IMG/VR virus record: IMGVR_UViG_3300023179_000026
Location: 72,879-136,878 of that record
DNA length: 64,000 nt
Source of the DNA: a virus
Reading direction: 5' to 3' (one strand)
The notes beneath the pieces are model-generated. The model was not told the origin of the DNA and ran no database searches. It saw nothing but the letters and a program-made list of their open reading frames with translations. Of this stretch, positions 1-64,000 are shown in pieces. A program made the translations under genes and the position numbers. The stretch's first letter is position 1, and each line of letters starts with the position of its first letter.

Positions 1-99
1 ACCATCATAATTTAAGATAGCCTTATTAAAATCAGCTAACACACCATCCATATCAACAAAAACAAATGGTTTGGCTTTCGACACTTCAAAAATTTTCAT
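1..99 (-). CDS. HAD-family 5'(3')-nucleotidase-like phosphatase, N-terminal part (runs off left edge)
   Basis: Not in ORF track; ATG at 99 overlaps the TGA of 96..524 (ATGA); reads MKIFEVSKAKPFVFVDMDGVLADFNK, HAD motif I DxDGVLxDF. Confidence 0.75.
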   Translation of the reverse strand, partial: MKIFEVSKAKPFVFVDMDGVLADFNKAILNYDG

Positions 100-524
100 A
101 CTCTACAATTCCCTATAACCTTAGTAATGGTTGTAAATTCACGTGCAATACGCTCATAAAACATTTCAGGTGGGCGTTCACTATAAGTACGATAACCCAA
201 AGCAAGTTGACCCATGTCAACATAATAGGATAAACTAGGCCAACGTTTTCTGTTGAGTTTTAACCCATCAATAAGTATACATTCTTCTGCTAGTCTTGTC
301 AATGTAGCTTTTTTTGTTTCACCCTCAGTGTTCATTGCTTCCATCAATTTTATGGCAATAGGTTCGTTATTCAGGTGTGGATTTTCCATATGTCTTGCAA
401 ACATGTGTACAGTAAATGCTTCAATTTCAGGGTCTAAATTGACACATGCAGCAGCTTCGGCGGCAATAATTACCTCGTAGCTATGCTTGACATAGGTCAT
501 CCAATGTTGCATATTAGTGTTCAA
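96..524 (-). CDS. hypothetical protein resembling an uncharacterised proteobacterial family
   Basis: 142-aa ORF coupled to both neighbours; SYYVDMGQLAL...MFYERIAREF pattern recalled from bacterial hypotheticals. Confidence 0.6.
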   Translation of the reverse strand: MNTNMQHWMTYVKHSYEVIIAAEAAACVNLDPEIEAFTVHMFARHMENPHLNNEPIAIKLMEAMNTEGETKKATLTRLAEECILIDGLKLNRKRWPSLSYYVDMGQLALGYRTYSERPPEMFYERIAREFTTITKVIGNCRV

Positions 525-1758
525 GTAATAGAGTTATAATTACATCATTACGGTTAGCACTATCGTCTCCATCGCCTGGGACTACGACAACGTTCCAATA
601 TGGTTCGCCATTTGATTTTACACCATCTTTAAATGTCATCATTTGGTCATAGGTAATAATCGTATTTGGTTTAATACCATATTTTTGGGCAGCACGTTGT
701 TTAAATGTTTCCCACGCTTCAGCATTTTTCCAACGCAATTTATTATTTGCATCACGTCCCATCAAATCAGTAAACATTTCACGGTCTACAATTTCACTAC
801 GTTTGACTTCTTGACCTGTTTGTTTTTTATAGATATCAACTTTTTTGTATTCACCTGATTTAGCACCCATAGAAAAATTAATTCTAAAGTTTTGTGGACG
901 CTGACTTGTTGCTACATCGCCCATTTTAGTATAGGCGTAAAATTGTACGTCAGGAAACTTTCTAGCTACATCATACGCCAAGTTTAAATATTCAGGGCTA
1001 AAGAAATCACCCGCATCATGCCAACGAATAATAACTTGTGTACCCTTTTTCTGATATTTTTCCCTAGCTGATTCAATTTCACTTTCAAGCATTGCTTTCC
1101 ATCCATCAGGATCATTTAATAGAAAGTTTAATGACCTAGATCCTGCTTCAGATGGTGGGGCATATTGCACATAACCACCCTTCATAGCATAACATACTTG
1201 GACGCATTTACCTGCGCCTGGGCAGGTGTTGACTACTACAAATTTTTGTCTATCTTCATCAACTGCTAAACCAACTAATGCAGGTAATCCAATGTTAAAA
1301 AATATACTACTGCTTCCATCACTATGTTGCATTTTTTCATTTTGTTTAAGCAACTTTTTAGGACGTTGCATAACAGATGCCATTAGTTTTGGTAAATCAT
1401 ATAATTGATTATTTCCATCAACAATAGGTACTGTTCCACTATGAATATATGGGCGTATTAACTTATCTTGTTTAAATCGTTTGTAAATGTCATATTCCTC
1501 ACCTGACATTTTTCCAAGCTGTTTTTTACTTGGTCTACGATACTTTTTTTGTAATTCAGGACTAAGTTTTCTACGAAGATAATCAGTTAACTCATCTTCA
1601 GGATAATCACGGCGTGGCGCACCCAAAAATTTTTCAGCTTCATCTAATTCTTGTTCATCTTGAACAAACTGTTGCAACGACATAATTTGTACTCCTGAGG
1701 CTGCGCCTGGGAAATCAGACTTTAATGCATTTTCAAATAATAGTTCGCTAATTTTCAT
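514..1758 (-). CDS. GP88-like protein (Cys cluster, radical-SAM-like) with N-terminal extension
   Basis: TCPGAGKCVQVCYA (Cx5Cx3C), RWHDAGDF and FYAYTK motifs of the phage GP88 family. Confidence 0.7.
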   Translation of the reverse strand: MKISELLFENALKSDFPGAASGVQIMSLQQFVQDEQELDEAEKFLGAPRRDYPEDELTDYLRRKLSPELQKKYRRPSKKQLGKMSGEEYDIYKRFKQDKLIRPYIHSGTVPIVDGNNQLYDLPKLMASVMQRPKKLLKQNEKMQHSDGSSSIFFNIGLPALVGLAVDEDRQKFVVVNTCPGAGKCVQVCYAMKGGYVQYAPPSEAGSRSLNFLLNDPDGWKAMLESEIESAREKYQKKGTQVIIRWHDAGDFFSPEYLNLAYDVARKFPDVQFYAYTKMGDVATSQRPQNFRINFSMGAKSGEYKKVDIYKKQTGQEVKRSEIVDREMFTDLMGRDANNKLRWKNAEAWETFKQRAAQKYGIKPNTIITYDQMMTFKDGVKSNGEPYWNVVVVPGDGDDSANRNDVIITLLLEH

Positions 1759-1777
1759 AGTAAAAATACCTTTACAG

Positions 1778-1784
1778 TATTTAT
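1778..1784 (-). promoter_or_regulatory. T4-late-type promoter box ATAAATA
   Basis: Intergenic, 19 nt upstream of ATG 1758; T4 consensus TATAAATA. Confidence 0.6.
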
Positions 1785-1790
1785 TATAAA

Positions 1791-2492
1791 TTAACCAAAT
1801 CCAAACATACCATAATGTTTGGACATAGCATATGGAGCAATGAATACTTTACCCCCAATTTTTCTCCATTCAGTACAAAAATGATAATCTTCAGATAACA
1901 AATTTACATCAATACTTGTTTGAAAAAATGCATATATAGTTCTTCCTGTATATTCATTCCAATTTCCAATATAGGTAGGCGTATGTGAGGCAAGTTTTTG
2001 AAAAACTTTTCGTTTAATTAACATATAACCTGTACCTGCATGAAGTACTTCTTTAAGCTTATTAGATTCAATGTCAATTTTTGGACTTTCATGATCTACG
2101 GGATTAAAGATATACCATGTACTACAAAGAGATAATTTGTCAGTTGGGCAACCATTTTTAACTGCATTTTCTACCCATTCCCAATTAATCATTTTAGACG
2201 GGTAAATTCCACATATTAAGTCAACATTCTCTTGTAACATACGAATAACATCAGGTGGATTAATAATTATATCAGCGTCAAGGAATAATAAATGAGTACA
2301 ATCGGATACCATAAAATCATTGACAAAATTATCTCTTGCACGTGTAATTAACGATTGGTCATACATAAAATGGTATTCAAAATGCCATTTTTTCTTTCTA
2401 AATTCTTCAACTAATTTTATAACGGAGTCAGCGAATAACCCGTGACATTGACCACCATACATCGGTGTGGCTAGAAAAACTCTTGGTTTCAT
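1791..2492 (-). CDS. GT-A fold glycosyltransferase-like protein (ATPMYGG family)
   Basis: FLATPMYGG N-terminus, LLFLDADI DxD motif, AGTGYMLIKR, SEDYHFC..WRKIGG. Confidence 0.7.
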   Translation of the reverse strand: MKPRVFLATPMYGGQCHGLFADSVIKLVEEFRKKKWHFEYHFMYDQSLITRARDNFVNDFMVSDCTHLLFLDADIIINPPDVIRMLQENVDLICGIYPSKMINWEWVENAVKNGCPTDKLSLCSTWYIFNPVDHESPKIDIESNKLKEVLHAGTGYMLIKRKVFQKLASHTPTYIGNWNEYTGRTIYAFFQTSIDVNLLSEDYHFCTEWRKIGGKVFIAPYAMSKHYGMFGFG

Positions 2493-2514
2493 TATTACTC
2501 CACGTAAGTATGCT

Positions 2515-2521
2515 TATTTAC
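2515..2521 (-). promoter_or_regulatory. late-type promoter box GTAAATA inside an inverted repeat (2501-2507/2518-2524)
   Basis: CACGTAA...TTACGTG stem abutting the GGAG Shine-Dalgarno of 1791..2492. Confidence 0.5.
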
Positions 2522-2548
2522 GTGATTCAAAATTATAATTAAATTTTG

Positions 2549-4852
2549 TTAGGATGAGCCAAAAAACTTATTCATCAAAGCTTTTTGTTTTTTAGGTTTT
2601 GCTCCAAGTACAGGACTAATATTAGCTACCTTGTCAGTGCCACTTAAATATTTTGGGTTACGTTTGTCCTCTTTAGTATAACGTGGGTCTTTAGGATCAT
2701 ACTCAGTACCAAACGCACTCTTAACTTGTGACGAATTGAATATGATATAAGACATATCTATATAGTCAGCTTGTTTTTGCAAATACTGATGCGCTTCTTG
2801 CTCAGCTTCTTCAGGTGTATCACCTTCACCAATAGGTAAAGTAGGCATAACATTATCAGGTAAATATGCTACGTACTTTGATCCTTCTTTTTTAATCGTA
2901 AAATTAATGCGCTCATCAGGTCGCAATGTTCGCTTACCTTCATTAGTATTACGATATTGTATACCATCATATCCCGCATCAAACAATGAACGTGCTAATT
3001 CAGCATAGATTGTTGCTTTACAATCATCCCAATCCATGTCACGATCTCTACGAATTGCATCAAGTTCGTTATATTCTTTTTGGTTAATAATCTTTTTCTT
3101 AAATAAAAAATTCATAACTTGACGTAAATGTTCTTCATCAGGACCAAATATGTCAGGCATCGTAAATGGGTTAGTAATCTTTAAATAAACAGGAATTACA
3201 CGTGCTCCACTATATTTGGCAAACTCATTAGCTGCTTCACGATTGCCAAAATGTATACCAAAATCACGATATAAATTTTTAAACGTTGAAAAATCATTAG
3301 ATGTACCATGATATACAATCATAGGAGCACCATTGGTATCAACTACTTTACTATTGCCAAACCACGCTCTTAAATTTTCCTCACGACCTTCTTCTAGTTC
3401 TTTTAGAAAACTCATTGACTCTTTGTTAATATTAGGATTAGTTGGGTTAAATTCACCTGTATTAAATACTGATTTAATTTGTGTATTATCAAATGCAACA
3501 ATCTCTCTAATATCACCTATCTTAGCCCTACCCTGAAATATTATGCCATCATATCCTTCACTTTGTAATTGTTTCTTATATTGTATTGCTTTACTCATAG
3601 GCCATTTGTTCTCAATTTCATCAATCAATGATAACGGTTCAACTTTTGGCTTTTGTATGGACAAATATACAGGCATGATAACAGCATCGTCTTTGTCAAA
3701 ACCACGTCCTGCATAACGTTCAGCATAAGATGGGTCATCCGTAAAAAAATGCCCTAGATGTTTTTGTGCCGTGTTAAATTTGGGATAGTTTTTTAATTTT
3801 CTGCCTTTCTGAAACACACTGAAGTCTCTATCAGTACCATGATAAACTCGTAATGGCTTACCACTTGCATCTACAATTTTACTATTTTTAAACCAATTTT
3901 TAAAATTTTCTTCAGATTTTATATCAATATTTGTTGCACTTTTAAGTTTAAGTTTAGGTTTTTTCTCTGCAGGTCTAGGTGTGTCAAAATCCACATCAAT
4001 AACGTCAACTTTTTCTTCTTTAGTAATATCAGGTTCATCCCTACCAAATGTACCAACATTATATATAGACTTGATTTGATATTGTTCAAATGGGCGATAA
4101 GTTAAAATAATGGGTGTACCCTCAGCACCAAGTTCTAACTCTTTTCCATCACGTGGTTCATATTTCTGTGCACCTGCTTCAAAAACATCTTTTAAAATGA
4201 CCCCATCATATCCCATACCTTGTAGGTAACTTACAATATCTTCACTATCTGCAATAGTATATGTATCTATAACCGTATTGTCTAGTGCATCCTCAATCGA
4301 ACTAATATCGTCTGCTTCACCCCATGTGTCAATTTGATCGGAAAGGTCACGAAATCCTTTTATTCTAAAACCATCATCATCATAAGCATTAATTTCAAAT
4401 CTTGCGCCTGTTTTGTATATGATTTCATCTAAATCATATATCATATAGGACACATCTCTCCAACCTAGTTTTTTACGTCCACCATCAGGTACATTTAGAT
4501 CGCTAGGCACCGTATTAATAAAATCTATTAATGATATTGTTTCGTTATAACGGGTAAGGTCTAATGGTTTAACAATACGTAAATATGCTGCGATTACAGT
4601 AGAACCACTACCATATTGTCTTGTATCTAAATGTCTAGCATATACACTAGCTGCTGCAGGGTCATTCGTAAATGATGGTACTGCACGACCTTGTGTTAAT
4701 TTAAATTCTGTGGCAGTAGGTCGCTTACGTGTACCACGATATACAACAAGTGGGTTGCCATTACTATCAACCACTTTACTATTACCAAACCAACTACGAA
4801 ATGCTTTTGTCTCTCTAGCCTTTTGGTACTCTAATAACTGCCCAATTTTCAT
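2549..4852 (-). CDS. protein with three tandem ART-PolyVal-like ADP-ribosyltransferase-fold domains
   Basis: Three copies of WFxNSK(V/I)VDxxGxP(L/M)xVY(R/H)GT ... (AA/PV)YL.I..P ... GYDG(I/V) ... Q(I/V)KS. Confidence 0.75.
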   Translation of the reverse strand: MKIGQLLEYQKARETKAFRSWFGNSKVVDSNGNPLVVYRGTRKRPTATEFKLTQGRAVPSFTNDPAAASVYARHLDTRQYGSGSTVIAAYLRIVKPLDLTRYNETISLIDFINTVPSDLNVPDGGRKKLGWRDVSYMIYDLDEIIYKTGARFEINAYDDDGFRIKGFRDLSDQIDTWGEADDISSIEDALDNTVIDTYTIADSEDIVSYLQGMGYDGVILKDVFEAGAQKYEPRDGKELELGAEGTPIILTYRPFEQYQIKSIYNVGTFGRDEPDITKEEKVDVIDVDFDTPRPAEKKPKLKLKSATNIDIKSEENFKNWFKNSKIVDASGKPLRVYHGTDRDFSVFQKGRKLKNYPKFNTAQKHLGHFFTDDPSYAERYAGRGFDKDDAVIMPVYLSIQKPKVEPLSLIDEIENKWPMSKAIQYKKQLQSEGYDGIIFQGRAKIGDIREIVAFDNTQIKSVFNTGEFNPTNPNINKESMSFLKELEEGREENLRAWFGNSKVVDTNGAPMIVYHGTSNDFSTFKNLYRDFGIHFGNREAANEFAKYSGARVIPVYLKITNPFTMPDIFGPDEEHLRQVMNFLFKKKIINQKEYNELDAIRRDRDMDWDDCKATIYAELARSLFDAGYDGIQYRNTNEGKRTLRPDERINFTIKKEGSKYVAYLPDNVMPTLPIGEGDTPEEAEQEAHQYLQKQADYIDMSYIIFNSSQVKSAFGTEYDPKDPRYTKEDKRNPKYLSGTDKVANISPVLGAKPKKQKALMNKFFGSS

Positions 4853-5289
4853 CCACGGTCTTTTTTCAATATGCTACGTAGCATCCATGAATGTTTTGCG
4901 TGACTATCAATACGTCCTGCTATAAAATCAGCAATACCTTGCTCATCTTCTGCTTCACATTGATGGAATGTTTCTTTTAATAATACAATAATTTTTTGAT
5001 TATCTTCGTACAATTCTGCCATCATTAACTCAGCACGTGGGATTTGTTGTTGCTCATCAATAATACTTAACTCTTGATACCTTGTCATTGAGCCAGGCGC
5101 ATATGAGTCTAACTGACGAATTATTTCAGCTAATTGATCAATACTACCATATACTTCATTATATAAGTCACCTAAAAATGCGTGATACTGTGGAAAGTTT
5201 GGTCCTTCTACGTTCCAATGAAACCCTGCTGCCTTAATATAAAAAGCAAATGATGTTCCTAACACTTGCTTTAACTTATCTTTTAACAT
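4849..5289 (-). CDS. dps: Dps / ferritin-like DNA-protection protein
   Basis: FHWNVEGPNFPQYHAFLGDLY...IDQLAEIIRQL ferroxidase motif; H.KH.WML C-terminus. Confidence 0.9.
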   Translation of the reverse strand: MLKDKLKQVLGTSFAFYIKAAGFHWNVEGPNFPQYHAFLGDLYNEVYGSIDQLAEIIRQLDSYAPGSMTRYQELSIIDEQQQIPRAELMMAELYEDNQKIIVLLKETFHQCEAEDEQGIADFIAGRIDSHAKHSWMLRSILKKDRG

Positions 5290-7339
5290 TATTTTTACCT
5301 TCTAGCATATTTTTTTGTGCTTCATGACCTTCCATATACTCTGCTACATCTTTAATAAGTTCATCAGCACGTGTGATATGGTCTGAGACCCAACCTGGCA
5401 AGCCTTGTCCTTCACTTCTACCTTTAATTATCTTAGCAAGTGACATTGCATTTTTAATGGTAGATAATAAACTATTTACTGCCATTGATACTTCATGGTC
5501 AGGTTCCATGCGCTTAGCTTTAACTACATCACCACGCATACGCATCTTACCAGGCATTACTATGAGGTCTTGTTCATTTAATCCTTCTTCATCAGAATAT
5601 TGTGCATCACGTAATGCATCTTCAAAAATTTCATCTAATCCATAAATTGCACTTTCTAATTCATGCTTAGCTTCATAAACACGGCTATTATGATAATTAA
5701 AATCATCCATGTCTAAGTTATAAGTTTTTATTAGTTCTTCAATTTCTACCATAATTTCATTTACGGTATTATCGTATGCAATTCCTTTAGTAATTTTTCT
5801 AGCTTGCATTAAGGCACGTTCTAAATCATCTGCACGACCTTCGTTAATACTTTCGTTCTTAGATTTGTTACCCCAATTTTTTGCACCTGCTTTACGACAT
5901 TTAACTAAAGCACCACTAGCATATGCACTAGGCCAAATTTTATAACGACTTTTTACCTTATGGTAGCATGCATCTTTTTTACCTTCAGTAAATAATGCTT
6001 CACTGACCATTTCACCATTACATTGTGGGCAAATACCTTCTTTGACATAATATTCAAGACTTTCATTCTTAGTCTTGTTGCTTACCATATCAGCTTTACC
6101 TTGACGTTGCGGGTTTGGATCTTCACGGCGTTTTTTACGTACTGCTGCTGCAATAGCTTTTTTACCACCACTAGCACGTAATGATGCTGCCTTTTCTTTA
6201 CTTAAGCATTTTGGTTTACCTTCACCTGCTTTACGTTCGCCACACTTACCAATACGCTCACCTTTAGTATTGTAACGATCCCATCCACCGCCACCTGCGC
6301 CACCTTCACCACCTTTGCCAAACCATGCACGTAAATCTTCGCTTAATTGTTCAGCAATTTCACCTTCACTAAATTCTTTGCCAACAAGTTTATTACCTGT
6401 AACACCTTGAATAAGTGCCCATGCACGTTGGAATTCTTTTTCTTTAATTAATTGGTTTAGTATTTCTTTTTGACGTGGATCTGCCATTTTAAAGAATTTA
6501 ACCATTTCCATTGCACCGATATTACCTTCATAACCTAGTTCCATCAATGCTTCTTCATTAGTATGAGATTGGTATTCATCATAATCCATATACATATCGG
6601 TATCACGATCATAATACTTACCTTCTTTAGGATCGTAATAAACAATCTTACCTGATTTTAAACGAAATGGTCCTTCTAACCCTTGGTCTGACATATCTGT
6701 ATAACGTTCTTTATCAATTGGAGTTGATATTTTCCAACTTTCCTCTACATTTTGCTCTTTGTTGAAAAATGATACTTTTGGCAAACGGTTAAGTGCCCTA
6801 GAGAACCCGACAACAGATTGGTTGCGTTTTTCTGCAGGGCGTTTAGTTGGGTTCATGTCGTGCTTTTGTGCGTCTGCGGCAACTGCTTTGGCGTAACGTA
6901 AAACAGTAGCAGGTGACAGTTCATTTATTTGGTTATCGCCTTCCCCCACACCTTCTTTCCTAATACCAAGTGTACCCGCAGGATTACCTCCACCAAACAT
7001 ACTAGCAAATGCATCGCTTGCTTGTTGTTTAGTATCTGCTTTTTGTTGTTTTTTTACTTCTTTCTTACTCGTAACCTTTTTAAGCATTGTTTTAAACTTA
7101 TCATCATCTGTTGTTGGAGTAGTAGCTTCTGCCACAGTCTTTTTCTTTTTGCTACCTGCCCAATTACCCCACTCTGAAACACCACGCTCTACACTATTCA
7201 TGTATTTTTTACCACTATCTGCAGTCTCATCCGTTTTTTCACGTTTGACTGTTTCTTTGAATAATGGTGTGGCAACAGTAGCAACTGAACCTGCTGTCAT
7301 TTCATTAATTTTATCTAAGGTTTTACGAATATCTGACAT
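5276..7339 (-). CDS. multi-module putative internal head polyprotein
   Basis: 687 aa, K/E-rich; modules typical of T4-like phage hypotheticals (LRAWFG...GKPKCLS; KKDACYHKVKSRYKIWPSAYASGALVKCRK) separated by xxE motifs (INE, LSE, FTE, LNE). Confidence 0.6.
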   Translation of the reverse strand: MSDIRKTLDKINEMTAGSVATVATPLFKETVKREKTDETADSGKKYMNSVERGVSEWGNWAGSKKKKTVAEATTPTTDDDKFKTMLKKVTSKKEVKKQQKADTKQQASDAFASMFGGGNPAGTLGIRKEGVGEGDNQINELSPATVLRYAKAVAADAQKHDMNPTKRPAEKRNQSVVGFSRALNRLPKVSFFNKEQNVEESWKISTPIDKERYTDMSDQGLEGPFRLKSGKIVYYDPKEGKYYDRDTDMYMDYDEYQSHTNEEALMELGYEGNIGAMEMVKFFKMADPRQKEILNQLIKEKEFQRAWALIQGVTGNKLVGKEFSEGEIAEQLSEDLRAWFGKGGEGGAGGGGWDRYNTKGERIGKCGERKAGEGKPKCLSKEKAASLRASGGKKAIAAAVRKKRREDPNPQRQGKADMVSNKTKNESLEYYVKEGICPQCNGEMVSEALFTEGKKDACYHKVKSRYKIWPSAYASGALVKCRKAGAKNWGNKSKNESINEGRADDLERALMQARKITKGIAYDNTVNEIMVEIEELIKTYNLDMDDFNYHNSRVYEAKHELESAIYGLDEIFEDALRDAQYSDEEGLNEQDLIVMPGKMRMRGDVVKAKRMEPDHEVSMAVNSLLSTIKNAMSLAKIIKGRSEGQGLPGWVSDHITRADELIKDVAEYMEGHEAQKNMLEGKNNVKR

Positions 7340-7361
7340 GATGGAATTCCATAATATCTAG

Positions 7362-7368
7362 TATTTAT
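7362..7368 (-). promoter_or_regulatory. late-type promoter box ATAAATA
   Basis: Intergenic upstream of 5276..7339. Confidence 0.55.
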
Positions 7369-7383
7369 TCGCTATGAATTAAT

Positions 7384-8793
7384 TTAGAACTTACCTGATG
7401 GCTTTGCTATAGGTGGTATACCACTACGTTTAATCTTACCTAAACCTAATTTTATAGCATTTTGTCTAATACTATCAGGTTTTATATCAACGGTTAATGC
7501 TGTTTTAAAACGTGGGTCATCTTTTTCTGTTTCACTAGGGATATATCCTGAAGCCTCATTAACATTAAATGTAGGATCCACTTTTTGACGTTTCATTCCT
7601 TTAGGTTGGTTAGGATCAATCGGGTCAATATCAGTAGTGGTTAAACCTGTTGCCTCTAAATCTTTTATATACTTGTGCTCCGTATCTTCATCACCAAATG
7701 ACAATATGGTGCTAGGTGGTCCTTTTCCAAAATCATGCTTACCTAAACCTTTCATATTACTAATATGTTGTCCTAACTTATACCAATCATATACATCACT
7801 TACATCTACCCTAACCGTACCTTTTGGCATTGTGGGTTTAAACTCAGGACCAGGTGGCACTCCATTAGGGTCATAATCATCACGTAATTTACTATAATGT
7901 TTTCTATTTTTAGCCAAGTTTTTATATGCCATTTCAGTAGCTAAACTACGCACACTAGTATTTGCCATTTCAAACTTAATACCACGCTTTAGTTCACTAA
8001 TGATATCATTTCTACTACAACCATGCATCTTTGCTAATTCACTAATGCTATATATAGGTTGTTCAACATTTTTACCAACCTTTTGCTCCATACTCATTTT
8101 TTCACTATGTATTTCATTATAAGTATCACGCAAACGATGCAATAAACCACTTGTACGGAATGCTTTAAATGCTATATTTTCAGGTGAAAACTCACCTTGC
8201 AAATCCAACCCTGCTTTTCTATATTTTCTAATTGTATCTAGTAAGTCTTGAATTTTGTCCATATCTCTAGCTTGTAATGCTAGTTCAGCTACTTGTGCTA
8301 ATTTTTCAAACTTTAACTTACTTGCAGGTTCATTAATATCAGCAACTCGTTTAGTTGGAAATTTTATCCAACGATCTTTTAATACGCTGTATTCACCACG
8401 ACTGACAACAGGGTCAGCAGTATCTTGTACGTAAAGTTCTACTTCATACCCACCAATAGTAATATCATGCTGCATGTTCCACAATATTTTCTTAGCATGA
8501 AAAAGTTCAGAATAAATCTCAATGTTTTTTAACTTATCTATATCAACAAGTATATGTAAATCTATATCGCTATGTGATGTATAGGTATATGAAGCATTAC
8601 TACCACTTAGTGTAATATCTTTTACATCTATATTATTCACACCGAGATGTTCCATAAAATCATCTGCAATTTCTAATAATCGGTCACGCACAGCAGGAAT
8701 CATGTGTTCATCCCTAAAAATAGCAGGATTTAATTCATCATGAAATTGCACTGCATTTGTTAATTTGAAATTTTCAAGTTCTTTTAAGTTCAT
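7384..8793 (-). CDS. Pol-beta superfamily nucleotidyltransferase with degenerate DUF5661-like module
   Basis: LSGSNASYTYTSHSDIDLHILVD (GS...DxD) and VELYVQD; ELKRGIKFEMANT...HYSKL module; ATG 8793 preferred over track start 8808. Confidence 0.75.
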   Translation of the reverse strand: MNLKELENFKLTNAVQFHDELNPAIFRDEHMIPAVRDRLLEIADDFMEHLGVNNIDVKDITLSGSNASYTYTSHSDIDLHILVDIDKLKNIEIYSELFHAKKILWNMQHDITIGGYEVELYVQDTADPVVSRGEYSVLKDRWIKFPTKRVADINEPASKLKFEKLAQVAELALQARDMDKIQDLLDTIRKYRKAGLDLQGEFSPENIAFKAFRTSGLLHRLRDTYNEIHSEKMSMEQKVGKNVEQPIYSISELAKMHGCSRNDIISELKRGIKFEMANTSVRSLATEMAYKNLAKNRKHYSKLRDDYDPNGVPPGPEFKPTMPKGTVRVDVSDVYDWYKLGQHISNMKGLGKHDFGKGPPSTILSFGDEDTEHKYIKDLEATGLTTTDIDPIDPNQPKGMKRQKVDPTFNVNEASGYIPSETEKDDPRFKTALTVDIKPDSIRQNAIKLGLGKIKRSGIPPIAKPSGKF

Positions 8794-8798
8794 AGATA

Positions 8799-8805
8799 TA
8801 TTTAG
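8799..8805 (-). promoter_or_regulatory. late-type promoter box CTAAATA
   Basis: 5 nt upstream of ATG 8793, just after a terminator. Confidence 0.55.
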
Positions 8806-8806
8806 C

Positions 8807-8840
8807 AAAAAAACCGTGAGGAATTTCTTCCATCACGGTT
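8807..8840 (-). terminator. intrinsic terminator
   Basis: AACCGTGA-GGAA / TTCC-A-TCACGGTT hairpin followed by a U-run on the minus strand, downstream of 8861..9850. Confidence 0.8.
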
Positions 8841-8860
8841 ATAAGTACAACAATTAAAAA

Positions 8861-9850
8861 TTAAGCTTTTTCGGGTTCTTTGCTGCTAGGATCAATAGCT
8901 GCATGTGTATCTAATGCAGGGTTGACCGTAGTTGGTTTATAGGGAACTTCTTTTACTGAAGAATCTATAATAGTTACTTTACCATTTTGTTCCATAGCAC
9001 CAACAAAAGCAGGTCCGATATGATTAAACAAGTATTCTTGATTTTCCATGCAAAACACATATGAACCACTATGACGTAGCAATACTCGTTTATCAACCCA
9101 AATACGTCCACCTAAGTCACGCCAATTTTCACACATTGTCCAATCTTCACTATAATAACGATTTTGACGAACCGCAGTATCAAAAAATGTAGCTAAATGT
9201 TGGTCATAAACAGGATCTAAACCAATATCATTTTTGTAAGGTTTTACAGCAGGATGCTTTTTAAGTTTTTCAAACACATGACGTTTTGTTAATAGAAAAC
9301 CTGTACCTGCTTTACTTACTTCTTGTAGCCCATCAGCACCTTCTTCCGCACCTTCAAAACCATTAACCACCCATTTAATGGGCATAGTTTTCATAGGGTA
9401 TAAACCACCAATCACGTCTACATTACGATTTAACAATACTAGTAAGTGCCATGGTTCCCAACCAATATCAGCATCAACAAAAAACAAATGTGTAGAATCT
9501 TTTTGATGTAAAAATTTAGCAGTTAATGTGTTACGTGCTCTGCTGATAAGTGATTCATTAACCATGGTTTCTAATGTCCAATCCACCCCAAGCTGACGTG
9601 CGGTATTGGCAAACTTGATAAATGACATAAAGGTAGATTCAGTCAACATACCGCCATAGCATGGCATTGCCACGTGCGCTTTTGTAGTACGCAAGAAATC
9701 TACGTTTACTTGTACTTGTCCTTGTTGTGGGGCTGCGGCTTTTTTAGCCTCTTCTTCGGAAACTGTACCACCAATGCTTGCAGCTTGTGATGCTTTATCA
9801 GCAAGCTCTTGTACAGCTTCTACGGGAATTTTTGCTTGTTCTGTTGTCAT
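8861..9850 (-). CDS. second GT-A fold glycosyltransferase-like protein
   Basis: HVAMPCYGG, LFFVDADIGW (DxD), AGTGFLL.KR, YSEDW.MC..WR.LGG; paralog of 1791..2492; ATG 9850 follows GAGGA SD. Confidence 0.7.
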   Translation of the reverse strand: MTTEQAKIPVEAVQELADKASQAASIGGTVSEEEAKKAAAPQQGQVQVNVDFLRTTKAHVAMPCYGGMLTESTFMSFIKFANTARQLGVDWTLETMVNESLISRARNTLTAKFLHQKDSTHLFFVDADIGWEPWHLLVLLNRNVDVIGGLYPMKTMPIKWVVNGFEGAEEGADGLQEVSKAGTGFLLTKRHVFEKLKKHPAVKPYKNDIGLDPVYDQHLATFFDTAVRQNRYYSEDWTMCENWRDLGGRIWVDKRVLLRHSGSYVFCMENQEYLFNHIGPAFVGAMEQNGKVTIIDSSVKEVPYKPTTVNPALDTHAAIDPSSKEPEKA

Positions 9851-9902
9851 ATTGATCCTCAAAAATATGTAAGGATATTTACACAGAAAAAATGAGGTGA
9901 AA

Positions 9903-10076
9903 TTATTTTTCTTCTAGATAGTCAGTGTTTTGTTTATTTTCTTGAACTAACATTCTTTTGTTTTGACGTAAAGCTTCACGAATTAAATGCATAAGACGTA
10001 ACTTTTGCTCAGGTGTTGCACTGCTCAAAAGTGGTTTAGTTTCATGGATTAATTTTGCTAAAGCTTCTTTTTTCAT
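9903..10076 (-). CDS. small hypothetical protein (57 aa)
   Basis: Not in track; MKKEALAKLIHETKPLL...YLEEK fills the gap, ATG 2 nt after upstream stop. Confidence 0.6.
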   Translation of the reverse strand: MKKEALAKLIHETKPLLSSATPEQKLRLMHLIREALRQNKRMLVQENKQNTDYLEEK

Positions 10077-10077
10077 A

Positions 10078-10416
10078 TTAGTACACTATAGAAATATTTA
10101 TGATTCCGCTTGTAAAAGTGGTTGCTTTGCCTCGCATCCAAATCCAATTACCTGTTATACTTTGTGGAGCAGCATTTGAAAAATCAATGGTGATAAGATC
10201 AACCCAATCTTTTTCCGCACTTGGCAATGGTACTAAAGAACCTTGTATGACAACATTACCTGTTACCGCACCTGTATTAGAATAATTTACAGTAGTAACA
10301 TAGGTAGGACGTAAGAAATAAGATACGCCCTGAACTTTGTCACCTGTCCATGTTCCACTGATGTTAGCCCCGTTTACTGCATTGGCTATGGTTTCAGTTG
10401 TTGATACCAATGCCAT
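10078..10416 (-). CDS. hypothetical beta-rich protein, possibly virion-associated
   Basis: 112-aa T/G/N-rich ORF, TAATG-coupled to upstream ORF. Confidence 0.55.
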   Translation of the reverse strand: MALVSTTETIANAVNGANISGTWTGDKVQGVSYFLRPTYVTTVNYSNTGAVTGNVVIQGSLVPLPSAEKDWVDLITIDFSNAAPQSITGNWIWMRGKATTFTSGIINISIVY

Positions 10417-10583
10417 TATTGTGTTTCCACTTCAACAATAACACTATCACCTAATAGTTCTTGAACAATGTCTTCTAAGTTATTAGTAAAATCACTATTA
10501 GTTAAAGGTGGTGCTGATTTATCACTTTCCTTTACCAATCTACTTAAACGTATAAGTACGACTTCTTCATGAATCTTAGCCAT
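10416..10583 (-). CDS. small hypothetical protein (55 aa)
   Basis: Not in track; MAKIHEEVVLIRLSRLVK...VIVEVETQ; GGAG SD and ATAAATA box at 10601-10607. Confidence 0.65.
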   Translation of the reverse strand: MAKIHEEVVLIRLSRLVKESDKSAPPLTNSDFTNNLEDIVQELLGDSVIVEVETQ

Positions 10584-10603
10584 AAAAGCCTCCTGTTATA
10601 TAT

Positions 10604-11287
10604 TTATGCTGCTACAGGAGGTTTTTGTATTGCATATTCCTTTTTAATATGTTGGTAAAAGTGCATGTAATAAATTGACTGATATGCTTCATTATCATAA
10701 TCAAAAAACAAATTACCATCATTCCATCTTCCTGCTTTACCTCTAGTATCCCAATGTAAGAAAAAATTTAGATTTGCTGATGGGAAAAAAAGATTTTGGT
10801 GTTTGAGAAAAAAGTCACGTAATTCAATTATCTCATCCGAACTGTATACCTTACTTTTAAAATACACCCTAAATTGATGTTTTGGGTTTTTATGATATAT
10901 AACTTCTTTTGGTCTAGAGTATGTATGTAATACTTCTTGAACCGTTGTAGGTTGATTTAAAATCTTAGCAAGTTCTTCTACAATATCATATCTTGTTGAA
11001 TATACAGTAATAGAATTACGATGTGTTAAGATTTTAAAGTTTCCAATATTTTCACCTTTCCACACAAGAACTTTTCTAAGTTCTATTAAATTATTAGCAT
11101 ATTTGATACGGATATTAGAACGTTCTAATTCACGATCAACATGACTGATATCGTACCATCGATGTAATCCAACTTGTTCTAAATTAAATTCAACCTTATA
11201 TTTGTACTTGTCATACCAAAGCCAATTTTGCTTAGTATTTTGAACAAGCGTTGTATAACTAAACCCTGATAATACCATCTGTTCCAA
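10604..11287 (-). CDS. hypothetical protein
   Basis: Aromatic-rich ORF overlapping clpA 3' end; ATG 11278 may be the real start. Confidence 0.55.
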   Translation of the reverse strand: MEQMVLSGFSYTTLVQNTKQNWLWYDKYKYKVEFNLEQVGLHRWYDISHVDRELERSNIRIKYANNLIELRKVLVWKGENIGNFKILTHRNSITVYSTRYDIVEELAKILNQPTTVQEVLHTYSRPKEVIYHKNPKHQFRVYFKSKVYSSDEIIELRDFFLKHQNLFFPSANLNFFLHWDTRGKAGRWNDGNLFFDYDNEAYQSIYYMHFYQHIKKEYAIQKPPVAA

Positions 11288-13535
11288 TTATGTCATACTT
11301 TTCTATTCTATTTTCTACATTAAACTCAATTTCTGAACCATTATAATGTACCTGAATGATTGCATCTTTTACACGTTCAAACAGTATCTTCTTACTAATT
11401 GGTACTCTAATTAATTCATCAATTTTTCTAGCTAATGGTCTAGCACCCATCTTGTCATCATAACCAACCTTAGCAATATGTTCAACTGCTTGCTCACTCA
11501 AATTCAGTGTAATCTTATGCTGATTAAACAATTGTGTTTTAAGCTCATTAACAAACTTGATAACAATTTTCTTAATTGCTAGTGTGTCTAGTTTCTTAAA
11601 TTTGCAAATTAAGTCAATACGATTACGTAACTCAGGCTTGAAGAATTCTTTCATTGCTTTATCATCTTCACCTGTTTTTACATTTGACCCAAAACCAATG
11701 TTATTACGCTCACTATCACGTGCTCCTAAATTACTTGTCATGATAATAATTGTATTTTTAGCATCAACTGTTTTACCATTAGTGCTAGATATTCTTCCTT
11801 CATCTAACAATTGTAAAAATAAGTTATAAACATCAGGGTGTGCTTTTTCAACCTCATCAAACAGTAAGATAGAATATGGGTTTTTACTTAAATCATTGAT
11901 AATCTTTCCACCACCTAAATTACCTTCACCATACCCAACATACCCAGGAGGTGCCCCAATCAACGCAGCTACACTGTGCTTTTCTTGATATTCACTCATA
12001 TCATAACGTAATAGTGGCATGTTAAGATGTTCGCTTAATAGTCTTGCTGTTTCTGTTTTACCACTTCCTGTTGGTCCTAAAAACAAGAAGCTTGCCATAG
12101 GTTTCTTTTCATTAGAAATACCTGCAAAACTAACGTAAATACGTTCTAAAATTTGTTCAATTGTATTGTCTTGTCCATACAATTTTTCTTTAATATTTGC
12201 ATCTAGGTTAATCATTCGTTCTGAAGAATCATTGGTTAGTTTATCAGCAGATACATTACACATTCTAGTAACTTGTTCTTTAATATTATCTTCACCAATA
12301 ATAGCACCAACGTTGTTTAATGTACGTTGTTTAGCACAAGCAGCATCAAGTAAATCAATAGATTTATCAGGATTTTTACGATCATGAATATACCTTGCAC
12401 TCATGGTTACTGACTCTTTAATAGCTTTGTCAGTAATAACTACTTGGTGAAACTTTTGTAAACGATCACTCAAGCCTGTTAAAATCTTGATAGTTGTTTC
12501 CGTAGTAGGTTCATCAATGCTAACACGATAAAAACGGCGCATCAGAGCACGATCTTTTTCAAATGATTCGTAATATTCTTCCCATGTTGTACTAGCAATT
12601 ACTTTTAAGTTACCTTTAGTAATAGCAGGTTTAAGCATGTTAGCAAAATCAACCGTAGTACCACTGCTATTACCACTACCTCGCATGGTATGTGCTTCAT
12701 CAATAAACAGTATAGCCTTTGGTTTGCTAGCAAGTGCTTCCAATACTTGTTTAACTTTTTCTTCAAAATCACCACGATATTTACTACCTGCTAATAGTGA
12801 ACCAATTTCAAGTGAATATACTTGATGATCATATAAAAATAATGGTACTTGCTTGTCTAATATTTTTTGTGCTAATCCTTCAGCTAGGATAGTTTTTCCA
12901 ACACCTGGGTCGCCAACAAGTAGTACATTAGACTTGAATCGTTTAGCTAATACATTAACAATGTCATCAACTTCTTTCTCTCGTCCAATAAGTGGTTCAA
13001 GCTTGTTACGTTCAGCAAGGTCACTAAGATTAGTTGTATATTCTTCTAATACTTCATTAGCTTGTTGTTCAGTCATTTTTCCGTTTTTACCACCACGATG
13101 CGCTTTATTCCAATAAGCAAGGAATTCTGCCCTGCTTACACCCCATTTTAATAAGAAATAGTGAGCATGACTATTGGTTTCTTGTAAAATTGACACGTAA
13201 ATATCAATCAATTCAATTTGTCTGCGTCCTTGAAATAATACTTGTGTTACTGCTCGATTAAAAACACGGTCTAAACTATGTGTTTTTTTAGGTGAAATAG
13301 GTGAACCATCTTCATTAGGTTCAACTTTAATGTTTGTCATAGAATCTAAGTAAGTATCAACTTCTTGAATAAGGTTTTCAGTATCCACACCGAATTCATC
13401 TAAGTGAGTACGAAATGAATCGTAAGTAATTAAACTAAGTAAAGCATGCTCTAAGGTAACATAAGCATGATTTTTACTTTTGGCTATTTCAATAGCATGT
13501 TCGATTAATTTTTCGATTTCAGGGTTATTCTGCAT
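11259..13535 (-). CDS. clpA: ATP-dependent Clp protease ATP-binding subunit ClpA
   Basis: Clp N-domain, two AAA+ modules (GDPGVGKT/IDEAH; GPTGSGKT/FDEVEK), pore loops KYRG and GYVG, NIGFG ClpP-docking loop, no long M-domain; ATG 13535 after AAGGAA. Confidence 0.9.
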   Translation of the reverse strand: MQNNPEIEKLIEHAIEIAKSKNHAYVTLEHALLSLITYDSFRTHLDEFGVDTENLIQEVDTYLDSMTNIKVEPNEDGSPISPKKTHSLDRVFNRAVTQVLFQGRRQIELIDIYVSILQETNSHAHYFLLKWGVSRAEFLAYWNKAHRGGKNGKMTEQQANEVLEEYTTNLSDLAERNKLEPLIGREKEVDDIVNVLAKRFKSNVLLVGDPGVGKTILAEGLAQKILDKQVPLFLYDHQVYSLEIGSLLAGSKYRGDFEEKVKQVLEALASKPKAILFIDEAHTMRGSGNSSGTTVDFANMLKPAITKGNLKVIASTTWEEYYESFEKDRALMRRFYRVSIDEPTTETTIKILTGLSDRLQKFHQVVITDKAIKESVTMSARYIHDRKNPDKSIDLLDAACAKQRTLNNVGAIIGEDNIKEQVTRMCNVSADKLTNDSSERMINLDANIKEKLYGQDNTIEQILERIYVSFAGISNEKKPMASFLFLGPTGSGKTETARLLSEHLNMPLLRYDMSEYQEKHSVAALIGAPPGYVGYGEGNLGGGKIINDLSKNPYSILLFDEVEKAHPDVYNLFLQLLDEGRISSTNGKTVDAKNTIIIMTSNLGARDSERNNIGFGSNVKTGEDDKAMKEFFKPELRNRIDLICKFKKLDTLAIKKIVIKFVNELKTQLFNQHKITLNLSEQAVEHIAKVGYDDKMGARPLARKIDELIRVPISKKILFERVKDAIIQVHYNGSEIEFNVENRIEKYDIIGTDGIIRV

Positions 13536-13968
13536 TATTATTTTCCTTTTTTCTATCATGCATTGTCATACCATCTAAATGGTCTACTTCATGTTGAACT
13601 ACTCTTGCTTCAAGATTCATAAATTCTTCCGTTAAAAAATTACCATATGCGTCTTGGTACGATAGCACAACCTTTTCAGGTCTGTCAAGTTCAACCGATT
13701 CATTAGGATAACTTAAACATCCCTCCAAATATGGCACCTTATTTTCACTATATGACATAATGGTTGGATTAAAAAATACCTTTGGGTTATGGTCAACATC
13801 CATTACAAACATACGGTAGCGTAAACCTACTTGATTAGCAGCAAGTCCAACACCTCCACTAACATGCATAAACTGTAGCATTTCTTTAGCTAGTTGTTCA
13901 TTTTGTAGTGGATATTTAAAATCTATTGGTTTTGTTTTTAAATGTAGTACACGTTTAGTTAACTTCAT
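13525..13968 (-). CDS. def: peptide deformylase
   Basis: [13 protein letters not shown] and HEVDH motifs. Confidence 0.95.
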
Positions 13969-14756
13969 GTCGTATTTAATTTTTGTTCCTGTTCTAAAAC
14001 TCTGATTAAATTGTCACTTATTTGTTCAGGTAAAACAGGTCGAAGTATAACATATTGATCCCCTGTGCCAACATTATTAGATAGACCATGCCCATTCAAT
14101 CTTAATGTAGTATTTGGTTTAGTACGTGGTTGCACATTAATTTCCAATTCTTTACCGTAAATGGTAGGTATAATCATAGTTCTACCTATCACCAAATCAA
14201 ATATACTAATATCTTGATGGTAGTATAAATCTAACATTCTACGTTCAAACAATGGGTGTCTATGTTGTCTAAAATTAACTTGGAGCGGTCCATCAGGCAG
14301 TAAGTTGTCATATCGCACTACTCCACCATCATCTATGCCTTTAGGAATTACAATTTCATATAATTTAGAACCTTGTGGTGTATTCAAATGTATTGGATGT
14401 TTATCACCATGAGCAATTTGCTCTAAGGTAACAAATACGGTGGCAGTATATATTCGCTGTTGTGGGGCACTTTGTTGTCTAAAAAATTGTCCAAAAATAT
14501 CAGGAAACCCTGACCCAAAATGAAAATCAAAACCATTTTGTTGTGGATTAAAACCATTAAATTGTGGTGGTGGGTTATCATATTGAGCACGTTTTTGCGG
14601 GTCACTTAATGTATCATAAGCAGCTTGAATGGTTTGAAAACGTGCAGTATCACCACCACGATCAGGATGGTGTTGACTAGCTAATTTACGATATGCTTTT
14701 TTAATTTCATCAGGTGTGGCATTTTTTGCCACACCCAATGTTTGATAATGGTCCAT
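13965..14756 (-). CDS. dnaJ: DnaJ/CbpA-type co-chaperone (no Zn finger)
   Basis: J-domain with HPD, G/F-rich linker, DnaJ C-terminal domain. Confidence 0.9.
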
Positions 14757-14761
14757 CAGGA

Positions 14762-14768
14762 TATTTAA
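14762..14768 (-). promoter_or_regulatory. late-type promoter box TTAAATA
   Basis: 5 nt upstream of dnaJ ATG 14756. Confidence 0.5.
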
Positions 14769-14770
14769 TA

Positions 14771-15271
14771 CTAGGCTTTACCTGCGATTTTTTCTTGACT
14801 TCTGCCATATGCAGTTACCCCTAAAACTGCACCCATTGCAATATGGTACAACCCTGCACCTTGTAGCGTAATTGGCATCCATTGACTATTGACTTGACCA
14901 TGGCTTAGTGCTTGCAAAACACTCCATAATATTGGAAATAATACAAAGTCTGCAAAACATGTTACCATATAGATAACACTCATCATGGGTCGCCAACGTT
15001 TGTTGATCCAATCTCCAAACTTATCATCAGGTTTAATTAAAACTTCAGCAGGTCCGCTTTGCATTGCGCCACCTGGGTTTTTGAGAATTTCTGCTTGATT
15101 TGCTTGAGGTGGTGCTCCCCATTGTTGTGCTGCTTTAAGATCATTTGGATCACTCCAACCATCTGTTTTTACACTTCTATCTTTTACTAAACGATCATGT
15201 GCTTCATCATTTAGAGCAAACCCCCTTTCATCATCACTACGTTGCGCTAATGTTAGTGTTGTTATAGGCAT
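14771..15271 (-). CDS. holin-like membrane protein (GTA 3-TM holin type)
   Basis: WRP motif, hydrophobic helices, [14 protein letters not shown]-terminus. Confidence 0.6.
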
Positions 15272-15281
15272 TGTAAATTCC

Positions 15282-15824
15282 TTAGATTATTCCTGCTTGA
15301 CGTTGCATTGCTATAATATCAGGATCTTCTGTTTTTTGTGTGCTTGCACTGATTCCCGCAATTGAACGCCACTCATTTAATTCTTCATCATGCTCTGCTG
15401 CATATTCTTTTGGACTAAGAGCTAGTTGTGATGTAATAAATTCTTCCGATGCATCACCTTTTTCATGGTTAATTTTTACTTTCCATTGATCCATTTTTAG
15501 TCCTGTTAATGTTTCTAAATCAGATATAAGTTCTACAATATGTTTGGGTGCTACCTTATTTCTTTCAATTTCAACAAATACTAAGAATTTTCCTTTAGCA
15601 ACTTCGCCTGGGCTGCGGTCAGAATCTAATACCCAATTATATCCACGTTCAAACCATTCTACTAAATCACTAGCTGCATACTCATCCTTTACTGTAAAAC
15701 TCAATGTAATAACATTTTTGTCTTTACCTACAGAAGATTTGTATACATCAACCCCAACTAATGGTAAAATTAAATTTTCCATGTCGAGGTATCCCAAACT
15801 TTCATTGATTATTTCTTTTTTCAT
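15282..15824 (-). CDS. hypothetical acidic protein
   Basis: 180-aa ORF, ATGA-coupled to upstream ORF; begins MKKEIINE. Confidence 0.6.
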   Translation of the reverse strand: MKKEIINESLGYLDMENLILPLVGVDVYKSSVGKDKNVITLSFTVKDEYAASDLVEWFERGYNWVLDSDRSPGEVAKGKFLVFVEIERNKVAPKHIVELISDLETLTGLKMDQWKVKINHEKGDASEEFITSQLALSPKEYAAEHDEELNEWRSIAGISASTQKTEDPDIIAMQRQAGII

Positions 15825-16423
15825 AGTGCAGGTGGGGCTAAAGGTGGTGGCGCAGGTGCAGCTAATGATGGTGCACCCATAGCATTTGGTTCTTGATTAT
15901 TTGACTTAAGTTCTTTCTTGTCATAGTCTTTTTGATATGCATCATCTAAATCTTCTAAATCAATAGTTTGTTCAGCAATATCAACGCTTCCTTCTCTAAT
16001 ATCATTCATTAAAGATTTTGGCATGGTAATATTGACCAACCATACGTGTTTTTTGGTTTTTTTAGGGTAATGGGTGCCTGGCTTATAGTCCATAGGTTCT
16101 TTAATTTCAATAGGTACTTCAACCGTAGTTCTTTTAAATTTAACTTTGCATCCAAGTGTTAACAAACGTCTTCCACCACGTGGATCAGGCATCATTGAAT
16201 CAGGCCACATAAAAGTACAATCAACCAAGTATTTGCTAATGACAGGCCCATCGACTAATTCACCCATTTTCCAATTTTTAAATGCATAAAGGTCTGCTTC
16301 ATCAAGCACACGTTCAAAATCTAATAATGTAGCCATAGTACCATCACTAATCATGATACCTTTTACATTATTAACAATATCAACCCATTCTAACGAATCT
16401 AAGAATGTATGTTTCTTAGGCAT
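15821..16423 (-). CDS. hypothetical protein with Pro/Ala-rich tail
   Basis: 200-aa ORF downstream of late boxes. Confidence 0.6.
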   Translation of the reverse strand: MPKKHTFLDSLEWVDIVNNVKGIMISDGTMATLLDFERVLDEADLYAFKNWKMGELVDGPVISKYLVDCTFMWPDSMMPDPRGGRRLLTLGCKVKFKRTTVEVPIEIKEPMDYKPGTHYPKKTKKHVWLVNITMPKSLMNDIREGSVDIAEQTIDLEDLDDAYQKDYDKKELKSNNQEPNAMGAPSLAAPAPPPLAPPAL

Positions 16424-16443
16424 AATAGTTTTCCATGATACAG

Positions 16444-16560
16444 TATTTATCCTAGTTTAAATTTACGCTAGGATATAGGAATTTTGGGCACAGTTTATTA
16501 TTTATAATAATAACTCATGAAAAACAAGAGCACATATGGTTACATAAAATATCTTAAATA
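16444..16560. promoter_or_regulatory. divergent late-promoter region
   Basis: Minus ATAAATA 16444-16450, minus TATAAATA 16499-16506, plus TTAAATA 16554-16560; inverted repeats TATCCTAG/CTAGGATA 16448-16475 and TTATTATT/AATAATAA 16495-16513. Confidence 0.55.
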
Positions 16561-16601
16561 GTTTTGAGCATAGGTTGCTCATTACTAAAAGGAGTGTAAC
16601 T

Positions 16602-17372
16602 TTGAGTCGTAGAAAAAATTCGGCTATCCGAAAAGAGCAAGAAAGATATATGAAAAAAACAGGCAAAAATGAACTTCAAACCTTCTACCAAAAATATGAA
16701 AATACAATAGAGTTCAATCCACAGCGTCAACGTAAACCAATCAACTTACTTCCTAAAACTCCAAATCAAGAAACATACATTCATGCATTACTTGATGATG
16801 GTATTGATATTGTTGTTGGAACAGGTCCTGCGGGAACGGGTAAAACTTATCTAGCAACATTAGCAGCTATACAAGCTTTGCGCCATCGTTATTGTGACCG
16901 TATTATTTTGACAAGACCTGCTGTTACTGTAGATGATGAGAAACACGGATTTTTACCAGGCGATCTTAACGCAAAAATGGAACCATGGACTAAGCCTCTT
17001 ATTGATGTTTTCCGTGAATTCTATCACGTAAAAGAAATTGAAAACATGTTAGCTGAACAAATAATTGAAATTTCACCACTTGCTTATATGCGTGGCAGAA
17101 CATTTAAAAATGCTTGGGTCATTCTAGATGAGGCACAAAATGCAACACCTAGTCAATTTAAGATGTTACTAACTCGTATTGGGGACAATAGTAAAATTGT
17201 AATAACAGGTGATATTGAACAATCAGATCGCAAAAAAGTTGATAATGGATTAATTGATTTGCAATATAGGTTGGAAAAGTATCCTATAGGAAACTTAGAA
17301 TTGTGTAAGTTTGGTGTACAGGATGTACAACGACACCCCATCATAGAACATATTTTAAAGCTTTATGAGTAA
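16602..17372 (+). CDS. phoH: PhoH-like ATPase
   Basis: GPAGTGKT, RIILTRP, GFLPG, LAYMRGRTF, LDEAQN, GDIEQ.D, RHP; TTG start 16602 after GGAG. Confidence 0.95.
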   Translation: MSRRKNSAIRKEQERYMKKTGKNELQTFYQKYENTIEFNPQRQRKPINLLPKTPNQETYIHALLDDGIDIVVGTGPAGTGKTYLATLAAIQALRHRYCDRIILTRPAVTVDDEKHGFLPGDLNAKMEPWTKPLIDVFREFYHVKEIENMLAEQIIEISPLAYMRGRTFKNAWVILDEAQNATPSQFKMLLTRIGDNSKIVITGDIEQSDRKKVDNGLIDLQYRLEKYPIGNLELCKFGVQDVQRHPIIEHILKLYE

Positions 17373-17374
17373 AA

Positions 17375-17397
17375 AATAAGGCTCAATGAGCCTTATT
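17375..17397. terminator. bidirectional terminator between convergent genes
   Basis: Perfect stem AATAAGGCTC/GAGCCTTATT with A/T flanks. Confidence 0.75.
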
Positions 17398-17985
17398 AAT
17401 AATAATATCAAAAATGTCTTTCCAATTTTTTACTCTTGGAATGAGTGGGTTATCATACCCCATGTTATGTCCGTGTTCCATCAATAATGGTTTTAGACCA
17501 ACTTTTAATCCTGCTTCACAATTAGCGTACTTATCTTCAATCCAAAAATATCCACTGTTTGCATACTTAATCAGTTCATCATCTTTATCAGCACCTGTGT
17601 CTAGGCAGATGATTTCTTCAAAAACTGTTTGACCAAACAATTTTTCAAGGTTCATTTTTCGTAATTTTTGTGCATTTTTATCTAAACTTAGTGAAGTAAT
17701 TGCATGGAATACGTATCCATGTTCTTCGTGAAGTTTTTTGACATAGTGAATTGCGTCACGTAATGGTGGCAAAAAACCAATAGCAGCAGACTCATTGAAT
17801 ATTTTGATTAGTCTTTTACCATCTTCTTTAGCAATACCATATCGTTTTCCGATGTTATATTCAAATTGTGAACCATCTAGTTTATGGTGACCATGTTCTT
17901 GCATCCAACAGTCAAAAGCATATTCCCAATTACAAAGCACACCATCAACATCTACAAGAATCAAATTATTGTCTCTCAAGATCAT
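17383..17985 (-). CDS. HAD-family phosphatase / 5'-nucleotidase (T4 30.2-like)
   Basis: LVDVDGVLCNW motif I, WIEDK motif IV. Confidence 0.8.
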   Translation of the reverse strand: MILRDNNLILVDVDGVLCNWEYAFDCWMQEHGHHKLDGSQFEYNIGKRYGIAKEDGKRLIKIFNESAAIGFLPPLRDAIHYVKKLHEEHGYVFHAITSLSLDKNAQKLRKMNLEKLFGQTVFEEIICLDTGADKDDELIKYANSGYFWIEDKYANCEAGLKVGLKPLLMEHGHNMGYDNPLIPRVKNWKDIFDIIINKAH

Positions 17986-18001
17986 TCCTCACTAAAAACC
18001 T

Positions 18002-18030
18002 ATTATAACATAAGGAAAAATGGTTGTCAA
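18002..18030 (-). promoter_or_regulatory. sigma70-type early promoter
   Basis: TTGACA (18030-18025), 17-nt spacer, TATAAT (18007-18002), then GAGGA SD and ATG 17985. Confidence 0.85.
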
Positions 18031-18033
18031 ATT

Positions 18034-18291
18034 TTAGGGTTGATTTTCAGCAGCAGCAGATAATTGAGTAATTAATTCAGGATAAATTTTTTTGTAGTAG
18101 GTATTCAAAGCATCAAAATCAGTGTCAACTTTTTTTCCTTCGATAAGACATTTTATCACTTTTTTATCTTTATAGTCAACAATTACGTTGCAAGTGTCTA
18201 AATCTTTGTCACGAACTCGTTTAGAAAAACCAACTTGTTCGTCAATTTGCCCCGCAGGTTTGCGGATATAAGTAATCAACAAATATCTCAT
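18034..18291 (-). CDS. hypothetical protein
   Basis: 85-aa ORF, ATGA-coupled. Confidence 0.6.
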   Translation of the reverse strand: MRYLLITYIRKPAGQIDEQVGFSKRVRDKDLDTCNVIVDYKDKKVIKCLIEGKKVDTDFDALNTYYKKIYPELITQLSAAAENQP

Positions 18292-18557
18292 GCCTTTTTC
18301 TTTCTAGTTGCTTTTTTAGGTTTTTCTTGAGTAATAACTGCCCCCTCATACCCAGGGTGATACGGTGCTTCCTCCACTAATTTAGTACGATGAAATTCTT
18401 CAATTGCTTCATTTACATGTTGACGTAAATGATCCCAATCAATAACAAATTCTACTCGTCCATCACCATGTATGGTTCTTGTAGAATAATGCCCTGAGGT
18501 AATACTTTCAAGTTCTTTTTTAGGTTCAGTTTTTTTGCTTTTTGCTTTGGTTGCCAT
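18288..18557 (-). CDS. hypothetical protein with basic termini
   Basis: ATG 18557 after GGAG; GTAAATA box 18577-18583. Confidence 0.55.
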   Translation of the reverse strand: MATKAKSKKTEPKKELESITSGHYSTRTIHGDGRVEFVIDWDHLRQHVNEAIEEFHRTKLVEEAPYHPGYEGAVITQEKPKKATRKKKA

Positions 18558-18579
18558 AATGTTCTCCAAGTTTGACTAT

Positions 18580-19521
18580 TTACTTTCCATGTGAAGTTAA
18601 TTCAATTAAAGTTGCAGCTAAGTTAATTTCAGGTATACCAACAAGCGAAAGATTAGCCATGCCATTACGTATAATAACAACAGCAGTATCTTTTTCTGTT
18701 TGATTTTTACCCCATAATTCTAGATTATTATACATCCATTGATAGATAGATTCTATCCTAGATGGATGTAAGCTAAGATATTGAAGTAAATATTTTCTAC
18801 CTTCAAGCACCTCACCACGTTTAAATGAGTCAGCCACTTCTAATAACGCTGCATTTTGATCAGAATTTTCTTTTTTGGCAACGACTAGTTCACCACTTGT
18901 GCTATTTGTTTGTAACTGATTTAAACACTTACGCAAATCAGGATATGTATTTTTTACATAATAATCAAGTGTATCAATAGTAAAATCAACTTTTTCTTCA
19001 ATTAATACGGTAGCAGCACGTGCAGTAAATTCAGTATAATCAGGTTTACTAATGTGCATTTTAACGCAACGTGACTCACGTAATGCAGGAATCACACGGT
19101 ACTCATAATTACAAGTAAGTATAAATCTAACCGTAGAAGCATATGTTTCCATATCATTACGTAAGCTAGCTTGTGCATCACGTGACAAATAATCTGCCTC
19201 ATCAAGTAAAACAATTTTAAACTTACCAAAAGGAATAGTTTGTACAAAGTTATGTATTTTAGTTCTTACATTGTCTACACTGTTTTCACGTGATGCATTG
19301 ATTTCTAGTACATCGTAATCTTCTATGTGTAATTCGTGAATAAGAATTTTTGCAAGCGTGGTTTTACCTGTGCCTGGTTCGCCGCTAAGTAACAAGTGTG
19401 GAATAATACCTTCTCTAATCCAATGTTCAACTTGAGTTTGCTGAGAAGCATCAACAAAAACATAGTCAGTAATAGTGATAGGACGATACTTTTCAGTCCA
19501 TAATTTATTTTGTAAAATCAT
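18580..19521 (-). CDS. gp44: clamp loader AAA+ subunit (T4 gp44 / RFC small subunit type)
   Basis: WTEKYRP, GEPGTGKTT, LEINAS, LDEADYLS, FILTCNY, SRC motif. Confidence 0.9.
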   Translation of the reverse strand: MILQNKLWTEKYRPITITDYVFVDASQQTQVEHWIREGIIPHLLLSGEPGTGKTTLAKILIHELHIEDYDVLEINASRENSVDNVRTKIHNFVQTIPFGKFKIVLLDEADYLSRDAQASLRNDMETYASTVRFILTCNYEYRVIPALRESRCVKMHISKPDYTEFTARAATVLIEEKVDFTIDTLDYYVKNTYPDLRKCLNQLQTNSTSGELVVAKKENSDQNAALLEVADSFKRGEVLEGRKYLLQYLSLHPSRIESIYQWMYNNLELWGKNQTEKDTAVVIIRNGMANLSLVGIPEINLAATLIELTSHGK

Positions 19522-19805
19522 CGTGTAAGCATTTGAACAGTTATTATTCTAGATAGCATTTCTGACAAATCATCCTTTTCAGTAACAATATGCAATTGAT
19601 TTTCCCATTCATCTTTTTTGGGATTAAAAATACGTGTTTCAATAATCATACCACCACTTGCATAATAGACATAAAAATTTAGACTATTTCTTGGATTATG
19701 GAAGCTCTCTCTGCCTAATTTTGATTCACTTATCATAGCAACAGGTTGATCTTCCCTGTCTACTTGTCTTAGTTTTTCTCTTAACCATTTGTATATAAAT
19801 TTCAT
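19518..19805 (-). CDS. hypothetical protein
   Basis: 95-aa ORF coupled to clamp loader gene. Confidence 0.6.
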   Translation of the reverse strand: MKFIYKWLREKLRQVDREDQPVAMISESKLGRESFHNPRNSLNFYVYYASGGMIIETRIFNPKKDEWENQLHIVTEKDDLSEMLSRIITVQMLTR

Positions 19806-19814
19806 TTATAACCT

Positions 19815-20963
19815 TTATTTGAATAAATTAGTTGGGCAATTAAAACCTTTCAAATTTTGGTACCAAGAATAAACACCCCACGTTGCATAATCTCTTACTT
19901 CACCTTGAAAATTAGCATTATCAACATGCTTTAGCATGTCTTGAAATTCAGTAGAATGTTTTAAATAAGTAATTGCTTTCTTACCTTTTTTCTTAGCTTC
20001 TTTCCAAAATTTTGTATTAAAAATTGACCCATGATAGTAATGATACCCTATCATAGCTTCAATGTCCAATAATTTAGATAGATAAGTCTCATTTGCAAAT
20101 GGTACACTTATATTATCAAACATGATATCCCATGACATTCGATTAATAAGGTCAATAGTAGCTAATGACGTAGCTTCCATAGGTTCTAAAAAGAAGGATG
20201 AATTACCGTTATAAAACACTCTGTCAGTAAAATTTTGCTTTTTGTAATAATTGTGGAAGGAAAAAGAATTAGTGGTATCGCTTGGTGTTAGGCTATATTC
20301 TGAAAACACTTCTTTTACATCTTCTTTAATTTCATCAAGTGTATTCAATGTATTATTGTAAAGATATCCTACTGAACATCTATTCTGAAGTGGTATACAA
20401 AATACCCATCCGTATTTTCTTGCTACCGTTCCTGTATATTGAAAAGTAGGTTTATCCCACCAACATTGAGTGACGTAAACTGAATTAACAGGAATAATAG
20501 CACTTTCATAAAAGTTTTCATAGGTTTCGGGTTTGCCACCACAATCTATAATATAATCCGCATCAATATCATCATGTGATCTAACATTAGTATTAATTAA
20601 TTTGACACGTGAATTTTTTTTAACTGTTTCTATGATATAATCTTGCAATTTTAATGCATTAAAATGAATTGATATAAGCGGTGGTTGGAAATAATGTGTA
20701 TATTCGCTACCCTTCCCCCAATTTTGTTTTCTAATTCCATACTTTAATGTACCATCAATTTTATTAAACAAGTCATTATAGTTGTAATCATTAAATTTAT
20801 ATAATAAACGTACAAGTTGTAAGGTAGTTCCTTCACCAACTGCTTGAACTTTAATATTTTCATCATAATACCAATCTATTTCAAAATCAGTATATGTTAA
20901 AAAATGTGCGGCGGTAATACTTCCTGCAGTACCTTTACCAATAATAGCTATTTTTTTATTCAC
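19815..20963 (-). CDS. flavin-dependent halogenase-like protein (tryptophan halogenase family), copy 1
   Basis: IAIIGKGTAG FAD motif, VGEGT, TLKYGI (catalytic Lys position), GWVFCIPLQNR, FFLEPMEATS. Confidence 0.8.
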   Translation of the reverse strand: MNKKIAIIGKGTAGSITAAHFLTYTDFEIDWYYDENIKVQAVGEGTTLQLVRLLYKFNDYNYNDLFNKIDGTLKYGIRKQNWGKGSEYTHYFQPPLISIHFNALKLQDYIIETVKKNSRVKLINTNVRSHDDIDADYIIDCGGKPETYENFYESAIIPVNSVYVTQCWWDKPTFQYTGTVARKYGWVFCIPLQNRCSVGYLYNNTLNTLDEIKEDVKEVFSEYSLTPSDTTNSFSFHNYYKKQNFTDRVFYNGNSSFFLEPMEATSLATIDLINRMSWDIMFDNISVPFANETYLSKLLDIEAMIGYHYYHGSIFNTKFWKEAKKKGKKAITYLKHSTEFQDMLKHVDNANFQGEVRDYATWGVYSWYQNLKGFNCPTNLFK

Positions 20964-22107
20964 TATCTAATCCTTTAATTTCATAACCTAAACCGATTAA
21001 ATTTTCATACCATGACCTTTCATTCCAAGACCCAAATGGATTTTTATCCGTAAAAAAATGATGACTTGTAATGGAATTTACACATTTTAAAAAGTTTTCA
21101 TCTGAATATAATTTAGGCATAACGTCTTTTGTTTTTTCATAAGCAAAATCCCAAAATTTTGTATTAAATTTAGATTTTTTCGTGTAATGAAAAGCTATCA
21201 TTAACTCAATATCTTTTAAAAAATTAGTAAAAAAGTTATTACAGTCATCTAGTTTACGATTAAAAAACAAATAATCATATAATGTTCTATTAACATAATC
21301 AGCACACACAAAAGAAGTTGCTTCCATTGGTTCAAGAAAAAACGATGCGTTACCATTATAACTTACACGTTCAGTAAAATTAACTTTTCTTATATAATTA
21401 CTAAATGAAAAAGCATTTGTCATATCACTTGGAGTTAACTTATATTCTGAAAATACTTCTTGTACATCTTTTTTAACATCGTTTAAATCATTAATTGTAT
21501 TGTTATACAAATAGCCAACTGAGCATCTATTTTGTAACGGTATACAAAATACCCATCCATGTTTCCTTGCAATTGCCGCTGTATAATCAAAATCAGGTTT
21601 ATCCCAATAACATTGTGTAACATAAACTGAGTTAAGTGGCATATATTGTGCCATATAAAAATTATCAAAATTATCAGGTTTTCCTGAACAATCTATAATA
21701 TGGTCTGCGTCAATATCATCATATGATTTAATATTTTGTGAAACAATTTTAACATGATTATAACCTTTTAAATGATTGAATATATATTCTTGTAGTTTGT
21801 ATGAATCAATGTGCATAGCAACATTTGGAGAGTAAAAATGATGAAAAAAATCGTGATTAGTTTTGCCCCAATTTTGCTTTCTTATACCATACTTATAATT
21901 ACCATTTAGGTTTTTCATATCAGTGTAACTAAAACCAAAATAGTTTTTTAAATTACGTGGTAAAATAAGTGTAGTGCCTTCTCCTACTGCTTGTGTTTTA
22001 ATATTTTCATCATAATACCAATCAATTGTACAATCTTTTGTCCATGTTGCAAAATGTGCTGCAGTAATAGCACCTACAGTGCCCCTGCCTATAATAGCTA
22101 ATTTCAT
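20956..22107 (-). CDS. flavin-dependent halogenase-like protein, copy 2
   Basis: Start ATG 22107 (TAATG overlap) MKLAIIGRGTVG; NYKYGI, GWVFCIPLQNR, FFLEPMEATS. Confidence 0.8.
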   Translation of the reverse strand: MKLAIIGRGTVGAITAAHFATWTKDCTIDWYYDENIKTQAVGEGTTLILPRNLKNYFGFSYTDMKNLNGNYKYGIRKQNWGKTNHDFFHHFYSPNVAMHIDSYKLQEYIFNHLKGYNHVKIVSQNIKSYDDIDADHIIDCSGKPDNFDNFYMAQYMPLNSVYVTQCYWDKPDFDYTAAIARKHGWVFCIPLQNRCSVGYLYNNTINDLNDVKKDVQEVFSEYKLTPSDMTNAFSFSNYIRKVNFTERVSYNGNASFFLEPMEATSFVCADYVNRTLYDYLFFNRKLDDCNNFFTNFLKDIELMIAFHYTKKSKFNTKFWDFAYEKTKDVMPKLYSDENFLKCVNSITSHHFFTDKNPFGSWNERSWYENLIGLGYEIKGLDSE

Positions 22108-22535
22108 TAATTTAACAGCCTTGTACACTCCAACTCGCTGTCAGTCCAACATTCTGTTTCAGTTTGTACCCATCCTTCATTTTCCCAACTTGAATAAGAA
22201 TCTTCATCCCATATTTCGGACATACGTTCTTGTTCTTCTTCATCCATATCATCAGGATACATTATATCTAAATACCAACCATCATCTAACACTTCTAATT
22301 CAACATCTTCAATATTATTGATACAAGTATTATTCATGTCAATACTATCTTCTACTTCATTACCTAGCGGGTTACGAACACGCTCAAATTGTGGTTCTTC
22401 ATCATTATCCGTAGTTACAATCCAACTACCCCAACGAAAACCTGTTACACGTATAATAGTTACACCATCTTTAACCCAATACTCGTGTTCTTCAACTGAT
22501 TTTTTATTTAATGTTGATACATGCCACTTAGCCAT
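22107..22535 (-). CDS. acidic hypothetical protein
   Basis: 142-aa D/E/W-rich ORF. Confidence 0.6.
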   Translation of the reverse strand: MAKWHVSTLNKKSVEEHEYWVKDGVTIIRVTGFRWGSWIVTTDNDEEPQFERVRNPLGNEVEDSIDMNNTCINNIEDVELEVLDDGWYLDIMYPDDMDEEEQERMSEIWDEDSYSSWENEGWVQTETECWTDSELECTRLLN

Positions 22536-22537
22536 AA

Positions 22538-22750
22538 TTACTCTCTATCCATTTCTGATGCTTCTTTAATCAGTACAGTTAATTCTTCAATTGAATTTAC
22601 CAATATTTTAACTTGCGACCAATTATCATCATGATCACGACCACCTACTTCAATCATAAAACCATTGTCGTACATATTAATACTAAAACTATCATTAACA
22701 GTTTTCATTTTGTCGCTAATCTTTTTTACACCACTCTTTACTTTAGCCAT
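22538..22750 (-). CDS. small hypothetical protein
   Basis: 70-aa ORF in operon context. Confidence 0.55.
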   Translation of the reverse strand: MAKVKSGVKKISDKMKTVNDSFSINMYDNGFMIEVGGRDHDDNWSQVKILVNSIEELTVLIKEASEMDRE

Positions 22751-22759
22751 TTTATACCC

Positions 22760-23125
22760 CTAAATTGTTTTATCGCCCATGGTTTCATCCATGACAGGTT
22801 CGTCACTAACTAATAAAATATCATCATTGTCAACTTTACGAATGATGTGTTCTCCACTATCGTCCATAATTTTAATACCTCTAGTCCATCGTCCATGAGT
22901 TACTAAAATATATTGACCTACTTTAATCTCTTGTTGTTCAGGACCGATTGCATACACCTTGCCCCAACGTGGTCTAATACCACTATTTTTTCCATCATCA
23001 CTAACCACCACAATACCTGATGAAGTTTTACGTTCTTCAAAATTCATTTCTGATACAATAATTGCATCATGTAATGGTGTAACTTTATGTACTCGATGTG
23101 CTTCAAATAAATGTTTTGTATCCAT
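22760..23125 (-). CDS. groES: GroES/Cpn10-like co-chaperonin
   Basis: PLHD.IIV, KTSSGIVV mobile loop, GKVYAIGP, IKVGQ.IL; ATG 23125 after AGGA. Confidence 0.8.
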   Translation of the reverse strand: MDTKHLFEAHRVHKVTPLHDAIIVSEMNFEERKTSSGIVVVSDDGKNSGIRPRWGKVYAIGPEQQEIKVGQYILVTHGRWTRGIKIMDDSGEHIIRKVDNDDILLVSDEPVMDETMGDKTI

Positions 23126-23133
23126 GATATCCT

Positions 23134-23448
23134 TTATTTCTTTAATTTTGGATCCCAATCGTCATCAAAACTTTCAAACTCTTTTTCAAGCTCAGTTTTT
23201 GGAACGTTGGGTTTTACAACTTCTTCAGTGGGTTGTGGCACTCTATTTAATGCCTTGCTTGCTTGCATTGTTTTATTATACATTGTACTGACACGCTTGG
23301 TATGGTCATTGATAATACGATTATGCGAATCAATGATATCTCCACGTGCATTTACATTCATGTTGCCTACAGCACGTACTCGCTCATTTTTAGCAATTAA
23401 TGAATTCATATCTAACATTTTGCCATTTGCTGTTCTTCGTTGAGCCAT
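23134..23448 (-). CDS. hypothetical protein
   Basis: 104-aa ORF with AGGA SD. Confidence 0.6.
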   Translation of the reverse strand: MAQRRTANGKMLDMNSLIAKNERVRAVGNMNVNARGDIIDSHNRIINDHTKRVSTMYNKTMQASKALNRVPQPTEEVVKPNVPKTELEKEFESFDDDWDPKLKK

Positions 23449-23457
23449 AATTTTTTC

Positions 23458-23964
23458 CTATCTTAAAAATTCAGTGTAGTCTAAGTCATAGTACATACTA
23501 TCAATTTTATGTACCCCAATCTTGTATAGCACGTAACTGCTTACGCTGCTTCCACGACCAACTCCCCACACTATATTATTTAAGCGCATTGTATCAACTA
23601 TATATTTTAAGTATTGTAGTAATGAAAATAAGTTAAGTTCTTGATAACGAATTAACTCAGCAGCACATCGCTGTATTTGTGGCTGATTATCACATGCTAA
23701 CAACACCCACTCCGCAATATCTAATTCATAATATGATTGTGGCATATACCACATAGACTGATTTTTCTTATCAAAATCATTTACACTAAGGTTTGACTCA
23801 ATATATGTTTTACAATGTGGTATATTATTCAACTCTAATGCAGAGTTAAATTCAATAGGTTGTTCAATTAAAGCGTTTTTAATTTGAATGCCCGTATTTT
23901 GCATATACAACTTGCACAAATCAAGCTCATTCAAAATAATTTGCCCATACTTATCTATTTTCAT
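23458..23964 (-). CDS. dnaE: stand-alone fragment of DNA polymerase III alpha subunit (family C)
   Basis: C-terminal half matches DnaE R..EL...GVGRGSS.SS.V.Y.IG...ID...L....FL; ends before the catalytic D.D motif. Confidence 0.75.
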   Translation of the reverse strand: MKIDKYGQIILNELDLCKLYMQNTGIQIKNALIEQPIEFNSALELNNIPHCKTYIESNLSVNDFDKKNQSMWYMPQSYYELDIAEWVLLACDNQPQIQRCAAELIRYQELNLFSLLQYLKYIVDTMRLNNIVWGVGRGSSVSSYVLYKIGVHKIDSMYYDLDYTEFLR

Positions 23965-24002
23965 AGAGTAAGTATATCATATGGCATTGAAATTACTTGA
24001 AA

Positions 24003-24233
24003 TTAGGATATGTCGATTTTGGGAGAAGAATTACCACGCTTTGCCCACATTTCATTTTGTTGTTTAGCGTATTCTGCCTTGTATGATTCTAGCACCATTT
24101 GCATTTGACGAACCATATCATGCTTGCCCATCTTAAAAGCCCATTGCATACGTGTGTTTAATGTGGCAATTTTTTCACCTAACTGCTCCATATTTTCACC
24201 ACTTAAATCACTTACGAATGGATGATTAAACAT
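24003..24233 (-). CDS. small hypothetical protein
   Basis: MFNHPF start at 24233 via TAATG overlap. Confidence 0.6.
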   Translation of the reverse strand: MFNHPFVSDLSGENMEQLGEKIATLNTRMQWAFKMGKHDMVRQMQMVLESYKAEYAKQQNEMWAKRGNSSPKIDIS

Positions 24234-24985
24234 TACCAAGCTGTTAAAGTTATACGCTTCCAAATAGCAGTTGCACCATCATAATTTGCTGTACAAACAT
24301 AAAAATATGTGGCATCTGATGCTACAGTACCCGCTTTATCACCTAAAACACCAACATTACTAACAGGTACACTTGTAACTACTTGTGTAGCTTTACGTGG
24401 TCTGTCAATTGGTGTTACTGTAATATTCGTACCGCAATCCACGGTGGAAAACTCATGATGCACTTTGGTAACATTTGCTGCCATTGTAAAATTACCACCT
24501 GCAACACCATTACCTGCATAATTTTCTAAAGTAAGCATACCATCTGTTACACTAGATGGCATTGTAATTACTGCATTTGCATTAGCTACAGTAAATATCG
24601 TCTGTATGTTTTGCTGAGTTCCCGCAGGTGCCCATGCTGCAAAAGCTAACGTAACATTACCTGTTATAGTACCATATTGTACATCACCATTGGTAACATT
24701 GATGGTGACTGTTCCACTTAAATTGTTACCTAAGTTATAAGTAGTTGCCCTGAAACCTTGTGTCAATGCATTGCTTATTAATGTGTTAGCCATGTCATTG
24801 TTTAAGGTTGTACCTGTTAATGCACTTTTAACAACAACTTTATTTTGTAAATCAGTGATTTCAGTTGATGCAGTATCTAAACCACTTTTAATAGCAGTAA
24901 AATTAGTTCTAAATCCTTGTGAACTATTGTTTATCCCAGGAATAGGATACGTTGTATCAATCTGACTTGTATCAATTGCGCTCAT
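24233..24985 (-). CDS. virion structural / fibre-like protein
   Basis: T/N/G-rich; C-terminal D..YFYVC.A......WKR..L..W motif common in phage tail proteins; ATAAATA box 24991-24997. Confidence 0.6.
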   Translation of the reverse strand: MSAIDTSQIDTTYPIPGINNSSQGFRTNFTAIKSGLDTASTEITDLQNKVVVKSALTGTTLNNDMANTLISNALTQGFRATTYNLGNNLSGTVTINVTNGDVQYGTITGNVTLAFAAWAPAGTQQNIQTIFTVANANAVITMPSSVTDGMLTLENYAGNGVAGGNFTMAANVTKVHHEFSTVDCGTNITVTPIDRPRKATQVVTSVPVSNVGVLGDKAGTVASDATYFYVCTANYDGATAIWKRITLTAW

Positions 24986-24993
24986 AGTTATAT

Positions 24994-27900
24994 TTATCCG
25001 CTTTGTAAGGTGCGTGGAAGAATTGTCTTTTGTGTAATGTAAACATATTGGTCAGCAGAATTATTAGTTACAGGTGGCTGTGCACTAGGTAATGTGCTTA
25101 CCCACTCTACTCCATTCCAATCAAATGTTAATGATTTATCAACTTCAAAACGGTCTATCGTAAATTGAACTTGATTAACTTTTATACCACTTGCAGATGT
25201 TTGCCATGCATTAATGTTGTTTTTAACAGTGGTACTATAATTTGGTTTTGTATAACATATGACCCACGCAGGTGTATATCCCAATGTGCTTCCATTAATT
25301 TGTTGACTTGTCATCCATAATGGTAAAATAGTGTCATTGTTTACATATCCTAACACATCTTCTAATTGTTGACGCATATTGTCTAAACTGTTAGGATACA
25401 ATGTCCTTACATACCCAGGCGTTAACGCTGTAAAATAACTTGGTGTATAAAATGTAAGCGTATCACCTGCGCTGTAACTTCCTGCAGGTGCTTGATTTAA
25501 AACAATTGTGTAGGTATTAGGTGTTATGCTTGTAATATATGGCACTGCGTTGGTATTACCTAATACCATATTCAATGACAAACCCTCTACACTGTTGACA
25601 ACATAGGTTGTAACATTTACAACACTAGAAATGGTAACAGATATTGGTGATGTTGAATAAACATAACTTGTATAAGTTGAACTATTGCTGTCATACCATT
25701 GTCCTAAATTAAGGTTTATGTTTCGAGGCCATCCTATTTCTTTTGGTATACTTACACCTGCATTATTAACTAAGTTATCAATAATTTCACAATAAACAAC
25801 CTCGTATACAATTTCATTATTTGTATCTCTTGCAACAGCAGTCTTTACTTCGCCTAGCGTAATATCACGCCAATAAAAGTTTTTACTCAATGCTGTGATG
25901 TATTCTTGCACAGTATTAGCGGGTATACCATATGCATGATTGTAAATTATATTTTTTGCACGACCATAATATGGGTCATTAATACGATACACAGCAGCAT
26001 CAGGTATAATTAAATTAGGATTCCCAGGTGTGCTATTTCTTATTAAATCATTAATTTTTGCTCTTGTAGTTAAGTTTGGATAGCATTGCATATATACTGT
26101 TTCCCATGGTGTTGGGAACTCTTGCACAGCAGTAAAGTAAAACTCTTTTGTTTCACTAATTTCCTCTTGCCCTACAATATATGCTTGTACAGTAAAATAG
26201 TATACTCTTGAACTATAAGGGTATACACCATTTTGATCGTCAGTAGCTTCAAACGCTAAACGTCCACTTATTTCTCCACTTGATAACATTACTAAGTTAG
26301 GGGGCAACTGACCTAAGGTTGGGCTAGTCCATTCTATTACATACTTTGCATTTTGGTCATAGAAAGTTAAATCATAATTAAACTCATCATATTCGTCAGT
26401 AATTGCTTCAGGATTGTAAATCAATATATAACGGCTATTTACAACTGTTCCATATTGACCAACTGCTACAAAATTATACTCAACCTTTTGTGCACTACCA
26501 CCACTAATATAATTACTATAAGATAATGTACTAAATGGTGTGGTTAATGATACATCAGTGTATAACTCAAAAGTATTAATAGTTAAAACTTTTACATAAA
26601 ATTGTTGATCGTTTATTTCTGTCATACCTAATACATCAACAATACACACACGATCAGCATCTGTAAATTGGTGAGCATTAACTACGGTGACCACAGCAGT
26701 ACCTGTTTGTGTAATATTTGTAATTAATACTCCTGCATTTGGTCTAGTCAGTCCAAGTGTAATACTATATAAATCATTACCTGTATTACCTGACAAATAA
26801 CTCCAAGAATTATTATCACCATTTTCGCTATATGCAGTAAATCCATCATCACCAACTACAAAAAATTGGTTTGATTCATATATAATATCATTCAAACGTT
26901 CTGTGGTAAATGCTTTTTGTAATGACCAAGTTGTGCCATTACTACTTTCTAATACATATCCTTCTTCACCAACTGCAATCCATTTTGAACCATTTGTTGC
27001 AATTGATCGTAGTGCAGGTATAGTTAATGTTATAGTTCCTCCACTTACATATGCACTATATGCACTAGAATTAACAGGTGTAGTTAATGTAACGTTAGTA
27101 TACAATGCAAAGGTATTAGTATGATACCCTGTTGCTTTTACATAATAATTATTACCATTTAAAGCTGTCATACCAACAACACCTGATATAGTGATGCGTT
27201 GACCATCACTCATATTATGAGCAGTTGATGTAGTTACTACTGCAATAGTTGCTTGAGTAACATTAGACATAGCAATGGTATTAACTGTTGCTGCGCTCCA
27301 TGTTCCACCTACAGGAAAACCAACAGCATTAGAATAATATATTGCTCCTGTATTATCTGATTTGTTACCTACTACAGTATATGTATAAGGTGAGGTTGAA
27401 CCTGTTCGTATTAATTTTCTAAAGACATAATTTACGTCAGTTGAAGTTGAACCTGTGACAGTGATTGTTCCTTGTGTCCAAACAAAGCCTGATTGACTAC
27501 TAGTTAATATGGTTGCATCATCGCCTACTGCAATAAATCGTTCACCACCTGAACGATTATCAAACATGACACTATATAAAGCACTATTTCCTGCGGTTGA
27601 TGCAGGACTCCAATTAATACCATCATTTGAACCGTATATACTAGGTTGAGAAGATTGTGTATAGCCTACAGTAACTAATGTACCTGTAGAAACAGTTGGG
27701 TAATATCCTGCTGCAATTGATGTTAAGTTATCAAAAGTGAATTGATTAAGATAGTTCCATGTTCGACCATAATTATCACTATAAGCAATTTCACCTAAAT
27801 CACCCACTGCGTAATATGATGGTACCGAAGTAGCACTTACGCCACCAACTACTGAATTTACCACTGAGTTTAAATTCTTTCTATTCTCATTAACGATACG

Positions 27901-29310
27901 ATAATTCACTGTTTCACCAACTAGATTGGTTTCAGCCTCTATCGTAAAATTAGAAATGCAACCATTGTTGATAATACCAAGATTTGTTGGCGTAACCCAT
28001 GTAAAATCATTGTCCAAGTCACCAACCAAAGTCAAAGTAAAACGATATACTTGACTTGTTCTATCATACTGATTTGCCCAACATACACCACGTGTGGTTA
28101 CTGTGATAGGTGGATTAGGCCATGGTGAAGTTAATGCTTGATTTTGGTACATCTCAAAAGTTGTGGAATTAATAACTTTTGCATAAATTGTTGTACTATT
28201 AATTGTTGTTGGTATACAGCTATCCAACGTAATTTGCTGTCCATTAAAAAAGTTATGTGGTGTAATGGTTGTTACTCTAGTAATTGAGCCTATTATAGTA
28301 AAACTTGCAATACCTATAATATTTCCCGTGACATATCCTGATGGAACAGTTTTAATTACAGTTGCACTTAAATAAAAATCTAATACACGATTGCCAATAT
28401 TAGGAAATTTTCCTGTAATCCATCCCGTATCATGGTCAATCGCTAACGTGCCAGGTGTAACCATATTTGATTGGTTAATAGCTTGTAAATTAGTTATATT
28501 GTAAGATAATGAACCTGCATTTTCAAAATCATATCCTGCTAATTTAAAAACCCATTCATTATCATGTCGAACTCGTCCAATATTTCCATCATAGGGCGTA
28601 TAATATCCATAATATGGATTAGTAGGTGGAATAACTGTGCTTAATGGTTGGCTGTTTAATAACACAGGCAATCTTGCATTATCAGATGGGATAGGGTTTT
28701 GAACGTAATAGTTAATAACAGTAATGTTATAGTTTATAATTGCTATACCACTACCTGATGACAACTGTAAAGTAAATGGATAGTTGGTTGATGTAGGTTG
28801 ACCATATATGTTTAATGGTGGTTCCGCATAGCCTGTTATCAAACCTGTTATTGACATCTCTAGACCAAGCGGTAATTCACCTGAAATTATTGTTACTTCA
28901 GCTACACTTTGTGGGTCAGTATTTTCATATTGCACTTGATAATGTACATACGTGCTGTCTACCGTGGTTATAATGGTACCAGGATACGTCAAAAACCTAG
29001 GAGGACTTGCCCCCACTACAGTTAACGTAAATGCTCTATCCCTAATATTTCCAAAACTATCAGTGGCACGTATTGTAATACCATAAGTTGTATCAGTAGC
29101 TACTTCAGCAGGAGTACCATACAAGTATCCATCAGGACGTAGCGTAATTGGTGCTTCAGGTAAACTCGATGGAAATCTTCCACTTTGTAAAGTATAAACA
29201 ACGTTGCTTAAACCGTCTGCACTAATTGCGTTAAATTGAAATGCGATTGGTCTAAGTTCTTTAAATTGTCCTATACTTCCTGCAGGAGTATTCCAAATTG
29301 GTTGTGACAT
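24994..29310 (-). CDS. large baseplate-wedge-type structural protein with Ig-like, FCCH-like and beta-propeller repeats
   Basis: 1438 aa; N-terminal putative-Ig repeats (W.T..G.IG...G..P.GL....G.I.G), three T...H.F..G..I.I..V.GMT.IN...YV modules, (I/V)AVG..G...S.NG..W propeller repeats. Confidence 0.65.
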   Translation of the reverse strand: MSQPIWNTPAGSIGQFKELRPIAFQFNAISADGLSNVVYTLQSGRFPSSLPEAPITLRPDGYLYGTPAEVATDTTYGITIRATDSFGNIRDRAFTLTVVGASPPRFLTYPGTIITTVDSTYVHYQVQYENTDPQSVAEVTIISGELPLGLEMSITGLITGYAEPPLNIYGQPTSTNYPFTLQLSSGSGIAIINYNITVINYYVQNPIPSDNARLPVLLNSQPLSTVIPPTNPYYGYYTPYDGNIGRVRHDNEWVFKLAGYDFENAGSLSYNITNLQAINQSNMVTPGTLAIDHDTGWITGKFPNIGNRVLDFYLSATVIKTVPSGYVTGNIIGIASFTIIGSITRVTTITPHNFFNGQQITLDSCIPTTINSTTIYAKVINSTTFEMYQNQALTSPWPNPPITVTTRGVCWANQYDRTSQVYRFTLTLVGDLDNDFTWVTPTNLGIINNGCISNFTIEAETNLVGETVNYRIVNENRKNLNSVVNSVVGGVSATSVPSYYAVGDLGEIAYSDNYGRTWNYLNQFTFDNLTSIAAGYYPTVSTGTLVTVGYTQSSQPSIYGSNDGINWSPASTAGNSALYSVMFDNRSGGERFIAVGDDATILTSSQSGFVWTQGTITVTGSTSTDVNYVFRKLIRTGSTSPYTYTVVGNKSDNTGAIYYSNAVGFPVGGTWSAATVNTIAMSNVTQATIAVVTTSTAHNMSDGQRITISGVVGMTALNGNNYYVKATGYHTNTFALYTNVTLTTPVNSSAYSAYVSGGTITLTIPALRSIATNGSKWIAVGEEGYVLESSNGTTWSLQKAFTTERLNDIIYESNQFFVVGDDGFTAYSENGDNNSWSYLSGNTGNDLYSITLGLTRPNAGVLITNITQTGTAVVTVVNAHQFTDADRVCIVDVLGMTEINDQQFYVKVLTINTFELYTDVSLTTPFSTLSYSNYISGGSAQKVEYNFVAVGQYGTVVNSRYILIYNPEAITDEYDEFNYDLTFYDQNAKYVIEWTSPTLGQLPPNLVMLSSGEISGRLAFEATDDQNGVYPYSSRVYYFTVQAYIVGQEEISETKEFYFTAVQEFPTPWETVYMQCYPNLTTRAKINDLIRNSTPGNPNLIIPDAAVYRINDPYYGRAKNIIYNHAYGIPANTVQEYITALSKNFYWRDITLGEVKTAVARDTNNEIVYEVVYCEIIDNLVNNAGVSIPKEIGWPRNINLNLGQWYDSNSSTYTSYVYSTSPISVTISSVVNVTTYVVNSVEGLSLNMVLGNTNAVPYITSITPNTYTIVLNQAPAGSYSAGDTLTFYTPSYFTALTPGYVRTLYPNSLDNMRQQLEDVLGYVNNDTILPLWMTSQQINGSTLGYTPAWVICYTKPNYSTTVKNNINAWQTSASGIKVNQVQFTIDRFEVDKSLTFDWNGVEWVSTLPSAQPPVTNNSADQYVYITQKTILPRTLQSG

Positions 29311-29311
29311 A

Positions 29312-29929
29312 TTACCTCTGTAAAATCTTTAAGGCAGCTTCGTAATGTTTTTTTCTATCTTCAATTCCAATAGTGCCGCCATTTATTCTTTTTGTTAACA
29401 TAATAAAATCATTTTTATCACAATATTGATTTAACTTGTTACTGTCCCAAAACCATCCTGCACTAGCCACAGCACCTGCATGAGTTTCCATATATGCAAC
29501 TACTTCATCTATTTCAATTCCTAGTGATTTTGCAAATTTAGTGTAGTTTACTTTACCTGTTAATTGAATCAATCCACGTCCACAAAATTTCCACCCATCA
29601 CCACTTGCTTCATCTCCATTGCCCATACGATTTGCATAAACACGATTGGCAATTTTTTCAGGTTTGCGCTCATAAGGTTTTGCAGCAGCTTCATTTGGAA
29701 AATATTTCTTAAAAATTTTTGTTAAACCTTGTGAGCTATAATTCAAGTTTTCTTTAAGATATTGATACCCACCACTTTCATGTCCTGTTTGCGCTAAAAA
29801 ACCTGCAATACGTTGTGGCGTATTAATTTCATAATGTTCACATGTTTGGTTTAATGGTTCAATAAATGGTTCTAATTTTGCAGCAGGAGTTTTGTCGCAC
29901 ACTGCTCGTAAAATTTCTAATGTTATCAT
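29312..29929 (-). CDS. glycoside hydrolase family 19 lysin
   Basis: FLAQTGHESGG, ENLNYS, ANRVYANRMGNG, GRGLIQLTGK.NY, RINGG. Confidence 0.9.
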   Translation of the reverse strand: MITLEILRAVCDKTPAAKLEPFIEPLNQTCEHYEINTPQRIAGFLAQTGHESGGYQYLKENLNYSSQGLTKIFKKYFPNEAAAKPYERKPEKIANRVYANRMGNGDEASGDGWKFCGRGLIQLTGKVNYTKFAKSLGIEIDEVVAYMETHAGAVASAGWFWDSNKLNQYCDKNDFIMLTKRINGGTIGIEDRKKHYEAALKILQR

Positions 29930-32900
29930 TACATTTTTCCTATAACTATTTCAATGACACCTTTGTCACCGTCAAAATTTTGTAAAGCTTTTCCTATAAT
30001 TGTTCCTGCCCTAGCTTGGTTGTTTGCAGCGGCAAATCCATTAGGTGCACTAACCATAAGATCACCCTTCTTAACAGGACCACGTACTTTGGTTGGTACT
30101 CTACCTTGTAGTGCTAACATGACTGTATGTGGTGCTTCTAAAGTTGCATTCATAACATATGCAGGATTAGTTGATACAACTCCTGCTACTTTTGTTGAAT
30201 CATACTCGTACGATAATGTAACTTCCTTATCACCATCAAATAATAATACAGTGCCACTTGGATACTCATCATCAGATTCATAATATTCTGCCAAGTCAGC
30301 GTAAGTAGCATTAAGTTTTGAGCCACCACTTAATGACCAATTACCTGTAATTGTTCCTGCTGTACCGCTACCACCTGTTGTTAATGTCGTGCCATATAGT
30401 GTAGCAGATGCGCCACCTAGTTGACCATTTGAATTAACATTACCTGCATTAACATTAGCTGTTACATTTGCATTAGCAGTAACATTTAAGTTACCTGTTA
30501 CGTTTGCATTTGCACTGAATGTTGCCAATTGTGTAACATTAAGATTACCAGGCATATTTACCGTTGCATTACGGATATTTGCAGTTCCTGATGTTGATCC
30601 TAATACTAGTGTAGTTGCTGCACCAAATGCATTTACTGTAGTTGCATTAGTATTAATAACGTTAAAGGACGTTTGATTTGTTGTAATGTCACCACCAACC
30701 ACATCTAAGTCAGCACCCAATACTAAATTATTATTTACTGTGGTATTACCTGTGGATGCACCAATAAACACATTCGTCGCTTGCCCACCAAAGTATATGG
30801 TAGTTGCTGTAGTGTTTGCAATATTAAAGTTAGCAGTTGATACCGTTAATGAACCACCATCAATGTTAACATTTCCATCAACATCTAAGTTATGATTAAT
30901 ATTTGTATTTCCTGTAGCAGCACCAATTTCAATCGTAGTTGCTGCACCAAATGCATTAACTGTTGTTGATGTTGTATTCCACAAATTAATACCTGTTTCT
31001 GTTCCTACAACGGTTGGATTAGAAATGGTTACTGTGCCTGTATTAGCACCAACATTAATTGCTGTAGCTGCATTACCAAAGTTAATTGTAGTAGCTACAG
31101 TATTAAACAAGTTTTGTGTAATTTGTGAACCAACAATTATTGGATTGCGTAACGTCATAGTACCACTAACATTACCTAAATTGATAGATGTTGATTCACC
31201 ACCAATATTAAGAGTAACTGCTGTAGTATTGTATAAATTTTGAGTGGTTTGTGTACCAATCAATGTTGGGTTTTGTATTGTTGCTGTGCCACTTGTAGCA
31301 CCCATCGTAAGTGTCGATGCTGACCTTGCAAAAAACATTGTAGTAGCAACATTATCATATAACTGCTGTAATGTGTTAGCACCATAGACAGCAGGATTTC
31401 TAATTAACATCTTAGATCCTGCACTGTTTTGACCAATGTTTAATGTTGTTGCTTGTCCACCAAGATTAACTATACCTGCTGTGTCATTGACAATATTAAA
31501 AGTAGCAGCAGTTGTTTCAATATTACTTTGAGTACTATCACCAAAAAGTGCTATAGATTCACCACTACCTACACCACCTGCATTACTACCAACACCTAAA
31601 TAGTTTGCTCTGACATTAGAACCAACATTTAATGATTTAGCAATACTTACACCACCTGCTGTGCTAAATGAAGCACTTGTATCTACTGAATTAGCAGAAT
31701 CTGATGTATTGGTTATGGTAATAATTGTATTACTTATTGTACCATTACTGCTATTACCCACCAAGTATAAATTACCACCAATAAACACATCTTTAGCAAA
31801 ACCGCCACCACCTGCTACTTGTAACGCACCACTTAAATATGAATTGTTAGTTGCATTTTGTGTGCCACGAATTAGTACAACCCCTGTGCCACCACCATTA
31901 CCAATAGTAACGTTAGGATCAACTGAAGCACCAAGATTAATTGATGTTGCATTACCTGCAAAATTCATCGTTGCTGTTACAGTATCATATAAGTTTTGGG
32001 TTGTTTGCCCTGCTGCACCAACAACTGTATTACTACGTAAAGTTAATGTACTATTAGCTGCACCTATATTTAAAGTATTAGCTTGTCCAAATGCGTTGAC
32101 TGTATTAGCTATTGTATTGAATAAACTTAATGATGTTTGTCCTGAATCACCAACAATTGTATTACTTCTTAACATGAGTGTACTATTTGCTGCGCCCATG
32201 TTAATACTAGATGCTGCACCAAATGCGTTAACCGTAGTAGCCACTGAGTCAAATAGTAGTTGAGTTGTTTGTCCTGCACTACCAACAACATTGCTTGCAG
32301 ATAATATCATAGTTGCATTAGATGCACCCATGTTAATCAATGATGCTGCACCAAATGCATTTACAAAAGTTGTTACAGTGTTAAAAACATTTTGCGTCGA
32401 ACTTGTTCCAACAATGGTTGGATTTTGCAACGTTAATGTTCCTGAATTTGCACCTATTCTTATGGTTGATGAATTACCTGCAAAATTCATTGTAGAAGTG
32501 GTTGCGCTATCAAACAATGATTGTGTTGAATTAAGTGGGTATCCTATAATGTTTGGTGTTCTTATTTGTGTATTGCCTGTAGTAGCACCAATAGTTAATG
32601 AACTTGACCCAAGTGCAAAATTTAATGTACTTGCATTATTAGGAAATAGTGATGTTGAATTACTCGTTGTTTCAATAACACCTGTAGGCGAAATTGAAAC
32701 TACAGCATTAGCAAAACCATTACCACCTGCATTATTACCAATGTATAACGAATTAGCTGCAACACTTGAACCTACATGCAGTCTCTCACCTATACCTGCA
32801 CCACCTGCTACGGTAAATGCACCATTAGCAGAGTTTGCGCTACCCTGAATGCTATTAATAGCAAATGTGCCTGTTATTGAAGTATATACGGTATTACCAC

Positions 32901-34527
32901 CAACATACAAATTACCGCCAATACCTGCACCACCTGCTGTTATAAACGAACCTGTTGTTGTTGAATTAGCTTGATCAATAGCTGATATTCTTACGTTACC
33001 GTTAGCTAAAATACCACCATCAGTGCGTATGCTATAATTACTTGTATTAATATTACCACTAAAGTTATTAGTTATTGTAATAACACCTGTGGTTGAAACT
33101 GCCACACATGGTGAACCACCATTTGGAGCATTTGCACCGATAGTGACTTGTGCCACACCTAACATATCACCAACGTAAAGGTTAGCACCTATACCAACAC
33201 CACCTGCAATTCTTACATCACCTGTATTTGTGTTTGATGAATTGTTTGCTGAGCCTACATACAAATTATTGCCAACACTTATACCACCAACTGTTCTGAA
33301 TGAACCTGTGCTAGACTCAAAACCAATAAGGACAGCAGAGTTGCTGCTTGTAGCCATTTCACCATTTGATGCTACCGTAAATGAAGCAAGACCACCGTTA
33401 CCTGCTGAGTTACCAATTCCTAAACTATTTCCAAAAATGCCTGTACCAACATTTAACGACCCACCAATACCAACTCCACCTGTTACAACAATTGCTCCTG
33501 TAGTAGAATCAAATGAAGATGTTGTATTAAGTACTTGGAAATTGTTTGCTGTACTAGTTATAATAATTTGTGAACTATTTGCAACAGTGATTGCTGCATT
33601 TGTAAAATCTGTTGGTGTATTTAAAATTGAAAATAAACCATTTGCTGCATAAGTTAATGCGCCTGAGTTTGCGTTAGCTGTTGTTGCTCCTGCATTGGAT
33701 TTGATTACTAAACCACGATCAATACCACTGACTGTAATATTTCCTGTAATATTTCCAACAAATGTGCCACTAATATTTCCATTTGCAGTAATGTTGTTTG
33801 CTACAAGATTAGGAGTTAACAAACTAAAATTTGCTGCGTCATATCGTAAGAAATCAGGGTCAGTAGTTAATACTTGAATACCTTGTGATGCCAAGTAAGG
33901 AACAGGACTTAAAGCATTGTAAACAATACCACCTACATTACTATATGGTGTATCACGCAATGACACATTACCAACAACACGACCTGTTGGTGTAGTTTTA
34001 AAATGGTCTGCAACAATGTTACCTGATGGAATACTATTTACAGTATTTGCCCCAATTACTACCAATGGTGGATTTAAATTAGAATAAAGTGAAGAACTGT
34101 TTCCAATCGTTGCTCTATTACTAACGGTCAAATTAGCTACATTAAAGTTTGCTAAGAAATTAGAATTAATATCAAGAATTACATCAGGAATCGACCCAGG
34201 ATTACTCGCATTAATCGTAGCCATAGTATTGCCATTAAACGTAAGTAATTGTGCACCCAAACTGCTTGGATTGGATGGATCACCTGCCTGAAAGGTAATC
34301 TTATAAATATTTGCGCTTACATTAACATTACCTGATAGTTGTGTTGCAATCGTACCACTTGGGTTGGTAAGTGTAATACCCGCACCACCAACAAGTTGTG
34401 ATACACCTGCTTGAGGTATATTGAATAGTTCGGTAAAATTTTCTTGGGTTGCAATAAATGCATCACGAATACTATTCGCATTACCATCATCAGGATAGGC
34501 ACCGTAGTCAATATTTCGTTGAGCCAT
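29929..34527 (-). CDS. tail fibre / baseplate protein with gp9/gp10-like N-terminus and C-terminal chaperone-like domain
   Basis: RNIDYG..PDDG....IR.AF.....NF.EL N-terminus; low-complexity repeats (AFGAAT.I..GA); YADLAEYY...GVVSTNPAY.MN...L.GRVP.KV.G...KGD C-terminus. Confidence 0.7.
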   Translation of the reverse strand: MAQRNIDYGAYPDDGNANSIRDAFIATQENFTELFNIPQAGVSQLVGGAGITLTNPSGTIATQLSGNVNVSANIYKITFQAGDPSNPSSLGAQLLTFNGNTMATINASNPGSIPDVILDINSNFLANFNVANLTVSNRATIGNSSSLYSNLNPPLVVIGANTVNSIPSGNIVADHFKTTPTGRVVGNVSLRDTPYSNVGGIVYNALSPVPYLASQGIQVLTTDPDFLRYDAANFSLLTPNLVANNITANGNISGTFVGNITGNITVSGIDRGLVIKSNAGATTANANSGALTYAANGLFSILNTPTDFTNAAITVANSSQIIITSTANNFQVLNTTSSFDSTTGAIVVTGGVGIGGSLNVGTGIFGNSLGIGNSAGNGGLASFTVASNGEMATSSNSAVLIGFESSTGSFRTVGGISVGNNLYVGSANNSSNTNTGDVRIAGGVGIGANLYVGDMLGVAQVTIGANAPNGGSPCVAVSTTGVITITNNFSGNINTSNYSIRTDGGILANGNVRISAIDQANSTTTGSFITAGGAGIGGNLYVGGNTVYTSITGTFAINSIQGSANSANGAFTVAGGAGIGERLHVGSSVAANSLYIGNNAGGNGFANAVVSISPTGVIETTSNSTSLFPNNASTLNFALGSSSLTIGATTGNTQIRTPNIIGYPLNSTQSLFDSATTSTMNFAGNSSTIRIGANSGTLTLQNPTIVGTSSTQNVFNTVTTFVNAFGAASLINMGASNATMILSASNVVGSAGQTTQLLFDSVATTVNAFGAASSINMGAANSTLMLRSNTIVGDSGQTSLSLFNTIANTVNAFGQANTLNIGAANSTLTLRSNTVVGAAGQTTQNLYDTVTATMNFAGNATSINLGASVDPNVTIGNGGGTGVVLIRGTQNATNNSYLSGALQVAGGGGFAKDVFIGGNLYLVGNSSNGTISNTIITITNTSDSANSVDTSASFSTAGGVSIAKSLNVGSNVRANYLGVGSNAGGVGSGESIALFGDSTQSNIETTAATFNIVNDTAGIVNLGGQATTLNIGQNSAGSKMLIRNPAVYGANTLQQLYDNVATTMFFARSASTLTMGATSGTATIQNPTLIGTQTTQNLYNTTAVTLNIGGESTSINLGNVSGTMTLRNPIIVGSQITQNLFNTVATTINFGNAATAINVGANTGTVTISNPTVVGTETGINLWNTTSTTVNAFGAATTIEIGAATGNTNINHNLDVDGNVNIDGGSLTVSTANFNIANTTATTIYFGGQATNVFIGASTGNTTVNNNLVLGADLDVVGGDITTNQTSFNVINTNATTVNAFGAATTLVLGSTSGTANIRNATVNMPGNLNVTQLATFSANANVTGNLNVTANANVTANVNAGNVNSNGQLGGASATLYGTTLTTGGSGTAGTITGNWSLSGGSKLNATYADLAEYYESDDEYPSGTVLLFDGDKEVTLSYEYDSTKVAGVVSTNPAYVMNATLEAPHTVMLALQGRVPTKVRGPVKKGDLMVSAPNGFAAANNQARAGTIIGKALQNFDGDKGVIEIVIGKM

Positions 34528-34552
34528 TTGTATAGAATTCCATTAATATTTG

Positions 34553-34559
34553 TATTTAT
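34553..34559 (-). promoter_or_regulatory. late-type promoter box ATAAATA
   Basis: Between a terminator and ATG 34527. Confidence 0.6.
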
Positions 34560-34573
34560 CAGAACATAAGTAT

Positions 34574-34605
34574 AAAAAAATCCCAACAGGGTTAGTGTTG
34601 GGATT
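34574..34605 (-). terminator. intrinsic terminator
   Basis: 10-bp stem AATCCCAACA/TGTTGGGATT, 7-nt loop, U-run on minus strand. Confidence 0.85.
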
Positions 34606-34631
34606 ATAAGTTGCAGTCTTATTGAAGCTGC

Positions 34632-37600
34632 TTACTTAATACCTGCTAATTTTAACCAACCATCAAGACTTTCACTTTCTACCACAGGACGTACTTGTGT
34701 TTTAGGAAGTGTAGTGTTATCAACTTTAGGACCATTTAATCCACCACTTAAAGCTTGTAACATATAATTCATTTCTGTTTGGAATTCTTCATCACTTAAT
34801 TTATTCTGTGGTGAATTTGCCCATTCATCAACTTTTTTCTTATCTTTTTTATCATCGTACTCAATATCTTTGGTTACTTTTTTACCTGCTTTTTCAGCTT
34901 TGGCATCATCTTTACCTTTATGACCTTCATCATACTCGATATCTTTAGTTACTTTTTTACCTGCCTTTTCTGCATGTTCATCTTTTTCAGCAGTAGATTC
35001 TTCAGCAATCATTGCTAATTTTTTGAACAATCCCTCAAAAGTGTAACCTTCTTCATCTAACTTATCATGTTGAGCACGAATTTTAGCCATTTCTTCTTTG
35101 CTCGCACCATCACGACCTGCTTGTTGAAGTGCTTTCATACCTTCTTCACCATATTTCTTTTTACCAAGATATGCTTGTAGCGCACTTTCTTCAACTTCAT
35201 CTTCGTGCATGGCTTCCATGTAACCGCATTCATTGCACTCATGTGCTGATTCTTCCATAGGTGAACCACACTCCATACAAGACTTTTCTTCAAATGTTGC
35301 AGGTTGATCTAATGCTTCTTCGGGTACATATGATGCTGCTAAACCTGCATCACGCATCGCTTCAGATCTTTCATCTTTTTCACCTGCTACATCTGTAGGA
35401 TCATCTGCATCATAAGAATCTTCTTTGATATCTTCGTCATCGTCATCTTTATCTTCAGATCCACCATAATGCTTACCTGCATGATGTTTTGTTACACCAT
35501 CTTTGCGCTCAATACGACCACCTGTTGATGATTTTTCTGAATGATCTTTATGATCCTCATCATCAGCTTCTTCAACTTGTTTTTTATAACCCATTGCTTC
35601 ATATTTTTTAATTACATCAGGCTCATCTCGTACTACAATTTCTTTACCTGATGTTTTATGAACCATCATACATCTACCACCTGTATCGGGTTTAGCTCCC
35701 ATATCGTCAGATTCTTTTTGAACCTTTTCCATATCACCGTCACCATCTAGATCTGCTTCTTCTTTGCCTTGTTCTCTAGCTTTAAGCAAATTATATGTAA
35801 AACGATTACCTTCTTCTACTTCAGCTTCATCCATTTTGTTAGCCATTGGACTCATACGAGCATCTCCTGGGCTAGCGGTTTGTGTTTGACCTTCGTCACA
35901 ACTAGCTGCCTCAACAGGTGTACCAATCATTTTTTTCAAGAATGATAGATCTGTATCACCGCTATCATCATGCTCATGACCACCTAATTGACCTAATACT
36001 TCATCTTGCCCTGTTACTTCAGGCTCATCACTATGTATTTCACTTGCACCACCATGACCAATACCTGCATTGCGTAGTAATTCCATCATAGATTTAGCGT
36101 CCTCTCCTGATGCACTTACGCTAACGCTATCTTCTGCACCCATTGGACCACCTGTAGAAGTGGTAACAGTTAATCCTTCATTCAAAAGTGAATCTAATTG
36201 TGACTGCCAACTTTCTTCTACTTTACCAAATTTTTTACCTTTATGTTTTGAACGAATTGCAAACTCAATTTGGTTTTGTTTTTTATACTCAGGTGACCCT
36301 TCTTTATGTGGTCCTGATTTCTTTAACTTTGATAACATGCTTTCTAACTCATCAATAGTTTTATCAGCATATTCACCTGTTTTTTCAATCTTTGCATCAC
36401 CTGCCCATTTTTCATCAAGGCGATCACCCTTATTAAAGTAGCTTACTACATCATCTAATTCATTGAATGCTTTATCGCCTTTAACGCCTGGGATTTTGAA
36501 CCAAAAAGAATTTGATGGAAAATGATACATACCTTTAGCAACTACTTCGCCATCTACTTTGACCACATAATCTGCAGGATGACCATCAATAAAACCTTGA
36601 TGTATCTCTACATTTCCAATCTTTTTAAGAGGTTTATACATATGATCCTCTTTCAATGATTTAACTTCGTAGCCCATTTCTTTATATTTTTTTCTATTTT
36701 CAGGTGTATCTTTTATAACAAGTTCTTTACCTGAGGTTTTATGAGTTACTGTTACAGTTTTTTCTTTTTTAGTGATTGGTCCCATATCATCTGATTCATT
36801 AACTGCTTTATGTTCCACATCGGCTAAATGAGCATCAATTCCTGCAGTATTTTTCATACCCCAATATGCTGCTGCTTTTTTAGCTGCTTCATAACTTGAA
36901 GATGCTTTGCATTCATGCTTACCTTTTTTAGCATTTACACATATATAAGAGCGTTCTTTACTATCACTTTCATACGTCATTGGACGTTGGGTTGTTTCAA
37001 AGGGAGTTTTTCTCATACTTGGTTCCAATTCTAATTGTTTGTTTAATTCACGATTTGCTTGTTGCTGTGGCACCAAGTCTACTGTACGTGATGCCCCTAC
37101 AGTATCTAATGTAGCAGGTTGACGCATACTTGGGGGAAGATCGTATTCCTTTTTTTCTTCACTAACATATCCTGTATCCTCCATATAACATTCTTCAACA
37201 TACTTTCGTAATTCTTCGAGCGGACCATGCCATATTTTACGTGGAATACGACCTTCTTTATAATAATGGTCACATAGAGCCTCATAAAATCCTTCATCCA
37301 TTGCCCAACCTTCTTGACACATTTTGTGCTCATGTGGATAAGCTTCTAAAATTTCTTGTAACTTACCTTCCATGATAGGTTGTTTATCAGCATCAGCACT
37401 TTCATACATACTTTCATCTTTCTTATGCTTTTTGTTATATTCATCCCATGCAGTAGCATAAAGAACACCTTCCCAACGATTACCATATTGTTTTTTGAAT
37501 GCTTCTTTTCTACCTTTAATCCAATCTTCCATGCCTGGAGGGGCAACTTCTTCTAAGTTTTCCTCACCTAATGCAGTAACTTCTTTATTCTTTACTGCTT

Positions 37601-38012
37601 TATCTAATGCAGCTTTTAATGGATCATTGGGATCCTTAAAATCTATTACTTTCATGCCAATAGCAGCATTACCCGCAGGACGTGATGTTGCTGATGGTTG
37701 TGCTGCTGCACCAATTGAAGGCACTGCTACTTGACTTTGATCAAGTGCAACTTCATCAAGTTGTTTTTTAGTAGCTTCAATTTGTTCCATATATTCTTTA
37801 AGCTTATGTGATACACTTGTTTTACCAACTTCTTTAGCAGGTTTTTTACCAATCATATCTTGAATATCTGCACCACCACTTGTGTCTAACTCTTTAGATG
37901 GTTTATCATCTTTGTCATCATCTTTTTGTGCAGTACCACCATAGGCTTTACCCGCAACTTTGCGATTTTCTTCCAACTGTTCAAGTTGTGCAATAATTGT
38001 TTTTAAATCCAT
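34632..38012 (-). CDS. very acidic multi-module putative internal head / scaffold-like polyprotein
   Basis: ATG 38012 after AAGGAAAG; E/D/K-rich, many [IL]xE/DE junctions, CxxC pair, internal repeats. Confidence 0.6.
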   Translation of the reverse strand: MDLKTIIAQLEQLEENRKVAGKAYGGTAQKDDDKDDKPSKELDTSGGADIQDMIGKKPAKEVGKTSVSHKLKEYMEQIEATKKQLDEVALDQSQVAVPSIGAAAQPSATSRPAGNAAIGMKVIDFKDPNDPLKAALDKAVKNKEVTALGEENLEEVAPPGMEDWIKGRKEAFKKQYGNRWEGVLYATAWDEYNKKHKKDESMYESADADKQPIMEGKLQEILEAYPHEHKMCQEGWAMDEGFYEALCDHYYKEGRIPRKIWHGPLEELRKYVEECYMEDTGYVSEEKKEYDLPPSMRQPATLDTVGASRTVDLVPQQQANRELNKQLELEPSMRKTPFETTQRPMTYESDSKERSYICVNAKKGKHECKASSSYEAAKKAAAYWGMKNTAGIDAHLADVEHKAVNESDDMGPITKKEKTVTVTHKTSGKELVIKDTPENRKKYKEMGYEVKSLKEDHMYKPLKKIGNVEIHQGFIDGHPADYVVKVDGEVVAKGMYHFPSNSFWFKIPGVKGDKAFNELDDVVSYFNKGDRLDEKWAGDAKIEKTGEYADKTIDELESMLSKLKKSGPHKEGSPEYKKQNQIEFAIRSKHKGKKFGKVEESWQSQLDSLLNEGLTVTTSTGGPMGAEDSVSVSASGEDAKSMMELLRNAGIGHGGASEIHSDEPEVTGQDEVLGQLGGHEHDDSGDTDLSFLKKMIGTPVEAASCDEGQTQTASPGDARMSPMANKMDEAEVEEGNRFTYNLLKAREQGKEEADLDGDGDMEKVQKESDDMGAKPDTGGRCMMVHKTSGKEIVVRDEPDVIKKYEAMGYKKQVEEADDEDHKDHSEKSSTGGRIERKDGVTKHHAGKHYGGSEDKDDDDEDIKEDSYDADDPTDVAGEKDERSEAMRDAGLAASYVPEEALDQPATFEEKSCMECGSPMEESAHECNECGYMEAMHEDEVEESALQAYLGKKKYGEEGMKALQQAGRDGASKEEMAKIRAQHDKLDEEGYTFEGLFKKLAMIAEESTAEKDEHAEKAGKKVTKDIEYDEGHKGKDDAKAEKAGKKVTKDIEYDDKKDKKKVDEWANSPQNKLSDEEFQTEMNYMLQALSGGLNGPKVDNTTLPKTQVRPVVESESLDGWLKLAGIK
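34855..34975 (-). repeat. in-frame tandem repeat AEKAGKKVTKDIEYD x2
   Basis: Two near-identical ~45-nt units 75 nt apart. Confidence 0.8.
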
Positions 38013-38022
38013 AATACTTTCC

Positions 38023-38640
38023 TTATTTTCTCGCACCTGTTTCGGGTCTTGGTGGTCTTGTAATTGTAGTCATTGGACTCTTGTTACCCATAGTTGACAT
38101 AAACTTTTTCTGATCAAACGGGTCAAAAGCAGGTTTAGTTTTATCACCTGCATATGGCATCTCTATTTTGTCTTTTTGTTCAGCAGCACGAATACGTGAC
38201 ATATATTGTTCTCCATACTCCTTACTAGCTTCTTTACCATCATCTTCTAATTCAGTATGATCTAATACAGGACTATGCTCCATTTGATTAGCATATTGCT
38301 CAGCTTCATGTGTTACACTGTCATCGTATCCTGCTTGTATCATACGAACCATGTTTTCATCATAATTTAACAAACGTGCAACTTGCTTGACCATTGGCTC
38401 AGTGCATGGATATCTAAATTCAACATCAATAATCCATACTGATTGATTCTTTAATTGTGGAAATCCATAGGGATCTTTTTGTATAGGTGTACTTTTTGGT
38501 TCGCTCATTTTTACAGGATCAAATTTCTGCAAATTGTACATAAAAAGGTCTAACCAATTTCTGTCACAATCCCCTGCAACTTTGATCTTGTAATTATAAG
38601 TGCGTACACTTTCAGCTAAATATTGACGAAAAGTTTTCAT
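38023..38640 (-). CDS. hypothetical protein with T4 capsid-targeting-like N-terminus
   Basis: MKTFRQYLAE resembles the T4 internal-protein targeting peptide MKTYQEFIAE; ATAAATA box 38661-38667. Confidence 0.65.
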   Translation of the reverse strand: MKTFRQYLAESVRTYNYKIKVAGDCDRNWLDLFMYNLQKFDPVKMSEPKSTPIQKDPYGFPQLKNQSVWIIDVEFRYPCTEPMVKQVARLLNYDENMVRMIQAGYDDSVTHEAEQYANQMEHSPVLDHTELEDDGKEASKEYGEQYMSRIRAAEQKDKIEMPYAGDKTKPAFDPFDQKKFMSTMGNKSPMTTITRPPRPETGARK

Positions 38641-38668
38641 AAACTATATTCCTGTTAAATTATTTATC

Positions 38669-39184
38669 TTAATTACTTTTTTTATCTTGTTGATTTTTCT
38701 CTATCAACGTTTTCAGTAATTCATTACGATCTAATATTCTACCCTCACCTAGATCTTCTTTTTTGCTTTCTTCTTTTGCAGTTGTAACGCTTAGTTTACG
38801 ATCAAGTTCAGCTTTTTTAAGTTGTAAATCAATCATTTTTAGTTTTTTATTAAGCTTAGCAGTCTTTGCTGTGATAGCATGCCCTAACATAGAACTAGCA
38901 ACAGCAAAAATTTCAGCACTAAATCTACTGTCAACTTGCATACCTAAGTTGCTTAAATCATGAAAACTTTCTACTGCTAATTTTGATATTTCATCTAGTT
39001 CACCATCACTTGATTCTAATCCACGTACTTGAGGCAATGCTGCTTCTACCTTTTCAATGGTGTTTAACGTATCTTCAGAAATTAATTCAGTAGGCACAAT
39101 TTTAGTATGTTTAATATCAGGTTCAGACTCAGATGGTTTTTCCTCTAAATCTAATTCAAATAAATCAATAAGGCTTTTAGTAAT
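38669..39184 (-). CDS. coiled-coil hypothetical protein next to gp4 (possibly terminase-small-subunit-like); probable ATT start
   Basis: Frame stays open upstream of track start 39097 to ATT 39184 preceded by GGAGA SD; CTAAATA box 39207-39213. Confidence 0.55.
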   Translation of the reverse strand: MTKSLIDLFELDLEEKPSESEPDIKHTKIVPTELISEDTLNTIEKVEAALPQVRGLESSDGELDEISKLAVESFHDLSNLGMQVDSRFSAEIFAVASSMLGHAITAKTAKLNKKLKMIDLQLKKAELDRKLSVTTAKEESKKEDLGEGRILDRNELLKTLIEKNQQDKKSN

Positions 39185-39219
39185 TTTAATTCTCCAAATC
39201 TAAAAATATTTAGTTATAA

Positions 39220-39651
39220 TTACTTTGAACCGTTATGAAATATTTCAGATTCAGTGACTACTCTAAATTTTAGACCTTTGCTTTTACACCAAGCATTTGC
39301 TGCTTGCCACTTAGCATGATTTAATGCTACTGCTAATTTGTCTTTTCTTGTTTTTGCTTCTGTTAAATAAGCTTGTTTTTTCGGCTTAATTTCAACAACT
39401 TCGCCAATCGTTTTACCATGTTTATTCTTATAAACAATAAAAACATCAGGTACATAAATGGTTTGTTTACCTGTTAATGGGTTACGGTATGGTATATGTA
39501 TGGCTTCACTTGCCCATTGTATTACTGCGGGGTTATTATCACAAAACATAAAGAAAGTCATTTCCCATCCACTTCTATATTTTGGTTTACCATTACCAAC
39601 ATACTTTTGTGGATTTCTTACTTCATAAATGCCTTGTGCATATCTTGACAT
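39220..39651 (-). CDS. gp4: head completion nuclease, T4 gp4 / TnsA-like PD-(D/E)xK fold
   Basis: YRSGWE..F..FCD.N..V..W.SE...IPY, Y.PD, VEIKP, N.AKW.AA..WC...G..F.V.TE. Confidence 0.85.
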   Translation of the reverse strand: MSRYAQGIYEVRNPQKYVGNGKPKYRSGWEMTFFMFCDNNPAVIQWASEAIHIPYRNPLTGKQTIYVPDVFIVYKNKHGKTIGEVVEIKPKKQAYLTEAKTRKDKLAVALNHAKWQAANAWCKSKGLKFRVVTESEIFHNGSK

Positions 39652-39654
39652 ACT

Positions 39655-40023
39655 CTACTGAACAACATTGCGTTGTACTGATTCTACAGGTGCTAATACA
39701 TTATTATACCCAAACATAACTGACTTATGTTCACTAATACTGTTTAAATAATATGCCATAGTCAAATTAATTTGCATCGTATTCGTGGCATTTTTAAAAC
39801 TATCAAGTAATGTTAAAACATTTACACCTGTTAAAGTTGCTACTCTGAATAAGTTTACAGTAAATGCTTCAGATGTTTGCTGATTATCAGTATATTGATT
39901 AAAAAAAGAATTTACAATTTCATATTGACCTGCAGGTGGTTCAATTTGAATATCATAAAAAGCATCATAGATTGCGGTTGTTGGATCTTGATTTTTTTGT
40001 TGTGAAGTAACGGTAATAGCCAT
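39655..40023 (-). CDS. hypothetical virion-module protein
   Basis: 122-aa ORF; ATAAATA box 40031-40037. Confidence 0.6.
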   Translation of the reverse strand: MAITVTSQQKNQDPTTAIYDAFYDIQIEPPAGQYEIVNSFFNQYTDNQQTSEAFTVNLFRVATLTGVNVLTLLDSFKNATNTMQINLTMAYYLNSISEHKSVMFGYNNVLAPVESVQRNVVQ

Positions 40024-40033
40024 AATTTACTAT

Positions 40034-41143
40034 TTATGCACCAGGCGGTATCCCAGGAGGACTTGTCGGTGTTGTTACATTATTTGAACCCGATATAACT
40101 TGATTATTACTTGGTTTAAATGTTGGGAACTTAAAGTTTGCTGCTGTTGCTACTGCTAATTGACCAACACCTTCAGTTAATTCTGCTTTTGCTGCTGCCT
40201 TCAATCCTGATTTTGTTAGATTCTTTGAAGCTGTAATGCCTTTTATAGCTGCACCTATAAAATTACCTGCGCTTAAATCTTGTTGTATACCTAATGCTGC
40301 ATCAATTAAACCACCTTGACCCATAATAGTATTACGTGTACCTGCTTTAGTAATTGGGCTTTTCTCCAAATCATAATGTGATGCCTGTCCAAAACCTTGT
40401 ACAATTTGATCAGGTGTATTACCATTTAATGCACCATCATAATACTTTACATACTCATATCGAATTGACATACGATTTTCCATTGTAGAACTAGTTTGAT
40501 AATAATCATATGTATCATGTTGCCATGAATCAATAATTGGATTGACTAATTGATACAATGCAAAATTGTGTTGGTTAAAACCGTAAATATTTATATTTCT
40601 AAAAAATGGAACTTTACCTGTTGCTAAAGATACAGTTTGTGGAGTAGGATTAAGTTCTACGCCTGTATATCCCCACTGATCAGGTGGCAATTCAGGTAGA
40701 TATTGATTAGCTGTACTAGCTGCACTATTGTTTTCGTTGTTAGGATCACCAATATTGTAGCTATAGTAAGCATACCATAATTTACGAATTAAGTTTGTGT
40801 TATCATCATGGAATGTTATTTGTACGGGATCATATTTGATTTTTGTTTGCACAAAACGATGATGGTTATACTGATTTAAATCATGTAAATCAAATGAATA
40901 TTTTGGCAAGTCTACACTTTTTACCGCTAATCCAAAGTTTTTATCAGTAGGGAACAGTTGAGATTGATTAACAAATTGTTCGTTAATATCAAAGTATACA
41001 TGAAATAGCCACTTAAACTTTGGTGAATAACCAAACCCATTTGTAATAAATGTTTTTGAAGCGTGTTGGTAATCTTTTAAAAATTTGCGACCGAAGAGTT
41101 CTTCAGTCGCACCTGCCAACACTTGTTGGAAAAAACCTGCCAT
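40034..41143 (-). CDS. tail-tube-related baseplate protein (gp54/gp48-like)
   Basis: KSVDLPKYSF...NQYN...KI.YDPV.ITFHDD tube-fold motifs; follows tail tube gene. Confidence 0.6.
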   Translation of the reverse strand: MAGFFQQVLAGATEELFGRKFLKDYQHASKTFITNGFGYSPKFKWLFHVYFDINEQFVNQSQLFPTDKNFGLAVKSVDLPKYSFDLHDLNQYNHHRFVQTKIKYDPVQITFHDDNTNLIRKLWYAYYSYNIGDPNNENNSAASTANQYLPELPPDQWGYTGVELNPTPQTVSLATGKVPFFRNINIYGFNQHNFALYQLVNPIIDSWQHDTYDYYQTSSTMENRMSIRYEYVKYYDGALNGNTPDQIVQGFGQASHYDLEKSPITKAGTRNTIMGQGGLIDAALGIQQDLSAGNFIGAAIKGITASKNLTKSGLKAAAKAELTEGVGQLAVATAANFKFPTFKPSNNQVISGSNNVTTPTSPPGIPPGA

Positions 41144-41156
41144 AAAATTATACTAA

Positions 41157-41795
41157 TTAGCCACCAACACCACTTACATTGGTAAGAACTTGACGTGCTA
41201 CTGCTGCACCAACACCCTGTTGAATACCACTTTCTGTAGGTGTTTGTACTGCATTATCATAACGAATTGTCAATGAAATTGTTACAGGTTCATTTGTACC
41301 ATAATTTAATGTATTATAGTTTGCATTTTGAATAAAGCAACCATAAAGTTCCCATGTTTCTAGCACTGTTGGAACATGAATACCGCCACCACCATCAAGA
41401 ATTTGAATTGTAGTTTGGAACTTATAGCTGCTACCTGCTGCCGCACTTGCTTGCTCTTCAAAATCAAATTGCTTTTGAATTTGTTCGCCAACACGCATAG
41501 CAACTGCACCCGTAGCATCATCACGTAAGTTTACAGTAATTGCTTGCCACTCAGGTTTACCTGCCAAATATACACGACTGTTGTAAATTTCTAAAGGAAT
41601 CTCAGGAAAACTTACTTGTGGACGTGATACATCAATGACCTGTTTGGTTAATTCAGTAGTTACTTTATCAACACCAATGTTTTGAAACAATACACGAAAA
41701 CGGTATTGTAACTTTGGCATCAACAAACCTTGGCTATCACCCCCTACATCACTACCAACAGGTACTGTCATTTTTGAGATTGAACTGAAACTCAT
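41157..41795 (-). CDS. gp19: tail tube protein
   Basis: LMPKLQYRFRV, YLAGK..W..I...LRDD, W.L.GC......Y..L.Y....V.I...IRYDNA. Confidence 0.85.
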   Translation of the reverse strand: MSFSSISKMTVPVGSDVGGDSQGLLMPKLQYRFRVLFQNIGVDKVTTELTKQVIDVSRPQVSFPEIPLEIYNSRVYLAGKPEWQAITVNLRDDATGAVAMRVGEQIQKQFDFEEQASAAAGSSYKFQTTIQILDGGGGIHVPTVLETWELYGCFIQNANYNTLNYGTNEPVTISLTIRYDNAVQTPTESGIQQGVGAAVARQVLTNVSGVGG

Positions 41796-41815
41796 TTTAA
41801 ATTTCTCCTTATCTG

Positions 41816-41851
41816 TATTTATATTAGTTTAAACAACAGCATGCATAAATA
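41816..41851. promoter_or_regulatory. back-to-back late boxes
   Basis: Minus TATAAATA 41816-41823 for the tube gene; plus ATAAATA 41845-41851 for the endonuclease. Confidence 0.6.
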
Positions 41852-41885
41852 CTTTATACTACTTTGATGGGGATATCGAGCCAAC

Positions 41886-43499
41886 ATGTCAATAACTTGT
41901 AAAATTTGCAATAAGATATTTGAGAAACAAATTACCAACAGTCATTTAAAAACACACAATGTAAGCACTCAAGACTACAAAATTAAATATGGTGAATTAT
42001 CATCATCATTATACAAAAAAGAATTAAGTGTAAGCAGAAAAGGTGAAAACAACAGTAATTATGGAAATAAATGGAATGATGAGCAAAAATTAAATGTATC
42101 AGAAAAAAATAAAAACAAAATTCCGTGGAATAAGGATAAAAAAATTGAGCCAAGTAGTAAATTGCTTGATAGCATTGTAGAAAGAGAAGAAAAATATAAA
42201 AAAGGTATTTTAGTACGTTCTTATGGCAGAACAGTTTCTGATGAAACTAAACAACGTATAAGCACAAAAGTAAAAAACTATGCGGATAGTAACAAAGAAA
42301 AATTAAGAGAAAGGGCAATAAAAGCTACTCAAACCAAAAGAATAAATGGGTACGATTTTGGTTCGGTCATGCGTAATAAAAAACATAATGAAGAAACAAA
42401 AAAACTTATATCTGAAAAATCAAAAATAGCAAACAAAATTAAAGTTGAAGATTCTTTTTTAAAACGATTGGAATATATTAAAGAAGCTAATTTAACCTTG
42501 CTTAATGAAGAAAATAAGTTATTAACTTTAAATTGCAAAGTATGTAATTCAGTTTTTTCATTAACACGACAGTGTTTTACTGAATCAAAATTCAGAAAAA
42601 ATTGGTGTCAAGTATGTTATCCCATTGAAACAAATTTTAGAAGTAAACATGAAATTGAATTATTTGAATTCGTAAAATCATTATCTGCAGACAGTGTAAA
42701 CTCAAATCGACAACTATTATCAAAAAAAGAGGTAGACATTTATGTACCTAAAACAAAAATTGCGATAGAGTTTAATGGTTTATATTGGCATAGTGAGGAT
42801 GTTTTGCAAAAACAAGGCAAATCTAAACTATCTGATTATGAAAAGATGAAACAGTTAAATTCAATGAACATAAAATATATTGGTGTATTTGAAGACGAAT
42901 GGATATACAAGCAAGAAATCGTAAAGAGCAGAATAAAAAATATATTGGGTTGCACAAGTAATATTGTTTATGGTAGAAAATGCAAGGTGAAAGAAATTTC
43001 ATCTAAAGAAGCTTCTACTTTTTGTGACAATAATCACATACAAGGACGTGGCAGAAGTAATGCTCGTTATGGATTATTTTATAATGACGAACTTATCTCT
43101 GTTATGACATTTAGCAAAACAAATTTATCACGTAAAATTATTAATTGGGAAATTAATAGATTTTGTCATAAAATTAATACTTCAGTAATTGGTGGAGCAA
43201 GCAAATTATTTGCAGCTTTTATTAAAGATTACAATCCTGATTGTGTAATATCATATGCTGATAGTCGATGGAGTGAAGGTAATGTATATAAAGCTTTAGA
43301 GTTTTCATATATGTCATCAACAAAACCTAGTTATTGGTATTTCCTTCCCAACGAACTTAAAAGAATACATAGATTTTCCTTGAGAAAAAATGAAAATGAT
43401 GATAAAAATTTAACAGAACAAGAAATAAGACAAGCAGAAGGTTTTATGAAAATATGGGATTGTGGAAATACTAAATGGATATGGAAAAAGGGGCATTAA
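41886..43499 (+). mobile_element. free-standing Hef-like homing endonuclease gene with Zn-finger/NUMOD-like N-terminus
   Basis: CKIC...H..H N-terminus, K-rich NUMOD-like repeats, EVDIY......IEFNGLYWHSE nuclease motif, GGASKLF...SYAD.RWS.G...IWDCG C-terminus; antisense to the tail operon, very AT-rich. Confidence 0.75.
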
Positions 43500-43510
43500 G
43501 CCCCTTTTTT
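43485..43510. terminator. bidirectional terminator
   Basis: AAAAAGGGGC-ATTAA-GCCCCTTTTT between convergent endonuclease and sheath genes. Confidence 0.85.
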
Positions 43511-43528
43511 AGTACGATATAATTACTA

Positions 43529-46500
43529 TTATACCCCTGCTGCGATCTCACCCGTATTCAAAATACGAACAGGGATATAAATAAATTCAACCGCTTTAAC
43601 AGGTTCAATTGCTATATCGATCCATAATTGATTAGCATCAATTCTAGCAGGAGTGTTATTACTTTCATCACACACTACGAGATAATCGTAAAGACCACGC
43701 TTTGATTGAACATCAGCTAACAATGTTTGAACCACTGCTCTTGCTTGTGAACGTGTAATTACATCATTAGGTTCAAATATGAACGGACGTACTGCTTGTT
43801 GTAAACGCTCACGTAAGTAGCAAATTAAACGTGCTACATTTGTACGATCAAGTGCACTTTGACTATCAAAGCTATTCTTATTACCAAAGTTGAGTAAACC
43901 AATATTAGTAAAGAATGCTACAGGATTGATAAAGTTTGTGTACTCAATATTACGCAATGCTAAACGATTCTTTGTTACAACAAATTCGCCCGTTGCTGCA
44001 TCTATGTAACCAATGTTTGTTGCATTGTCTACAATACCTCTACGCTGACCTGCAGGAGCAAACCATGGGTAAGCAATTGTATCGTTACGTAAAATAGTAC
44101 GTAAGATCATATAGCTTGGTGGTAATGCCACTGCTGCACCTGATAAATCACTACCAAGACAACTTGGATAATAGATACCCATGTATGTATCACGTGTGAC
44201 TAATCCTTCTTCCCCTGTTGATGAAGCACCTGCTGCATTGGTTGCCCATGCTGAAATTGCATTAGCATCATCTGCTAAACGCATTGGTGTATCACCTACA
44301 ATGTATGCAGTTTGTCCACGATCATTGTTTAAAACAACCATGTTGGGCTGCAATTCAGGATAGTTTGGTGTAGCCATTAAGTTAAAGTATGTGTCTTCTT
44401 CACGAACCTGTTGATTTGTATCGATAGAAGCTTTCATTGCTGATACAACCATTGCACGTTGTGCTTTACGACCCATATATGGTGCACCATTTGTCATATT
44501 ACCGCTTGTAGTTACCCATGTATATGTAAACTCAGGCAAGCTTCCAGGCGTTGACGTTGGACTTACATAAGCACCTGCATCAGGATAGTTAGCTTGTGTA
44601 AAATAATTTGTTCTAAATTGTTTTACATTGTAACCACTACGACGAGTGTTAAACAATAATGTACCACGTGGGTATAATGTGTAGCTTGGTGCATCTAAAT
44701 CAATGTAATTGCTTGATAATAAACTTACAATAGTTGGAATTGCATCATTGATAGGATCCACACCACTGTTTGGTCCCCAACGTCCATCAGCAAATACAAC
44801 ACCATTTTCTGTAACTTGATCGGTATTGTCAATTAATACCCACTGATTTAAACCATCAACTTGTTGCCAACGATTAATAACAGGATAGTTTTCTAAATCA
44901 CTTGTATCAATCCAAATATCACCATAAACAAGAGCTGTACCATCACTTTGTGTTGTTGGCTCACTTGCACTAACGATTGGACCGTTTGGATCAGTAGTAC
45001 CTGTTGCTGTAGCACTCCATAAACCATTTGAACCATATTGTGCATTACGGTATCCAACCCATTGTGTACCTGTGTTTACCATAATATCTACTTCATCAAC
45101 TACACTGTAATACCAATTTGTATTGTTAGTTGGTGCTGTGCTTGGGCGAACATCATTTGATGTATAATTAAACTCATCCCAATTACTCAATGCTGTCATA
45201 TAAACAGGACTCATTTGTCCACTATATGGTAACAATGAAACTACTGCTCCACCTGCTGCTACAACATAACATGTAATTGTGCTAGATACATAGGGTGACA
45301 ATGCTGTACCACCTAATGTTACAATATCACCTGTTACATAACCTGTACCACCTGAGACAGAAATAGTATTAATTGTATAACCTGTATAGATAATACCTGT
45401 CACAGCAGCACCTGTTCCTGTACCACCTGTTACAGTAAATGTACCTGCGGTTGGTCCTGTGGTTTGTAGTGTAACTTGAGAAACGTCACCTGGCTTGCTG
45501 CCTGTTGGGGCACCTGTACCTGAAGTTAATGCTAAACCTGCTGTATCAATTGCAGTATTAGTATAACCATTTGAATCAAGTAAGATTTGTCCACCTTCAG
45601 TATGAGTAAGAACAACTGCTCCTGTTGTAGATACTGATGCTGTTGTATAAGGAATATTTGCTGCTGACCATGCATCAACAAAATCCTGTGCACCTTTAGC
45701 TGCTACTGTTACAGGTAATGAAACTACATAACGACTTGACAACGATGTGCTACCAGGTGTACTCACATACACACCAAAACTTGATGCTCCTGTACCAAAG
45801 TTTGGACTAGTATTTGTTCCTGTGAAAATTGAAGCACCTGTTGCACTTCTACGGAATAATTGCAATGGTGCAGCATTATCTGAACCACTAAAACCATATT
45901 GTGCATAAATTGTGTTTACAGCAATATTCTTTCCACCTGCGCTGTCTAATGCTGCACTTGCGCTTTGATCATTGCTATACAATGGGCATGATAAAGAAAC
46001 AAATGTATCAGTAGCTGCTGTGTAACGACTTGTTACTAAGTTTGTACCTTGGTTAGCACTATTTGTCTTAACCCATACACTACCTGTTGGACGTGCAGTT
46101 GCTGCTGAACGCCAATTAGGTTGTTGTGCATTGTTACCATAGAATACTGTAGGAGCATTATAGGTACCTGTTGTAAAACCAAATTGTGCCCAACTTGCAC
46201 CACTTGCACCATCTGATAATGTAATTGTTGAATCATACAATGATGTTTGGAAAATATTAACACGTGAATTTACACAAACTGCTTTTAATATTGGCACATC
46301 AGGAATAGCATTAATTGCTGCTGCTAAACTTGCTGCACTTGTGCCTGAAGCAAATGTTTCAGTAAATGTTTGGGCACCACGTGTTACAGAAATTGTTAAA
46401 TTAACTGATCCACCTACTGTTATCGCACCACCTTGTAAAATGGGGACTGAACTTAACCAATCTTGGCTACCTACTGCAACCCATGTGTTATAATAGTTGT

Positions 46501-47152
46501 CACCTGAATCAAGATATTCACCTGCTTTATACCAATAAGTATGAAACGCATCAGGATCACCATAATCAGTCACGCCCGTTACCACTGCATAATCGCCAAT
46601 GTTACCAACATAACCTTCAGGTTCTTGTGTTGAACCTACTACATCATCGCTACTATCAACAACGATAGGTGTTTGTACATTAAACAAACCTGTGGTTGCA
46701 TTAAACTCAAACATACCCCATGTACTATTTGTTGTATCTAACCAATAAGTACCATCAGCAGGATCACCTAATGGGCGACTAACCTGTCCAACTAAACTTG
46801 CTAAATCAATGTCAGCACGTAAAACGTAACAAAGATTTGTTGCACCTAATACACTGTATGCGGTCATTAAACCATATTCATTAAGCTCATAACCTTGAAT
46901 AGGTGTACCATTTGTGGTTTTATAGAAAAATGGATTACCGTATAGTGTAACTAAATCACGCTGACTTGTTACACGATATAATTTATTCGCATTTGCTGCG
47001 GTAGTTGCTACAGCGACTCCTGTGCCCGAAGCATTTGCCTTATTTTGTGCTGTTGCTACCAACACCATTGGAACTGAATTTGAACCTGCGGGTAAGTACT
47101 GACTTTGGTCGATGATAGTAACTTCCACGCCTGGCGAAACTAATGTAGCCAT
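43529..47152 (-). CDS. gp18: contractile tail sheath protein with large insertion
   Basis: MATLVSPGVEVTIID N-terminus; W.APAG..RG, INP, KN.......LDR.NV.RL, FEPND..TR, DESNNTP..ID.N.L..DIAIEPVKA.EFI C-terminus; 1207 aa. Confidence 0.9.
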   Translation of the reverse strand: MATLVSPGVEVTIIDQSQYLPAGSNSVPMVLVATAQNKANASGTGVAVATTAANANKLYRVTSQRDLVTLYGNPFFYKTTNGTPIQGYELNEYGLMTAYSVLGATNLCYVLRADIDLASLVGQVSRPLGDPADGTYWLDTTNSTWGMFEFNATTGLFNVQTPIVVDSSDDVVGSTQEPEGYVGNIGDYAVVTGVTDYGDPDAFHTYWYKAGEYLDSGDNYYNTWVAVGSQDWLSSVPILQGGAITVGGSVNLTISVTRGAQTFTETFASGTSAASLAAAINAIPDVPILKAVCVNSRVNIFQTSLYDSTITLSDGASGASWAQFGFTTGTYNAPTVFYGNNAQQPNWRSAATARPTGSVWVKTNSANQGTNLVTSRYTAATDTFVSLSCPLYSNDQSASAALDSAGGKNIAVNTIYAQYGFSGSDNAAPLQLFRRSATGASIFTGTNTSPNFGTGASSFGVYVSTPGSTSLSSRYVVSLPVTVAAKGAQDFVDAWSAANIPYTTASVSTTGAVVLTHTEGGQILLDSNGYTNTAIDTAGLALTSGTGAPTGSKPGDVSQVTLQTTGPTAGTFTVTGGTGTGAAVTGIIYTGYTINTISVSGGTGYVTGDIVTLGGTALSPYVSSTITCYVVAAGGAVVSLLPYSGQMSPVYMTALSNWDEFNYTSNDVRPSTAPTNNTNWYYSVVDEVDIMVNTGTQWVGYRNAQYGSNGLWSATATGTTDPNGPIVSASEPTTQSDGTALVYGDIWIDTSDLENYPVINRWQQVDGLNQWVLIDNTDQVTENGVVFADGRWGPNSGVDPINDAIPTIVSLLSSNYIDLDAPSYTLYPRGTLLFNTRRSGYNVKQFRTNYFTQANYPDAGAYVSPTSTPGSLPEFTYTWVTTSGNMTNGAPYMGRKAQRAMVVSAMKASIDTNQQVREEDTYFNLMATPNYPELQPNMVVLNNDRGQTAYIVGDTPMRLADDANAISAWATNAAGASSTGEEGLVTRDTYMGIYYPSCLGSDLSGAAVALPPSYMILRTILRNDTIAYPWFAPAGQRRGIVDNATNIGYIDAATGEFVVTKNRLALRNIEYTNFINPVAFFTNIGLLNFGNKNSFDSQSALDRTNVARLICYLRERLQQAVRPFIFEPNDVITRSQARAVVQTLLADVQSKRGLYDYLVVCDESNNTPARIDANQLWIDIAIEPVKAVEFIYIPVRILNTGEIAAGV

Positions 47153-47860
47153 TTATAATTCTCCTAAAATTTTATAAAGTTTTCTTTTTGTTATGTTTAG
47201 TGTTTCTAAACATTCTTTACGGGTTCGGTATGTAACACCGTCAACTGTTATTGGTTTAGCATTTGCGTTTTTACCACCTTTTCTACTATCACCAATTGTT
47301 TCCCTCATTTTTTGTAATGACTCACTATTATGAGTTTTTCCATAAAAAGGATTTGATTGACCAGGAAAACCAAATTTTGATTTACGTTCTTCTGGGGTAA
47401 ACTCATTCCATTTTTTTTGTACACTATGAGAAATTCTTTTTTTCACATCATTCGTTGGATTATACGGATTTAATGTTTTACTCTTACTAATTGCTTCTTT
47501 ATGCGTTTCAGTTTTTGCTTTACCAAGCAACGCTTTTGAGGTATTTTTACTAATTTTTTGATTTACTAAATTACCAAGATTTCCACCCTGACCACCGAGA
47601 GCTATATTGTAAGACTGCTTATTATGAATTAAGTTTTCATTTACTAGCTCTCTTTCTTTTATTTCCATATCTATTTGATTTTCAAAAATAAAGAGTATTT
47701 CACGAGTAAAATTTTCAATACCATATTTCTTGATAGCTTTAGTTAAACTTAATCCACTTCCAAAATAACCATCATCAATCACATCAGTAGAATGCTTACC
47801 AATGTAAAATTTGCCATTCAACTTGTTAGTTGTTTTGTATATGACGTGACATTTTTTCAT
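47153..47860 (-). mobile_element. free-standing GIY-YIG (Seg-like) homing endonuclease gene with NUMOD3-like repeats
   Basis: VIYKTTNKLNGKFYIGKH...YFGSG, E..L, YNIA.GG.GG; NPFYGKTH.E repeats; ATG 47860 5 nt after CTAAATA (47866-47872). Confidence 0.85.
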
Positions 47861-47902
47861 AAAAGTATTTAGTGTAAAAGTCTTAAAAATGACCTTTAAC
47901 AC

Positions 47903-47916
47903 CTCTACTAGTAGAG
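47903..47916. promoter_or_regulatory. perfect 14-bp palindrome, candidate operator
   Basis: CTCTACTAGTAGAG between divergent late boxes 47866-47872 (minus) and TATAAATA 47924-47931 (plus). Confidence 0.45.
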
Positions 47917-47936
47917 TTGCGCATATAAATAGCAAA

Positions 47937-48281
47937 ATGAGACCATTTTGCAAAGTTTGTAACAAAAATCCACGTGCTCCTGCTTACTACAGAAATGGTA
48001 AGCGTTATTTTAGAGCAAGATGTAATGCTTGCATCACAGCAAATAAACAACTTAAAAAACTCAAACCAAGGTGGGAGTTAAAAAACTACAAAAAGAAAAC
48101 TACATGTGACATGTGTAATTTTCGTGCTCAATTTCCATCACAAATTACAGTATGGCATATTGATGGTAACCTAAACAATTGTGAGTTAATTAATTTACGT
48201 AGTATATGTTTAAATTGTGTAGAAGTTGTCAAGCGTAAACAGACTGTATGGAAAGTTGGCGATCTTGAAGTAGACTATTAA
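47937..48281 (+). CDS. degenerate HNH / Zn-finger protein
   Basis: ATG 47937; four CxxC pairs; ITVWHIDGNLNN...NLRSICLNCV versus canonical HHIDG..N...NL..LC..CH. Confidence 0.65.
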   Translation: MRPFCKVCNKNPRAPAYYRNGKRYFRARCNACITANKQLKKLKPRWELKNYKKKTTCDMCNFRAQFPSQITVWHIDGNLNNCELINLRSICLNCVEVVKRKQTVWKVGDLEVDY

Positions 48282-48891
48282 TTTTTTTATGTAAATCATC
48301 AATAGTAGAATCATTTTCAATAACAGCATCAAATTGTAATCCACAATGGCTATATTCACTTGCATGAATTTTTGCATGTTCTAATTCATTTCTTGCTAGT
48401 GCCCATCCCATATTTTTTGGTCCTGAGTTGTATGATACTGCTGCTTCATACCAAGACGGTTCAGCACCACGCTTGACACGAACAACAATACCACCTGAAC
48501 GATGTATAGCATCAACTTCATTTTTAAAACGACAATCTGTTATAACAATGTTATCTTCAGTTTTAATCAACTTACGTTCTACGCTAGCTACCCATATTTC
48601 ATCATGAAAGTGATTACGAAATAATTCTGTGCCCCAATGTTGTAGTATCATACGTGGAGTAAGATTGGGTATACCTAAACGTTCAGCCCACCATGTATCT
48701 ACTTGTTCTCGCCATAGTCTACTCGATTTTGTTACTCCATCAAGCATTTCACGATCCCATCCAAACACAGCAGCTACTGTGTCTTTTAACGACTCAGCAA
48801 ATGAAATACGCCTAAATCCATGCTCATCAATTAAGTAACTTGCTATAGTGTCTTTACCACTGCCAATTAATCCGCAAATTCCAACAATCAT
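48229..48891 (-). CDS. deoxynucleoside monophosphate kinase (T4 gp1-like)
   Basis: GICGLIGSGKDT P-loop, SFA..LK, TPR..LQ.WGTE..R, VITDCRF.NE; ATG 48891 after GGAGG. Confidence 0.85.
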   Translation of the reverse strand: MIVGICGLIGSGKDTIASYLIDEHGFRRISFAESLKDTVAAVFGWDREMLDGVTKSSRLWREQVDTWWAERLGIPNLTPRMILQHWGTELFRNHFHDEIWVASVERKLIKTEDNIVITDCRFKNEVDAIHRSGGIVVRVKRGAEPSWYEAAVSYNSGPKNMGWALARNELEHAKIHASEYSHCGLQFDAVIENDSTIDDLHKKINSLLQDRQLSIQSVYA

Positions 48892-48911
48892 AATGCCCTC
48901 CACATAGGCGT

Positions 48912-48939
48912 ATTATGTCATACTTATTACAGATTTCAA
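48912..48939 (-). promoter_or_regulatory. possible sigma70-type early promoter
   Basis: TTGAAA-16 nt-CATAAT upstream of the dNMP kinase gene. Confidence 0.4.
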
Positions 48940-48943
48940 GTAA

Positions 48944-49573
48944 TTACGATTTTTGTATGTTCCAAGTTGCAATTTTAGATGGTACGATAACTCCTCTTGG
49001 TGCACTAAATTTACCTATATCTAATGTATCTTGCCACCATACACCATCATAGCCTAATTCTTCTGCATAAAGTGGTAATACATAATCAATCACTGAAGTT
49101 GGGGTCATTCTTGGATTTTTAGTCAATGTTTTTAGTTTATCAGTTGGTTTATACGACCCTGCTATTTTCTTAATATCGCTTTCATCATCAGCTTCAATTT
49201 TAGCTTGCTCATATGAATCATAATCTGAATAAACTTCAGAATCTAGCTCATCATCATAATAACTAACACGGTATACAATACTTGGTTCTAACAAACCACT
49301 TTTAACTGCCCATTGTTGTATTTCACTTTTAGCAGTCTTATTTAAATTATTAGCACTTAAAAATTTGTTACCACTTTTTTGTAGTACATAGGTATCCCCT
49401 GTTACAAATCCTTTTGCAATTCTTCTCCATGCATCAGGATGTGTACTTACACTTAGCCCTGCACCTTCGTAACTGCCTTCACGCTTTTTAGATGCATCTA
49501 AGTTACCAACGTGATATAATTGCTTAAAACTTTTTGTTGGTATTTTAGATTCAAATAAGTCACTAATTCGCAC
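48944..49573 (-). CDS. putative ADP-ribosyltransferase-fold protein
   Basis: LYHVG, GLSVST and GYDGVWW motifs; MRISDLFE N-terminus. Confidence 0.45.
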   Translation of the reverse strand: MRISDLFESKIPTKSFKQLYHVGNLDASKKREGSYEGAGLSVSTHPDAWRRIAKGFVTGDTYVLQKSGNKFLSANNLNKTAKSEIQQWAVKSGLLEPSIVYRVSYYDDELDSEVYSDYDSYEQAKIEADDESDIKKIAGSYKPTDKLKTLTKNPRMTPTSVIDYVLPLYAEELGYDGVWWQDTLDIGKFSAPRGVIVPSKIATWNIQKS

Positions 49574-50347
49574 TTAACCTTGTACCCAAGTTAAAGGTTG
49601 TGACCAATCTACATAACGTTTTAGCTCATCAACAAGTTCCGCAAAGCCTTCTTTAGCCTCAGCTTTCATTTGTGCACCGTTTAATGATGTGCCACCCGTT
49701 GGTCCTGCAATCGATGTAAACTTTTCTCTAGCTTCACCAATAATCATCTTACACTGACATAATGTCCAACTTATTATCCAATTCGCAATCGATGGGTCAC
49801 GTAATAGTGTAATTTCAGGTTTTTGGTTATATGTCCATAATAATAACTGTTCACCACTACCTTTAAAATTACGCACAAAACTAATTTCTTTAGTTACAGG
49901 ATTAAATGTAAAAATAACATAACCACCAAACATACGTGCAGCTAATTCTATATAACCTGCATAAAAGTCATAAGTTGCTAAACCACCTGCATAGTTATAG
50001 TTTAACAAGTATGTATTTAAAATCGCACTAGAAAATGGATCAAATGATGAAGCAGCAGGTCCTGTCTCTAAACCAACTGTTCTACGAAATACTTCACGTA
50101 CTGTAGTAACTTCTTGTGGAAGAATATAAGTATATTGATTACTTTCTACAGTGAGTAAACTATATGATTCTTCATAAGCATTTTGGGCACGTTGACGATA
50201 TGTTGCGATTGCATATTGATATGCTGCTTCATAGTGTTCAGGATCTAATTCAAGATCAATAATTCCTCCACCCAAACGCAAGCGAACATTGTTAAATAAA
50301 GCTTCTTTTTGGGTTTGTAACGGTGGTAGTACAGGTGTAACAGCCAT
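49574..50347 (-). CDS. gp13: neck protein
   Basis: RLRLGGG.ID.EL..E.....AI, FDPF, L..Y......L..R.F, K..IGEAR.KF..I.GP.GG..LNG; ATAAATA box 50373-50379. Confidence 0.8.
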   Translation of the reverse strand: MAVTPVLPPLQTQKEALFNNVRLRLGGGIIDLELDPEHYEAAYQYAIATYRQRAQNAYEESYSLLTVESNQYTYILPQEVTTVREVFRRTVGLETGPAASSFDPFSSAILNTYLLNYNYAGGLATYDFYAGYIELAARMFGGYVIFTFNPVTKEISFVRNFKGSGEQLLLWTYNQKPEITLLRDPSIANWIISWTLCQCKMIIGEAREKFTSIAGPTGGTSLNGAQMKAEAKEGFAELVDELKRYVDWSQPLTWVQG

Positions 50348-50375
50348 AATATTACTCTCTAGTTGATAGGAGTAT

Positions 50376-50561
50376 TTATTCTGTTTTACCTTCTTCTACA
50401 TCTTCCATGTACATATCACCACATTGTGGACACACAAAGCAGCATGCTTGCTGTACATAAACAAACCCATTGACATGTCCGCATTTACCTTGCAAGATAT
50501 CAAAAGTTGATTTTTCTGTATAGGTATTTAAACGCTCAACTGCATTAAAAAATTGGTTCAC
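50376..50561 (-). CDS. small Cys-rich (Zn-ribbon) protein
   Basis: CGH...CCFVCPQCG; ATGA-coupled. Confidence 0.5.
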   Translation of the reverse strand: MNQFFNAVERLNTYTEKSTFDILQGKCGHVNGFVYVQQACCFVCPQCGDMYMEDVEEGKTE

Positions 50562-50998
50562 AAATCGCCTTCTTTACGGTTTTCGCTATACCATGGATCA
50601 AACGAACCACTTGGATAACGAGATTGTAGTTTATTGACATTCTCAGCAATTACATCATTTGGGTCTAAGTCTAAAGCACGACACATATTAGTCCAATACC
50701 ATATAATATCACCAAGTTCACGCTTCATGTGAAATAAATTTTCTTCATTAAGGGGTTTACCTTGGAAACACATCTTTTTTACAATTTCCATTAGTTCACC
50801 TGATTCACTACATAATCCCATAGCTCCCGTCAGCATAAGTGGCACACTGACACTAGGTCCATGTTGATTATTTGCAAAATCAAAATTACCGTCAATAATA
50901 TCCAACCTATTCATAAATGTTGTAAGATCATTACTTGCTTCGCTAGTAACTGCTTGTACAAATTCTGTATATTTGTTTAAATCAATTTGTTTATTCAT
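50558..50998 (-). CDS. mazG: MazG-like NTP pyrophosphohydrolase
   Basis: GL.SESGEL.EIVKK..FQGK, ELGDI.WY, N..KL..RYP. Confidence 0.85.
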   Translation of the reverse strand: MNKQIDLNKYTEFVQAVTSEASNDLTTFMNRLDIIDGNFDFANNQHGPSVSVPLMLTGAMGLCSESGELMEIVKKMCFQGKPLNEENLFHMKRELGDIIWYWTNMCRALDLDPNDVIAENVNKLQSRYPSGSFDPWYSENRKEGDL

Positions 50999-51009
50999 AT
51001 AATTTCGTC

Positions 51010-51612
51010 CTATCTTATTATTCCAAGAGAAGGTGAACCTAGTGTCTTTCTACCGTCAAACATAAATCGTGGATAAAAAATATTATTCTTGTCAATATAG
51101 TGTAAAAAGAACTGAACGTGCCTTACCCCTTGAAAATTGTCTCTCCAATGTTTTAAGTATGTACCTTGATATATTATTGCATCACCTTCGTCTAAAACAA
51201 CAGGAATAACAGTTTTATTTTCAAGTTCAAGATATAAAGGCCATTCAACAAAATCTTTCTGGATACAAATAGAAACAGAATATTCACATGATTCTCTATC
51301 TACATGTGGTATTAATTTACAATTATTATAATAAATTCTTTGATAACTATAAGATTCTACAAGATCTTTTTTGACAATTTTAGATACTTTGTTTTTAAAC
51401 TTAATTAACAAAGATTCAGTAACGAATCCTCCATACCAACTGAATGATTCAAAACAATCAAGATCATTATATGGATATGGGTTATCTAATGTTGGTGGTT
51501 TTACTCGATAACAATTAGTTTCATGAAGCAAGCAAATATTTTTGATAATTTCAATTGTTTGTTTATTTAGAAACTTTTTTGTAACTTGGTATTTGTATTT
51601 TTTAAATGACAT
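51010..51612 (-). CDS. 2OG-Fe(II) oxygenase-like protein
   Basis: RIY....L..HVDR.SCEYS (HxD), GDA.IY.G....HWR, Q.FLHY. Confidence 0.8.
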   Translation of the reverse strand: MSFKKYKYQVTKKFLNKQTIEIIKNICLLHETNCYRVKPPTLDNPYPYNDLDCFESFSWYGGFVTESLLIKFKNKVSKIVKKDLVESYSYQRIYYNNCKLIPHVDRESCEYSVSICIQKDFVEWPLYLELENKTVIPVVLDEGDAIIYQGTYLKHWRDNFQGVRHVQFFLHYIDKNNIFYPRFMFDGRKTLGSPSLGIIR

Positions 51613-52770
51613 TTAATGTACTTTCAATATTATAATACTGTTTCCCATTCTCCCACTTGGAATGGTTTGTAAAGTTTTGATATTCTTAAAAAACTTTTTA
51701 GCTTCAGATTTGCCAATGTTTAATAAGTCTTTTAATTGTGTTTCAGGTTTTCTTAATGTTTTTGTTCCACTTAAATTAGTATCAAAACCAACAATCATGT
51801 TACCTTTAACAGACATTGTTTTTACATGTTGGTCTGCAATATAATAACTTAACTTACGTTTTGCTGTATCATACACCCAAATTTCTTCAGCATTAATCAT
51901 TTTAGATGGAGCAATACTTCTCAAACCTAATGTTTCATCTTTAACTTGATACTTTACATTTTTAACTAACTGTTCAGGAGTAAGTGCCTTTTTCTTTCTA
52001 GCAGGTTGCTCTGTCTTTTTAATAACAACATAACCATTTAAGTCATTGATAACCATTTCACAAAACTTAATAATGTTTTTAATTTGTGTTTTACTTAAAT
52101 GTTTGTATGCTTCAACCAAGTCTGTATCATTACCTTGGATTACTGCTTGAAATTCAAACAATTTTTTAGTCCATGCTTCAGTCAATATATTTACATGTTG
52201 CGGCAATATGTTTTTTTCTGTAAGTAGAGCAATCGTATTAGGTACTATTTTGCTCTTTGTTTGTAAGCATTCATCAAATAACCCCTCTAGTTCACCACAT
52301 ATTTCATGCGCTCTAGATTTCATAATTTCTTGTACGTTTGGTTTGTTTGATTCTTTTTTTATAACAACTTCAGGTTTTGCAGTGGTTTCTAATAATCGTG
52401 TAACTTCATTGGTTAAAATTTCTGATTCATGCTGTGTAAGCTCTAAACCACGCATATTCATTCTTGCTAACCAACATAAGGTTACCATAAACTCATTTTC
52501 ACTAACACGACTCATTACTTTTGCATGATTGGTTTGTTGTAACCACTGTAAATATTGAACCATAATTTCTTTAGCATCTTTTTTATCATAAAACCTAGAG
52601 TACCAAGTAAACGCTTTTGCTAATGCACCATCTCTAAGGTTTTCATCAGGTTGCATTACAAAATGTGGTTCATATCCATAATATTTCAAATCGGTGTCCT
52701 TTGGGGTTAAATCTGCTATCGGTGATTTCTCAGTTTGTTTTTTATTTCTCTTTGCCATATCCATATCCAA
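51613..52770 (-). CDS. hypothetical protein of a family common in T4-like phages
   Basis: WVY.T..RKL..Y.A...SVKG..I.GFD...S..KTLRKPE C-terminal pattern; start uncertain (52770, 52764 or 52758). Confidence 0.6.
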   Translation of the reverse strand: MDMDMAKRNKKQTEKSPIADLTPKDTDLKYYGYEPHFVMQPDENLRDGALAKAFTWYSRFYDKKDAKEIMVQYLQWLQQTNHAKVMSRVSENEFMVTLCWLARMNMRGLELTQHESEILTNEVTRLLETTAKPEVVIKKESNKPNVQEIMKSRAHEICGELEGLFDECLQTKSKIVPNTIALLTEKNILPQHVNILTEAWTKKLFEFQAVIQGNDTDLVEAYKHLSKTQIKNIIKFCEMVINDLNGYVVIKKTEQPARKKKALTPEQLVKNVKYQVKDETLGLRSIAPSKMINAEEIWVYDTAKRKLSYYIADQHVKTMSVKGNMIVGFDTNLSGTKTLRKPETQLKDLLNIGKSEAKKFFKNIKTLQTIPSGRMGNSIIILKVH

Positions 52771-52778
52771 TCGTACAT

Positions 52779-52815
52779 TATTTACATTAGAAACACAAAA
52801 TTATTCAGATAAATA
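52779..52815. promoter_or_regulatory. back-to-back late boxes
   Basis: Minus GTAAATA 52779-52785; plus ATAAATA 52809-52815, 8 nt before ATG 52824. Confidence 0.55.
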
Positions 52816-52823
52816 CATAAATC

Positions 52824-54689
52824 ATGCCTAAATTAAGCCTGTGGAGACCACAAAAATCAAACGATTACCAATTCTTTGATAAAACAATCAGAGAAATGTA
52901 CACCGTTGGTGGTACAGATATATATGTTCACAAATACATTGGATCAAATAATCCACCTAACGATGACCTTACTACCCCTGCTTATGATCAACTAAACCCT
53001 ACCAATATTCAAGATTTAATGTGGTTAGAAAACCGTGATAGAAAATACGATCCTAATATCTATCGCATCAGAATGCACTATAATGTTTCAAATATTGATT
53101 TTGATTTAAGTCAGTTTGGTTTATTTTTAAGCAATGATACCATATTCTTGACTGTTCATTACAATGACATGATTGATATTCTTGGAAGAAAATTAATGGT
53201 TGGTGATGTATTGGAATTACCACACTTACTAGACTATCACCCATTAAATGAAAGTATACCTACTGCTTTAAGAAGATTTTATCAAGTTACAGATGGAAAT
53301 TTTGCTAGTGAAGGATTTAGTCAAACATGGTTTCCACACTTATGGCGATTAAAAGCAGAACCACTTGTTGATAGTCAAGAATTTGCAGATATTTTACGTC
53401 AACCAACTAATACTGATAATTACTTGGGTGATTGGGATCCTACACAAAGCTACGAACCAGGCTACACTGTCCTCTACGGTGATAAAATTTATACACCAAA
53501 ACAACCTGTTCCACCTAATGTTGCTCCTCCTGATCCAATCTATTGGGAATTAAGTACTCAACAACAGCTAAATGACATTTTGAGCACATATAACAAAAAT
53601 ATTGAAATTAATAACACTAATTTAGCTGAAGCAGCAAGATTAGTACCAAAAGGTGGCTACAATCATGATCAATTATACGTTGTTCCAACTACTACAGATG
53701 GACAACCTGCGCCACCAATTAACGTAATTATTGGTTCGGAAGCACCTACACCTATTACAGGTACTATAAATTATTATAATACTTCACCATTTGTTGTAAT
53801 TGGTGCATCTGCCCGTGAAGCAATGAATAAATTAATACTAGATGCTAGTATGGATATTACTATTGATCAATTTATTAGTATGTCACTACAAGCAGTTGAG
53901 TTAGAGCCTGAACGTACTGACAATAATAGCGGAGCTATGGTTGGTGACGTAATTCTTACCGCACAGTCTTTAGGACCTGTAAGCGGACCTTATGGCACAG
54001 CAGATAACACCTATGTTAACGCAGATCAGTATCTTTGGTTTAGAGTAAAAGCATTAGGTACAACTAATGTACGTGGTTCATATATACTTACTATTGAAAA
54101 CACAACACAGGATTTAAATGATTTACTATTGTTAGAAGCTGAGGGAGCATTAGTCAATCCTTTTGCACCAAATACTAGAATTATTAATGTAATAAGTCCG
54201 TCTATTGTAGAACTAAACAATCCACTAGAAAATGAAATTGCTGATGGGCAAATTATATTGGTTTCAAGCAATTTCGACAGAATAATTACACCTGAGATGG
54301 ACTATCGTGCGGATTCTGATCCACGTTTTCAGTTTATTCGTCGAACAAGCCCACAATCATTTGGTTATATTACAGGATATCTTGCAGGTGATGGTACTGC
54401 ACCTAATGGCGAAGCAACAGGTTCAGGTATTATGTTCCCTGCTAGCCCCAAACAAGGAGATTACTTTTTACGTATAGACTATCTACCACAAAAATTATTC
54501 AGATATGATGGAAGTATTTGGGTAGAAATTAGTCAAAACGTTAGAACAGCAACAGGATTTACACTTGATGATCGTTCACAATTAAGTTCATTTATAAATA
54601 ACGATGCAGTTGTACAAACAACAGATGGAACTTTAATACCAAGTCGCCAATCATTAAGTAATGCATTACGCATTCAACCTGACGAATAG
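52824..54689 (+). CDS. gp14: neck protein gp14-like with inserted accessory domains
   Basis: DY.F.D..I.E....GG.DIY.HKY, ENRDRKYD, DLSQFGLFL, GD..ELP, W.PHLWR.K; CBM5/12-like insert WDPTQSYEPGYTVLYGDKIY. Confidence 0.65.
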   Translation: MPKLSLWRPQKSNDYQFFDKTIREMYTVGGTDIYVHKYIGSNNPPNDDLTTPAYDQLNPTNIQDLMWLENRDRKYDPNIYRIRMHYNVSNIDFDLSQFGLFLSNDTIFLTVHYNDMIDILGRKLMVGDVLELPHLLDYHPLNESIPTALRRFYQVTDGNFASEGFSQTWFPHLWRLKAEPLVDSQEFADILRQPTNTDNYLGDWDPTQSYEPGYTVLYGDKIYTPKQPVPPNVAPPDPIYWELSTQQQLNDILSTYNKNIEINNTNLAEAARLVPKGGYNHDQLYVVPTTTDGQPAPPINVIIGSEAPTPITGTINYYNTSPFVVIGASAREAMNKLILDASMDITIDQFISMSLQAVELEPERTDNNSGAMVGDVILTAQSLGPVSGPYGTADNTYVNADQYLWFRVKALGTTNVRGSYILTIENTTQDLNDLLLLEAEGALVNPFAPNTRIINVISPSIVELNNPLENEIADGQIILVSSNFDRIITPEMDYRADSDPRFQFIRRTSPQSFGYITGYLAGDGTAPNGEATGSGIMFPASPKQGDYFLRIDYLPQKLFRYDGSIWVEISQNVRTATGFTLDDRSQLSSFINNDAVVQTTDGTLIPSRQSLSNALRIQPDE

Positions 54690-54700
54690 GACTAGAACAA

Positions 54701-56323
54701 GTGGCACAGTTTTTTTATGATAAACAAGTAAGAAGATTTTTAATACAGTTTGCAAAAATCTTATCAAATTGGTATGTGGAAGATGGATATGATCCTAATG
54801 GAAATATTATCCTTAAACGTGTTCCTGTTATGTATGGTGATCAAAGTAGAAACGTTGCGAACATCATTAGTAACAATAGCCCAAGCAATTTACCAACAGT
54901 TCCACAAATTACGTATTATGTTAATGGACTAACATACGAACAAAATCGTACACAAGACCCATACTTTGTAGATAATTTATCAATACGTCAACGTTCTTAC
55001 AATAATGAAACACAAGAATTTGAAACTACACAAGGTAATGCGTTCAGTGTAAAAAGGTTGATGCCTGTACCTTATCGTTTAAGTGTAACCGTGGACTTTT
55101 GGACTAGTAATTATAACCAAAAAATGCAATTATTTGAACAACTTGGTGTATTATTTAACCCATCATTAGAAATACAGAGCACTGATAATTTCATTGATTG
55201 GACTTCGTTAAGTGTAGTATACCAAGAAAGCTTAAATTGGACAAGTAGAAGTATTCCAATTGGAACATCTAATCCAATTGATATAATGACTTGGAAATTT
55301 TATATGCCAATATGGATTTCTAGCCCAATTAAGGTACAAAAACTTGGCGTAATTTATAAAGTTATTAACAGTATATACAAAGGCACTGCATTAAGCGATA
55401 TGCAAAATGATGAACTATTATTAGGTACAAGACAAAAAGTAAGTCCTTATGGGTATCAAGTACTTCTATTAGGTAATACTTTACAAATATTACCCGCTAA
55501 CCAACCTGAATATTTACCTAATGATAATTTAGAATTACCATCTAGCCCAAATACCTCATTAACGTGGCATCAAGTTTTAAACGCATACGGAAACGTCCGT
55601 CCAGGTATCTCTATGATTACTCTTGAAAATCCATACATGGATACTGAAATAATGGGTACGATAACATACGATCCCTTAGATGATAGATTACTTTCGTATA
55701 ATATTGATGTAGATACTATTCCCGCAAATACTTTAGAACCTATTGACAGAGTGGTGGATCCACTAAGTCAAGGTCCAAACGTAGGACTACCTGTTGCAAC
55801 ATTAGGCACACGATATTTGTTAACAAATGATATTGGTGACCCAAATACTTTACAATTGCTTGTTAGTGAATCAGGTTCTTTAGCAGCAGGTGCAACTGTA
55901 ATTCAGGTAAGTGGTTTACACTTAGCTGCAAGTTCAACATGGGTAGGTAGTGTATTAACAGGAACAAATTCAAGTGGACAACGAATGTTTTCTGATGATA
56001 CTGAAATTGTTTCAATTAATTTAATAGCAAATACGATAACGATTAATAATCCAACTATTGCAATTATTCAAAACAGTGATATAATAAACACAACCACTAG
56101 AAACACTGCAAGTGCATGGGGTGATATTGTAGCGTATCAAAATGATATTATAGAATATAATGGTACAAAGTGGGAAGTTGTATTTAACAGTAGTGCATCA
56201 ACCACACCACAATGGGTTGTAAACTTGCGCACTTCTGTTCAATACAGATTTGGTCAAGAAAGTGGTTGGACTAAATCATTTGAAGGATTTTATGATCAAG
56301 GTTCATGGAACATCGTAATATAA
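54701..56323 (+). CDS. gp15: tail sheath stabiliser / tail terminator with C-terminal extension
   Basis: FFYD.Q.RRFL.QF, VPV.YG, PVPY.L......W.SN..Q..Q..EQ....FNP; GTG start. Confidence 0.8.
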   Translation: MAQFFYDKQVRRFLIQFAKILSNWYVEDGYDPNGNIILKRVPVMYGDQSRNVANIISNNSPSNLPTVPQITYYVNGLTYEQNRTQDPYFVDNLSIRQRSYNNETQEFETTQGNAFSVKRLMPVPYRLSVTVDFWTSNYNQKMQLFEQLGVLFNPSLEIQSTDNFIDWTSLSVVYQESLNWTSRSIPIGTSNPIDIMTWKFYMPIWISSPIKVQKLGVIYKVINSIYKGTALSDMQNDELLLGTRQKVSPYGYQVLLLGNTLQILPANQPEYLPNDNLELPSSPNTSLTWHQVLNAYGNVRPGISMITLENPYMDTEIMGTITYDPLDDRLLSYNIDVDTIPANTLEPIDRVVDPLSQGPNVGLPVATLGTRYLLTNDIGDPNTLQLLVSESGSLAAGATVIQVSGLHLAASSTWVGSVLTGTNSSGQRMFSDDTEIVSINLIANTITINNPTIAIIQNSDIINTTTRNTASAWGDIVAYQNDIIEYNGTKWEVVFNSSASTTPQWVVNLRTSVQYRFGQESGWTKSFEGFYDQGSWNIVI

Positions 56324-56745
56324 ATCGTATTAATAATAGCGTAGGTATATTATTTTGCGCACTAAAAACTAATAGGCATTTATTTCTACTACGTAACGAT
56401 AAAAAGATTAATACGTGGGGATTGCCTGGGGGTAAGGTGGAGCGTGGTGAAAGTTTAAAAACAGCGTTAGAGCGTGAATGCAATGAGGAAATTCAATTTT
56501 GGGTACCAAACATTAAGTTATTTCCTATTGAACAATTCACAAGCGAAGATAAACGATTTGTTTATCATACCTTTTATTCATTTATTGATAATGAATTTAT
56601 ACCAAAATTAAATCATGAGCATATTGGATATTGTTGGGTAGATATGAATTTATACCCTAAGCCATTACATCGTGGTTTATTCAATACCTTGAATTACAAA
56701 ATTATACAACAAAAAATATCATTAATACATGATGCTGTAAAATGA
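56305..56745 (+). CDS. NUDIX hydrolase
   Basis: GGKVERGESLKTALERECNEEI Nudix box. Confidence 0.9.
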   Translation: MEHRNINRINNSVGILFCALKTNRHLFLLRNDKKINTWGLPGGKVERGESLKTALERECNEEIQFWVPNIKLFPIEQFTSEDKRFVYHTFYSFIDNEFIPKLNHEHIGYCWVDMNLYPKPLHRGLFNTLNYKIIQQKISLIHDAVK

Positions 56746-56772
56746 AAAAACCCACGTAATGTGGGTTTTTTT
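56745..56772. terminator. bidirectional terminator
   Basis: AAAAAACCCAC-GTAAT-GTGGGTTTTTT between convergent genes. Confidence 0.85.
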
Positions 56773-56790
56773 GTTGGCTTATCATTATGA

Positions 56791-57312
56791 TTATTGACTT
56801 GGGATTTGGAGAATAGCCAAGTTTGAACCAGGCTGCAATGTTGCATTTGCTGCAACGAATGAAACATGATAAGCAGTTGCATTTGCCATATTACCAATAC
56901 TATTTGCATTTACATAGTCAGGAGCAAATCCTTCAGCGTGTGAATTAATAATACTGAAAATTGCCACATTAGCTGCGGATGCATCAACACCTTGAATAGC
57001 CATTTGACCTGCTGACAAGTTTGCTACATTACCATCATCTACGTTTGATAAAATGCAAATTTGTGTTCTTGCTGTATTTGCCAAATTAGCAACCAAAAAT
57101 TTTGATTTACCTTTTTGACGAACAATGTATGCATCACCTGCTGCATAAGAACCTGAACTATATTCAATGTTTGCTATACAAGCGATTGTATTACCACCAC
57201 TTACTGCACCTAAACCATTAGCACCACCAACGACACCGATATTACCCACTTCAGTTTGTGCGGGAATACCTACGTCGATATTACCTGTTTTTTGAATTTT
57301 TAGCTTTGCCAT
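56791..57312 (-). CDS. putative virion structural protein
   Basis: 173-aa A/G/N-rich ORF with own late box (57384-57390), AAGGA SD and terminator. Confidence 0.6.
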   Translation of the reverse strand: MAKLKIQKTGNIDVGIPAQTEVGNIGVVGGANGLGAVSGGNTIACIANIEYSSGSYAAGDAYIVRQKGKSKFLVANLANTARTQICILSNVDDGNVANLSAGQMAIQGVDASAANVAIFSIINSHAEGFAPDYVNANSIGNMANATAYHVSFVAANATLQPGSNLAILQIPSQ

Positions 57313-57391
57313 TGTTATTTCCTTAAGCTCGTTCTAGGAGCCATAACTACCCTATGTAATTATGAGTTCGCTTGGAACAAAAGTATTTATC

Positions 57392-57880
57392 TTAAAATGT
57401 TTTAAAATCACTCCCAGATATTGGCATTTGAAAATTTGGATCTGTAATCTCACCAAATACATCACGTGCATTTGGCATATTAACCCATTCTAGTGTATTT
57501 TCATCCCAAAAATACAAACCATCATTAGGGTATGCAACGGGGCATACAAATCCACATCGGTCTTCATCAAATGTCCAACTTTTTACGTTTGGAAAAACCT
57601 CAGAGAATCTTGATTTTACGAAATTTTGTTTATCAAATTTTTCTTCTGTTGTAAACTCTCTTACTTCCCAAACATCTTTTACTATATTCCCAACCCATTT
57701 ATAAGATAATCCAATTATTTCTTGATGCCAACTTACTTCAGGCATTGGCACTCTCTCAAACCATGCAAATTCAGGTGGCAGCTCATCAATATTTACGTTG
57801 GGGAACGCTGAAATAAAATTGGATAATATAATTGGATGTTCAAATGGATTACCATCTTTAATTTGAATTATTAAGTTCAT
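57392..57880 (-). CDS. hypothetical tail-fibre-associated protein
   Basis: CPVAYP.DG.Y.WDE....W motif; follows giant fibre gene; TATAAATA at 57898-57905. Confidence 0.55.
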   Translation of the reverse strand: MNLIIQIKDGNPFEHPIILSNFISAFPNVNIDELPPEFAWFERVPMPEVSWHQEIIGLSYKWVGNIVKDVWEVREFTTEEKFDKQNFVKSRFSEVFPNVKSWTFDEDRCGFVCPVAYPNDGLYFWDENTLEWVNMPNARDVFGEITDPNFQMPISGSDFKTF

Positions 57881-57906
57881 AACATTACCTTTTTCTATAT
57901 TTATAA

Positions 57907-60900
57907 TTACGCATTAACGCCTTTTATAACTGCGAATTGAAACACAGGTTGTTCAGTTGTCGTACCTGAAAAGGTAGCAAAAGTTATTTGGAAACTACCT
58001 GCAGCTACGTTTGTTACTTGTAAATTATAACGGTCAGTGCCTGATTTTTGATTTAAAATTATTACGTCAGTTGCAGCAACTGTGCTATTTGTTACAGTAA
58101 ATGTATTTGCTGTAGTTGAACCTGCTGCGGAAACTAGCGTAATTGCGCCTGTTTGTTTATTTAAAGTAACACCTGTAGCTCTTGAAGTTGCTTGTGTAAC
58201 TGTACCACCTGCTCCTGTAAAATAACCAAGATTTGCTGTTGTATATATGTTTGCCGATCCCAATACATTACCCGCAAACAAACTATTTCCTGATCCTACA
58301 TAAAATGCATATGAATTAGTTGCAGTTACGTTAGTGCTTACAGTAGGGGCACTTTGTATGTACAATGTGGCTAAATTAGTCGTTGTAATTGCATTTGAGG
58401 CTGTTACTGTTGGAGTAGCTATTGCATGGATTGCTGCATTTGCAATTGTTCCTGCTGCTGACACATTATCTGTATAAGTGCTAGCAAAAGATCGTAAACC
58501 TAAATTACTTGTGATAGTTGCAGCATTAATATTTCCACTTGCTGCACCACTTATTGAAAAATTATTAGCAAACATTGTACCATTACTTGCGTTAGCAATA
58601 AACAAGTTTGCGCTAATCGAAGCAGCACCCGAAATACTACCACCCGATCCACCTCCTGTTACTAAGCCTGTACTACTAAAACTTGCTACGTTTGCACTTC
58701 CTCCGACAGATATTGTTACATTTCCCGAAGCTGAAGGTATAGCAACATTACTTGTTCCATTTGCAAAAGCACCCTGAAATGAATTTGCAGATATAACATT
58801 TGCGCCTGTAATATTTCCACCTGTTCCCACACCTGTTATTAAATTACCAGCAGTCACATTTGCATTAAAATAGCTATTCCCTGCGCCAACGTATATGGCG
58901 TAAGGATTAGTAATTGTCATATTAGTACCTGCAGTAGGCGCATTTTGAATAAAAAATGTTGCTGCATTTGTTGCAGTAATAGTAGCATTAGCTGCAGCCA
59001 ATGTTGGAGTACCAATTGCATGAATAGCTGCATTTCCAACTGTTGAACTTGCCGCTAATGAATTATCCGTATAAGTTGAAGCAAACGCACGTATACCAAG
59101 GTTACCCGTTACAGTAGATACGTTTGCATTACCTGTTGCGTTACCATTTGCAGTAATATTATTTGCAATAATCGTAGAATTAGCTCCTGCAATTGAAAAA
59201 TTACCTGCTATGTTAACACCTGTGCTTGTGACAACAAAAACGTTAGCTGTACCACCTGAACTTATGGTTACATTACCATTAGCAGCAGGAATACTAATAT
59301 TACTGTTTCCATTACTAATAGCTCCAACCGAAGCCACCGCCCAACTTAAACCACCACTTCCATTTGTCGATAAAAATTGTCCACTGCTTCCACCTGTTAT
59401 AATGACATTTCCTACCGCTCCAAGATTTGAAACACCTGTAACTTGCAATGTTCCTGCAACATTAACACCTGTTGAAGTGACTGTAAACTGAGAAGTAGTA
59501 TTACCTGCAACAAAGAAAGAATGATTTCCACCTGACGCTATAGTATGATTACTTGTGCCACTTGCCATCAAACCACTATTAATTGTCGTAATATTACCTG
59601 TAGTGAATATTCCTGTAGTGGCACCTATGTTGCCCACATTGGCATTACCTGTGCCAGTATTCAATGTACCTGCAATATTGACACCTGTTCCTGTAACAAT
59701 TAATATATTTGCATTACCTACTGCACTAATATTGACATTGCCATTAGCTGCAGGTATATTTACGTTACTATTTCCATTACTAATACTAGTTGAACTTACT
59801 GAAATCCAACTTAAGTTTCCACTACCATTAGTGCTTAGTACCTGTCCATTACTACCACCTGTAATAATAACGTTACCAACTGCTCCAAGATTTGAAACAC
59901 CTGTTGCTATTAGCCCTGTTGTACCAATATTACCAACATTGGCATTACCTGTTGCGTTTAATGTACCTGCAACATTAACACCTGTTCCTGTAACCACTAA
60001 TACATTTGCAGTACCTACTGCACTAATAGTGACATTACCGTTCGCTGCAGGTATATTTACGTTACTATTACCATTTGCTAGTCTGCCTAAAATATTACCC
60101 GCAAATAATGCATTACCTGATGCCACATGTAATGCTAATGGGTTGGTAATGGTCATATTTGTACCCGCAGTTGGTGCTCCCGCAATATAGAAAGTAGCAG
60201 CCGTAGTAGAAGTAACAGTGGCATTTGCTGCTGCTAATGTTGGTATGCCTAATCCATGCACTGCTGCATTAGCAATAGTTGAACTTGCTGCAACCGAGTT
60301 GTCTGTGTAGGTAGATGCAATTGCTCTTAAACCTAAATTACCCGTCAAGGTGCTTGCATTAGCATTACCTGTTGCTGCACCGCTTGCAGTAATATTATTA
60401 CCAAAAATTACGGCATTCGCTGCACTTGTTATAACATTACCCAAAAATGTTGTAGCATAAAGTGCACCATTTGATGTATTAGCAACAAAGTTAGCATTTC
60501 CCGCTTCTGCAACATTGCCTGTAATAGCACTTGACAATGTTAAATAATAATTACCCGAAGAAGCAGTGGTAATTACATTGAAGTCAGAAACATTTGCATA
60601 CGCTACATTTAGGTTGCTTACACGTGTTATACTAGTTACTGTTATTGGAGCGGTTCCTGTTGCTACATTACTAATTAAGGTTGGTGCAGTCACGTTTGCA
60701 GTAGCAAGAACTTGAGCAGCACCAATGTTACCAACATTGGCATTACCTGTTGCATTTAATGTACCTGCAACATTTACTCCTGTACCTGTAACAATTAATA
60801 TATTTGCATTACCTACTGCACTAATATTAACATTACCATTGGCAGCAGGTATGTTGACATTACTATTTCCATTACTAATACTAGTTGAACTTACTGAAAT

Positions 60901-63900
60901 CCAACTTAAGTTTCCACTACCATTAGTGGAAAGAACTTGACCATTACTACCACCTGTAATGATAACATTACCTACTGCCCCTAAATTTGAAACACCTGAT
61001 ACATTTAAACCTATAGCTGCATTTACTGTATTAGCACTAATTACATTAGCACCCGTAATATTTCCACCTGTTACAATATTACCTGCAAATAAACTATTAC
61101 CCGATGCCACGTGCAACGCATATGGGTTAGTAATACTCATATTCGTACCCGCAGTTGGTGCTCCTTGAATAAAGAATGTTGCTGCATTTGAAGCAGTAAC
61201 AGTAGCATTTGCTGCTGCTAGTGTTGGTGTACCTAACCCATGTATTGCTGCATTAGCAATAGTTGAACTAGCTGCCACTGAATTATCAGTATAGGTAGAA
61301 GCAATGGCACGTATACCCAAGTTTCCTGTTACAGTTGATGCATTAGCATTTCCTGTTGCTGCTCCATTAGCAGTAAAATTATCAGAAGATATTGTTGTAT
61401 TAGCTCCTGTTGCATCAATATTACCTGCAACATTTACCCCTGTTCCTGTAACTACTAATATATTAGCATTACCTGCTGCACTAATATTAACATTTCCATT
61501 AGCAGCAGGTATTGATACGTTACTATTTCCATTACTAATACTACTTGTGCTTACTGTTGTCCAACTTAAGTTTCCACTTCCATTTGTAGATAATACTTGT
61601 CCATTACTGCCACCTGTGATGATAACATTACCCACTGCTCCAAGATTTGATACACCTGTTGAATTAATATTAATAAAATTTGCATTACCTGTAGCATTTA
61701 ATGTTCCTGCAATATTGATACCTGTACCCGTTACAACTAAAATATTTGAATTACCCGCAACACCAAATAATACATTACCACTTGATGTCAAAATAGAAAC
61801 ATTAGTAGTACCATTTGCTAAATTACCTATAAATGTATTAGCTATAACAAAATTTGCACCTGTAATATTTCCACCTGTTCCCACACCTGTTATTAGATTA
61901 CCAGCAGTCACATTACCTGCAAATAACGCATTACCTGATCCAACATGCAATGCATATGGATTAGTAATTGTCATATTAGAACCTGCAGTTGGCGGTCCTT
62001 GAATAAAAAATGTTGCTGCATTAGTAGCAGTTACTGTTAAATTAGCAGAATCAAGTGTTGGTGTACCAAACCCATGTATTGCTGCATTAGCAATAGTTGA
62101 ACTAGCTGCCACTGAATTATCAGTATAGGTAGAAGAAAGAGCACGTATACCTAAATTTCCTGTTATGGTTGACGCATTAGCATTGCCTGTTGCTGCTCCA
62201 TTAGCAGTAAAATTATCAGAAGATATTGTTATATTTGCTCCTGTTACATCAATATTACCTGCAACATTTAGCCCTGTTCCTGTAACAACTAATACGTTTG
62301 CATTACCCGCTACGCTTAAATTAATATTACCGTTTGCTGCAGGTATTGATACGTTACTATTTCCATTACTAATATTAGACTCTTGACCAACTGTTGTCCA
62401 ACTTAAATTACCACTACCGTTTGTTGTTAATACTTGACCATTACTACCACCTGTGATGATGACATTTCCATTTGCTCCAAGATTTGATACACCTGATACT
62501 TGTAATGTACCTGCAACGTTTACACCTGTGCTAGTAACCACAACAACATTTGCTGTGCCACCTGCACTAATATTAACATTACCATTAGCAGCAGGTATAT
62601 TAACATTACTATTACCATTAGCATGTGGGCCTAAAACATTTCCAAACGTGCCATTACCACTTACCGTTAATGACGCTAGTGTTCCAACAGATGTTATATT
62701 AGGTTGTGCTGCAGTTGTTAATGTACCTGTTAAGAAATTAGCACTAACAACATTTCCACCTGCAACGTTAGCTGCTGCTAAATTACCTGTAAAATTTCCT
62801 GTACCTGCAACATTAACACCTGTGCTAGTAACCACAACAACATTTGCTGTGCCACCTGCACTAATATTAACATTACCGTTTGCAGCAGGTATATTAACAT
62901 TACTATTACCATTAGCATGTGGTCCTAAAATATTGCCAAACGTTCCATTTCCTGTAACATTCAATGTTCCTGCATTAACACCTGTACCCGTAACTACTAA
63001 TATATTAGCATTACCTGCTGCACTAATATTAACATTTCCATTAGCAGCAGGTATTGATACGTTACTATTTCCATTACTAATACTACTTGTGCTTACTGTT
63101 GTCCAACTTAAATTACCACTTCCGTTGGTGGATAAAAATTGACCATTGCTACCACCTGTAATAATGACATTACCAACTGCCCCAAGATTTGATACACCTA
63201 ATACATTTAACGCAGTAGCTGCATTTATTGTATTACCGCTTATTCTATTTGCACCTGTAATATTTCCACCTGCTCCACCACCTACTACCAAATTTGCTGC
63301 AGTTAGATTACCTGAGACCGTACCGCCCCCTGTAACGTCAATACCTGTACCTGTTACCACTAATATATTGGCATTACCTGCTGAACTTATATTAACATTT
63401 CCATTAGCAGCAGGTATTGATAAGTTACTGTTTCCGTTAGAAATAGTACTTGCGGAAATACCTGTTAATTGACTACCATTACCGATGAAGAAGTTAGCTG
63501 TAATATTACCATCTGCGTTGCGTTGTACAATACTATTTGCTGTAGCTGTTTGACTAGGGGCATTGCCTTGTAATGCATTTGCGTTAAGATTCGCAACTAC
63601 CGTAGTAGAAGTAACTACCAATGGGGCTGTACCTGTAGAAACATTAGAAATTAATTGTGGTGCAGTTACATTAGCACTAGCTAATACTTGTGAAACACCT
63701 AAATTACCTGTATTGGCATTACCTGTTACATTTAATGTACCCGAAACATTTACTCCTGTTCCTGTAACAACTAATACATTAGCATTACCTACAGCAGAAA
63801 TATTAACATTTCCATTAGCAGCAGGTATGTTTACGTTACTGTTACCATTAGAAATAGTGCTTGTTGTAGTAGTAATACCTGTTAATTGACTACCATTACC

Positions 63901-64000
63901 GATGAAGAAGTTAGCTGTAATATTACCATCTGCGTTGCGTTGTACAATACTATTTGCTGTAGCTGTTTGACTAGGGGCATTGCCTTGTAATGCATTTGCG
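57907..64000 (-). CDS. giant repetitive tail fibre / adhesin-like protein, 5' truncated by window edge
   Basis: Frame is open from 57907 to the edge (track start 63621 is an internal TTG/Leu); more than 2000 aa of N/G/T/A/V/I/S repeats. Confidence 0.8.
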   Translation of the reverse strand, partial: ANALQGNAPSQTATANSIVQRNADGNITANFFIGNGSQLTGITTTTSTISNGNSNVNIPAANGNVNISAVGNANVLVVTGTGVNVSGTLNVTGNANTGNLGVSQVLASANVTAPQLISNVSTGTAPLVVTSTTVVANLNANALQGNAPSQTATANSIVQRNADGNITANFFIGNGSQLTGISASTISNGNSNLSIPAANGNVNISSAGNANILVVTGTGIDVTGGGTVSGNLTAANLVVGGGAGGNITGANRISGNTINAATALNVLGVSNLGAVGNVIITGGSNGQFLSTNGSGNLSWTTVSTSSISNGNSNVSIPAANGNVNISAAGNANILVVTGTGVNAGTLNVTGNGTFGNILGPHANGNSNVNIPAANGNVNISAGGTANVVVVTSTGVNVAGTGNFTGNLAAANVAGGNVVSANFLTGTLTTAAQPNITSVGTLASLTVSGNGTFGNVLGPHANGNSNVNIPAANGNVNISAGGTANVVVVTSTGVNVAGTLQVSGVSNLGANGNVIITGGSNGQVLTTNGSGNLSWTTVGQESNISNGNSNVSIPAANGNINLSVAGNANVLVVTGTGLNVAGNIDVTGANITISSDNFTANGAATGNANASTITGNLGIRALSSTYTDNSVAASSTIANAAIHGFGTPTLDSANLTVTATNAATFFIQGPPTAGSNMTITNPYALHVGSGNALFAGNVTAGNLITGVGTGGNITGANFVIANTFIGNLANGTTNVSILTSSGNVLFGVAGNSNILVVTGTGINIAGTLNATGNANFININSTGVSNLGAVGNVIITGGSNGQVLSTNGSGNLSWTTVSTSSISNGNSNVSIPAANGNVNISAAGNANILVVTGTGVNVAGNIDATGANTTISSDNFTANGAATGNANASTVTGNLGIRAIASTYTDNSVAASSTIANAAIHGLGTPTLAAANATVTASNAATFFIQGAPTAGTNMSITNPYALHVASGNSLFAGNIVTGGNITGANVISANTVNAAIGLNVSGVSNLGAVGNVIITGGSNGQVLSTNGSGNLSWISVSSTSISNGNSNVNIPAANGNVNISAVGNANILIVTGTGVNVAGTLNATGNANVGNIGAAQVLATANVTAPTLISNVATGTAPITVTSITRVSNLNVAYANVSDFNVITTASSGNYYLTLSSAITGNVAEAGNANFVANTSNGALYATTFLGNVITSAANAVIFGNNITASGAATGNANASTLTGNLGLRAIASTYTDNSVAASSTIANAAVHGLGIPTLAAANATVTSTTAATFYIAGAPTAGTNMTITNPLALHVASGNALFAGNILGRLANGNSNVNIPAANGNVTISAVGTANVLVVTGTGVNVAGTLNATGNANVGNIGTTGLIATGVSNLGAVGNVIITGGSNGQVLSTNGSGNLSWISVSSTSISNGNSNVNIPAANGNVNISAVGNANILIVTGTGVNIAGTLNTGTGNANVGNIGATTGIFTTGNITTINSGLMASGTSNHTIASGGNHSFFVAGNTTSQFTVTSTGVNVAGTLQVTGVSNLGAVGNVIITGGSSGQFLSTNGSGGLSWAVASVGAISNGNSNISIPAANGNVTISSGGTANVFVVTSTGVNIAGNFSIAGANSTIIANNITANGNATGNANVSTVTGNLGIRAFASTYTDNSLAASSTVGNAAIHAIGTPTLAAANATITATNAATFFIQNAPTAGTNMTITNPYAIYVGAGNSYFNANVTAGNLITGVGTGGNITGANVISANSFQGAFANGTSNVAIPSASGNVTISVGGSANVASFSSTGLVTGGGSGGSISGAASISANLFIANASNGTMFANNFSISGAASGNINAATITSNLGLRSFASTYTDNVSAAGTIANAAIHAIATPTVTASNAITTTNLATLYIQSAPTVSTNVTATNSYAFYVGSGNSLFAGNVLGSANIYTTANLGYFTGAGGTVTQATSRATGVTLNKQTGAITLVSAAGSTTANTFTVTNSTVAATDVIILNQKSGTDRYNLQVTNVAAGSFQITFATFSGTTTEQPVFQFAVIKGVNA
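61448..63111. repeat. identical 122-nt direct repeat (61448-61569 and 62990-63111)
   Basis: Base-by-base match, offset 1542 nt (in frame). Confidence 0.8.
63457..64000. repeat. identical direct repeat of at least 127 nt (63457-63583 and 63874-64000)
   Basis: Base-by-base match to the window edge, offset 417 nt (in frame). Confidence 0.85.

Follow-up and report, generated by a model that had tools for sequence, protein, structure and literature searches.

A window of 64,000 nucleotides, the whole stretch of phage DNA analysed here, has been silently rewritten by synonymous changes in its genes such that the asymmetric word CCAG/CTGG, together with CCGG, CGCG and partly GGCC, is purged from both strands, outside as well as inside genes (positions 1 to 64,000). 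Around each CCAG copy that the encoded protein renders unavoidable, codons have been shifted synonymously towards C on the strand that carries CCAG, over about 28-37 bp, and this C-halo is best read as the footprint of a putative strand-oriented DNA-targeting factor. The window is part of a contig of 136,878 bp (G000; estimated by CheckV to be 39% complete) from an uncultured jumbo myophage of lake origin whose kin include the jumbo phages Rak2, PA5oct and Atu_ph07. The contig carries 166 of its 190 genes on one strand, and its ClpB provides a weak lead to Bacteroidota MAGs as regards the host.

Depletion of CCAG and other words

Under a maximal-order Markov model the window holds 25 copies of CCAG where 166 are expected (z = -13.6) and 17 of CTGG against about 142 (z = -12.8), and CCGG and CGCG, expected 17 and 20 times respectively, do not occur at all. 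CCTG (386 against 203 expected) and CAGG (203 against 118) are in excess, and ACGG, TCGG and GCGG are found 56, 26 and 37 times. A second null was obtained by shuffling codons within genes while preserving the amino acids (200 shuffles). No shuffle approached the observed counts, with CCAG (19 against 127.5 ± 7.3), CTGG (23 against 168 ± 10), CCGG (0 against 30) and CGCG (0 against 25) lying far under all 200, and GGCC was observed 9 times against 30 expected. The preliminary description of this DNA had reported the absence of CCGG, the loss of CCAG/CTGG and the abundance of CCTG, and these counts bear it out.

The whole contig gave similar results, with 87 copies of CCAG and CTGG together against 622 expected and, relative to the codon-preserving null, 47 against 239 for CCAG, 38 against 294 for CTGG, 1 against 60 for CCGG, 0 against 64 for CGCG and 24 against 68 for GGCC. 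Because the two orientations are lost to an equal degree on the coding strand (47 and 38), it is double-stranded DNA that is under pressure, and in the 8.9 kb of non-coding DNA CCAG/CTGG occurs twice as against 23 times for CCTG/CAGG. At removable positions CCAG is down to about 3% of expectation, and the residual density is approximately one CCAG per 1.6 kb.

When followed by A, C or T (CCAGH), CCAG is purged as strongly as CCWGG, in agreement with the earlier proposal that an asymmetric word of 4 bp is being targeted and that neither CCWGG (Dcm, EcoRII or DISARM type) nor CCGG alone would suffice. The survivors do look like CCWGG, the word of Dcm, EcoRII and class 2 DISARM, but a target of this type was rejected owing to the equal loss of CCAGH, the restriction of the survivors to one reading frame and their asymmetric flanks. 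A CCDG target (LpnPI/MspJI type) was likewise discarded, since CCTG should then fall like CCAG and CCTG/CAGG is instead 1.68-fold over-represented, the very objection raised in the preliminary description. VSP repair (Vsr) predicts an excess and not a loss of CCAG (PMC4687349); its footprint would need an excess of CCAG/CCWGG and a deficit of CTAG, and we found CCAG at 0.14 and CTAG at 0.94 of expectation.

At least eight words are purged, CCAG being the strongest and the rest being CGCG, CCGG, GGCC, GCAGGC, GACATC, CAGCTG and GCACGS. The A/T-containing palindromes GATC, CATG, GTAC, TGCA, ACGT and AGCT show no purge. Apart from CCAG/CTGG the purged 4-mers are all G+C-only words, and this, together with the sparing of the A/T-containing palindromes and with CCAG, CGCG, CCGG and GGCC all being known m5C or m4C targets, would suit a phage that avoids being methylated and not being cut, marks set by the cytosine methyltransferases of one host leading to Type IV destruction in the next. 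Such an avoidance of methylation also finds an echo in M.Gel16401IV, which methylates cCag (m5C) and is recorded in the same genome as a CGCG m5C enzyme. Nevertheless, we consider it rather unlikely, as GCGC, a classic m5C target, is unpurged (93 observed, 97 expected), GACATC and GCAGGC resemble adenine-methylase or Type IIS/III words, and the halo described below is explained no better. We know of no Type IV enzyme that covers such a range of words.

The preliminary description had joined CCAG/CTGG and CCGG into one consensus, CCRG, and this part of it did not hold. One system with such a degenerate target would account for the co-occurrence of both purges throughout the clade, but the distant relative L076 separates the two, having lost CCGG (1 observed, 9 expected) and CGCG (1 and 12) while keeping CCAG at normal levels (143 and 134). 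Furthermore, the two words differ in cost, because Pro-Gly is written CCWGG over CCSGG by 66 to 1 in the contig, and CGCG co-varies with CCGG equally well, so that we hold a single CCRG target to be highly unlikely. CCAG/CTGG behaves as a strand-oriented 4-bp unit in its own right.

Surviving sites and codon choice

Pro-Gly is the sole dipeptide that is forced to carry CCAG, CTGG or CCGG. In the window 36 of the 42 CCAG/CTGG copies lie within CCWGG, and in the contig 67 of 87 do so, 66 of these 67 being in-frame CCW GGN (41 CCA-GG and 25 CCT-GG) with the other frames empty, as had been anticipated from the concentration of survivors at Pro-Gly junctions. The codon preferences noticed earlier are also evident throughout the contig: ahead of a G-initial non-Gly codon Pro is written CCT 335 times, CCC 31, CCA 4 and CCG 0 times, whereas before GG Thr is ACA 239, ACG 21 and ACT 2 times and Ala is GCA 190, GCG 27 and GCT 4 times.

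Masking of CCWGG by Dcm-type methylation could be invoked for survivors that are nearly all CCWGG. We find this scarcely credible, since the frame test contradicts it (66 of 67 stand in the sole frame that cannot be rewritten), Pro-Gly itself is depleted, the purged contigs searched yielded no C5-methylase, and a palindromic reader would not yield asymmetric flanks.

A listing of all 42 window sites returned exactly the six exceptions named in the preliminary description. The first (47392..47395, CCA GAA) belongs to a homing-endonuclease gene of SegE-like GIY-YIG/NUMOD3 type (47153-47965, minus strand) that is likely to be recent mobile DNA; the second (51259..51262, ATC CAG AAA) could be removed by a silent change; the third is TCT GGG at 57414..57417. 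The remaining three belong to a 1904-aa fibre-like gene, namely ACT GGC at 59654..59657 and two paralogous copies of GCT GGT in an NVTAGNLITG repeat (58847..58850 and 61901..61904), the paralogy and the mobile gene having both been pointed out before. CCAG outside Pro-Gly is also carried by the tRNA-Pro(UGG), tRNA-Trp(CCA) and HNH genes. The survivors are thus sites impossible to remove or yet to be removed, found at Pro-Gly junctions in frame, in two tRNA genes and in homing-endonuclease genes that arrived recently.

A strand-oriented excess of C around unavoidable sites

Over 143 unique sites, the frequency of C on the CCAG strand never falls below 0.28 between -13 and +14, and from there to +23 it still amounts to 0.17-0.26. 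Third positions, of which the halo consists almost wholly, are 36-38% C near forced sites against 7-13% in eleven controls (0.35 against 0.10 ± 0.018 in the window alone), and none of these controls, forced Trp-Pro GGCC sites included, has a halo. C takes the place of A and of T alike, and the flanks are asymmetric, with C at both -1 and +1 of the CCAG strand, whereas 2 of the 67 sites have G at +1.

The halo follows the orientation of the DNA and not transcription. At six orthologous sites CCA and CCT are swapped between relatives, and the excess of C or G at third positions swaps along in five of them (GTT GTC GTA GTC CCA GGC against GTG GTG GTG GCG CCT GGG, for example), even between relatives with 92% identical proteins. 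In the GP88-family gene the minus-strand site at 575..579 has a C-halo (GTC GTA GTC CCA GGC GAT GGA GAC), and in the L187 ortholog both site and halo are flipped (GTG GTG GTG GCG CCT GGG GAT GGG); at 1217..1221 (minus strand; AAC ACC TGC CCA GGC GCA GGT, with C-halo) the same relative has CCT GGG and the upstream C's are gone. The gp15-like gene has CGT CCA GGT ATC TCT at 55601..55605 (plus strand), and its L006 and L009 orthologs have CCT GGG with neighbours ending in G. Where the window itself uses CCT, the coding strand bears a G-halo, equivalent to a C-halo on the strand with CCAG, as in the ClpB-like gene (11944..11948, minus strand; GGG GCA CCT CCT GGG TAT GTT GGG) and at 56425..56429 (plus strand; TGG GGA TTG CCT GGG GGT AAG GTG). 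Further forced sites on the minus strand are 1706..1710 (TCT GAT TTC CCA GGC GCA GCC TCA) and 15607..15611 (GAC CGC AGC CCA GGC GAA GTT GCT). Avoidance of mRNA interferase sites was rejected as a cause of the depletion, as it requires loss from the sense strand only, and neither the equal loss of CCAG and CTGG from the coding strand nor a halo unbound to transcription agrees with it.

Sequence outside a recognition site can alter cleavage or methylation rates many-fold in vitro. Such flank effects are familiar from enzymology, but to our knowledge they have not been described as a signature that evolved across a whole genome, showing strand polarity and covariation, and we know of no enzyme property that would predict protection by C on one strand. 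Literature searches returned no earlier report of a flank signature at unavoidable sites.

A context-dependent mutational process aimed at CCAG, destroying the word where the protein permits while repeated strand-specific repair synthesis at persistent sites writes C into its flanks, would be anchored to the site and oriented by strand, and hence predicts a halo that flips, as is seen even at 92% protein identity. The near confinement of the halo to third positions also speaks for such a process. We judge it very unlikely all the same, given that no single mutation type suffices when A and T both yield to C, that Pro-Gly is depleted, and that a drop to about 3% of the expected number wherever CCAG can be removed demands an extreme rate bias. 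Selection fits better than mutation because the synonymous transversion neighbours of CCAG are in excess (CCTG 1.68, GCAG 1.47, CCAC 1.39) and the transition products are not (CTAG 0.94, TCAG 1.04, CCAA 1.04). Of the two forces that the preliminary description had offered, selection is accordingly favoured by the first set of ratios, and mutational pressure is opposed by the second.

Distribution among related phages and effects on proteins

Within the Rak2/PA5oct-like jumbo phages the purge marks a single clade. It is shared by relatives whose gp15 is at least 77% identical and by those whose PolB is at least 79% identical, relatives at or below 68% have normal counts, and in a quick gp15 tree all purged rows fall on one side of a branch with SH-aLRT 94. 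Counting in the full contig and in its relatives, as proposed earlier, showed the purge to be contig-wide and clade-specific. It is also modular, with L076 purging CCGG and CGCG only and the loss of GGCC being confined to the subclade that holds G000. The halo was found in all purged subclades and was missing in the unpurged ones.

Selection extends to the amino acid level, Pro-Gly itself having been thinned out: purged genomes have observed to expected ratios of 0.66 and 0.61, compared with 1.06 in 22 non-purged loci, and in ortholog pairs 156 Pro-Gly dipeptides are private to the non-purged relative and 27 to G000, against 73 and 37 for the control dipeptide Gly-Pro.

Clade specificity, and the uniformity of the purge over early and late regions, would also be expected if nucleases of the phage shredded host DNA at CCAG and the other words and its own genome had been cleared of them. 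A search of two purged contigs (137 kb and 83 kb) returned no protective methylase, the DNA methyltransferase families PF00145, PF01555 and PF02086 having no member there, and a nuclease gene could sit elsewhere, as the contig covers only 39% of the genome. Such self-sparing is nonetheless quite unlikely: at least eight unrelated words in a set that varies by subclade are better matched by shifting host systems, and the nuclease-like genes scanned are of homing-endonuclease types (HNH, SegE-like) that contain CCAG themselves.

Possible nature of the selecting agent

The explanation we favour, with modest confidence, is that host restriction-type systems, one of them reading CCAG in one orientation, drove the purge and that flanks were compensated at unremovable sites. 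The agent would be a host defence that targets DNA in the manner of restriction-modification, for which a Type III, IIS or IIG-like architecture seems the most natural, with ordinary systems against CCGG, CGCG, GGCC, CAGCTG and several asymmetric 6-mers at work beside it. The phage would run a small multiplicative risk at each CCAG site, so that every silent removal would be favoured, and where a site is unremovable selection would turn to the flanking DNA with which the factor makes contact or which it has to deform, weakening its action there.

CCAG resembles the sites of Type III enzymes in being short and asymmetric and in offering an adenine for methylation on one strand only (CCAG has one A, CTGG none). 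Phages escape Type III enzymes by keeping all sites in one orientation, and known Type III sites have 5-6 bp as a rule; here, by contrast, both orientations are purged and survivors occur in both. The reach of EcoP1I and EcoP15I, 25-27 nt to the 3' side (PMC2709564), matches the side of the halo's longer tail.

Restriction-site avoidance in virulent dsDNA phages (Rusinov et al. 2018, PMC6286503; for the host side, PMC4687349) shares with our results the genome-wide, lineage-specific synonymous loss of several words from both orientations and non-coding DNA to levels below a codon-preserving null, and this phage likewise seems not to methylate itself. In that survey palindromic orthodox Type II sites were almost the only class avoided and Type III/IIG sites rarely so (PMC6286503), and for this reason an asymmetric 4-mer that is purged almost completely is atypical of classical restriction; here the asymmetric 4-mer is the strongest and asymmetric 6-mers are lost too, with selection on amino acids and a compensating flank signature in addition.

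CCAG is the specificity of methyltransferases in Helicobacter pylori A45 (gene hp0944; PMC10689673), Sporosarcina sp. P32a (PMC5930826) and, according to the supplement of PMC4752239, of M.Gel16401IV and of motifs in Exiguobacterium sp. GIC31 and Thermacetogenium phaeum. The identical four letters thus recur across several bacterial phyla, once beside a CGCG methylase, and the portions of these reports consulted concern methylation, with no cognate nuclease, footprint or link to a freshwater host; nothing implicates any of these organisms as the host of this phage.

Further points speak against host restriction. Full escape is not reached, with about one CCAG per 1.6 kb left; the CCAG specificity is on record for methyltransferases only and not for a cutting enzyme; and a strand-oriented mutational process at persistent sites also gives a flipping halo. 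A less likely alternative to restriction, although not a negligible one, is a non-classical, strand-oriented DNA-surveillance system that would dock on CCAG and engage or open about 30 bp, the flipping C-halo being the imprint of its footprint. Should a system of this kind be responsible, phage genomes could reveal the geometry of uncharacterised defence proteins.

Depletion of CCAG and CTGG and its probable selective origin

Counts of oligonucleotides in the window (bases 72,879-136,878 of the 136,878-bp IMG/VR contig, which is 39% complete according to CheckV; G+C content 34%) identified 25 CCAG and 17 CTGG against 166 and 142 expected under a maximal-order Markov model, with CCGG (0 versus 17) and CGCG (0 versus 20) missing altogether. 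When the expectation was taken from a null in which synonymous codons were shuffled within genes, preserving every protein and the codon usage of each gene, the coding strands of the window gave 19 CCAG versus 127.5 ± 7.3, 23 CTGG versus 168 ± 10, 0 CCGG versus 30, 0 CGCG versus 25 and 9 GGCC versus 30. The window-wide purge that the preliminary description had reported from manual reading is hence borne out, as a genuine and very strong signal, by both the Markov and the codon-shuffle counts. Over the whole contig, CCAG and CTGG together occurred 87 times versus 622 under the Markov model, and the shuffle null gave 47 versus 239 for CCAG, 38 versus 294 for CTGG, 1 versus 60 for CCGG and 0 versus 64 for CGCG. 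CCAG and CTGG are equally depleted on the coding strand, which places the pressure on the DNA duplex rather than on mRNA. In non-coding DNA (8.9 kb) there are two CCAG/CTGG versus 23 CCTG/CAGG.

Codon choice on the contig follows the purge closely. Ahead of a G-initial codon other than glycine, proline was encoded by CCT 335 times, CCC 31, CCA 4 and CCG 0, and ahead of glycine the ratio of A-ending to T-ending codons was 190:4 for alanine, 239:2 for threonine and 82:1 for serine. The words in excess (observed/expected 1.68 for CCTG/CAGG, 1.47 for GCAG/CTGC and 1.39 for CCAC/GTGG) are the neighbours of the purged words by silent third-position transversion, and the products of transitions showed no excess (CTAG 0.94, TCAG 1.04, CCAA 1.04). 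The purge extends to the proteins, the ratio of observed Pro-Gly dipeptides to those expected from composition being 0.66 in the contig, 0.61 in purged relatives and 1.06 in 22 non-purged loci. Alignment of ortholog pairs gave 156 cases of Pro-Gly in the non-purged relative alone and 27 in the contig alone, against 73 and 37 for the control Gly-Pro; an ortholog count restricted to unique sites (7 retained, 8 lost, 1 gained) goes in the right direction with numbers too small to be used alone. Selection fits these observations better than a simple mutation bias.

Survival of the purged words at Pro-Gly junctions

Most of the surviving sites are imposed by the protein sequence. Among the 42 CCAG/CTGG sites of the window, 36 are in CCWGG and six are not, and the full listing placed these six exactly where manual reading had found them. 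An in-frame Pro-Gly (a forced site) yields CCAG from CCA GGN, CTGG from CCT GGN and CCGG from CCC or CCG GGN, and all other frames can be silently rewritten. The earlier argument that Pro-Gly forces survival was therefore right, since CCAG, CTGG or CCGG in any other frame can be recoded. On the contig, 66 of the 67 CCWGG are in-frame CCW GGN, and this rules out the idea that CCWGG is spared through masking by methylation, as a masked pentamer would survive in the other two frames too. Pro-Gly was written as CCWGG 66 times and as CCSGG once, from which it follows that CCGG is costlier than CCAG.

The residual density is about one CCAG per 1.6 kb, and 20 CCAG/CTGG on the contig lie outside CCWGG. 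Two of them are in RNA genes, one in tRNA-Pro(UGG) and one in tRNA-Trp(CCA), and three are in endonuclease genes: an HNH gene contains two, and a SegE-like GIY-YIG/NUMOD3 gene contains the one at window 47392. Four further non-forced CCAG/CTGG, together with a non-forced GGCC, fall within 600 bp at contig 61030-61609 (1030-1609 of L082), a region of three small open reading frames (ORFs) without a Pfam match that looks like recently acquired, as yet unpurged DNA. About half of the exceptions are explained by functional RNA and recent mobile DNA, and the remainder are ordinary removable sites. The two CCAG/CTGG in non-coding DNA make up an inverted repeat, CCAG-N9-CTGG, at contig 20576-20592 (outside the window, in L080). 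This repeat falls in the gap ahead of the ORF overlapping the tRNA-Trp and tRNA-Cys genes, and it may be a terminator or a structured RNA.

A strand-oriented halo of synonymous C around forced sites

Forced sites are surrounded by an excess of synonymous C on the strand bearing CCAG, hereafter the halo. Glycine after CCA was GGC in 27 of 41 cases (genome usage 10%) and after CCT it was GGG in 13 of 25 (usage 7%), a preference absent from the non-purged relatives. With all sites oriented on the CCAGG strand, C occupied position -1 in 51-57% of sites and position +1 in 49-55%, versus 10% and 24% in non-purged relatives, and G at +1 was nearly missing. Over several codons, third positions were 40-60% C near CCA GGN and 30-58% G near CCT GGN, against a baseline of 10%, and nothing comparable was seen in the non-purged relatives. 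Eleven controls stayed at 7-13%, including GCA GGN, ACA GGN, CCT Gxx, CCA followed by a non-G codon, Gly-Pro, any GGC, any GGG, any C-ending codon and the forced Trp-Pro GGCC (n = 25). A looser control, residual GGCC overlapping Pro-Gly sites (n = 13), gave a third-position C of 0.28. Non-forced CCAGH showed little halo (flank C 0.22 versus 0.29 at forced sites). Within the window alone the halo score was 0.35 versus 0.10 ± 0.018, the maximum in 2000 random draws being 0.16.

Examination of 143 unique forced sites showed C at or above 0.28 from -13 to +14 on the CCAG strand (0 being the first C), followed by a 3' tail (0.19, 0.26 and 0.17 at +17, +20 and +23) that exceeds the 5' side (0.16, 0.11 and 0.08 at -16, -19 and -22) by about 3.6 standard errors, as computed from this profile. 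The halo lies almost wholly in third positions, and at four-fold sites C replaces both A and T without any rise in G. These properties speak against several readings. GC-biased repair or duplex stability alone predict equal G and C, and only C is raised on the CCAG strand; Chi-like protection of break ends would give the two sides opposite strand biases, and the bias is the same on both; a Type I half-site with a variable partner predicts a one-sided, spaced signal, and the halo is continuous and two-sided. Patches of codon usage are likewise rejected, third-position C being 0.108 beside ordinary C-ending codons.

The halo also follows the orientation of the site. We found 46 orthologous forced sites between the contig and purged relatives, 40 with the same proline codon and six with CCA and CCT swapped, and in five of the six the halo was swapped together with the site. 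For example, GTT GTC GTA GTC CCA GGC GAT GGA in the contig corresponds to GTG GTG GTG GCG CCT GGG GAT GGG in locus L187 (proteins 92% identical), and AAC GTC CGT CCA GGT ATC TCT corresponds to ACG GTA AGG CCT GGG ATA TCA in locus L009. The sixth swap is very recent (99% identity), at a site without a clear halo. The halo is thus coupled to the direction in which the central A:T pair faces. This shows that asymmetric CCAG, rather than the pseudo-palindrome CCWGG, is the word that is read, and the swapping of the halo between orthologs indicates active maintenance of the coupling. A less probable source of the halo is a mutational process anchored at the site and oriented by strand. In the favoured reading, by selection, the halo represents compensation in the flanks: where the word cannot be removed, the 28-37 bp contacted or deformed by the factor would be rewritten, lowering the action of that factor.

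Gene content and distribution of the purge among relatives

Pfam matches on this DNA include a T4 gp15-like tail-sheath stabiliser, a GP88-family protein, a triple ART-PolyVal protein, a full-length ClpB-like double AAA+ ATPase (window 11259-13559, minus strand), two adjacent tryptophan-halogenase-like proteins (window 19815-22128, minus strand), PhoH, a family B DNA polymerase (PolB), UvsW, DnaB, both subunits of ribonucleotide reductase and UvdE, and 24 tRNA genes lie in the 73 kb upstream of the window. Megablast of an 8 kb query identified no close phage record. By tblastn, the gp15-like protein was closest to those of the jumbo phages Atu_ph07, Phosso, PA5oct and Rak2-like coliphages, with 29-35% identity among the listed matches.

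Relatives were fetched with gp15 (78 loci) and with PolB (30 loci). Loss of CCAG, CCGG and CGCG was common to every locus with at least 77% identity in gp15 or at least 79% in PolB (observed/expected 26/145, 0/12 and 0/9 in L010; 17/82, 0/5 and 0/11 in L166), and most loci at or below 68% identity had ratios of about 1, with a mild deficit (about 0.65-0.8) in a few and an excess in some. CCAG/CTGG are moderately over-represented in some of the non-purged PolB relatives (L172, L183, L191, L193 and L194), with 341 versus 256 expected in one case. In a gp15 tree built by a quick method, all purged loci fall on one side of a branch (SH-aLRT 94). The halo is present in all purged subclades and absent from the relatives at 66% identity and from L076, a more distant locus (42% identity).

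L076 has lost CCGG (1/9) and CGCG (1/12) yet keeps CCAG (143/134). CCAG loss is therefore separable from CCGG/CGCG loss, and the single target CCRG proposed in the preliminary description is not borne out, as the 66:1 preference for CCWGG at Pro-Gly also indicates. GGCC is purged only in the subclade holding the contig (27/71 and 10/36, versus 35/46 in the sister subclade); 17 of its 27 survivors on the contig are forced Trp-Pro TGG CCN, mostly CCT, and survivors in the window are found, for example, at 238-241, 3600-3603, 5931-5934 and 16203-16206. Clade-wide losses were also found for GCAGGC (0/30, 1/19, 4/23), GACATC (3/30, 1/12, 4/18) and GCACGS (0/27), asymmetric 6-mers that look like Type IIS, IIG or III words, rarely avoided by phages according to published surveys. 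CAGCTG, TGGCCA and AGCGCT are likewise purged across the clade (the contig, L010, L187, L066, L166 and others). CCAG hence belongs to a shifting set of purged words, at least eight in number.

Probable nature of the agents and significance of the purge

Taking these results together, the phage exhibits restriction-type site avoidance in an unusual form: the word is an asymmetric 4-mer, the effect extends to the proteins, and the leftover sites are armoured. The earlier interpretation was right in kind and wrong in its consensus. As agents we infer host defences that target DNA in the manner of restriction-modification systems; several ordinary ones would act on CCGG, CGCG, GGCC, CAGCTG and similar words, and one would read CCAG in an oriented manner. 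CCAG has its sole adenine on one strand. Type IIS and IIG enzymes cut 10-21 nt away from their sites. Type III enzymes cut 25-27 nt away on the 3' side (PMC2709564). The longer 3' reach of the halo lies on the same side as cutting by both kinds of enzyme and, with the adenine on one strand only, weakly favours a Type III or IIS/IIG-like architecture. Surviving sites point both ways, so the orientation escape from Type III enzymes is not used. In a published survey, avoidance was confined almost entirely to the palindromic sites of orthodox Type II systems and was rare for sites of Type III or IIG (PMC6286503). Both points, as well as the residual density of CCAG, argue against the restriction-type reading.

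CCAG is a known target of methylation in bacteria. In Helicobacter pylori A45, CCAG methylation is lost on disruption of hp0944, and T. phaeum shows a CCAG motif (PMC10689673); the motif is listed as already known in Sporosarcina sp. P32a (PMC5930826). M.Gel16401IV (m5C, cCag) and an m5C enzyme for CGCG occur together in Geopsychrobacter electrodiphilus, and the cCag motif of Exiguobacterium sp. GIC31 has been provisionally assigned to Type IIG (both in the supplement of PMC4752239).

Protection encoded by the phage itself was also considered. Self-methylation was set aside: the two purged contigs searched (our 137-kb contig and a second one of 83 kb, G001), both incomplete, gave no match to the methylase families PF00145, PF01555 or PF02086; G004, a complete non-purged relative, has three N6/N4 methylase matches. 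At window 41886-43499 (plus strand) a gene encodes a 537-aa protein in which a NUMOD3 DNA-binding motif at the N terminus is followed by a Mom-family domain at the C terminus (both E = 1.6e-8); this fusion could be a mobile, sequence-directed enzyme modifying DNA bases. The gene lies on the strand opposite to the neighbouring structural genes. Beyond marginal partial matches in five, it was not found in the searched relatives, which include one purged contig that may not span the region. The SASNY context published for Mu Mom would fit CCAGGC. Mom-like protection by this protein was nevertheless rejected, as it leaves the 5' half of the halo unexplained.

The best genome matches of the ClpB-like gene were contigs of metagenome-assembled genomes (MAGs) of freshwater Bacteroidota (Chitinophagaceae, 66%; Haliscomenobacter, 61%), with further matches in Polynucleobacter, Lishizhenia (54%) and Legionellales; the shortest of these contigs are probably mis-binned phage DNA. 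The purge was not seen in the matching loci, nor in 80-kb samples of four MAGs and 25 kb of a fifth.

Palindromic Type II sites are the textbook case of site avoidance. The near-complete purge of an asymmetric 4-mer that reaches the protein level falls outside it, and suggests a common defence specificity not represented among the enzymes characterised from freshwater bacteria. A halo in the flanks that covaries with site orientation would constitute a new kind of evidence, mapping base by base the span of the factor's sequence sensitivity without the enzyme in hand. If such halos are general at unavoidable target sites, they would offer rules for recoding phage or plasmid DNA past the restriction barriers of laboratory strains, and a route to discovering and orienting DNA-targeting systems from metagenomic phage genomes.
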